From contig CM120642.1 of assembly GCA_051362555.1 (NCBI GenBank), positions 23,374,001 through 23,438,000 on the forward strand: a stretch of 64,000 nt of DNA. Direction: 5' to 3'. Each line of letters begins with the position of its first letter. The stretch's first letter is position 1. Below the pieces are notes generated by a model. That model was not told the origin of the DNA, did not search any database, and was given only the letters and a program-made list of their open reading frames with translations. The DNA is from Lingula anatina. Its lineage: Eukaryota > Animalia > Brachiopoda. A program made the translations under genes and the position numbers. Shown piece after piece: positions 1 through 64,000 of this stretch.

Positions 1-2684
1 AAGAAGCAGCTTTTTGTGAGATTTATCCAAGAATAGGTATGTATGTATTGTTGGGTGTATGCTGGAGCTACCAATCTTATCTGGTGCCTTGTCTACTTTT
101 TGATGAGTGAGTATATCCCATGACACATATACTTATGTTCAATTTTAAAACATTCTAAAGGAATTCACAAATGCAACAATTCCATTTTATATGTGTAACC
201 TGCCTATACATAGGATAGAAAGGTCCATCATTGATGAAATTGGGCCCAAGCATTTGCCTAAACTATTAAATATGTAAATTGGGTCTACAAGTACATATGA
301 TTTTTAAAGTCTGTTGCAATTCTGTACTGAAAGACCTTTTATCCTGACATGGAAAAGGTTACATTGTTAATTACAACATCCATCTCACGCAGTGATTATG
401 TATGAAGAGTTCGGGAGGGGTTACTTTATGCTGTTTATTATTTTTTATTTCTTCTCACCATGTAGCCAAGTTACATAGTTTCTTTAAGTAATGTTGATAA
501 TGCTGCATTGCTGTTTATGTTTACATTGAAGACCTAAATATTACAGCGTGTGCAGAGTGTGCTCCTGTGCACACAATCTTCAGATTAGTTGTTAGACTAA
601 GTTTAGTTAGATAAAGTTGTTAACACAGTGACACTGAAATGTGGGAGTCGTGTGAGAGATGCACAAGAGGTTATAGCCCTGTGGTTGTTTGTTTTATACT
701 GGTATCTTTAAAATGAAATCCATTTATTTGTATATATATAAGTATTAATGCATAATGTTGTAAATGGATCATCGAAAGCTTTATTTTGTAAAAGTCTTGG
801 CAGCAATCGAATGTGTAGGCTTGTGATTTTTTTCACATCACACACCAAGTCTAATACTTTCCCTCAGTTCTCTGGTAGCAGTAGCGATGCATACAATATA
901 ATATTAGGATTCTTTACCTGCATCCATCAGCTTATCTTAGTACCAGCAACATAGGCCTTCCTACTGGTTAGAAGGTTTTAATTGTTCCAAAAGGACAAAT
1001 AGTTATGCTTTTTACTGACAACCTAGGAAAAATTGGCACATTTAGTGTGGTTAGCGGACTTGGACATTTATCACTTTAGACTTTTCAACAAAATCTATTA
1101 AGTTAACATAAATCACACCTGCAATTATGGAAATGTTTTGAAAGGATATTGATGGACAACCTATAGACTAGATTTCCTGTTGCCAATTGTACAAAAATTG
1201 AAGGATAGAGGGATACATTTATAATATATGTGCAGGGATATACTGAGAGTTGGCCCTTCACTAGGTTTGAGTATGTCTGAAAATCTTACAAGTGCCCAGC
1301 AGTCTCATTCTGTTCTATCATATACAGTGTATGGCTAGAAAGATTGGGTTTTTTATTTTCAACCCAAATTCCTTATGATGCCCCTTGACAAAGGAGGATA
1401 GTTTTGATCAATGCTTATGCTGTTCAGGTATGTCTACATAAATCATGGTCTTTTGGATTCTTGATGCAAGTTCATCCTTAAAATTTTGATTTCTTTGCAG
1501 TCTGAGGGTATATGGATGTGACCAATATTAGTCTAATTGAGCATCAGGGTATACATGTGAGAAATGTGGATGTTCTATTGCATAGTTCCCTTGATTTCTA
1601 TAAAAAGAATAGTGTCACTATGTTATGAAGATAGGACAGAGAGACAGAGAAAGAGCTTGAGGGCTTTAGAGCCATCAAGGTTCCACTCAAACTGCTTTTC
1701 ACTGTATATACTGAATACAGTATACATAAAATATACCATTAAATGATGTTTAAAATTTATTGGCACAACATTATACAGTTCAAAATAACTGATAATCACA
1801 TATCATATTGTATTGTAGAGAACATTATATCAGCAGCAATGTTGACAGTGCAGTCTTCATGACTGGTTAGGTACATTCTATTCTGTCTTGTTTAATTCTT
1901 ATATTTAAATCCAGCCAAAGCTTATGTGAAAATATTTAGAGCCTAATTCAGTGAGTCATTGATACTACAAAGAAAAAATACATCTGATTTGTTAATACGC
2001 AGAATATGAAGCTTAAATCTTATGCTATTTAAGGACATATGTATATAAACAAGACAAACTGTGAAGATTTTAATGAATGAATAGCCTCTAGTTTGGACCA
2101 ATTGTATTTTTCTTATATAATGGATATGACACACCTACTCTTAAGAATAAACTATTTTCAATGGCAAAGTTCTGTTCTGATTTAAAATAATGCTGATTGA
2201 ACTATCACAGAATGTATTAATGATTGCATTAAATTATATCAAAATTTAACATTTCAAAATTATCAATATTATACATCTCAGTTCCATCACAGTTTAAAAT
2301 ATGAAAGTAAATTATTTACAAACCATGGAAAGAAACAATATTTTAAAAATACCCTAACAAACATTTTTGGCTAAAACAGGAATTAGTAAACATCTTCATA
2401 TAGTGAAGCACACAATGAATCTACAATCAACCCAAGATGCCCTGTCTAAATATGATTTGACAGCTCTGCTGCCTTGTTAAAACTCCTTCCAATCCAACAA
2501 CAGTAATGAATATGAATTTCTCAACATTTTCTTTGAGAATGTCTATCATATTTATACTTATTATTTCTTTATTTCATTATTATTATTTTTTTTGTAGAAT
2601 TCTCATCCCCTTCCTTCCATCAACTTGGTGATTAATCACAGCCAACTGCATAACCACATGGCAAATGGAGTTCCTCAAGCTGTG

Positions 2685-5600
2685 CTATTTTCTGTTTGCT
2701 ATCTTCAACAGTTTTGTATCTAACACTTCCTTTTCCCTTCTTAATGCAGATTTTGTTAACCTTACAGCCTCCATTTGGTCTACATTTTGCAACACAAAGA
2801 CTTCCCCAAAAATGGAAATAATGTGAAGCAAGTTCAGATCATTCCTGTTGTACTTGGCCTTCATGAAAAGCAGTTTCTCCTTCACATCAGCCTTCTGACA
2901 AAGCTCGACAAGCTTCATTGGCCAACCATTGCCTGTTTCTAACAAGTGGTTTTTCACTAACAGCCCCAACCTAATTCTGTCTTCTTCAAATGATTCTGCA
3001 TTTGTCTTCACTTCAGCACTAGATAATCTTACAAGAAACTTCTTTTTACTTTCTATGACTTCAAAGGTGTCCCCACAGCCTCCGAGTACGTCAACCAAAT
3101 CTATATTTTCATCACGTGTATATTTCATGGTTTTGTAGATTTCCATCTTTTTCAACTGCCTCTCTATATCTGCCTGTTGGGCAAGCACTTCCAGGCTTAT
3201 TGGCAATATGGTTGCTGTTACATGACTCTTGACTAACTGAGTCAAGAGCTGTTTATCTCTCTCATATGTTTCCTTTTGTATACAGGCCCTTGTAAACCTC
3301 AAAGCCCCATTGTCATCTAATGCAAAGGTTTTACCAAGCCTTCTAAAAATTGTTCTCAATTCCAAACCAGCACTGCATTTCTCTCTCATGAGCTTCAGTT
3401 GCTCCCTGATGTCAGCCTTCTCCTCAAGCTGGCTCAGTGTCATGGCCCCATATGAGTCCTGCTCCCATCTAGATAAATGCTGTTTCACCAACTGAGCAAA
3501 ATACTGATAGTCTTCATCTAACAACTGTCCAGTCTCCTTCAACCTGGCTCCAACAGGTGGCTCATGATTCATGGGGAGAGTTTTCACTGTCACTAAATTG
3601 GCTGCATCAACTTTGTTATTTCCATTAACCACCTGGTCTTGTGGTTTTACATAGGGAACCATTGTCACTTTCTTCTTTTGTTTTACATCACCTATACTCT
3701 GTTTCTCTACTGTAGGTGTTTCATCAGAGTTACCTTTACTTTTTCCACCATCAAAACCAAGACCCTGTGATGGTACATTGGAAACAATGGTAACTTCACT
3801 CATGGCATTTTCATCATCTTTCATTTGTGCTTTGCGAGTAGGTGGCGCAGCAGCTTCATCTTTTTCATCATTCAAATCGGGGCCATGAGGTGTTGCATGT
3901 GCTTTAAGCTTTTCCTCGTCTTTCATCTTGTTCTCCATATCAGGCACTGCAGAAACTCCCTGTTTCCTTCCAATAACATCTTTCATCTGCACAAAATCAA
4001 CACCTTTCACTTGGCTCACCAAGAACTGGTTGTTTTCTAAGAGGTGATACTTCAGCTTAAAATTCTTTTTATGTTTGGCTCTTAAGCTTAGAAGGATACA
4101 TCTCACAGAAGGCACTGTACCCAAGGCTGAAAGCAATACTGGCTCCTTAACTTTTGATAAGTGTTCAACTATTTCCCGTGTCAAGATGTATTTGATATTT
4201 TTCATTTGCACAAAATCAATATCTTTCACATGGCTCAACAAGAACTGGTTATTTTCTAAGAGGTGATTCTTCAGTTTAAAATTCTTTTCATATTTGGCTC
4301 TTATGCTTAAAAGAATACATCTAACAGAGGGCACTGTACCCAGTGTACTAAGGGATACTGGTTCCTCCACTTGTAATAAGTGTTCAACTATTTGCTGAGT
4401 TAAAGTGAATTTCTCCTGATCAAAAGCACTATGATCTCTGTGGGTTTCATTTTTGAAACCAGTCTGTATTTCACTCCCAGTTACAATGCAGGCCTCCTTA
4501 ACATCAAAAACAAATTGGCTTGGACCACCTGGGCTAACAGGTAATGCACTGGGCTGAGGGGCATCAGCAGACTGACCTGGGCTCTCTGATAACTGCACAC
4601 AGGGAATCACTGTCACTTTCTTCTCTGGTTTTATATCATCTATCCTTTGTTTCTCCACAGCAGTTGTTTCAGCGGCTTTACCTTCACTTTGTCCACCATC
4701 AAAACCAAGACCCTGTGATGGCACACTGGAAACAACAGTAACTTCCCTCTTGGTATTTTCATCATCTTTCATTTGTACCTTCACAGTAGGTGGTCCAGCA
4801 GCTATATCTTTTTCATCATTTAAATCAGAGCCATGAGGTATCATCCATGGTATCTTTGTAGCATGTGCTGCATCAACTTTGTTATTTCCATTAACCATCT
4901 GGTCCTGTGGTTTTACATAGGGAACCATTGTCACTTTCGTCTTTGGTTTTATATCATCTATCCTTTGTATCTCTTCTTTAGGTGCTTCAACAGAGTTACC
5001 TTTACTTTTTCCACCATCAAAACCAAGACCCTGTGATGGCACAATGGTAACTTCCCTCTTGGTATTTTCATCATCCTTCATTTGTGCCTCCACAGTAGGT
5101 GGTCCAGCAGCTTCATCTTTTTCATCATTTAAATCAGAGCCGTGTGATGTCATGCATGACATCACTGTAGCATGTGCTTTAAGCTTTTCTTTGCTATTAT
5201 TGTTTTTCTCCATATAAGGCATTTCAGAAAATCTAACATCACATTTCCCTTGTGTCTCCATAGCAGGTGCTGCTGAAGCTTCAATGCCAGTTCTTCCATC
5301 TTCCCTGTCTTCCTCCATGACAAGTGCCCCAGCAACATATGCTTCATCGTTTTCAAAGTTTAAACCAGAGCCAGGGGTCATGAATTGTTTTATTGTAACA
5401 TGTGCCTTAATCTTTTCTTCATCTTTCATCTTTTTCTCCAAAGGAGGCACTGCAGATACTCCCTGCATCCTTTTGACATCTTTTATCTGCACAAAATCAG
5501 CACCTTTCACATGACTCAACAAGAACTGGTTATTTTCTAAGAGGTGATCCTTCAGCTTGAAACCCTTTTTATGTTTGGCTCTTATGCTCAGTACAATACA

Positions 5601-8600
5601 TCTTACAGAAGGCACTGTACCCAAGGCTGAAAGCAATACTGGCTCCTTCACCTGTGATAAGTGTTCAACTATTTGCTGAGTCAAGATGTATTTCTCCTGA
5701 TCAAAAGCACTATGATCTGTATGGGTTTCATTTGTCATACCAGTCTGCATTTCACTCCCAGGTAGAATGCAGGTCTCTTTAACCCCTAAACCGAAATGCC
5801 TTGGGCTAACTGGTAATGCACTTTTTCCACCACCAAATCCAAGACCCTGTGATGGCACACTGGAAACAAAGGTAACTTCCCTCTTGGTATTTTCATCTTT
5901 CATTTGTGCTTCCACAGTAGGTAGTCCAGCAGCTTCATCTTTTTCATCATTCAAATCAGGGCCATGAGGTGTCATGCATGATATCTTTGAAGCATGTGCT
6001 TTAAGCTTTTTTTCAGCTTTAATCTTTTGCTCCATATGAGGCATTGCAGAAACTTTAACATCACATTTCCTATGTGTCTCAACAGCAGGAGCTCCTGAAG
6101 CTTTATTGCCAATTTTTTTATCTTCCCCGTCTTCCTCCATGACAAGTGCCCCAGCAGCATCAACTCCACCTTTTTCATGCTTTTTATACTCAACCTGTAT
6201 GTGTGCCCTTTTAGCATCATGAAACTGGCTTGGGCCACTTGGGTCAACAGTTAACATACTGGACTGAATGGTAGGCTCTGTGGCACCTTCAATATGGCTC
6301 AAGGTGACAAATGGTGTCACATTAGCACAATCTGTATCCTCTGCTTTGTTCAAACATACAGCTTCAGTGTTCCAGATCTTTACCATCCTAAACAAATGTC
6401 CATGTTCTTCAATGCACTTGGTTAATGTGTAAGATGGTTCATGTTCTATCACCAAGAACAAATGACTCCCTACATCAGGATGCTTTTTCAAACAAGACAA
6501 TGTAACTGGGGACCTAGAGGTTTGCAACACAGATTCAATACTTTTGGCCAAATCAGCATGATATTGGTTGTTCAGTGCACTGGATACCTCTGTCAGTGTG
6601 CCCAACTGACCATACTCTTCCAACATTGTACAAGAAGACGGTCTCTCAACAATAGCAGCATTTTCTCCATTCTGAACAAGAGTAACATTAAGCATATCTT
6701 GTTTTGCCATTCCTTCTAATTGTGGTTTTCCTTGAAACATTGTCCTAGAAGGTGAAAGATCAACTACTGAATCTTCTGCATTCTTGACAAATGCAAAATC
6801 AAGCAAATCTAGCTGTGATAATTCTTCTGATGATAGTTGTCCTTGTTTCACATCAGAAGCTGGAATATCAACTACTGCATCCCCTGCAGTCTTGACATAT
6901 GTAATACCAAGCATATCTTGCTCTGCAAATTCAACAGATGATGGTTGTCCTTGTAGCACGATATCAGAAACTGGAAGAGCTACTGCTTCATCTTCTCCAT
7001 TCTTGGCAGTCGTAACATCAAGCACATCTTGCTGTGCTAAGTTACGTGATGATGGTTGTCCTTGTAACATTATATCAGAAGTTGGCAGCTGAACTACTAC
7101 ATCTTCCCCTTCCTTGTCAAGAGTAACATGAAGTAAACCTTGTTTTATCATTTTATCAAAAAACCTTTGCCAAGAAAAGTCACCAAATGACTGGCCTCGC
7201 AGCTGATCAGCCAATCTCTTCACACTAGGGGTTCTGCTAAGTTCTTTGAAAGAAGCAGTGTTTGTAGGTGGTTTGTGCAGTTCTAGTACTGCAATAATAC
7301 AGTCAAGTAGTTCGTCTTCACTTGCTTTGTGTAGATATTCCCTTCCATGGTCTTCTTCTCTTTCTTCTTCCCCTTCCAATGCTGCAAGTTTCTTCAATGC
7401 ATCTGAAGCTAAGGCACTACAAGGTTGAATTGTCTTCATTGTCTCTCGCAAAGTTTTTATATAAGTTTCATCAAATACCCTAGTATCATAAGGCACCAAG
7501 TATGTAAAGACCCCTGTTTCTGGTGCAAATGCATTGACAGTCACAGTAGTGGTATCCTTTCTTTTTCTTTCTTTTTTCTTTTTTGTTCTCTTGCTTGAGG
7601 ATGTTTTTGGATTAACTGTATCCATTTTTTCCAACCTCTCAGACCCATCACCAGCACTCTCTGTTAATGCTATTTCAGTCATAGTCATATCTTCCAATTC
7701 ACTGATTTTCTCCATATTTCTACTGTCATCACCACCAGCTATTGCATTATCGCCATCCGGGCTTGCAGCTATACTGGCAGTTTCCACCAAGTCGTGAAGC
7801 TCTTTCAACAATGGACTCACATTAGGGAGAAATTCAAGGGAACCTGAAACCTTTTGTCTCACTTCATTTATCTTCAGGAGGATTGGATGGGTCAATGGGT
7901 GCTTTTTTGTGAATTTCATCTCATGTTCAAAGATGGTGGCTGATACCATGCGTCCACTCTCTACATCAACTTTCCAAGTTGCTCCATATCTGCACTTGTG
8001 AAAGGTAAGCAGGAGAACCATAGCCCAAAGATTGTCATATTCACATGGTAGAGCAGTAAATCCCTCAACCCAGGCAGAACTTTTACTACCGGAAACGAAA
8101 TTATAGAATACCCCATAGTGTTCCTGCATTGCGGTATCACAAGAAAACCCTATAGGGTTCCTCCAACAAGGAAGAGCCTGGCACACTACTCCTGGGGTCT
8201 TCAAAGGAGCCCCTGCTGTACTGAGAATTGTCCATATGATTCGGTATGGCTGCTTTGGGCTGCGTAGTTCAGTTCTACTGCTAAAAGTTTCATTGCTATG
8301 ATCAGTGTTTTTGGAACCATTTTCTGTATCGTCACATTCACTTTCTTGCTGCTCTATGTTACTGGCATTCAATTCTTCAGGCATTTCTACTAAGAAGGTT
8401 CTGTTGCCTTCCCCAAACTGATATAGGAGGTGAGCTTTCAATGGGATATCTCTTATAACTCCTCTGTTTGATGCTTTGATGGCATTACTATAATCTAAAA
8501 TTATATTCCCTGAAGCAATAAACCTCACAGCATCAGGATCTGCAATCTTTTTCAAAATTTGAGTTGCAAAATCTGGTTTCTTCAGCATTATGGTTGGGGG

Positions 8601-9385
8601 ATTAACCAATGCCACAGAGGTTGTAGGATCTACACCAGCCTTCTTCATTGCTTCTGTCAAAGCTTTTCGTCTAATACCTTCCTTGTCTTGCTCTCCTTCA
8701 TGTACTTTCCCAAAGGCCACCATTGGGCTAAGACCAGCTGTTAATATGGTTTGAAGCAATCCCATATCTTTGGAAAATATGCTAAGCCATTCTTTCTCTG
8801 AGGACAAATGACCAGCTACACCTTTCCTTCCTTTTCCCCACAAAACCCTCCTAGAAGTGTCCTGACTTTGAATCTTGCCCTTTTGATTTAAAGCATCCAA
8901 AAGCATCTGCACATCAAGAGCATTCTTTGATCCCTCTGGTAAAAATGACAGCAAACATGTAGCAAGATTTTGCACAAGATTTTCAAGAAGACCCAGCCTC
9001 TTGCTATCCACATGGTACATATGACAGAAGTCTGCTCGTACATTTTTATGAGTATTTCTACCTTCCTGCCCTCTTCTAGCAGTTTTAAGCCATTCTAGGA
9101 ACATTTGCCTCAGCATAATAGGCTCACTGTAGTAGCCCCTATCAAACTTGTTGCGAGCACTGGAGCTAAAATGCAAAGACTGGATGAACTGTGCATCTTC
9201 CTTCAGAATCTTCTTTGTTGGCATGGTGAATGGATCTTTGGCTTGTAAGGATGCTGCCATTATAATGCCATCACAGGGACAGTCAAAAAGAACACCAAAC
9301 ATGATGACACATGTCAGGTGTAGATTCACAGGCAGTCGCATGTCTAACATACCCAGGGTTGTGATGCTGGCATTTTCATCATTGT
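2685..9385 (-). CDS. 6.7-kb terminal coding exon of the helicase gene (HA2, basic NLS-like patch, repeats, LOTUS-like domains)
   Basis: The 2221-aa ORF extends upstream to an acceptor AG at 9387-9386. Phase 1 matches the upstream exon. Contains KRTKKKKERKRK and internal duplications. Confidence 0.9.
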
Positions 9386-12300
9386 CTGTAAATTGATAAA
9401 TTTATCTAAAGAATTCACTTTTTTTTTTGCAAAATTTTTGTAAATATAATTAAATGTCTAGCACTTCCAATCAACATTCCATAAAAATCAGCACATATTA
9501 CAAGACAATTAACTAACTAATAATCTTTGTTACCTTCGATGGCTCCCAAGTTTGCCAGCATCTCTATAGCAGCATATATGTTGTCAATATCTGGTGGTTC
9601 TATGGTCTGCAGAAGTAACTCAGTTGGGCGAAGCTCTGGTGCTATTTTCTTGCCTGAAAACACATTCCACAATAAACATTCACTATCTTATATATCTTAT
9701 TTTAATTTCAATGCCACATATTATAAAAATTCAACCGACTGTCATGTTCCATCAAATATAACTCAGTTACTACATCAGCTGTACAACTAAACATATTTGC
9801 GTGAACAAATTTTCAGTTTCAAAAAAATCTACTCAACCAGAGAGGCAGAAAGCTCAGACTTTGCATTTTCCGAGTTAACTAATATAATTGTTATCATTCA
9901 CAGCACCACTGCACTGAGAATGATGGCTAAGGGACCATTCCCAGAGACTATCGTCTAACTTTGGATCGACCTATCTCCACAGGGATTCTTACTAAATTGC
10001 CATCAACTTAACCGGCTTAATTGACTGTCATGCCTAGTAAGGCTGTTAGGGGGTAATTAACTAGCAGAGACCGAGTGTGCATGAATAATTACCCCCTAGA
10101 TGATCGGTAGGCGTGACAGCCACTTAACTTGATAGCAATATTTAGTGTGGACCCAACTGGAGTTAGACCAATCCTGCTGGATCGATCTAGGGATGGGAAC
10201 CCAGTCTATTGCTAGAATATTATTTATGATAATCAGAATTGCAGTGAGTACAAACATTTTATAGGTTCTCTCAATCGTTACCAAAACAATGAATACAAGT
10301 TACTATGCCAATTACTCATCAGGCCCATAGCCAGCAATTTCAAGGGGGGGGGGTTCTTTTTCTGAAAAAGTGGACCTTTTACCGAAAAATCCCAATGTAC
10401 TTATGTCAAATTTTACCCAGAGTGGACCTTTTTTCAGCAAAAAGGGGGGTTCTTTCGAACCCCCAGAACTCCCCCTGGCTACGGGCCTGCTCATTATTGC
10501 TCAGCATTTCAGCAAGTTGCAGTCTATAACTAGTAGTTATTTCTCTCTATCTCAATCTCTCTCTATATATATTTAAAGTAGTTTGATGAAGGGTGCTCAT
10601 GCAGAAAAAGTCATCAAAGACAAAAAATGGGTTTTATATACAAAAAATGTGGAAAAAGATCTCATCAGAAATAGAAATGTACATGATGATGATGATACAC
10701 TTGCCTATAAATTTAACTTCCAGCACAATTTTTTCAAGTGGAGAAATTCTCATCTGTGGCATATCGTACTTGGCCTGCATGTCATAGTGCTTCTTTGTGA
10801 ACATTCTGATACAAACACCCGGAAAAACTCTGCCAGCTCGACCTGTATATAATAAAGTAATCCTTGACGTTGTTGTTCATCAACAGGTTCCACAAAACCA
10901 AAATTATACAGTCAAACACCACTAAGGCCCTTTTCACATTGAGTGGTATAGTTTTCCATATCACACCAGTAATTCCGATTGAAACTATGGTTGTAGATCG
11001 ATCAAAATCCGCAGGGAATCTTGCTGAATGGCTCAGCATAGAATACAGAAAAGCTGGTAATTATACCAGCTAGTACAGTGGAAGCAAGAAGAGGTATGTT
11101 AATCTGCTAATTTTATTGCATTCAGAGTTCTCAGCAAAGTTGATTTAATCTACATAGACTGATTAAGAGTAACAAAAACAAAACTTTTTTTTATTATCTA
11201 ATGAGAGGCAGTTAAAAAATTTGTCATAATTACATGTTAGAACCAGTTATGTGAAAAGTGCCTATAACTTCACTCAATGCTCACTTCTTTTATCTAATAT
11301 ATATATATATACAGCCATACAGGTTATGAGATTTTCTTCGTCTGAAAGGTCCTTATTCATTTTACATCATAAGCGTGAATATATTAATGAATACATCCTA
11401 TTATAAGCTACAAAATTACAAAACCATGCCCCCCAAAATATGATGAAAGCTGTTTGGCATTCTGTGACTATCTCATTAAAAATCTACCATTAGAATCAAA
11501 TTTCATACTGTTAATTAAATTTGTGAATTACCCTTTCTTTGCTCCATGGAAGCCTTGGAGCACCACAGAGATTCCAGCATTCTCATCTTGTACTTAGGGC
11601 GATAAACTATCTGTTTGCGTCTCCCAAAATCCAGCACAACACGCACTTTAGGAAGTGTCAGGGAACTTTCTGCCACATTTGTAGCAATGATCACATGTGC
11701 CACATCAGGAGGTGGTGGTTGGAATGCCTGGAGCTGGTCTTCAAATGGAATCTGAAAAAAAATCATATAATAATCATAATAAAATCCTAAAATCCACATT
11801 GGCAGCATATCTGAATAAAAAATCAAAGCCATGTTTCTATGAGTATGACTTACACTCCCTTAAAAAAGACTTAAGTTACTGGTTATTTCAAAAGACTAAA
11901 ATCACAATTATAACACATGACAAAGTTAATCAATGTATCAAATAACTGCCTTTAATAATAATTATTATTATCATTATTATCATTATTATCATTATTATTA
12001 TTATAGCTTCAGTGAACTATTCCTTAATCATTATCAGTGATATAGCTTCCAATTTCCATTGATTTTACATTTGTAGTAACCATGTGTGATATATGACATA
12101 AAATGACCTCTATAACTGAGCCCTAAACTGATTTTATAAGTGTGTATGTGTGTGTGTACATGTGTTATGAAGACATCAATTTGACCCTCCTGGGAGCATA
12201 AAATAATTGTTTATGGCACATAATTATATATCATCAAGTTTTGAAATGGAATTAATTTGTTTTATTGTTGTAGTAGCTAATTTCAATGAAAAATGTTAAG

Positions 12301-15300
12301 CCGTAAATTCTCGTATGGCATTAAATTACAAGATGACTATCCTCTGGTGACTCCTTTACATGATGCAAATGTCAAGTCTGATGATGCACTTACAATGGGA
12401 AAAATCCCCACTTCTACACAAGGAAGTGCATGGATGGACTCTTCCACATGTTAATGTATTTCTCATTACAAATTTAAAACTCGCAAGGTCATGCACACAT
12501 AAAAATGTATTGCCCAGCCACAAAATAATAAATCAAATTGGTATTTGTTTGCCATGTAGGATTAGTACATAGGCTTTAATTCAAATAAATGACTTTTTGT
12601 TCATGCAGCCTTCTTGGAATTAATTTTCATTAAAGGCCAAAGATCTTATCTAGACTAAGTTATAAAAAGCATATTAACATAATCTATCACCATCACAGAA
12701 AGAAAGTACACCCCATCAAGAGAATTGTCATACATAACTGTAACAAGGATTAAACCCATTATACCTATCTGCAGCTACATAAACAGGATTTGGGAATTTC
12801 CCCATCAATATCACAAGGTCCCTATCAGGAAATAAGTCACTGCCATGGTTACTCCCATGACTGGCAACTACTATAAAAGAACCAAACCAGCTCCTACATG
12901 TTCCACACATGTACTACATCTGCAGCAGCAAAAAAGGAAAGCTGTATATTTCCATTGTGTAAATCGTTGCATTCAAAATGAAGCTGCATATTCTATCAGT
13001 GTTTTACATTTTTGCCTTGATACTTCTCCTCTCTTACAAGGCACAGGCACATCGTTATATTATTGACGATGAGGAAGAAGAGGGTGGTGAAATAAGTCTG
13101 ATGAATGACAAAGAAGTCACTAAAATGCTGAAAGAGCTCAAGAAATACCGTAGTCAAGACAAACAGCAAAAACAAATTAATCAGCTGAAGCAGTTGGCAA
13201 GAGAATTGCAGGTATTTAAAATAAATTTGAATTGATTTAAATTATTCCTAAGCTTATGACTATGAAGCAAGGTCATAAATATGAAAAAAATGGGAATGGT
13301 AAATTGTGAGAGACCAGGTTTTAGAGGAATGAAAAAAAATTATGATCCAAGTATGTATACTTGTGTGACAAAATCCAGGATCCAGAAAACCCAAATAAAA
13401 TACTTATTGGATAACATTCAAAACTGTATACACTGACATGAATCAAAGTTTATCAATTATTCATATATATATATATATATATAACAAAAAGTATTTCATC
13501 ACTATTTTTTTCTATAGAAACAAGTTGTAATTCTCCATAATAAACTGCATGAATGCAGCAGTGAAGAAAAAGAAAGGACTGAACAAGAAGACACATCAGC
13601 CAATAAAACATCAATCAGACACAAAAGGAGCATCCAGAATTCTGCTGGTAAGTATAAACTTTACAAAACACTATAATGTACAGCTGTCCAACATCTTCCT
13701 AGAAATACCTCACCAGATACACATTCAACAGGACTTTTAAGTACTTTTAACAGGAATAACCAACAAAATTCACTAAAAACATTGTATGTTGTCTTGTAGA
13801 ATACAGTGTATCATATATATATATTCTACTAAATGGAAAAATGTCAGCTAAAGGGAATAACAAAAATATACAACTTATAATGCATTGTTAATGCTCTCTA
13901 TTTTTTTAAGAACTACACTGTAGATCTGTTAGTCATAACTCAAATTGGTATTTGTATGCCATGCAGGATTTCATGCAGTCTTCTAGGAGATAACTTTCAT
14001 TAGGGGCCAAATATCTTATTTAGACTCTATTTCACATACTCTGCATGAGCATTACTTACATTGAAAATACATATGATTTCTCAAATCATTGCTGAAAAAA
14101 AAAACATCACTTTTCACAGGTACTAATGGTGGTGCCACCTACATCCGCTGGGGAAGAAGCACCTGTCCACAAGGAGCTGAACTGGTGTATAATGGTACGA
14201 ATTTTCATTCAGTATCATAACAATGTTACTGATAATTTTCTTCTGGACAGCAAATAAACAATTTCTAATGCCCCCCCCCCCCCCCCTTTCTATGGCAAAT
14301 GTGATACTGAAGCCCATTCACAGAAGAAACTGAAACATGACTGAGGATTAAATTAATTAAAATGTGAAGCCATGATTGATATTATATTTAAAATCCTTTA
14401 ATAGACGAAGGCATCCTGTAGAATTTGATTACAGTTCATTTAAAGATTCAGTTAATATGATACTTACTCAGAAATGTCCTAAGCAATTTACCAAACTTCG
14501 ACAATAATAACTATAAAGTTTCTAAAATGTAATTTGGCCATGAAACCACTCAACAAGATGCATATACATGTAGTTATTTATAGCTGTAAAAATGTTTATT
14601 CTACAACATCTCACTTCTCTTCCAGGAGTTGGTGCGGGATCCCACTACACCCACAGCGGGGGAGGCAGCGACTACCTGTGTGTACCTCATGACCCTGAAT
14701 GGGGGGTTACCACAGACGGGTTCCAATCTAACTCCTTTCTCTATGGAGTAGAGTTTGAAATACAAGCCAACAACCCCTTCCTCACTCACAACACTCCAAA
14801 GCTGACAACAGTGCATGACCAGAGTCCACGTTGTGCTGTCTGCCGCATCCCTTCAAGGTCCAGCCAGGTCATGATTCCAGCCAAAATTACCTGTCCAGCT
14901 AGCTGGACCAAGGAGTACGATGGCTATCTTATGTCCTCCCATCACACACAAAAAAAGTCTCAGTTTGTCTGTGTGGACAAGGCCCCAGAGGTGATGGACG
15001 GGGGAGATGGTGACCAAAATGGTGCTTTATTTTACATAGTGGAAGCACAGTGTGGGTCACTTCCTTGTCCTAGTTATCTATCTGGGAAAGAAATAACCTG
15101 TGTTGTGTGCTCTAAATAAACTATCCCAAATACTACCTTGAGTAAAAAGCATTGATTTTTTTTTAATTTTTAATTTTCGTGTGTATTTTTTTCACAGATT
15201 TAATATAGTTTGCAAATAATTATAATCATTGTCTGCTGACAAATGCTGCAAATAGAACAAATAATGTCCAGTAAATGTTTTTATATTAGTATTCATTTTA

Positions 15301-18300
15301 CTGTGAGCTGCTTTGTTCTCTGTTTACTGAATTTTTTTAGGTTTAACAAAATTTTGGAAAACTGATTGAAAATAAACCCAGTGTCTTTCACTAACACTTG
15401 AATTCTTTTTTCATTCTCTTTTTATGAATAAAATACACAATGCTATGCAGATGACAAAAAACATTAGTCACTCAAGAACTTAAGACGCCATATACTTATT
15501 TCATAATAATCTCATCTTTTCAAGATGAATCATTTCCATACTGGGCAATACTCACAAAAACACGTTCTGACGGGAACATAATTGTGATATCTTCAGAAGC
15601 ATCCTTCAAAATTATTATTAGCAGACTATCATTAAAGTAAATATGACTATTCAATTAAATTGTTGCTAATGAGTATAATTGCCCAATATAATAGGGGAAA
15701 AACACCGCTTTATTTAAAAAAAAACCTTAAGAACATATATTTTAGGGGAAGGTGCAGGGGCATTATGCATACAGTTTACATATAGTAGGTAATCTCTGAA
15801 CATCTCCATTTCACTGCCATTTTTCAATCAACTGGACCTGTACTTTACAGCTGACTAGATCATTAAAATTCCTGAGCATTTTCCATCTCTCTTCTTAGAA
15901 TCTTATTATATATGTGGCATGACATTTCCTAGGATGAATACACCAAAGCTTCAATTTCACAAAACTGGAAGACCACACCCACAAATGGTACACTAGCAGG
16001 ACAAACCATTTTCTTAGAATAACTACTGTAACTACAGAAAAGAATTAAACATAATATTCATGTTCTATTAATAAACCTGAGTAATTTCTAGGCCTGGTGC
16101 AGTTTGCTATTACCTGTCACCTACATGTAATTGAAGAGTAATAAGTAAATCTATAATTTAATTAGCTTTTTTGTGTCTGATGAGATACAATGTATAATTC
16201 TTTAAAGAAGAATAGCATACTGAATTCAAATCAGTTCCAAAGCCCAGCACAATGCATTACTTAATGAAAGGCAGTTTAAGTCTACTTAAGATATTAATGC
16301 AGTGATTTATTAACACCAGGGTCTATGGGTGCATTCCCATAGATTATAGATCGATCTATCCCTGTGGGAAGTCTCACTAGATTACTGTCAGATAATCCGG
16401 CTTAAGTGTCCGTCCCACCTACTACAAGCTACTACAAGGGGGAATCCCTTACAGTGCCCGCTCGGCTGACAGCTATTTAGCGTTAACCCCCAGGGAGTTA
16501 GGTCGATCTAGTTAGAGTTAGGTCGATCTAGTTGGATCGATCTAATCTCTGGGAATAGGGTCTATAATGATTAAATACCTTGGTGAAAAAAAGAACACAT
16601 TACCCTGCAATTACTATCTTAGTGGGATTAAATGTCCTGGTATCTATGCAGGAAATATCCAAGCAGGAAGTTTTCTGCATGGGTGGAAGTGAAATAATTG
16701 CTGCACGGTTCTGCATACAGGTTACTTCCAAACAAACAAACACAAATAGATTTACGGATTTTTCCTGCTCACCCACAAATCATCTCTTAACAGGAAATTA
16801 CTTGTAGTCCAAATTTCCCAACAGGATTCTATTAAGATGATGACCCTCCCTACTTGTTCCAAGTATAAATAGTCCTCCCAAAATCTATCTAGATTCAGTG
16901 TAAGTCAAATAAAGTTAGAACAATGACTGCAGTTATTGCGACTGTGAGAATTGGCATACTTCTGGCAGTTCTTTGTTGCTTGACCCCTTCACATGTTAGG
17001 GGCTATGTGAGCGAGGCTGGACAAGAAGTCCTGATGAAGATGGTGTATGATCTGCAGAAAGACATCATAGATGATAAGAAAAAACTGGCACACCTGGACA
17101 TGGTTACCCAGGAACTGCAGGAGGAAAACAAAATGTTGAAGGTGAATACTCTGATAAAAATTCTATTTTTAAATTCTCACCTGTCATCAAACCACTGAAG
17201 ATAAATTGTCTTACACTAACTAATTATAACTAGAGGATCAGAGAGGCGATACCGCCTCCGAATATTGTACCACCAGCTGGAGCAAGCGCATTCGTATAGA
17301 CCCCCACATACACAAAATAAGGGACACAGCCACCAGTTTTGTGCTTGACAAGCTGTAAAAATGCAATCAACAAGAATTTTTAAACTATTGCAAAAAATAT
17401 ATATGGTACAATCAAATTTAAGTTCTTCGTAAGGTAGGTCAAGGGTCAATTTCAAGGTCACAGTAAATTGCCAGTATATGACTTCCTATTCAAGTTCAAG
17501 AGTAACTATGGACCTATCTCTGTCAAGTTTGAAGTTAAAAGAGAAAGAAATTAGCAGAGTTCAGTTCATGATAAAAAGTAGGTCAAAGGTCAATTTCAAG
17601 GTCACATTTAGATTGCCAGTATATGACTTTCTATTCAAGTTCAATAGTAACTAAGGACCTATCTCTGCCAGTTTTGGAGATAAAAGGGAAGCAAAATTTG
17701 CAAAGTTCAGTTTATGGTGAAAAGTAGGACAAAGGTCAATTTTAATGTCACATTTATAATGCCAGTATATGACTTCCTATTCAAGTTCAATAGTAACTAC
17801 GGACATATCTCAGCCAGTTTTGGAGATAAAAGGAAAGCAAAATTTGCAAAATTCAGTTCATGGTGTAAAGTAGGTCAAAGGTCAATTTTAAGGTCACATT
17901 TAGATTGCCAGTATATGACTTCCTTTTCAAGTTCAATAGTAACTATGGACCTATTTCTGCCAGTTTTGGAGATAAAAGGAAAGCAAAATTTGCAAAGTTC
18001 AGTTCATGGTGAAAAGTAGGTCAGAGGTCAATTTCAAGGTCACATTTAGATTGCCAGTATATGACTTCCTATTCAAGTTCAATAGTAACTATGGACCTAT
18101 CTCAGCCAGTTTTGGAGATAAAAGGGAAGCAAAATTTGCAAAATTCAGTTCATGGTGAAAAGTAGGTCAAAGGTCAATTTCAAGGTCACATTTAGATTGC
18201 CAGTATATGACTTCCTATTCAAGTTCAATAGTAACTATGGACCTATCTCTGCCAGTTTTGGAGATAAAAGGGAAGCAAAATTTGCAAAGTTCAGTTTATG

Positions 18301-21300
18301 GTGAAAAGTAGGTCAAAGGTCAATTTTGAGGTCACATTTAGATTGCCAGTATATGACTTCCTATTCAAGTTCAATAGTAACTACGGACCTATCTCAGCCA
18401 GTTTTGGAGATAAAAGGAAAGCAAAATTTGCAAAATTCAGTTCATGGTGTAAAGTAGGTCAAAGGTCAATTTTAAGGTCACATTTAGATTGCCAGTATAT
18501 GACTTCCTATTCAAGTTCAATAGTAACTACGGACCTATCTCAGCCAGTTTTGGAGATAAAAGGAAAGCAAAATTTGCAAAATTCAGTTCATGGTGTAAAG
18601 TAGGTCAAAGGTCAATTTTAAGGTCACATTTAGATTGCCAGTATATGACTTCCTATTCAAGTTCAATAGTAGCTATGGACCTATCTCTGCCAGTTTTGGA
18701 GATAAAAGGGAAGCAAATTTTGCAAAGTTCAGTTTATGGTGAAAAGTAGGTCAAAGGTCAATTTTAAGGTCACATTTAGATTGCCAGTATATGACTTCCT
18801 ATTCAAGTTCAATAGTAACTATGGACCTATCTCTGCCAGTTTTGGAGATAAAAGGGAAGAAAAATTTGCAAAGTTCAGTTCATGGTGAAAAGTAGGTCAA
18901 AGGTCACTTTCAAGGTCATAGTAAGATTGCCAGTATATGACTTCCTATTCAACTTCAATAGTAACTATGGACCTATCTCTGCCAGTTTTGGAGATAAAAG
19001 GGAAGAAAAATTTGCAAAGTTCAGTTCATGGTGAAAAGTAGGTCAAAGGTCACTTTCAAGGTCATAGTAAGATTGCCAGTATATGACTTCCTATTCAACT
19101 TCAATAGTAGACCTATCTCTGCCAGTTTTGGAGATATAAGGGACTAAATGTTATAATTTTGGAGTTACCATAATGTGCCTTAAATTTCGTACAGAAAAAA
19201 TTAATTAAAATAAAGAAAATGTCATTTTGGTCAAAATTCTTGAAATAGGAGGTGCTCTGAAGTTTCAGAAGTTCAAATTTGATGAAATAATGTCATTTTT
19301 GAACACAAGTTGTCTGCTTTGCCAAGCCTTATGTTTTATTTTTCCAGAGTTCAAAATTTATTATCCATTACCGTACTGCACATTTTGCTTTTACCACCAA
19401 TATGTACTTTTTGATACAGCGTAACTCGAAAACCGTATGGAATACAAAAAAACCGAGACCACCCCCAGTGTTGGGCTTTACATGCTCTACAAAATGCAAA
19501 AAAGAATGGGTCTCTAGCATTAACGGTTCCCGAATTAGAGACAGTTTTCAGTTTCGGTATCTTATGGCTGCTACTCCCGTGAAAATGCACAGATTGACCC
19601 CAAATTCATGGAGATGAAAGATGACCTGAAGGGTAACACCTTCCAATAATATTATTGGTTAAGTCTGTGTGGTGTCTGAATAACAGGGCAAATAATTTTT
19701 TTTTCGTAAAAAATTTCATTTTTTTGAAAATTTTGGCCCATTTGACCTTGAAGTAAAGGTCAAAGGTCAAATCCAAGGGTATATTTGAAATCTACACATA
19801 TGACTTTTGGAAAGCCGTCTATAGAAATTTTTCCCATAACTCCTTCCATAGGGTAGATAATTAGCATTTAATTTTGCCATTTTTAGACAAGGGTGCATTG
19901 CAATGAGTGCCACACCCAAACCCCAATACCGACAAAGCCCAAATTTTACGTGGAACGAGTTGAGATTATAGGTGACCTAAATCCATGAGATGGGTACGGG
20001 GGCCCTTACCGTCTAGGAGGAGAAGCGGTAACGGTGGCCGTCCGGCGGAGCCAACGGAGCCGGCGGAGCCGGCGGAACGATCCGGACGGGACCGAAACCA
20101 TGTGTACCGCCAGCGCTAACGCTGGTGGTACAATAATTCAATTCATTTTATTAACTGATAACCAAAAAAAAAAATCAACTGATTTAAGATTTGTAAGATT
20201 AAAATTCCCACATAGGATCAAAATGCCACAATCCACATATCAGATACATATGCAATAAAGATCTACTTATATGTGACTAAAATACGCTACTATCCTAAAA
20301 AGTAGATGTCCACGATACATTTAAATTCTTGTCCATTATAATTTATCAGGAAAAATTGAAAGATTTTCGCAAAAGGGAAGAAAAACCAGTTGAAGGGCTC
20401 AACCGAACTCTGATAAGGTACAGAAGGCAGATCCAAAATTCTCCTGGAGCAGGTGATTAACATTCTAAATTTGTAATCAACTTGTTAAATGTTCTATTTA
20501 ATAACTTGATTATCTCTACATTCACAACTTCATATTTATTTCTTTTTTAAACTGCTTTATAGTAGTCCTCAGTATTAGCAAAGTGGCAAATTAATTCAAT
20601 CAAATAAAGAGAGATTTCATTTTTCTAAAAGAGTCTGATTTTCCAGTGAAATTGATCAGTGTCCAAGTTCATAACTTTTATATGTTGATAATGTTTACAC
20701 AAAAATATCCTCAAACAGACATATTTTCTCTGGCCTCAGGTGGAGCAACATATGTGAGATGGGGCAGAACGGTATGCCCAAGTGGTGCTGAAAAGGTATA
20801 TAATGGTGAGTTATTTCAGCATTAACTATATGTTCTTTCTTACATATGTACAGACATTATGTGTCTGAAGTCATAGCTATCACCTTTGTCTGTTGTCTGT
20901 AGCAATGTAGCTGTGCACTTTATACCATGAACACAATTTATGGAAGAGCCTGTAATCTATTATTCTCACAATTATTTGATTGATTTGTGGTACTAAGATA
21001 CAAGATACTTATCATCAAGTATCAATTTTGGAATATTTAATTTTTTTTTTAATTTTCAATTATTTGATTTATTTTCTTAAAATCACACAGTTTTTAAGTA
21101 ATTTTACACTTTCACCTTTTGTCATTTTCAGTGTGTGACATTGAAATGTTAGTTGCGTTTTCTCAATACCTATAGTACAAAATTAAAATTGGTTGTTAAA
21201 TATGTTATTTATCATTATGTGTACTATTGCATCAAAATTGACAAAAAAAAACAAAAAAAAAAACATTCTGTATACTGCCACTAAAGATACTATTTAAGAA

Positions 21301-24300
21301 ACCATGAAACTTGATATTCTCTTATGTACAAGAATGATTCTTAGAAAAAAAAAATTCCAATGTTATTTATATTTTCTGAATATTCATGTTATCTATAGCA
21401 GATGATTGGTGGTGATAATGTCATTTATCGTTATGTAATATTGCATCAAAATTGACAAAAAAAAACATAAAAAGTCTGTAAAGGAAAAAACCTTTCACAA
21501 GTTCTTTCTTTCTTTCCTTCAGGTGTGGTCGGTAGTTCCTGGTACGACCACAATGGAGGTGGTGCCACCTATCTATGTCTCCCCCATGATCCTCAGTGGG
21601 GGACTGTCACTGAGGGCTACCAGTCAAAATCGTACATGTACGGAGTGGAATTTGAAATGTATAACAATGACCCCTTCCTCAAAACCAACGTGGATAGAAA
21701 AATCACCAGTTTGCAAGACCACACAGCAGTCTGTGCTGTCTGTCGCATCCCAACAAGGACCAGTCAAGTGATGATTCCAGCCAAAATGGACTGTCCAGCT
21801 AGCTGGACCAAGGAGTATGGAGGCTACTTGATGTCTTCTCATCACACTCACAAAAAATCAGATTTTGTCTGTGTTGATAATGCCCCAGAGGTTAATGACG
21901 GGGGTGTTGGGAATCAAAATGGTGGACTTTGGTATAATGTTGAAGCGGCTTGTGGTTCTCTCCCCTGTCCTAGCTATGGTGATGGGAAAGAACTCACATG
22001 TGTAGTGTGCACTAAATAGAACTGCTGAGTATATTAGCCTTAAAATCTAAATAATTACTATAAACAGGTAGAGATTTAACAAGGACAGACAGTTTTACAG
22101 TTTTGTCTGCTTCGAGTATGATTAAATCATGATCAAGAAGTATAATCCATGGAAGCAACTGTTTACTAGAGTTGATTATGAACTTACATGCAATGTGTGA
22201 TCTAAGAATATTAATGACTCAATCTTTTTTCAATGGGGAAAATTTTGAATTTTACAGGTAATGTATTTTTTTAAGTCATACATTCTTAAATTTAGAACAT
22301 CTCTATAGAGTGGTAGTAACAAAATTAACAAAAAAAGCAGGCTACTTTACATTTCCATTTTATATGGCAAAAACACGACAAATATTTTATAGAAATATAT
22401 CTTTTATGATTCTAAAATTTTGCACTGAAAAAAATGGAAAAATAATTATTCCCATTGAAAAGAGCAGGTCATTACAATAACAGTAGTATTATTCAAAAGG
22501 TGAGACAATTTAGTTTCAATATTTACATGTTTTTATCAGATCTAAATTGTACTTGTTTTCTCTAATCAAAAATAAAATCATTTGTATTAAAACTTTTACA
22601 TAATAATAAAAGATATTCATATGAGACAAACTGATTTACAGAAATTATTAGTAATACACAGTGATGTGGATCAACTGTCTTGAGGTCATCTTGCCCAAAT
22701 ATGAATAATAATATGTGGGGAAAATATCACTAACAATTTATCTTACGAAGCACAAACAAAATTTTCATTCTCAACAGATGACAAATGGAATCAATGAGCT
22801 TTGGTCAATGGGGTTTCCCCTAAAATCAGTCCTGATGTTTGTGGGCATAAACCCTTAATTCTTGTCCATGCAAGTTTGAAGAACTCACCTCTGGACTCAT
22901 CCAAGTTTCTATATGGTGCATTAGCATGCTTACCTTTAACAATTTCACTATTTTGCAGAATACAGGATGTTATAGCATAATCATGCATGCTTCTGGTTGC
23001 TAGGACCTACTATAGTCAGCTCAATATTAAAGGTTGACCAGCAATTTGTAGTTCTAACTTAAAATTACTGAATAATGAAGTATATATTAGTCTGAAGAAA
23101 AACCTTCAACATCAGAAACTTCAAATTTTCCATGAGGCTGATTCCAAGATCTCTTCTGAAGGCCCCAAGTATATATAAAGTCAATACACCATGAAAAAGT
23201 GCTCCACCCATGGTGGCAGCCCGTGAGGAGCTAGTACATATATATATGAGAATATTTCTAGCTTCAAAGTGCCAAAAATTAACCCATGTTCATAATAATT
23301 AACAATACTTTATCATCAATTTGAGTGATGCAATGATAATTTTTACACAAAAGATAAAAGTAAATAATCAAAATCAAATAAATGGAAATGCAATAAGACC
23401 AAATAGTTAAATATAATTATAGGTCTAAACATCATCCATAAAAAATTCTGAACTTGTGTAAAGTTTTACTCAATCTACTCAGCTAGATTCATGCATTGTA
23501 AATTTTGTCCTGGGAAATAAGAGTGATAATATATTGACAGGATTTTTTTTTTTTTTTTTTTTTTTTTTTGGTGCATGTGCACCTCCCTCTCTCTTTTTCT
23601 CTCTTTCTTACTCTCAGTCTTAAATTTCTATTCCTATATCTCATCTCAATTCTGCTCCAATGGGCTTAAATTAAATCACTTAAAATACACATGTCATACC
23701 AGGACCTAACTAGGTGTAATGATTATACAGTCATGTAAACACTCAGAGATTCATAACACAGCCCAGGTTGGAAATCATTAAAAGATTAAGGACATTTTCT
23801 GGATGGGTGGGAAGCCAATAAATCCAAATAACAGGCCTTAAAATATTTTACTGTGGTGAGACAGACAGTTACCCGCACTTCAAAATAACACCCAAAAATA
23901 AAGGAGTGTCTGAAGAATACCACAAGGCCTTTATCATCAATTGCCAGGCTAAGCACCACAACAAGTGATGAGTGCACAATTCACTTCCTGGTATGAAAGT
24001 GACCCTGCAAACAACTATATCCTGTTTCTCAGGAAATCCCAGGTAAAACCCCACAGTAACAGGATCAAGTAAATGAGTCAGCACACCTTTAAAACTATGT
24101 TGACACCCCTGTGCAGGCTATCAGACTGACACACCTGTGGACCTAAGCAGTCAAAGAGAAAACCTTGGTGCTGTCCTTAACAACACCAGATATTGTTTGT
24201 GACAAAAAAGTAACTTTTCTTTTATATTACACACACATATATATATAGAAATTATACATCATAGGTTGTGGACATTTACCTTAGGAAAGCAAGGTGTACA

Positions 24301-27300
24301 GAGCAGAAGAAAATGACAATACTGGACAATGTTTTACTGTCTCTACTGGCGACAGTATGTATTTTACCTTATGTTGAAAATAAAGCACATGGAACAGGGC
24401 ATAACCAGGTGCTCATGAAGATGGTCTATGAACTGCAGAAAGACATCATTCAAGACAAGCAGCAGCTAGCACAGCTGAATGCTCTGACCAAACAGCTCAA
24501 AGACGAGGGGGAAAAACTAACAGAGGAGAATAAAAAACTCAAGGTAAGTTTAAAACTTGTATTTATCATAATGCCATTCTTTAAATTTCATTGCATGATC
24601 CTTTTTTAGTATTTTACATCAACTGAAGCCACATCAAAAGATGTTTCATTTGTGTATTGAATCATTTATATTGGTACTGTGAAATGTCTTTATACAAGCC
24701 ATGTAGATTTTTTTCATTCTAATTAACATAAAACAGTATAATTAATACATTACATGCATAATGTGCTACATTAATTTTGTTGCATGACTTCTAATTATTA
24801 GAACTGGTTCAAATAGGTCTTAGTTTATTTTTCATCTTACAGGAAAAAATTAAGGAAATAAACCATTTACTGCATGGAAAAATTGACAGTAGACCAGAGA
24901 ATGGCACTTTACACAGAGCAAAGAGGCAGGTTTCAATCAATGGTAAGAGAATTATATGTAAGCATTGCATATTGGAAAAGTGCTTACACCTTTATCCCAA
25001 CCAGTCAGAGAGACTAGCATGTTAAATCAGTTCCTTAGGACCAGATGGTATATTCTGTGTATATCTTAAACCCTAATCTTCTACAGCTTACTGTTGCCAG
25101 ATATAATATTTCTATAGTTAATCATCTCATTTTTCTTTAAGTCTTGATTTGTGATAAATATGAAAATTAATTTTTCTGCAATACTTACTAGTAAATGAAA
25201 GCATGATGACAGAATTATAGTTAGATTGCTTTATTTTTCAGTTTGTATATATATGTTTGTGTCATACATTTATCATAAACTAATTTCCATTTGTCATCTA
25301 GGATCCTTATTTTTGGATTCTAGTTTGTCACTGAAAACTTTCAATAGTGGTGAAATTCATTTTATCATCATTCTCTGATCAGCATATAAAATAAGTTAAA
25401 GATTCTGCATATATGTTCTTAGACTCTAGAGTTAAAAAATCTATATAATACAGACATTTTCTATATTTCTCACATTGCCTTTGCTTGGCAGGACAAGCTG
25501 GTGGAGCAGTGTATATCCGCTGGGGCAGAACAACATGCCCTGTGGAAGCAGAACTGGTATATAGTGGTAAGCTGAATTCACCCAAATTATTTCACGAGTA
25601 GATTTATGAAAACACAATGTAGAGGCCTGGAATTACGTGCCCCAGGTGCTCCCCTTTTCTCTTAGAGTGCAGGTTCAAAAAAAAAAAAAAAAAAAACTGT
25701 CAGAGGGTTTTTTAAATACATGTATATATTATCATGAATTTCTATATTTTAGGTATAGCTGGTGGGTCCCATTATACCCACACAGGAGGAGGGAGCAACA
25801 TACTGTGTATGCCCAGAGACCCACAGTGGGGCATCTACACAGATGGATTTCAGTCAAGTGGTCACTTCTATGGTGTTGAGTTTAGGACAGCAGCAAATGA
25901 CCCTTTCCACAAAACAAATGCCAATTCCATAACAAGTCTAACCCCCCAAGATGTAGTATGTGCTGCCTGTCGTGTCCCCACACGCTCAAGCCACATCATG
26001 ATCCCGGCACACATGGAATGCCCCAACAGCTGGTCCAAGGAGTACACGGGGTATCTCATGTCTTCTGCCTATACCCACAAGCGCTCAGAGTACATATGTG
26101 TGGACAGTGCCCCCGAGGTGGACGAGAAAGGAGGGGATGACAAACAAGGCGCCCTGCTTTACAATGTTGAGGCTGCCTGTGGCTCTCTCCCCTGCCCTGA
26201 CTACATCAGTGGTAGAGAGCTCACCTGTGTGGTCTGCACCAAGTAGTACTCTGTTGTTGAAAGTTTTCGAACACTGACTATATTCTCCACAATGAGGACG
26301 TTGTGGAACTAGTGTTCAGAAATGTTTACAAGTAACATTATGTTTGTGTGTGTTTCTAAGTTCTAGTCGTAATTATTAGAGAAGGCTGAACTATTGATTA
26401 AAAAAAACCTATGAGTAACATTATGTATGGATGTATTTCTTAATTCTAGTCATAACGTATAATCTGAGGTGGCTGAACTTAAGCATTGTTTAAAAAAAAT
26501 TACAAGTGACAGTATGCCTGAATATGCTTATAAATATTTTACTCATAACCTACATGTACCTCTGGTGGATTTAAAATCAGACAGTATTTCAATCTTAATT
26601 ACCTGTGACAAATATATGTCTATTTTCAATAGGTAAAAGTGGTCTGTAAATACAGACCGAAAACTAAGAGAGAGCCAATGAATAAAATTTCATAGTGTCA
26701 AAAATTTAGCACTTGACATATCTGCTCTTTTCCTGTCTTAACGAGTTACAGTACACATTATGCACTGTAGCAAAGTGGACCATTTAGCTGGTAACAGACA
26801 CTGCAACACAACAAAAACAATTGAGCACTAGCTTTATTTTCACTTTCACCAAAGATCTCATAATCATATGTAACTTTGTAAGTCATTTTGTATTAATTTT
26901 GTGAATTTTCTCAACCCATCTAGGTCAGATTTAGCACCCTTAAAAAGGTGAACTTCTGCAATAAATGAACACTTAGACTTGGTAGTTCATATATGAATAA
27001 AGATTATCTCTAGATTTTAATTTATGTACTTTAATTTACAGAATATAGATTTCTGTTAATAAAGACTTCAAATCCACACAGATGTCATTGTTTTAAAATC
27101 AATATTAAGATCTTTAGATCAAAATTTAGTAAGACCAACTTTACAAACTGTAAAACTTTCTCCAAATACATATTGCACCAACTATACAGAACACTTGCAT
27201 TTATAACACGGTAGCAGGGAGACCATCACATCAGAGACCCAGCTTAAACAATAGGGTCATCTCTGAATCAGTTCCGTGTTGGAAATTGGACGCAAGGCAA

Positions 27301-30300
27301 TTATAGCTAGTTTTGAAATAAGGAGTATCAGTGGCCCCCCAAAATTAAAGGAAAAATTATCACAGACACTTACCATGGAATGTAAAGCAAACAACTTGAT
27401 GGGGCATTTCCAGCCTCTGTGCTTTCTATCCTCAAATGGTAGTAAAAGGTCAAAGAACTCCTCAATAGTCACCTTGCCTGGAAAACAACAGTACCTGAGG
27501 CAAATGAGACAATTCACTACATCCAGCTAATACAAAATTAAATAATAATAGTAAAGTGATACACTAAATTAATTTTACATTTATGGGATAAAATGGTTCC
27601 ATTTGTGATACAACCTTATTTAAACTGATTAATAAAAGAAAGACAGCTGAAGGTTTCCTATTTGCCCCCTCCAGCCCCCATGATACCTTCCCTACATAAA
27701 TATATTTCTTTGCCTGATTAGAGATTATTATTTTGGTAAAAAAACTAACATCATCCTTTTATATATTATCAATATGCAACATTGATATTATTACAAAAAC
27801 ATTTTGTTGGATATATTCTAGACTAACAGAGCTCATTTAAGCTCAATGAAGAAAATGATAAAGCCTATCTAATTTAGAAAGATTAATACCATATGGTAAT
27901 CAATTTATACCCATGTTATGTGTGGTAGATAATTAAAAATTGGTGCTGACTATGCTGTTGATCATTATGTAATATTGCATCAAAATTGAAAAAAAACTCC
28001 TATTTGCACTGCCATTACAAATGTTATGAAAAAAAACTGTGTAACTTATTATTTTACAAAAATGAATCTTAGGATTGACATACAGCTTAAATAAAAAACC
28101 ATCTCTATTGGATTATCATTTTTTTTTGAATTTATGAAATTATTTGTGAAATTTTCATTTTTCTCACTCTGGCATTTTCAAAGTGTGAACTTATGCTGGT
28201 TACACACTATACTTATTTTTTTTTATATCTGTGTTGCCTCTTGTACATAATTAAATTTTGGTGTTGATTTTGCCAATAAGTATAATGTATTATTGCATCA
28301 GAATTGACAGTAGCCTATTTTGTGCATCATTATTTTCAGATTTTTGTCTGTACATTTGACAGTTTTGATGCCTTCTTCTTCCTTGATCAAACTTTGACAT
28401 TTTGTCGTCTCCCAAGGTAAAACAATATAGCTTAAGTCTTTATTACAACACAACACAAGCTTATGGCATGTTTTTTTTTATGACAACTGTCCATGTGTTG
28501 TCATTACAACACCAGGCCTTTTAAACACATTTACCAACACTACCCGCAGTATATCTCCTGAGTAGAGGCTATTCACCTGGATAGCCTCATTCCCTGAAGA
28601 TGTCCTGATAGACATCGAAATATTGGAGGTAAAACCTATCTCAATATTAGCTGTTGACTGAAGAAAAAATCACATCATTCTGACCAATCAGAATTTTCTC
28701 ATATAAGTTTTCTCACTTAAATTTTTTTTTTTCATTTATAGTATTTACTTCATCAATGGCAGTGTAGTACATGTTAAAATTCCAGACAGCAAAATCATGT
28801 GTGGGTTGCAATGAGTCACTTTTTAAATGTACTTGCTGATGTCACATCTGTTAAAATACATGTGATATGAATGTGGAGTTACGCATGTAAATGCTCACAT
28901 CAAGATATCTGAACTTACCAGGTAGAAAAACCAAGATGCTCTCCCCAGGTACTGCGGACAACCTGATCAGAGTGAGAGCCAGGTCATATTCTAGATCTGT
29001 GACAGAGCTACCTTTGGCCAGCCTCTTTCCTACCGCATTGTACAAATTAGCATCCTTCAACTCCAGTAAAAACTCTTTCATGGGCTGGTCACTGAAAAAA
29101 GGTATGATATTTTTGAAATGGTCAGTATGGCCAAAATGATACCTTTGTATGGTCAAATGTCCTCTTAAAAAACAAAAATGCAATTTAGAAGAGTTAATTT
29201 TAAAATTGTTTTTTAAACAATTATTCTACTTGGAGCCGTATTTATGTAATAGGGTACATGTATTCACATGTATATGTAAGTATATAATAGTACATTGTGC
29301 CTAAAGTATAGTAAAAGTAAAGCAAGAGTATATAAATAGATGTAATGAATATGTATAGCTGGTGTTAGTGCCCTTTTTGTGTCACGTGGGTCATGTGACC
29401 CTCTACTATAAAAAGCTGTTGGCACGTAATTCGAGAGAGATACACCAGAGATCGGATGTGAAGAAAGTACTGTATTTTATGTAAGATCAGTCGGAATAAA
29501 GACTCTGAAAGGACAATACATTTGTTGTCGTGCCACGGTTGCATTTGGTTCTAACAGTCAATCTGGCAAACAATAGGATAATAAGTAGAATGGTTAAACT
29601 TTTCTTTTGTTAGTATTAATTGATAGACCCTCTTACATACTAATTAATGGCATAATCACCACCAGGGTTTTCAAATTGGTAAATGAAAAGATGTTTTTCA
29701 GGTTAAAAAATACAAGGACCTCAGATATGAAATAATGTTCTTACAAACCGCGTGCTGAGTGATCAAGTGCAACTACAGAAAGGCTGGAATGCACCGTATC
29801 AATAAAGGCTTATGCCTATTTCAAATATTATATTGCTACTTATTATCTATTCTTAGTTTTTTTTTTCATTCAGGGTGACTCCTGAATCATAAAACAAAAA
29901 TTACACATATATTTAACAGTTATAAAGAATTTAATACCTAGGATCATCTGACGTCAAGTAGTGTGCTGGGGTCGTCTGGTTGTACTTCATGATCCGAGTG
30001 GCGAGTTTCACTTTCTGAAATGATGTCAGGTCTGAACCAAACCTCTGGTTAATGTTCTCCAGGTAGACCAGCTCCACGGGATATCTCTTGGTGCCAACAA
30101 ATATAGATGCCTGGGACATCAGTTTGATTTCCTCTTCTTTGGCAAAATACCTGAAGAAAAATAAAAAAAAAATAATTGAAGGCAAAATATCTAAGATAAT
30201 ATTTAGGAGAATATAAATTGAGAGAATTTATGGCAAAATACAAGCAACATTATATTAATGAGTGAAAATATCAAGGAGAACAGATGAGGAAACCAATAAA

Positions 30301-33300
30301 AATATCTGGGAGAATAAGTGGAAACTGTGGCAACAGTCATTTCTAAAAGATAAACAATAAATTCAATGGATCTGTGGCAAAATAATCACTTTTCATAATG
30401 AAGAAATTGACCGCTTAAACTACGTAAAAGAATGTGTGGTTGAAAATCAAACATGGAAAAAAATTAAACTGACAAAAACGATAACACTATAAAATTTCAA
30501 TTTTCCCCTGCTCTGTCAGACATACTTCAAGAATAAATCCCCCTGGATAGTGGCTGACATGAGCACTATTTTGATGTCAGGATTGTTTTGGGCGAGTAGT
30601 TTAATGATCAGACAGAGCATGTCTGATTCCAGTTCTCTCACATGGACCTCATCCAGTATTAGGTGGGTGAAAGTCTTCAGCCTGGCAGGGTCATGAACCA
30701 GGGCCTAAAACAAACATGAAAACTGTAGTCATCGTCGTTGTCGTCATAGTAGTAATAGTCATAAGACTGAATAATCATTTCCCTCCATCTGCTACAGTCA
30801 TACATTTAACAACTTAAAGACAAAACTTTGGCATGAAATGCATTATTCTTGAAGAATTGCACACCGTTTCTAAAAAAGTCACATTTGTCATCCATCCGAC
30901 ATCTATTTATCTATTTACTCATTCATTTGTTCATTCATTTCCACAAATTAAAACAATATACAAATTTTAAAATTTAAAGGTTGAATTACTTAAAAGTATG
31001 ATGTAAAATAAATCTGCTCTCTTTTTCAGATATAATTCTTCATACCCTGATGATAAACCCTGTTGTCACAAAGAGTATGCTGGTGCTATTGCTGGCCTGG
31101 TAGTCTTGGCCTATCTTGTAACCTACTTCTGTCCCCAATGTGCTGTGCCTCTCTCTCGCCACCCTCTCTGCCAAGGTTTTGGCAGCCATACGTCTTGGCT
31201 GAGTGACAATAATACTGGGCTTTCTGCCCACTCCTCTGTAATAAATAAAGATTATTTTTATTTATCAATAAAAACCACAACATCATTTGCCTTGTGTTCA
31301 TGATAATCAATACAGACTACTCTAAGCCAGCCTGTTTCTAACAAATAGACAATTCACTGACAATTCCAATCACTCCTGTCACATCTGAAAATATATCTGG
31401 CAAACAACCTAGACAAATATAATAATAATAATAATAATGTAAACAAACACAAAGTACAAGTGAATCAAAATATAGAATTACTTCACATTTCAAAAAGCAC
31501 TACATAAAGGTTTAACATGCATTGTGTAACTTTTCCCTTTGGTAATCCTCTCCTTAATTACCTTGTCCGGTAGTCATCCAGTATAAACTGTGGCACTTGA
31601 GTGGACTTCCCAGACCCTGTCTCCCCTTCTATACAAGTGACACGATGAGTGGCAATATGCTCAATCACTATGTCTCTGTACTTCAATATGGGCAGTTCCT
31701 CAATACCTGGAAAATGTATTTTCTTCAGTGAAAACAAAGACACTAGTAATGAGAAACCTGAGCATCCATTTCAACTATTTTGACCAAAACTGTCTACAGA
31801 TAAAATGCTTTCCTTCTGGCAAATGTAATAAAATTCTTACATTTCTAGCAATGACAAAAATGTTGGATCAAGTGAGCAATGTGTTTCTCGAGATGCTGTT
31901 TAATTGCAGGATTTACTATAATTAAGCTAGATCTTAGCCTACAATGGAAAAGACATATTTGAGATCTAAACTAAATCCCCCATAGTGAACAAATTACTTA
32001 TGAAGTCAATTTGTTCGTAAGTCTAAGGGCTCATTCCCATTGCAAACATCATTCTAAGTATATCAATCTAACTCTGCAGGGACTGCTTATTTTTCAGCTA
32101 TGTATGGTCATGTGTCCTGAACTTGTCTAATTTGTGTTACATTTAAACTTAACTGCTGTGTGGGTTTCCTTTGGAACATAATCATAAAACTGAAACCACT
32201 TGTCATAGTATATATTCTGAAAGGCTCTTTCAAGAAGAATTGTGATGTTGTGCAAAAGAAAAATATTTCAGTTTACGTAACATAGCCAGGATATTTGCAG
32301 ACCAGTTCAGGACACATGACGGTATAAGCAACAAAGATACAGCAAAACTAGAACAACATTGAAAAGCACCTTCGGAGTCAGGATGTAATATATCTTGAGG
32401 GTCTTCATCAAATTCTCCTATATCATCTGCAAGTAAAGCTTCCTCTTCCTCAGCTCCATCTATACTACAGTCTTCATTCCCATCTGCCTCCTCAACAAAA
32501 TGGAATTTGTTCAGACAGTCCCTAAAGATTCTTTTCACACCTGCACTGAGGAGGCTGTTGTTTTGGACAATGTTCCAAAGTTTCCCCACAACTTCTTGGC
32601 TCACTACTTCTTTTCTCCCTGTTTGAACATAATAAACAAACTTCAATGTTGTTGTTCAGTAACTGGACCTTGTACTTTCATCAAGGTTTTAATCATATTT
32701 TAATTCATTCCTTGTATATTTTCCACAGATGAAATTTCATACGGGGTATATTCAGTTAATGCAGGGAGTTCCAGCAAAAACTGGAAATAAATACTGCAGC
32801 ATTATCAAAAATAATTATAAAAAAATTTGAATATCTTGTGAGCATTATTTAGTATCCTTGAACACATGTACATGTAAATAAGAAAATTACTTAGATAATA
32901 ATATCATTCATGGAATCGCCAACAAATTACTCATTTGTCACCAAATTAATAATAATAATAATACCAAACTTGCTTTATTCTTACCCTCTGATATCAGATG
33001 GATCTCTAGAATAGACTACAAAATTAAAGGCCCCTGTCTAGTCATGTAACTACCCACCCCTAGCTGCCCCTTAAACAGGCACTCATGATCAGCTACAGAG
33101 GAGGATAAATTGTGAGGTTGGGCATAGCTAGGATATAGTTCTGTATGTTTTAGGGCATTACCACTCAGCTGGACATATCATATGGAGTAGGTCTGAGGCC
33201 ATACTTCACTTGCATCACATAACGTAGATAGGAAAGTGTGCTATTCAACACCTAGATGTGAAATTGCCCCCTGCTTACAAATACAAAGGTATGTCTGACG

Positions 33301-36300
33301 TGAAATGCATTCTTCTTGACCAATTCCTACAGAGCCCAAAACAATAGTTTTGTAAAAGACTATTAGTAGCCAGAGAGTAGTTTATTGCATATTAGTCATT
33401 TTCACAAGGTAACTCTCTTTTAGATTTCAGCAGAAAATAGTGCAATATGACGTCTTAAACTGGGTTCCCATCCCTAGATCGATCTAATAGAATTGGTCAA
33501 TCTCCACGGGGTCCCTTGCTAAATGGCTTAGACATCTGGGACGCCCACTAAAACTGCTAAACAATAGTTAATTATCCCCTATCAGCCTCAGCAGGCATGA
33601 CAGACATCTAAGCAGCCAAAGTTAATTGCAATTAAGCGAGAATCCCCTTGGAGTTAGTTCGATCCAAAGTTAGTACGATGGGTCTCGAAATTTTCTTTTA
33701 GAGTACCTTCAATGATCCAATGGTAATAAAGTATAAAGTAGCGTCCAATGTATATATCCTTGGGTTCTGGGAACTCTTCACTGATTTGCAGGAACTGGGC
33801 AAGGAAATGGGTCCAGTCTACCACTTTCTGTATAATAATTAAAAATAATAAGAATGACAAAATGCAGATACATGTTAAAACTGGTATATGAAGTAAAACC
33901 CAAGTACCACGAATGACTTTCTCTATTTTTACCTACACAACAGGTTTTGTTAATTGTGTTTATAACTCCATTTAATGGTCAAAGACTCAGAAATAAGCAA
34001 TAACCCTGATAGAATATATAAATTATTTTTGAAAACAATTGTAATATTATCAATGAAAGCATATATTTGTATAGTTTAACCTTTTTTTAACTCAAACCTT
34101 TCCCCAAAGAGTACAACTGACAAACATTCCAAACCCTATCAACAATGCAACACACATGTAATATACATAATTATCTTACTATACAGTACATATACATGTA
34201 CCTGAAACCATGATCCGCCTATAATAAGACTCCTCAGGACAGGGTTCACTTGTTTGTATTTGAACTTCTTTTCAGGGGCACAAGTTGGTTTTGTTCCCCC
34301 ACTGAAAGTCATGGCTGCCAGAATCAGAAACTCAGTTGGTGTAATATTGAATTTGTACTTTTGGTTCAGACACAGAAGATGGTTCAAGGCATATGCAGAA
34401 AAGGCATCTTTGGTGGCCATTGAATCAAAGAAGCTTGGGCCTCCTAAAATTACAAGAGGGTTAAAAAAATTACACCTTAGAGAAGACTTTTAAATTAATA
34501 ATTATATAGCCACACACTATGTTCATACACATTGTCAGAATTTAGTTAACATAGTGATTCCAGATTAATGTGACAGGCAAAACTACATACATTAATTGAT
34601 AAATGTGTGTTTTGAGAGATATTAAAATGTACAACTTACGAAGTATTTCATTTTCAACTATGTATATGAAATTAATACACATTATTAATACACATAAAAT
34701 ACATCAAACTTCAGTGAAAGTTACAAGTACCTGAACCTAATCAATTTTTGTTTCATTCCTTTTTTGGACAAAAAATCAACTCTATCATACAGTTAAACCT
34801 TCTAGTGATGCACCTAGCTGCCCCTTAAACAGGCACTCATGATCAGCTACAGAGGAGGATACATTGTGGGGTTGGGCATAACTAGGATATAGTTTCGTAT
34901 GTTTTAGAGCATTAATAATTCTTTTCATTCAAATCTCCAGGAATATAGCAGTGCAACTTCCAAAGTTTAATAATAGTAATATCAATTAGAGAATCAGAGA
35001 GGCGATACCGCCTCCTAGTATTGTACCACCAGCTGGAGTAAGCACATTTGTATGAAAAACAAGGGACACCATCTCCAGTGTTGTGCTTGACAAGCTCTAC
35101 CAAATGCAGTTAACAAGAGTTCCAATTTTTTGTTGAAAATTACAATTTATAACAAAATCATGGGGAAAAGGAAAAGGTCAAATCCAAATTTGTGAAGTGT
35201 GGTTCATGGCAAAAAGTACATGCTGGTGGTACTAATAATAGCAGCATGAAGAAAAAGAACAACAACAATAACACTGGATAAAATTTTACAGGAATTGGTA
35301 AAGTGACTAAGGACCAGCTAGCTGTGCAAGTTTCCAAGAAATGTTTATCTGTTAAGCACGTATGTAATAAATATCATATAATAGTATTCTTTTTACTCAG
35401 GAGTAAAAAATGATACACATCAGAGATCCTTCATATTTAGAATTTGTGATGCTGGCAACCCGTGACATTGGCCATTATACATGGAGCAGTACACTTAATT
35501 AGCGATACATTCTGTACCAGTAATACTCTGAGGGGTTCTTAATGTATTATTACACCACAGGCTTTTTTTCCTTTTCACAAGTTCTTCTTTAGTTCACTTT
35601 TTGATGTATACTTTTAGGAATATATGAGGCCTGCTGCAAAATTGCAACAAATTTGCTGCAACATTGCTACAAATTGGTATCAGCAATAAAATTTTTCTTG
35701 CAAACTCATTGCTGCAATATTGCAGCAAACTTTTCATTTTGCTAAGGGTAGTTAACCTCACTGACCACACTGTCGTTCGTATGTGGAAGCTCCATTTAGC
35801 GGACTCTAAGACTGGGTTCCCATATCTAGATTTATCCAACAGGATTGGTCTAACTACTAACTTTTGTGCACGCTCAACCTCCAGTAGTTAATTACCCCCT
35901 AACAGCTTTAGTAGGCGTGACAGACATTTAAGCTGCTTAAGTTGATAGCAATTCAGTGAGAATCCCCTTGGAGATAGATTGATCAAAAGTTAGTATGATA
36001 GTCTCTGGGAATCATCTCTTAGGTTTAGATAGATACCGGTAAATGTAACAGCCAGGGCCCAGTTTTATAAAGGACGTTTAGCACTAACCAGTGTATAAGC
36101 CTAACCAGTGGATAAATTCTCCTAATACCCATTAACTAAAAGATGGTTAAATTGTTTTTCATATACAGTGTTCAAACAGCCAATCAGTTAGCTGGCCAGT
36201 GTTTAACTGGATAAAATACTTATTTAAAGGTGAATTAACTAACGGACTGTTTAAACACTGTTTATAAAACAATTTCATTTATCAGGGTTTAGGAGAATTT

Positions 36301-39300
36301 ATACACCGGTTAGAGTTAAACACTGGTTAGTGCTATACGTTCTTTATAAAACTGGGCCCAGGATGTAAAATAAAGTTGACAGTCTCTTAAAGTGTACCTG
36401 TATAGACTCTATCAATGAATGAGCAAAAATGTGCATTAGCTTGGTAATTGGATCATAAATGAAAATTATCAAACACAAGCCGGAGATCTTCATACCATCA
36501 GCTTACAGCCAATCATATATTATAAGAGGGTCCTGGCTGCTATACCACTTAGCCGTCATTGAGTAATAACAACATCTCACATCAGTCTGATGAAGGCTTA
36601 TGTCCAGGTTGGCTGTAATGTAACAGTATGAAGCATTTTTGGCTTGAGTTTGATAAATTTCATTTATGATGTATCAATGAAGTTTACTGCTCACTGTAAA
36701 AAGGGCCATGGCACTATATACTACAACAGTGGTAGGTATTATTTACTTGTGAGTGCACAAGGGCTACAGGTCTGTAAATCCTCTCCCAGCTCACACATCA
36801 CACGATCAAACAGTTTGTACCGTGTCTCTACTGAAATGCTGTCTACCTCATTCACAGCAGGCAAATATGGAAGTGGTGGGCACATAACCTGAAAAAAAAA
36901 GGACAACATATTATAAGACATAATGTAGAAGACACTGAGAAGTTTACCATTAAGGATCTCTTCTCCTCCCTACAAAGAAAAACATAATGAAAGCAAACAA
37001 GCAAAATCAAGCAATTTCCCAACCCTTGTGCTCTACGTATACTGCACAACTTATTCAAGTTGAAGATATTTAAAGCAAATCTCGACTTCTGTTTCATATT
37101 TGCCAAGCGAGTGCAGCACAGGATTTTATTCTTGTGCATCTAAACATTAAGAAATACCTTAAATTTGATCTGCCAGTGATGTGTGTGTTTAAATAACATA
37201 AAAACGCCAATCTTCAGACATCCCCCATTTATCTTGAAATACGTCTGTATACATTTATTCTTACTTTGAGTGACTTGAATCTGTTGTCATCTGCAGTCCT
37301 TCCATACTCTGTAATCTCTTTCACTCTCAGCATGCCACACAAGACCTTTATGATAAAAACCCATTTTTATTAGATAAATTATTCTTAACTACTGGATTCT
37401 TTTTACACTCTACTTCTGAATTATAAAGAGAAAACTTAGGCTTCATTCACATGCAATGTCTATTTTCTAAATTCTATTTTCTATTCGCGGTATGTCTTAT
37501 GATCACGGTCTGTGCCCTGAATATCCCGCAGCGTAATTACTGGCAGCGCGAGCCAGTTACTATAAGTTACTATAAGTAACTGGCTCGCGCTGCCAGTAAT
37601 TACGCGGCGGGATATTCAGGGCACAGACCGTGATCATAAGATAGCGCGAATAGAAAATAGATTTTTAGAAAATAGACATTCCATGTGAACGAAGCCTTAG
37701 TGGTAAAATCAAAAATTCTTAATTATAAACAAATTATACGTAGCATTTATCATAACTGCACGTCAGCGTAAACACAAATCTGAAATACCTTCCTGAGAGA
37801 CACCACAGATCTCTCAATCCCAGGCTTTCCCATGGTCATCTCCTCAAACACAAGTCTATACCAGTAGATACCATTACGCAGTGAAAGAACACGATCACGG
37901 AGGTCACCTTTAGCTATCCTCTTCTCTAAGTACTCATCCAATTCCAAGCTGACACAAGATGGAGTTCTGTCTGCCTCTGACTTGATCCACCGTTTTGGCT
38001 TAGGTGTGCTACTGGCAACGTTTCCTGTAGCCACACCATAGAACTGTCGAGAGTACTCCACAGCTGATCTGAATCTGTCATTGGAATTCTAGAATATGCA
38101 ATGAATCAGTGTTTAAAAGAACATTACTTTATATTTTCTGAAGCCATTTATCTCTGCTGCATACAGAGAGAGGTACTATTCAACTTTCTCATAATTCTGA
38201 GCCTTGAACATTAAGAAAATTCAAAATTAGTCTAATGCTATATATATAACTGAAAATAAAAGATTAAAAAGATAAAAGATTAACTGTATCACTTTAAAAC
38301 AGTCCTCTTATAACTGTAATAAATGAATGTTTTATAAAAATTTGTGTAATTATTAGAATAGATAAGATAAAATCATATCATCAATCTACAAATGTAATGA
38401 ATAAGCACCATGCAAAGTCACACTATTAATATCTTTAACATTTTTAGTACAAATGTACATGCACATATCCATTATTATACAACAAAAAAATTAGGCACCA
38501 TCAATTCCCACACTTCGTCAATGCTTTCTAGTTTCTTTTCCTTCTCAGCTGTGAGGCTTTTGAACATCTCTACTGTTTTGATGAAACTACGGTGTTGAAC
38601 ACAAAGTGTTTCCACAAACGGTTTGCTGAAGTCATTTCCCCTCAGAATACACACATCTACCAACTCAGCATGGGATGCAAGCTTTAAAAGATACATATAA
38701 ACAGACTACATTACATGATCATTGGCTTGATCAAGTCTTTTACATGTATGTCTGCATGCACACAGAACTCCTGAAAACAATATCCACCTGTAATTTCTTT
38801 GTACTTAATAACTGTGCTACATTACATGACAGTAGCATTTTTGAACAGAACAACAGAAGGTTGTTCCCTTTACATACATGTATATCCTATTACCAAAGTT
38901 GGAATGAACAAATAGAATATTTACTCAAATCATCTTAAGATTTTGTGATAACAATCCTTTATCAATAATCAACTAAACAATTGCATACCTTCAAAAACTG
39001 AGTCACCTTTGCTGGAGTAATGACCCCAACTTTCAAAGATTTCAAGGCCATATTTGTGTTCCATATTCTGTGAAAAGTTTTATCCAGATCAAATAACTCA
39101 AAGGGTATAAATCTAGCACCTTTCATCACACAGAAGTCTGAATCATTTCCTAGGATGGCAAAAGCCTTGTCATCAGACACCATGTATTCTGCCATTACAT
39201 CATCTGCCTCTCCCTACAGTATATTACTTCCACTTGATCATGATGAAGTGCAGTTAAAACCTGTTGCTTAAGAAGCACAGGTGAAGGTACATAGTGCCCA

Positions 39301-39743
39301 TGTACAGGGTTATGTTTAGATTGATATCCATGAAATCTGTCCACTACATCTTGAAAAGATTTTGCTCGGTTGATGTCTCTTTCACACCAAGTGTCAAATT
39401 TCTGTTGAAAATGATCAAGGTCAGAGCCTCTGCCTCCATCAATGAAGAATACTAAGTCAATATTATTCTCCCAAAACTTCTGAATCAATCGCTTCATCAA
39501 ATTATCTACCAGATCATATTCACCACCGAAGAATTCTTTCCAAAAAGGGTTGATCCCAAGACCACTTGATTCAAAATCCACCAAGTCATTTATCTTTTCA
39601 GAAAGAACAGAGAAACAGAATGCAAAAAAATCAACCAAGATTTTCATGCCATCACGCTTCTTTGCTTCTGCCACCAGATCATATATGTCGGATGTAGCAT
39701 CTGCATTATGCAAGCATGTCCCCAGCAGTCCCTGAATGCCCAT
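2685..39743 (-). CDS. Large multi-exon gene encoding a PIN-like (FEN1/XPG/Asteroid/FAM120-type) nuclease + DEAH-box RNA helicase + LOTUS-like repeat protein (~3418 aa if the 1-nt frameshift near 39213 is corrected)
   Basis: Coding exons read on the minus strand with consistent phases: 39743-38989, 38681-38499, 38088-37789, 37345-37265, 36888-36747, 34443-34202, 33827-33707, 32618-32370, 31706-31562, 31235-31046, 30704-30526, 30150-29938, 29091-28919, 27477-27374, 11751-11532, 10842-10705, 9653-9534, 9385-2685. All introns are GT-AG except 10704-9654 (GC-AG). Helicase motifs run continuously across junctions, e.g. ALHSM|IPFEDQLQAF and QRKG|RAGR. Confidence 0.85.
9931..10206. mobile_element. 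Dispersed ~250-bp Tourist/Harbinger-like MITE family copy (GATCGATCTA family)
   Basis: Shares TTCCCAGAGA / GATCGATCTA / TAATTACCCC blocks with copies at 16327-16562, ~33459-33690, 35810-36019 and 52221-52446. TAA/TA flanks. Confidence 0.6.
10320..10489. mobile_element. Small TIR element (CAGG...CCTG termini, 5-bp TSD; hAT-like)
   Basis: CAGGCCCATAGCCAG / CTGGCTACGGGCCTG, with CTCAT on both sides. Confidence 0.7.
12361..12880 (+). promoter_or_regulatory. Promoter of paralog 1: TATA box and kappaB-like sites
   Basis: TATAAAAG at 12872-12879, GGGAATTTCC at 12792-12801, GGGAAAAATCCC at 12397-12408, ETS-like AGGAAG/AGGAAA cores. Confidence 0.55.
12978..15119 (+). CDS. Secreted short-chain-collagen-C4-like domain protein, paralog 1 (~310 aa), nested in the helicase intron
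   Basis: Exons 12978-13211, 13518-13647, 14120-14194, 14626-15119 (GT-AG, phases 0/1/1). Signal peptide MKLHILSVFYIFALILLLSYKAQA, coiled coil, RHKR, GGATYIRWGRSTCP...CGSLPCP...CVVCSK. Confidence 0.9.
16327..16562. mobile_element. GATCGATCTA MITE family copy just upstream of the paralog 2 promoter
   Basis: Reverse-complement similar to 52221-52446. Imperfect TIR TTCCCATAGATTATAGATCGATC / GATCGATCTAATCTCTGGGAA. Confidence 0.65.
16640..16872 (+). promoter_or_regulatory. Promoter of paralog 2: TATA box with clustered GGAA/kappaB-like motifs
   Basis: TATAAATA at 16864-16871. GGAAATATCC (16651), CAGGAAGT, GGATTTTTCC (16756) and AAATTTCCC (16811) lie within 230 bp. Confidence 0.45.
16923..22019 (+). 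CDS. Secreted short-chain-collagen-C4-like domain protein, paralog 2 (~294 aa), nested
   Basis: Exons 16923-17141, 20350-20452, 20740-20805, 21523-22019. Hydrophobic signal peptide, coiled coil, RYRR, GGATYVRWGRTVCP...CGSLPCP...CVVCTK. Confidence 0.9.
17229..20135 (+). mobile_element. Non-autonomous Helentron/HINE-like element carrying a satellite array, in intron 1 of paralog 2
   Basis: 5' hairpin GAGGCG-ATAC-CGCCTC (17243-17258) and subterminal TGTACCACCAGC (17266-17277). 3' ACGG/GCCGG microsatellite (~20030-20090) and terminal hairpin TGTACCGCCAGCG-CTAA-CGCTGGTGGTACA (20103-20132), complementary to the 5' subTIR. No ORF. Confidence 0.7.
17430..19140 (+). repeat. 146-bp tandem repeat array (~11-12 copies)
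   Basis: AAGTAGGTCAAAGGTCAATT...GATTGCCAGTATATGACTTCCTATTCAAGTTCAATAGTAACTATGGACC recurs every 146 bp. Spurious ORFs recur at a 584-bp (4x146) offset. Confidence 0.95.
24313..26246 (+). CDS. Secreted short-chain-collagen-C4-like domain protein, paralog 3 (~299 aa), nested
   Basis: Exons 24313-24543, 24843-24942, 25492-25566, 25753-26246. Signal peptide MTILDNVLLSLLATVCIL, coiled coil shared with paralog 2 (QxVLMKMVYxLQKDII), RAKR, GGAVYIRWGRTTCP...CVVCTK. Confidence 0.9.
29363..29556 (+). mobile_element. Possible solo-LTR fragment
   Basis: TGTTAG...CTAACA inverted termini with internal TATAAAA and AATAAA in LTR order. No TSD found. Confidence 0.3.
33059..33160 (+). repeat. ~100-bp dispersed direct repeat (second copy ~34812-34913)
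   Basis: CCTAGCTGCCCCTTAAACAGGCACTCATGATCAGCTACAGAGGAGGATA is shared by both copies. Confidence 0.8.
33459..33690. mobile_element. GATCGATCTA MITE family copy
   Basis: ACTGGGTTCCCATCCCTAGATCGATC start; reverse complement of the 9931-10206 copy. Confidence 0.6.
34985..35236 (+). mobile_element. Short internally deleted sibling of the 17229-20135 element
   Basis: Same 5' end (ATCAGAGAGGCGATACCGCCTCC...TTGTACCACCAGCTGGAG) and 3' GCTGGTGGTAC, with only a remnant of the repeat unit. Confidence 0.7.
35810..36019. mobile_element. GATCGATCTA MITE family copy
   Basis: GACTGGGTTCCCAT...GATAGTCTCTGGGAATC; reverse complement of the 9931-10206 copy. Confidence 0.6.
36056..36358. mobile_element. Harbinger-like MITE with CAG TSD
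   Basis: TIR GGCCCAGTTTTATAAAG...CTTTATAAAACTGGGCC extended by TAGCACTAACCAGTG / CACTGGTTAGTGCTA. CAG flanks both ends. Confidence 0.8.
37439..37696. mobile_element. Near-perfect palindromic PIF/Harbinger-like MITE (258 bp), copy 1
   Basis: GGCTTC...GAAGCC termini, TTA TSD on both sides, folds about the centre AGTTACTATAAGTTACTATAAGTAACT. Confidence 0.85.
37789..39743 (-). other. PIN-like / XPG-like 5' nuclease domain exons (Asteroid/FAM120-type)
   Basis: Motifs in order: MGIQGL (family N-terminus), ILVD, GGEY, VFFIDG, GEADD (after the frameshift), ILGNDSDF, LRGNDF. These are the acidic motifs of FEN1/XPG/Asteroid-like nucleases. Confidence 0.85.
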
Positions 39744-39913
39744 CTTTGTGAAAGCTATGATATGCCTATAGATAAGTAGTCAGTAATATCTCTTGCAGTT
39801 ATAGGTATCTAAGCCATGTCATTGTATTAAAGTCTCTAAAGTTCTTTCTTCTGAAATGAAAGTAAAATTGTAAGTACATAATTATATAATGTGTGTGCAG
39901 TCGTATGTGTGTG

Positions 39914-39947
<34 letters not shown>

Positions 39948-40109
39948 GTGTCCAAGATTGTAATGATCTATGTTGAGCTGATATATTTAACTGGTTTTAA
40001 GCAATATAGCGGCTAATGCATGTGTGATGTCACATTGCAACGATATTGAAAGTAAAACAAGGCAGCAAAGCTGTCAAATGTACAGACAAAAAACGGAAAA
40101 TAAAGATGC

Positions 40110-41564
40110 AAAATAGGTCATTTTGTCAATTTTGATGCAATAATAAATTATGCTTATAATAACACAGTCAGTTAACACTGATTTTTTAACATGCACAACA
40201 GGTAACATGGTCAATAACAGGAGCAGATAAAGATATATTTTCTGACAGTATTCCAAAGTATCTTTGTTGATCCATCCTCCACTTTCGATGGTCTTCCAAC
40301 AGAAAAAAATCTGACCGTCATCTGAAAGACCCAGAAGACGGCCTCAATCCACCCCTGCAATAAGATTACAGTTTCTGGACTATGAGAGTTCGAATTCACA
40401 TAATGAAAATCCCAATATTTGAAAAATGTTGACAGTGCATAAAATAATATTACATAATGTTTAAAGACATAAAAACCTATGCAACTGCTTATGTGGAAAT
40501 ACAGAAAATCTGAAGAGCTTCAGGTGGATGGGAGTTGAAAATGCCAGTGTTTAGAAAAAAAAATTAAAAAGAAAACACACACAAAAAAAAATTCCAATAA
40601 AGCTGCTATTCAAACTTTTAATCTTGCTGTATTAACATGATATGAATAACCCCAACGTGTTTGAGGATAAGAAGGCACTGTTATTCATCTATAGCATTAA
40701 TGTTGGCATTACACAATTTTTTTTCTTTTGTAAACTTATTTGCAATATTAAACAACATTTACCTGCATAATTATCACCAATTTCTAATTACGTGACACAG
40801 TTAAGAGAGCTTAACCTATAGAAAATGGGTCATTTTGTCAATTTTGATGCAATAATAAATAATGCTTATAATAGCACTGTCAATCAACACTGAATTTTAA
40901 TCATGCACAACAGGTAACATGCTCAATAACAGGAGCAGATCCAGAGGTATTTTCTGACAGTATTCCAAACTATATTTGTTGATCCATCCTACACTTTTGA
41001 TGGTCTTCCAACAGAAAAAAATTGATACCAGTCAATGTAAACTTTAAAATCTGACCGTCATCTGAAAGACCCAGAAGACGGCCTCAATCCACCCCTGCAA
41101 TAAGATTATAGTTTCTGGACCATGAGAGTTCAAATTCACATAATGAAAATCCCAATATTTGAAAAATGTTGACAGTGCATAAAATAATGTTACATATTGT
41201 TTAAAGACATAAAAACCTATGCAACTGCTTATGTGGAAATACAGAAAATCTGAAGAGCTTCAGGTGGATGGGAGTTGAAAATGCCAGTGTTTAGAAAAAA
41301 ATTAAAAAGAAAACACAAAAAAAATATATATATATTCCAATAAAGCTGCTATTCAAACTTTAAATCTTGCTGTATTAACATGATATGAATAATCCCAATG
41401 TGTTTGAGGATAATAAGGCACTGTTATTCATCTTTAGCATTAATGTTGGCATTGCACAAATTTTTTTTCTTTTGTTAACTTATTTGCAATATTAAACAAC
41501 ATTTACCTGCATAATTATCACCAATTCCTAATTATGTGACACAGTTAAGAGAGCTTAACCTATA
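40110..41564 (+). repeat. Tandem direct duplication of ~710-745 bp
   Basis: Units ~40110-40820 and ~40821-41564 share the start (GGTCATTTTGTCAATTTTGATGCAATAATAAA) and end (AGAGAGCTTAACCTATA). Confidence 0.9.
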
Positions 41565-42789
41565 GGACTTGAATGGGAAATCTCAACGTGTTTTATGTAA
41601 TCTTATTTAATGGGCACTTGAAAATCAATTAGGCAAGTAATTTTATAGCTCTGAATTTAGCTAGTGATTATCCCAAGGGACAATTACCACCATCCATAAA
41701 CAGTAGCCCCATATAGCACTCCACAGAGCTGCATTGCTTCCAAAACAGAAAACAATCACACTGATTTCCAACACAAGCTACACTTCATTCCTATGAAACT
41801 TTTCAGTAAGTTAGAATATCATAAGTAAAATGGTTTTTCCTTAATGGTCATCCCAGCAGCGATGTCCAAAAAAGGTTTTTTTTCATCTTTTATGCAATTT
41901 AACATAATGCTTAACAGCACAATGGCCATCAATTTTTAATAATAAAGAAAATGTATCATAGCTATTCAAAAGATGTGACTAGCAATGGTATTCAAGCCAA
42001 TGGAAGTTCAAAGACTAAGTCACACCTTGAAAATGTCCATATGTGAAAATTTTAATTGTAACAAAAAACTATATAATTTCCAAGAAAGTTAACCGATATA
42101 ACAGGTTTTCCAACTGAAGCTATAATTTAGTGCTATGCTACATTTCTGTAAGTTTGAGAAGAGTAAGTGACTTGGTTTTGCTTTAATGGTCACTATGGAG
42201 GCATTGTCTAAAATGGGGTCGTCTTCAATTTTGATGCAATATTACATAATGCTTAACAGCATAATGACCATCAATTTTTAATAATAAAATAAAAGTATCA
42301 TGGATATTCAGAAAATTTGATATAGAAAGGTCTTCAGGGCCATGGAAGTTCAGAGTCACAGCTTCAAAATGCCAAAATGTACACAAGAGATAACTGTACT
42401 GAAATGAATTTCTTTCCACTTTCAACACTTTTTTTACATATATCAAAATAATCAATTTACTGGCGTTTTTAATGATCAACTAAGAAAGTTGTTGACATAG
42501 GAAAAATATCAATAGAACAACTTTACATGTCCAATTTGTTCCATTCTGAGATTCTGAACATGGTGAATGATTGAATCTGACAAACTGTAAAGATATGTTT
42601 ATTTCCATTTTTGACACTTTATTACAAAATGCACAATAAAAGGTTTACCATCATTTTTATATAATCAACTAACAATATTGTTAAGATGCAGAAAATGTCA
42701 AAAGAACACCTTTACATTACTAATTAGTTCACAAATGAGATTGTTAACATGCCTAAGAATTAAATCCGAGGAAAAAGGACTTATATACA

Positions 42790-43886
42790 AAAAAAGGCAC
42801 AATTTCACCAAAACTGAACCGATCAAGCTTATTTTCGAACCTCATCTGTATTTTAGTAAATATGATCACCCCTGTGAATTTCAAGACAATTGGCCAATTG
42901 ATTTTCCTTGAAATGTGTTATCGGTGTTGCACATATGCTGAAATAGTGAAAAAACAGCATAACTTCCATAAAAATGGCCCGATCAGACTGATTTTCGAAC
43001 TTGACCTGCGTATTATGAATATTCATCATTTCAGTAACTTATAAGCCAAAAAGTAAAATGATTTTTCACTTATCGTGTTATCGGTGTTGCATTTATTCTG
43101 AAAAAAATGAAAAAATAGCATAACTTCCACAAACATGGCCCAATCATGCTGATTTTTGAACTTGACCTGCGTATTCAGAATATTCATCAGTTCTGTAAGT
43201 TTCAAGCCAAAAGGTAAAACGGTTTTTCACTTATCGTGTTATCGGTGTTGCATTTATGCTGAAAAAAATGAAACAGCATAAATTCCCTAAAAGTGACCCG
43301 ATCATGCTGATTTTCGAACTTGACCTGCGTATTATGAATATTCATCAGTTCTATAAGTTTCAAGTCAAAAGGTAAAATGGTTTTCCACTTATCGTGTTAT
43401 CGGTGCTGCATATATGCTGAAAATAGTGAAAAAACAGCATAAATTCCCTAAAAGTGACCCGATCATGCTGATTTTCGAACTTGACCTGCGTATTATGAAT
43501 ATTCATCAGTTCTGTAAGTTTCAAGTCAAAAGGTAAAATAGTTTTCCACTTATCGTGTTATCGGTGCTGCATATATGCTGAAAAAAGTGAAAAAACAGCA
43601 TAAATTCCCTAAAAGTGACCCGATCATGCTGATTTTCGAACTTGACCTGCGTATTATGAATATTCATCAGTTCTGTAAGTTTCAAGTCAAAAGGTAAAAT
43701 GGTTTTCCACTTATCATGTTATTGGTGCTGCATATATGCTGAAAAAAGTGAAAAAACAGCATAAATTCCCTAAAAGTGACCGATCATGCTGATTTTCGAA
43801 CTTGACCTGCGTATTATGAATATTCATCAGTTCTGTAAGTTTCAAGTCAAAAGGTAAAATGGTTTTCCACTTATCGTGTTATCGGT
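42790..43886 (+). repeat. ~161-bp tandem repeat array (~7 copies)
   Basis: ATTTTCGAAC(TTGACCTGCGTATTATGAATATTCATC) at 42831, 42991, 43152, 43310, 43471, 43632, 43792. Confidence 0.95.
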
Positions 43887-44401
43887 AAAAGTGCACGGCG
43901 ACGGCGACGGCGATGACGGCAATGACGGCGACGACAGACGCAGATGATGGCTATATGTACAGACACATCTGTGTCTGTACATAAAAATAAATTTAATTTC
44001 ATTCTCAAAGTGGAGCAGAACCTAGCCAGTAACATGAACATATACGCACAGTTCACAGCTATGTTGATGTCAACTTTGATAAAAGGATATTAAAAGGCAC
44101 AAGGGTATGTTTTTGTGGGTCACAAATATACCTGTATGTGTGATGCCATATTGCAACAAGAATAAAAAAATATATTAATTAGCATCCCCAAATTCCAGCA
44201 GACCTTAGCTGGTAACATGAACATATACTGTACATGTACACAGTTTACAGCAGTGTTGATGTCACCTTTGATAAAAGGATATTAAAAGGTCAAAGGTTTT
44301 TGTGGGCCACAAATGTACTAGTAGGTGTGAGAGCGATATTGAGAGTAAAAAAAATATTAAATATCATTCCCAAAATCAAGAAAACTTTAGCAAATATATA
44401 C

Positions 44402-44408
44402 AGAGAGA

Positions 44409-44454
<46 letters not shown>
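44402..44454. repeat. (AG)n microsatellite
   Basis: Direct reading. Confidence 0.95.
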
Positions 44455-44458
<4 letters not shown>

Positions 44459-44571
44459 TGTTGATGTCATCTTTATTTAAAAGGTAAAAATACCAGCTTA
44501 AAAGAAATGTCACCAAGCCGTTGCAGAGGGTTTGCATCTCAGGCTACTTTCTTACGTAAAGGGAAAAATTC

Positions 44572-46056
44572 GGTACTTTTGTAGTATACCCCCCCACCCT
44601 GTAACTTTCTGTAACTTTCACTTTTCAAACAGTTTTTTACATTTACTTGTTCATCTATGTCAATGCTGTTGAAATAAAATGCTTTTGTAATTACCTGCGG
44701 ACTTTTTATTGGTTTTAATCACGTTTAAGCCAGCCCATTGAAATACAATGTTAGAACTTCAATTTTCACCCGCAGTCAGTAACTTGCCGCGTTTTTATTG
44801 GCTAACTCTAAGGCAATTTTATGTGAACAAGTAGCTCATAATAATTTCACAGAGGAAGTCCAAGTATACAATACATATCAATCCTATGTTTACATAAAAT
44901 AAGGTAGAGTTAGCCAACTAAAACGCGGCAAGTTATTGACTGCGGGTACATTGTAAATTTTCACATTGTATTTCAATGGGGTGGATTAAACGTGATTAAA
45001 ACTAATAAAAAGACCACAGGTAATTACAAAAACATTTTATTTCAACAGCTTTGACATAGGTGAAAAAGACAATGTAAAAAAATGTTTGAAAAATGAAAGT
45101 TTCAGGAAGTTACAGGGTTATGGGCGGCCAAAAGGGCAAAAAATCCTGTCGTCGATTCAGTTATGTTTCGTCGATTCACTGCCTTCCCATCGATTCAGTT
45201 TCAAGTTTAAACGATCCTGTCATAAATTCAACATCTACTTTCGTCAATTCAACTGTCAAACATTTCTCATCTACGGTGTATTAAAACCAATGCCGTCACT
45301 ATTTTCGTCGATCGTGTAACTATTCTCGTCGATCGTCTAATCTCGTCGATCGTCCAACTAATCTCGTCGATCGTGTAACTATTCTCATCGATCGTCTAAT
45401 CTCGTCGATCGTGTAACTATTCTCATCGATCGTCTATTCTCGTCGATCGTCTCATCGATCGATCGCCAGAGGGCGCTGCGGTAGCACATTGGCCTATCAC
45501 ATGACTATCAAAATGGCAGACAACAAAATGATTGCTTGTGAAATAAGAACATTTTCTCAACAATTTCAATTTTAGTTGTTAATAATTAAAAGACATTCGG
45601 TTGTAGGGACATTATTTTCTAGTTGTGCTTAACTCTGCCCATGGCTGGCCGAGTTAAAAATTACCGCGTGATTGACAGACAGAAGCACGTGTTGCTACCG
45701 CAGCGCCCTCTGGCGATCGATCGATGAGACGATCGATGAGAATAGTTACACGATCGACGAGATTAGACGATCGACGAGAATAGTTACACGATCGACGAAA
45801 ACAATTTGACGATCGACGAGATTAGTTACACGATCGACGAAAATAGTGACAGCATTGGTTTTAATACACCATAGATGAGAAATGTTTGACAATTGAATTG
45901 ACGAAAGTAGATGTTGAATTTATGCCAGGATCGTTTAAACTTGAAACTGAATCGATGGGAAGGCAGTGAATCGACGAAACATAACTGAATCGACGACATG
46001 AATTTTTGCCCTTTTGGCCGCCCATACAGGGTGGGGGGGTATACTACAAAAGTACC
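44572..46056. mobile_element. Palindromic MITE, Merlin-like (GGTAC termini, 8-bp TSD), interrupted by a nested insertion
   Basis: TIR GGTACTTTTGTAGTATACCCCCCCACCCTGTA / TACAGGGTGGGGGGGTATACTACAAAAGTACC. TSD AAAAATTC at 44564-44571 and 46057-46064. Long imperfect inverted arms span 44597-45118. Confidence 0.8.
45119..46026. mobile_element. Nested 908-bp foldback MITE, IS3EU-like (TATGG...CCATA termini, 6-bp TSD)
   Basis: Termini TATGGGCGGCCAAAAGGGCAAAAA / TTTTTGCCCTTTTGGCCGCCCATA. TSD CAGGGT at 45113-45118 and 46027-46032. Inverted arms of ~340-370 bp with TCGTCGATCG subrepeats. Confidence 0.8.
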
Positions 46057-46199
46057 AAAAATTCGACTAATAGAAATACATGTACTTTCCTATCAGATCA
46101 TAGCTAAAAACAACAACGATCTTTCCTTTACAACAAGAGGCATTTTGAATTCCTCCATGAACAAACATATCAAATTCTCACCTAGCGTCCAAATTGATA

Positions 46200-46690
46200 C
46201 AACAAACTGTACTTATACGTAACCGCTATAAGTTAATTGTCTCATATACCCGAAGGACTGCCTCACATCATCGCCGACTATACAAAAATCTTCAAAATAA
46301 AAACCGCGATATGAACTTTACCCGTACGAGGTCACGTGATCCGAAGGCAGACGATTTCATGAGAGCTCGCGCTGGGCCTTTGATCTCTCTCCGCGACAAC
46401 AGTCCCTTCGTTAAATGTGTCTAAGCTGGAATGAACTTGTGTAATAATTCAGCTGTAGACTCTACTGCATTATTAGCAATTACAACAGGATCATACTTAT
46501 TTCTTACTAGTCACTTGGTTTACAGTTAGATCTACTGTTTACTCTTAACTTAAATGAACTCGCCTGGAAATGACCTTTTTGTGCTGACCTTGCAGTGATC
46601 GGGCAATATGGCGTCACAACGGTGTTCATAAATACAAGAAATATCATCACATATGTTTACAGATGCTGTGGTTTTCAAAGGTAAGACTCA
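46200..46690. promoter_or_regulatory. Probable bidirectional promoter / non-coding first exon region between the helicase gene and GPCPD1
   Basis: Locally CpG-rich. E-box GTCACGTGAT at 46331-46340, YY1-like AATATGGCG near 46605, and a strong plus-strand donor AAG|GTAAGA at 46680/46681. The helicase ATG exon has an upstream acceptor at 39852-39851, which implies a further 5' UTR exon. Confidence 0.45.
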
Positions 46691-49600
46691 GTGCACACAT
46701 TATGGTAAAAGCTTGGTGTCGAGTATAAAATCTACACTTATGGAGGTCATATGTGACACTACCATGTTTTTAAAATTGCAATTTCAATCCAAACATGTTA
46801 ATGCAGCAGCCAATAATTCTGTAGATTTGGTACGTCTAGGTTAGAAGATATTTTGGGTCCTAAGGTACATGTATTTGTGGAGAAGCCAATCTGAGTGTGA
46901 TATTTGCTCAAGGCGCCGTAATGCAATAATTGGAAGCCATGGGGTCTGTTGCATTGTCACTTATATACACTCTTGAAGGTTCATTAAAATGTGATCCTTA
47001 CAGTACAGCTTTAATGTGGACTGGGTGAAATCGTGAGTGAACTCACTAGTGAACCACTTTGCCATTTGTGGATCCACATTAAGTGCCAAGTGGAGGTAGT
47101 TCATTGTATTACTTAATTGTGGGTGACTTTTCAGCAAGGTAGATATTGCCAGTTTAAAATATCAAGGTAAGGTAAAAAGAAACTGAACAAATAGATTACA
47201 GATCCACCTGGGCTGATTTTCATAGTGGCATAAGGCAATAAGGAGATGAAAGATATGGCTTAATAAGGTCTCTGACTACTAAGATATATATGTGTGTTTG
47301 TGAAAATTTTGGATACAATCTTGGTGCATATATTTAAAGGTGCATAATATGATTGAAGTCAATTTTTTGCTACAAAAGTTGACCAGATGCTAGCATATAG
47401 CTTCAAACAGTACAAAAGACATTGTGTAATATTACCCAAAAATTATATTTGAATGGATATTTCTGCTATTTTTCTTTTGCTGTATATAAACAGGGCAAAT
47501 AATTAAGTAGGTCATATAAGTAAGTTAAATTTACAACCTAAAATTTAAAGAAAGGAGCAGTCTGTAGCTCTTTTATTGTTGATTGAGTGATTTATTCAGT
47601 TTATTCCTTGGCATGTCAAATTTATTTGAGCCATATAAGAAACTAGTAGAAGTGGTTTATATGCATTACTGGGAATCCACATTCAGTTTGTATGTACCTT
47701 TGAGGCAATAAACATCAATAGAACCTCCACCCCCACCAGTGGAATGCAATAAAGAAAATGATTTGCATTGACTTATCTTCATCATAAGAACAACTAAAAA
47801 GCTAAAGCTTGGATATATGCAGCTCATATTCTGTTGTTACAGTAGCCTAGTTAAAAAAATTATAGAGTGTCTTATTTTGTACAGTAATTTTCAGCTCTTT
47901 GTTTTTTATGTGACCAAATGTGATATAATTGCTGCTATTTTGTAGAAGAGCGGTTAGCTGATTCATTTCCTCAAAGCGTAATTACAATATATATTTTAAC
48001 TCTTTAAGACTTATTCACATTAGAATTTGTAGATCTGAGTCACCTTGGCCCCCTGTAGGGGCCGCATGATATAATGGATCAAGGTAAATAATTCCATCCA
48101 TGTAATCAGTATAGTAAACAGTGTCTGGGATTTCATATACCGGGTGTCATATTATTGAGGGAACTGTAATCAAGAATTGGCTTCATGGAGAAGGCTTCAA
48201 CATTTTCTGATCAATTTCATTTGATCAAGGCTCGTATGTTTAGGAAGAGTGAGATTTTTTTAGAGATTAATTGTGATTCATTCTACACACATGGTAAGTG
48301 CCTTTGTATATGGGATAGAATCATCAATTCTTTGTAACTTTTCAATATTATTATTATTATTTAATCCCTATAACTTAAATTTTCCTACCTATTGTGCCCA
48401 GTAAGAAATTTGTATTGTATAAATTCAGACTGTAATAAAAAAACCTCACATTACTGATGTTGACTTTCATTTCAATAAATGTTAGCTTCTTATATGCTGA
48501 AACTTAGAATATAATTTTTGCTATACCTGAATATAATAACATGTTTGGCAGTTAGAGGACAACCAAGATTGGAGGGCATTTACTAAGGTGAAGGTGTAAC
48601 AGTCAACAGGGTTAAGGTACATGTCAACTGCTTGTTTTTATTCTGTCACTTGACCTTGAGTTGATACTGTCTAGCATCTGATCAGTGGTAGCTGCTTCCC
48701 ACAATTACTGGCGGTAAAAACAGTGCAGATATATATTAACAATGCGTGTAAAGTTTTCTCATTCTGATAATATTTACTATATACTATATATATATACATT
48801 GAAGCATTTTTTTAAGTGCTCATTTGCATTTAACCTTAATTTTTGTTACATTGTATGTTATAATAAAATTTAATTTTACAGCCAGATCGTAAAGTAGCCA
48901 GGCCGTTCATTTTTTGTTTGAGTCTGAATTTGGAAAGAGAAGAATAGGGGCGGATTGAGACCATCTTCTGGGTCTTACAGAAGACGGTCAGATTTTAAAT
49001 TTTTCATTGATGGGTATCTATTTTTTTCTGTTGAAAGATGGTCAAAAATGGAGAATGGATCAATAAAGATAATTTAGAAGAATGTCAGAAATAAAAAATA
49101 TCTCTGGATCTGCCCCTGAAGAAGCTTTGCACTTATGAATTAGCGTGAGGTTCATCATGACCCTACGAAAGGGCTTATTAGTGCAGAGAATTCAAAGGTA
49201 AAAAAGATTCTTGTTTGAGTGTGGATTGTGGACACCTGTACATTTGATCTCATGATATTGACTTGAGGAGAAAGGTAGATTTTGCTATCATTCACATTTT
49301 TTTTTTCACCTCCACCAAAGAAGGTCCCTGGTGGTTGTTTTCATAGGCTTTTCTGAGTGTCTATTAACCTTTTTTTTTTTTTTTTTATAATCACAAGATA
49401 TCTGAAAATGTTTCTCACAAATTTATATGAATTTTTGAATAGGGTAGGTAGTTATTCATGTGTGAAAAAAGTTATGACAAGTGTCTGTTTATTAAGTCTT
49501 TTTCTATTGCGTGTTCCTGTGCTTTTTTTAGTGCTCTCATAGTTTTCCTACAATTGACTAAAAGGATACCTGAATTTGGCTGCATTCCTGCACTTATTCA

Positions 49601-49878
49601 CTTAAGACTGCACTTATTGTTTACATTCAATTTTCCCCGTATTTTTCAGAATTCCATTTGAGGACAGAAATCTTCTGGAAGTGTGTGACCCACATCCAGG
49701 TTTTCCCAATAGTTATGAATATAGCCGATTTGCTAACAAAAACTGTGAGGTTACCAGAAGACAGGGTCTTTTAAAATTGGAAAAGAACTGGTGTGGTACA
49801 TTATACGAGGAAACTGTGCAAATTCAACAACTTTAACGCAATAGCTTATTTGGAGTAAATTGAGAAAAATTTTATAAC

Positions 49879-62576
<12,698 letters not shown>

Positions 62577-64000
62577 GTAGGCTGGGTGCAACTGGGTTAT
62601 ACACGTTTGGTTTATCATTCAGAATAATTACATGGTGATGGCACAAATTCTTTTTATGATCAAACAAGAATCAGTTCAATTTCAATGGCTCTTGGTTGGT
62701 TAAGGTCTGTTGGTTTTCACTATTCAATCATTCGACTCTAAGTTCTTTACTTTATTCAGCAAGGCAAGTGGTAAGGTGACTTTAGGTTATAGTCACTGTC
62801 TGAGACACAGCCAGCCTTGGTTTTTATCATCCTTTTACATGCTCGGGCTATTATAATCTCCGTGCTTTGAAAAAGTGCATGATTGGTTGATTGATATTTA
62901 CAGATTTCCTAGTATTTTGCCATGATTCAAGAAGGATGTTGATAAAACTGTTCCTTCACATATTTTGAATAGAAATGGTTGCTGGTCTTCTATGGTTTCT
63001 AGTTTTCTTCTTTGAAAGAAGAATGTTTGGTTCAGTCCCTACCATTAGGTTTGGCATTCAGAGTCATTTATGGTGTGAAAACCACCTGTCTGGTGTTTGC
63101 TGTGGTTAACAATCTAGTCTTGTAAATAGTTCTCATTCAGTCAGTGTGCCGCTAGATAAGAACAGAAACAGGCGAAGTAATTTTACATCCATTAATAAGT
63201 CGGTATGAAGTTCTAGTAAAAAAAAAAATCCACTTTGAGGCCGCTTTTCAACTTGTAGTATTGGGTGTTGGAATATTTATTGGAATTTTTAACAAGGATA
63301 AATAGATGGTGCTGCTGCTGCGAAAGGTGATTGCTCCTTTTTTTCGCCAGTTTCTTTCATTAGTCATATTTTAAAAGACTTCAGTATCTCTCCCTCTCTG
63401 CATTTCACTTCCTTGAAGTCATAGACTTACTATCTTGCTGCCAGATAGTAGTTGCTATGCTGTTGATGCAGTGGACATGGTCTCATATATGTGCTTGGTG
63501 GACACAGCTCTGTACTGTTTAGATCTGTCTTGCTTACTTTGCAACAACTCTGTAGATGTGCACCCTTTTACTCTGCTTTTTTATATTATGAATATATATA
63601 TATTTGAAATAATTAGAGCATTTTTTTAATTTCAGCAGAGCAGGAGTGATTTGCTTTATCTGTTTGTGTTGTCCCCGCTTTTATGATTAAACTTAAAGAT
63701 TATTTTGCTTGCAGAAGTAGAAATGATTTTTTGTTGATTTAAAAGGACATGTTTATGATTAACGAAATCTGTTTATTGATGAATCATTTGCAATATTTCA
63801 GTGCACAGCGCATACATTTTTATACGATCAAGCTAGATATCTCCAGTAATTTCTTCTTCATTCACCACTATAATTGCAAATGCACTTGCTTTAATTAGAC
63901 TTATAATTGTGATATAGTTTTGAATAGTTTGAAAATGTGATGAATGATTTTGAAAATCATACAGCAAAGCAAAGGTAATAATTATCCACAGTTGATTAGT

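Follow-up and report, generated by a model that had tools for sequence, protein, structure and literature searches.

We report a Lingula anatina gene that is confirmed to be real and to encode one giant protein, in which a nuclease related to FEN1, EXO1 and Asteroid, a DEAH/RHA helicase and an array of winged-helix-like repeats are predicted to be joined. The gene lies on the minus strand of the 64,000-nucleotide stretch that we analyzed (the window), running from position 39743 to 2685. We lean, somewhat more than not, toward a self-contained machine in which these three modules would cooperate to unwind structured RNA and to cut the displaced strand. All three modules are individually known, and the nuclease-plus-DEAH core appears to be an old, unstudied eukaryotic family that is not peculiar to the Lingula locus. 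New here are animal members with RNA support, the LOTUS-like tail and a conserved stand-alone nuclease paralogue in other invertebrates (molluscs, annelids and nemerteans).

Gene model and evidence for a single polypeptide

The model has 18 exons, all with compatible phases, and encodes 3,442 aa (Table 1), in agreement with an earlier note on this DNA that had read 18 phase-compatible exons and a protein of ~3,400 aa. Splice sites have AG acceptors and GT donors, except for one GC donor at 10704. The intron after exon 14 spans 15,622 nt and contains three genes on the opposite strand.

Just ahead of the EAD motif, exon 1 contains a 1-nt frameshift (~39211-39215) that is absent from the earlier note; the frame as assembled stops at aa 182. 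The missing base is present in RNA (in 3 of 3 reads from run X1 and 6 of 7 from X7; X2 and X4 had no depth at the site), which makes an error in the assembly the most likely cause of the frameshift. RNA joints, which were listed only when at least three reads in one run supported them, are found for two of the six introns within 29900-34900, namely exon 8-9 (17 reads) and exon 9-10 (14 reads), each in four of four runs. Expression is low and steady across the RNA runs examined. The nearest record is a 5'-truncated L. anatina model (92% identical) that lacks the first 1,050 residues, which shows how genes of this kind can escape notice.

The existence of fused orthologues strongly supports a single polypeptide. 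A Sycon protein (P0055) aligns end to end with model aa 1-1727 (28%, E 3e-171), and a protein of the glaucophyte Cyanophora (P0062) has the same nuclease-then-helicase order (E 7e-23 and 1e-106), which is also shared by single-ORF metagenome proteins. P0044, P0060 and P0063 each extend in a single ORF from the nuclease through helicase motif Ib; all three stop at the residue equivalent to model aa 803, where intron 10 interrupts the Lingula gene. We consider it highly improbable that exons 1-7 are transcribed separately from exons 8-18, or that they mainly yield a stand-alone nuclease of ~620 aa as in molluscs and annelids. Such a division would fit the exon 7-8 joint, which is not among the listed RNA joints at a local depth of ~1-3, and read-through of exon 7, which meets a stop after 17 codons, with polyadenylation-like hexamers in intron 7. 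Stand-alone relatives of 593-672 aa, a paralogue conserved in molluscs, annelids and nemerteans, also align solely to model aa 1-603, and the public Lingula model has no nuclease. However, half of the helicase is also missing from that model, which is therefore truncated; phases match across the 1,088-nt intron between exons 7 and 8, no in-frame Met occurs between exon 8 and motif I (the first is at aa 756), and in the orthologues one ORF encodes both parts. A comparison of exon 8 with the final helix in the stand-alone paralogues gave no homology tie, 39 of 100 shuffles scoring equally high. The placement of nuclease and helicase in one polypeptide, as proposed in the earlier note, is strongly supported by the fused orthologues, and the two RNA joints tie the linker to the helicase.

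Table 1. Exons and other features of the Lingula gene, with positions in the window
Feature	Position	Strand	Remarks
Exon 1, aa 1-252	38989..39743	-	Start codon; FEN/Asteroid-type PIN core
Exon 1 residues of PIN core	38989..39743	-	D38, D102, K115, E179, D181, D201, D203
1-nt frameshift in exon 1	39211..39215	-	RNA reads have additional base
Exon 2, aa 253-313	38499..38681	-	GND motif, D269
Exon 3, aa 314-413	37789..38088	-	Helical extension of nuclease module
Exon 4, aa 414-440	37265..37345	-	
Exon 5, aa 441-488	36747..36888	-	
Exon 6, aa 488-568	34202..34443	-	
Exon 7, aa 569-609	33707..33827	-	Last part common to stand-alone ~620-aa paralogues
Exon 8, aa 609-692	32370..32618	-	Acidic linker; joined to exon 9 in RNA
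Exon 9, aa 692-740	31562..31706	-	Helicase motif I, K725
Exon 10, aa 740-803	31046..31235	-	Motifs Ia and Ib; donor position common to P0044, P0060, P0063
Exon 11, aa 804-863	30526..30704	-	Motif II (DEVH), motif III (SAT)
Exon 12, aa 863-934	29938..30150	-	
Exon 13, aa 934-1016	28919..29163	-	Motif IV
Exon 14, aa 1016-1050	27374..27477	-	Motif IVa
Exon 15, aa 1051-1124	11532..11751	-	Motif V, start of motif VI; homology to public Lingula model from here
Exon 16, aa 1124-1170	10705..10842	-	End of motif VI; GC donor
Exon 17, aa 1170-1210	9534..9653	-	Start of HA2 region
Exon 18, aa 1210-3442 and stop	2685..9385	-	HA2, family-specific extension to ~aa 1730, repetitive tail
Unit 1, aa 1899-1976	7086..7319	-	Winged-helix-like; unlinked to other units by HMM test
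Unit 2, aa 2151-2222	6348..6563	-	
Unit 3, aa 2440-2512	5478..5696	-	Predicted winged helix (pLDDT 92), nearest to Egalitarian and LOTUS domains
Units 4 and 5, aa 2867-3012	3978..4415	-	81-85% identical to unit 3
Units 6-8, aa 3167-3420	2754..3515	-	

Predicted nuclease, helicase and tail domains

As judged from sequence and modeled structure, the nuclease is of the FEN1/EXO1/Asteroid type. The family profile matches FEN1 (4e-7) and EXO1 (2e-6), and in structure comparison, for which the orthologue P0044 was folded in place of the Lingula domain, both were matched at E 1e-6, in keeping with a FEN/XPG fold that includes a helical arch and H2TH/H3TH. Every solved structure matched by the nuclease is FEN1, EXO1, Rad2/XPG or GEN1. 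Atlas neighbors of exon 1 are XPG_N, asteroid and FAM120C-like clusters, and PIN-like_DDX60 appears as a weak neighbor (0.86). Pfam XPG_I and XPG_I_2 fall under their curated cut-offs in relatives (the best XPG_I_2 score, for P0044, is 23.3 bits against a gathering cut-off of 24.2), and they match none of the three scanned pieces of the nuclease in the window. The acidic motifs had been described as retained, and all seven positions, six core residues and the H2TH aspartate, are indeed present in the model (D38, D102, E179, D181, D201, D203 and D269). Mapped via alignments, they are complete in 5 of 5 fused proteins (the model and four fused orthologues), and also in 14 of 20 other aligned proteins. 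FEN-type nucleases need to be placed at the extreme N-terminus with Gly2; the module is so placed, and Gly2 is conserved in all 25 aligned proteins. The nuclease thus looks intact and may well be active.

The helicase is, by its motifs, a complete member of the DEAH/RHA group: the earlier note had called it intact, and motifs I-VI are all found in the model, as in P0018 and P0062. The HA2 region expected after it is recognizable from a match to DHX36 (E 2e-7), together with a Pfam HA2_C match under the curated cut-off (E 0.002) in the orthologous record P0001. Spindle-E is the best solved relative of both the Sycon (E 2e-68) and the Cyanophora (5e-74) helicase, at 234-253 bits. Because the Lingula, Sycon and Cyanophora cores score 350-368 bits among themselves, ~115-130 bits higher than with Spindle-E, these helicases probably form one family. 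For Sycon, Spindle-E is ahead of DHX29 by only 2.5 bits. DHX36 and DHX9 score close after Spindle-E. The Sycon protein is labeled spindle-E by its source.

Eight ~75-aa units are present across aa 1899-3420. Of the claim that about eight related repeats exist, the number therefore stands, and relatedness is supported for the seven units that leave-out HMM tests connect; unit 1 was not recovered by these tests, and units 6-8, left out jointly, were recovered weakly (E 0.07-0.24). Structure prediction covers one of the eight units, unit 3, whose top four neighbors among 48,161 chains are Egalitarian (Z 8.4), TDRD5 (8.3), TDRD7 (8.0) and the LOTUS domain of MARF1 (7.9), with an rmsd of 1.7-2.8 over 62-70 residues. 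Oskar LOTUS and Egalitarian also lead in Foldseek, which gave no match at E <= 0.001. The Z-alpha domain of ZBP1 scores within 1 Z unit of these top rows (Z 7.5; profile E 0.63); Z-alpha domains have an Asn/Tyr/Trp contact pattern, which is not evident in the unit alignment. Pfam OST-HTH, MARF1_LOTUS and WHD_Egal matched no unit at E <= 1, and Atlas leads for tail units are all <0.9, with LOTUS-type families at 0.85 and below. The proposal of a LOTUS-like array therefore survives in part: the folded unit is a predicted winged helix with an extra helix, nearest LOTUS and Egalitarian, and the repeats may fold in this way, but with no Pfam match and one of eight units folded the LOTUS assignment is weak.

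Family distribution and related systems

The earlier note did not recognize the three-part architecture and put it forward as a candidate for an undescribed one. This does not hold for the nuclease-plus-DEAH core, which seems to be old and whose domain set was tabulated for oomycete proteins in 2017, but so far the LOTUS-like tail is found only here. Table S1 of Matelska et al. 2017 (PMC5499597) includes, uncommented, at least 14 rows of Phytophthora and Albugo proteins with XPG_I, DEAD, Helicase_C and HA2 domains, the PIN-like domain being N-terminal. The words "HA2", "Phytophthora" and "oomycete" are absent from the main text of that paper, so these proteins are tabulated only. Compared by domain listing alone, they have the same nuclease and helicase domain set as the Lingula protein, with no OST-HTH listed; the same table includes a Nematostella protein with NYN, OST-HTH and DEAD domains. 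In our literature search, no study dealt with a fusion of FEN-type nuclease and DEAH helicase. The family distribution looks patchy. The Lingula gene is a single locus, with no paralogue expansion seen. The fast-changing tail differs between lineages, with other repeats in the glaucophyte.

Several known systems resemble parts of this protein. FEN1/EXO1/XPG and the Asteroid-FAM120 branch have the fold, N-terminal position and seven acidic positions of the Lingula nuclease; to our knowledge, none of their members carries a DEAH helicase in cis. Spindle-E/TDRD9, a piRNA DExH helicase, is the nearest solved helicase relative and, as far as we know, Spindle-E is without a nuclease. A Tudor domain, as expected of its orthologues, gave no Pfam match in exon 18, P0001, P0018, P0055 or P0062. 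DDX60, bacterial PhoH2 and Cas3 likewise have a nuclease-fold domain fused to a helicase; the DDX60 helicase is of the Ski2 type, and the Cas3 nuclease is an HD domain. Senataxin belongs to a helicase superfamily that differs from that of DEAH helicases. SAN1/FAM120B, a FEN1-family ssDNA exonuclease, depends on the RNA/DNA helicase senataxin, but these are two proteins acting in trans in DNA cross-link repair (PMC6030175). PhoH2 combines a VapC-type PIN domain with a PhoH ATPase (PMC5499597). MARF1/Limkain-b1, PIN-(OST-HTH) proteins and Egalitarian have, as in Lingula, a nuclease-fold domain with a LOTUS-like winged-helix array (PMC2848206, PMC13186709). However, the nuclease-fold domain is an NYN-type PIN in MARF1 and a 3'-5' exonuclease homology domain in Egalitarian, and both proteins lack a DEAH motor.

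Possible mechanism and biologic role

A DEAH/RHA helicase is loaded at a single-stranded 3' tail, from which it translocates in the 3'-to-5' direction. If the Lingula helicase does the same, the opposite strand would be released 5' end first and therefore leave as a 5' flap, the substrate shape of FEN-type nucleases, which the nuclease module could thread and cut. This geometry is directly testable in vitro. The tail may be a swappable targeting module, whose LOTUS/Egalitarian-like array in Lingula would serve to bind RNA that is G-rich or forms stem-loops, or to recruit the enzyme to germ-granule-type bodies; we predict a role in RNA surveillance, or in the silencing of RNAs from transposons or viruses. 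This leaning toward RNA comes from the tail unit and the helicase, which are both nearest RNA-pathway proteins (Egalitarian/LOTUS and Spindle-E, respectively); the closest characterized nucleases (FEN1, EXO1 and SAN1/FAM120B) act on DNA, which counts against it. The fusion, with intact catalytic positions, has apparently been retained across a span that includes a glaucophyte, sponges and brachiopods, and the LOTUS-like tail points to germ-granule or silencing biology. If RNA cutting is true, the protein would fill a gap in eukaryotic RNA surveillance, with a FEN-type fold serving as a helicase-fed RNase. A more specific and speculative version, to which we give limited credence, is an ancient RNA-defence effector, sister to Spindle-E/TDRD9, that would, unaided, degrade RNA that is double-stranded or structured, through 3'-to-5' unwinding and 5'-flap cleavage, with lineage-swapped tails (LOTUS-like for brachiopod germ granules) and with many animals keeping the nuclease half only.

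The protein might instead maintain the genome, as a fused counterpart of SAN1-senataxin that would unwind R-loops or G-quadruplexes and cut DNA or RNA flaps in the nucleus. We think this unlikely, although it deserves weight: the solved nuclease matches and the dependence of SAN1 on senataxin agree with it, as do the scores of DHX36 and DHX9, which are close to that of Spindle-E. DHX36 and DHX9 have DNA as well as RNA substrates, and winged helices frequently bind DNA. Against it, the tail unit is structurally closest to domains of RNA pathways, and a patchy family with a lineage-variable tail would suit conflict systems better than core repair. Less probable again is a housekeeping factor in RNA processing or decay, or a scaffold whose nuclease serves a narrow cellular substrate, in either case uninvolved in defence. 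Conservation from glaucophyte to animals speaks for such a factor, as do the single locus, its low steady expression and the PADLOC result, which gave nothing past a weak Cas3 helicase match, whereas the low identity to Sycon (25-37% by domain) and the fast-changing tail speak against it, as does the fact that no fused vertebrate, insect or nematode protein appears among the named matches of our shallow searches. Single copy and low expression in themselves fit housekeeping as well as defence.

Conservation of the fused protein

A HMMER search with exon 1 of the predicted gene returned 53 proteins. These include one fusion that is full-length, P0018 of the sponge Sycon ciliatum, which clusters with P0055 and P0056; one partial fusion (P0044); and one tandem-repeat artefact (P0002), which was the top match and was dropped. 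Sycon P0055 aligns with amino acids 1-1727 of the Lingula model in a single piece (28%, E 3e-171). A profile search scored 7,989 candidates and yielded eight matches; they include P0060, another partial fusion, and P0062 from Cyanophora paradoxa, a protein of 2,424 amino acids in which nuclease and helicase occur in the same order as in Lingula. Three partial fused proteins (P0044, P0060 and P0063) each span the nuclease and the helicase as far as motif Ib in one open reading frame and end at model amino acid 803, the position of Lingula intron 10. When exon 1 was used in a word-based search for longer proteins (up to 2,000 amino acids), none turned up among 337 candidates. With one pattern for each set, relatives were recognized in none of 47 pattern matches from viral contigs and in none of 42 from prokaryote genomes.

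In pairwise comparison, the Lingula, Sycon and Cyanophora helicase cores match at 350-368 bits. Against the best solved relatives, the scores are 234 bits (Spindle-E) and 231 bits (DHX29) for Sycon, and 253 bits (Spindle-E) and 238 bits (DHX36) for Cyanophora. Motifs I-VI are intact in all three proteins and are then followed by HA2, so that the DEAH helicase described in the earlier note is borne out. Beyond it lies a weakly conserved extension common to the three (amino acids 1400-1730). Matches in PADLOC and NCBIfam were confined to generic helicases. Because Pfam scans of exon 18 and of the family proteins detected no Tudor domain, the helicase was not filed as a Spindle-E/TDRD9 orthologue. 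As judged from these comparisons of sequence, the Lingula, Sycon and Cyanophora fusions are one family and not repeated chance fusions.

The start of exon 18 matches one record only, Lingula anatina LOC106161588 (P0001, 2,439 amino acids), which is 92% identical to model amino acids 1051-3442 (81-99% by block); the window is therefore from a Lingula-type brachiopod. Homology to P0001 starts at exon 15, past the 15.6-kb intron, and the record is without the nuclease and helicase motifs I-IV. P0001 is a truncated gene model, and we infer that its truncation probably explains why the fusion is invisible in public annotation.

A literature search, which was thin on subscription journals, retrieved no paper on a family combining a FEN-type nuclease with a DEAH helicase. 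Table S1 of PMC5499597 lists at least 14 Phytophthora and Albugo proteins in which cluster XPG_I occurs with DEAD and Helicase_C, at least 13 of these rows also having HA2, as well as at least one protein from Nematostella that combines NYN, OST-HTH and DEAD; the Phytophthora and Albugo proteins may belong to the family described here, and the main text mentions none of these proteins. The nuclease-DEAH fusion is an old eukaryotic family, previously unstudied, and is represented here in an animal, where it carries a LOTUS-like array.

Gene structure and transcripts

A six-frame scan of the window revealed a minus-strand open frame of 2,238 codons and, upstream of it, a string of short helicase and nuclease frames on the same strand (see table). 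The 18 phase-compatible exons proposed earlier are upheld by splice sites and phases: all acceptors are AG, all donors but one are GT, and all phases are compatible. Intron 16 is of the GC-AG type and has a strong donor consensus. What the earlier note had missed is a 1-nt frameshift in exon 1 as assembled, which stops the frame at amino acid 182; when an X is placed at this site, the product has 3,442 amino acids. RNA reads resolve the discrepancy. The site was checked in four runs carrying the same species label (X1, X2, X4 and X7), with depth at the site in X1 and X7, and one additional base is present in 3 of 3 and 6 of 7 reads, respectively. The simplest reading is an assembly slip in a short single-base run; the assembled form may instead represent a rare null allele.

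Six of nine RNA runs were used in all, with 6-26% of each read, and exon depth at this sampling was low (about 1-14). RNA over positions 29900-34900 was assessed in runs X1, X2, X3 and X8. In X1-X3 nearly all exon reads share a single mate orientation, as a minus-strand transcript would produce in libraries of the usual stranded type. Two of the six predicted introns in this region are listed as RNA joints, both at the predicted place and in all four runs: the exon 8-9 joint (663 nt, 17 reads) and the exon 9-10 joint (326 nt, 14 reads). The exon 7-8 joint, which leads from the conserved nuclease module into the linker, is not among the joints listed for these runs at a threshold of three reads per run, and it is there that direct proof of a fused transcript still falls short. 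For X1, X2, X4 and X7, 15 of 63 joints were considered, and intronic repeats filled these.

Reads of X8 mismatch the window at many exon positions (29938-34443) and those of X1-X3 match almost exactly; the same species label therefore covers a divergent allele or population, or else a second copy. Intron 7 contains a possible alternative last exon, with an acceptor near 32780, a stop after eight codons and ATTAAA at 32704 and 32693. Its use would yield an isoform of about 617 amino acids with the nuclease only; it is without read support on the gene's strand in X1, X2, X3 and X8.

Features of the window (window positions)
Feature	Position	Strand	Remarks
Fused gene	39743-2685	-	18 exons
Open frame	9401-2688	-	2,238 codons
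GC donor, intron 16	10704	-	
Possible last exon, intron 7	32693-32780	-	
111-base (37-aa) unit	6633-7152	-	4-5 copies, between tail units 1 and 2
Nested genes	12963-26243	+	three paralogues, in intron 14
Their last exons	14574-15116, 21471-22016, 25716-26243	+	55-66% identity, cysteine-rich
Tandem arrays	17413-19143, 42789-43886		periods about 146 and 160 bases; first inside second nested gene
Tandem duplication, ~712 bases	40110-41565		90%; directly upstream of start codon
Self-complementary element, ~267 bases	37432-37701, 51048-51315		two copies, 95%

Nuclease module and tail

In the Atlas, exon 1 lies beside XPG_N, asteroid and FAM120C-like clusters (0.92-0.93). A 23-sequence nuclease profile detects FEN1 (4e-7) and EXO1 (2e-6), and the predicted structure of P0044 (pLDDT 76) matches FEN1, EXO1, Rad2/XPG and GEN1; Pfam gave no match on the three nuclease pieces scanned. 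The acidic motifs are retained, as had been claimed: seven aligned positions (D38, D102, E179, D181, D201, D203 and D269) are acidic in the model and all four fused orthologues and in 14 of 20 other proteins, and Gly2 is conserved in all 25. FEN-like domains have a six-residue core according to PMC5499597 (section 14), and the Lingula acidic set equals this core plus the H2TH aspartate.

Most other matches to exon 1 and the profile are stand-alone nucleases of 593-672 amino acids, or fragments; named sources are Mizuhopecten, Owenia, Tubulanus, Patella, Argonauta and Mya. Among 76 relatives shorter than 900 amino acids, 20, several of them near-copies, end at model amino acids 251-256, where intron 1 of the Lingula gene lies. 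A stand-alone FEN/Asteroid-like family of about 620 amino acids (P0009, P0010, P0019, P0023, P0029 and P0034) is conserved in molluscs, annelids and nemerteans, mostly has all seven acidic residues, and carries no name in the source records. In a quick tree, one of the two Owenia members (P0010) clusters with the fused protein of Lingula; it may represent a truncated fusion. The label "fused" needs three changes on the quick tree of nuclease modules, whose branches are long, so relationships are unsettled. Eight metagenome loci (L001-L008) are intron-bearing nuclease genes nearer the stand-alone paralogue than the fusion, and no helicase sequence was found in these mostly short loci. Homology of exon 8 to the last helix of stand-alone nucleases could not be established.

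The tail contains eight units of about 75 amino acids amid low-complexity repeats produced by recent internal duplication. The eight repeats reported earlier are thus present, but leave-out HMM tests link only seven, leaving unit 1 unlinked. Unit 3 is predicted to fold as a winged helix (pLDDT 92). Among 48,161 chains, the closest structures to this prediction are Egalitarian (Z 8.4, rmsd 1.7, 62 aligned), TDRD5 (8.3), TDRD7 (8.0) and the MARF1 LOTUS domain (7.9), followed by ZBP1 Z-alpha (7.5). Foldseek likewise places Oskar LOTUS and Egalitarian in the lead, with none at E <= 0.001. Egalitarian winged helices closely resemble LOTUS, according to PMC13186709. Pfam called no domain on the tail units and, across exon 18 and the nuclease pieces, nothing beyond one chance-level row. 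The proposed "LOTUS-like" is the best label, as judged from the predicted fold of unit 3, and does not denote family membership.

Of three stretches in the Sycon tail that by eye resemble winged helices, none was confirmed: two scored within their shuffles, and the third scored a little above 30 shuffles, with a probability of 2%. The Cyanophora P0062 tail carries four repeats of about 60 amino acids (amino acids 1853-2337) that are unlike the Lingula units; by eye they look like dsRNA-binding domains, and Pfam did not match them. With the Sycon units unconfirmed and the Cyanophora repeats different, Lingula is the only case in which all three parts are shown together.

Possible roles and other features of the window

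From knowledge of these families, the DEAH motor would load on a 3' tail and move 3' to 5', releasing the partner strand 5' end first as a flap, which the N-terminal FEN-type domain would thread and cut; the tail may select targets or place. We consider a role in RNA surveillance or silencing somewhat the better prediction, the odds being tilted this way because the neighbours of the tail and of the helicase belong to RNA pathways. A DNA or R-loop role, for which the SAN1-senataxin pair offers a comparison (PMC6030175), is a lesser prospect that we would still take seriously, and housekeeping RNA decay seems rather improbable. Least probable is that nuclease and helicase exons belong to two separate genes, a reading for which the exon 7-8 joint leaves room; the single polypeptide claimed earlier is supported by the fused Sycon and Cyanophora orthologues and by the single-frame proteins P0044, P0060 and P0063. 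The observation in the earlier note is confirmed, and its interpretation as a whole holds in part.

The nested genes lie within the 15.6-kb intron 14 on the strand opposite to the fused gene. Pfam and NCBIfam gave no match to them; their first exons resemble a signal peptide plus coiled coil, and they are similar to invertebrate "short-chain collagen C4-like" proteins. The self-complementary element is abundant in RNA reads and is probably a MITE-like repeat.
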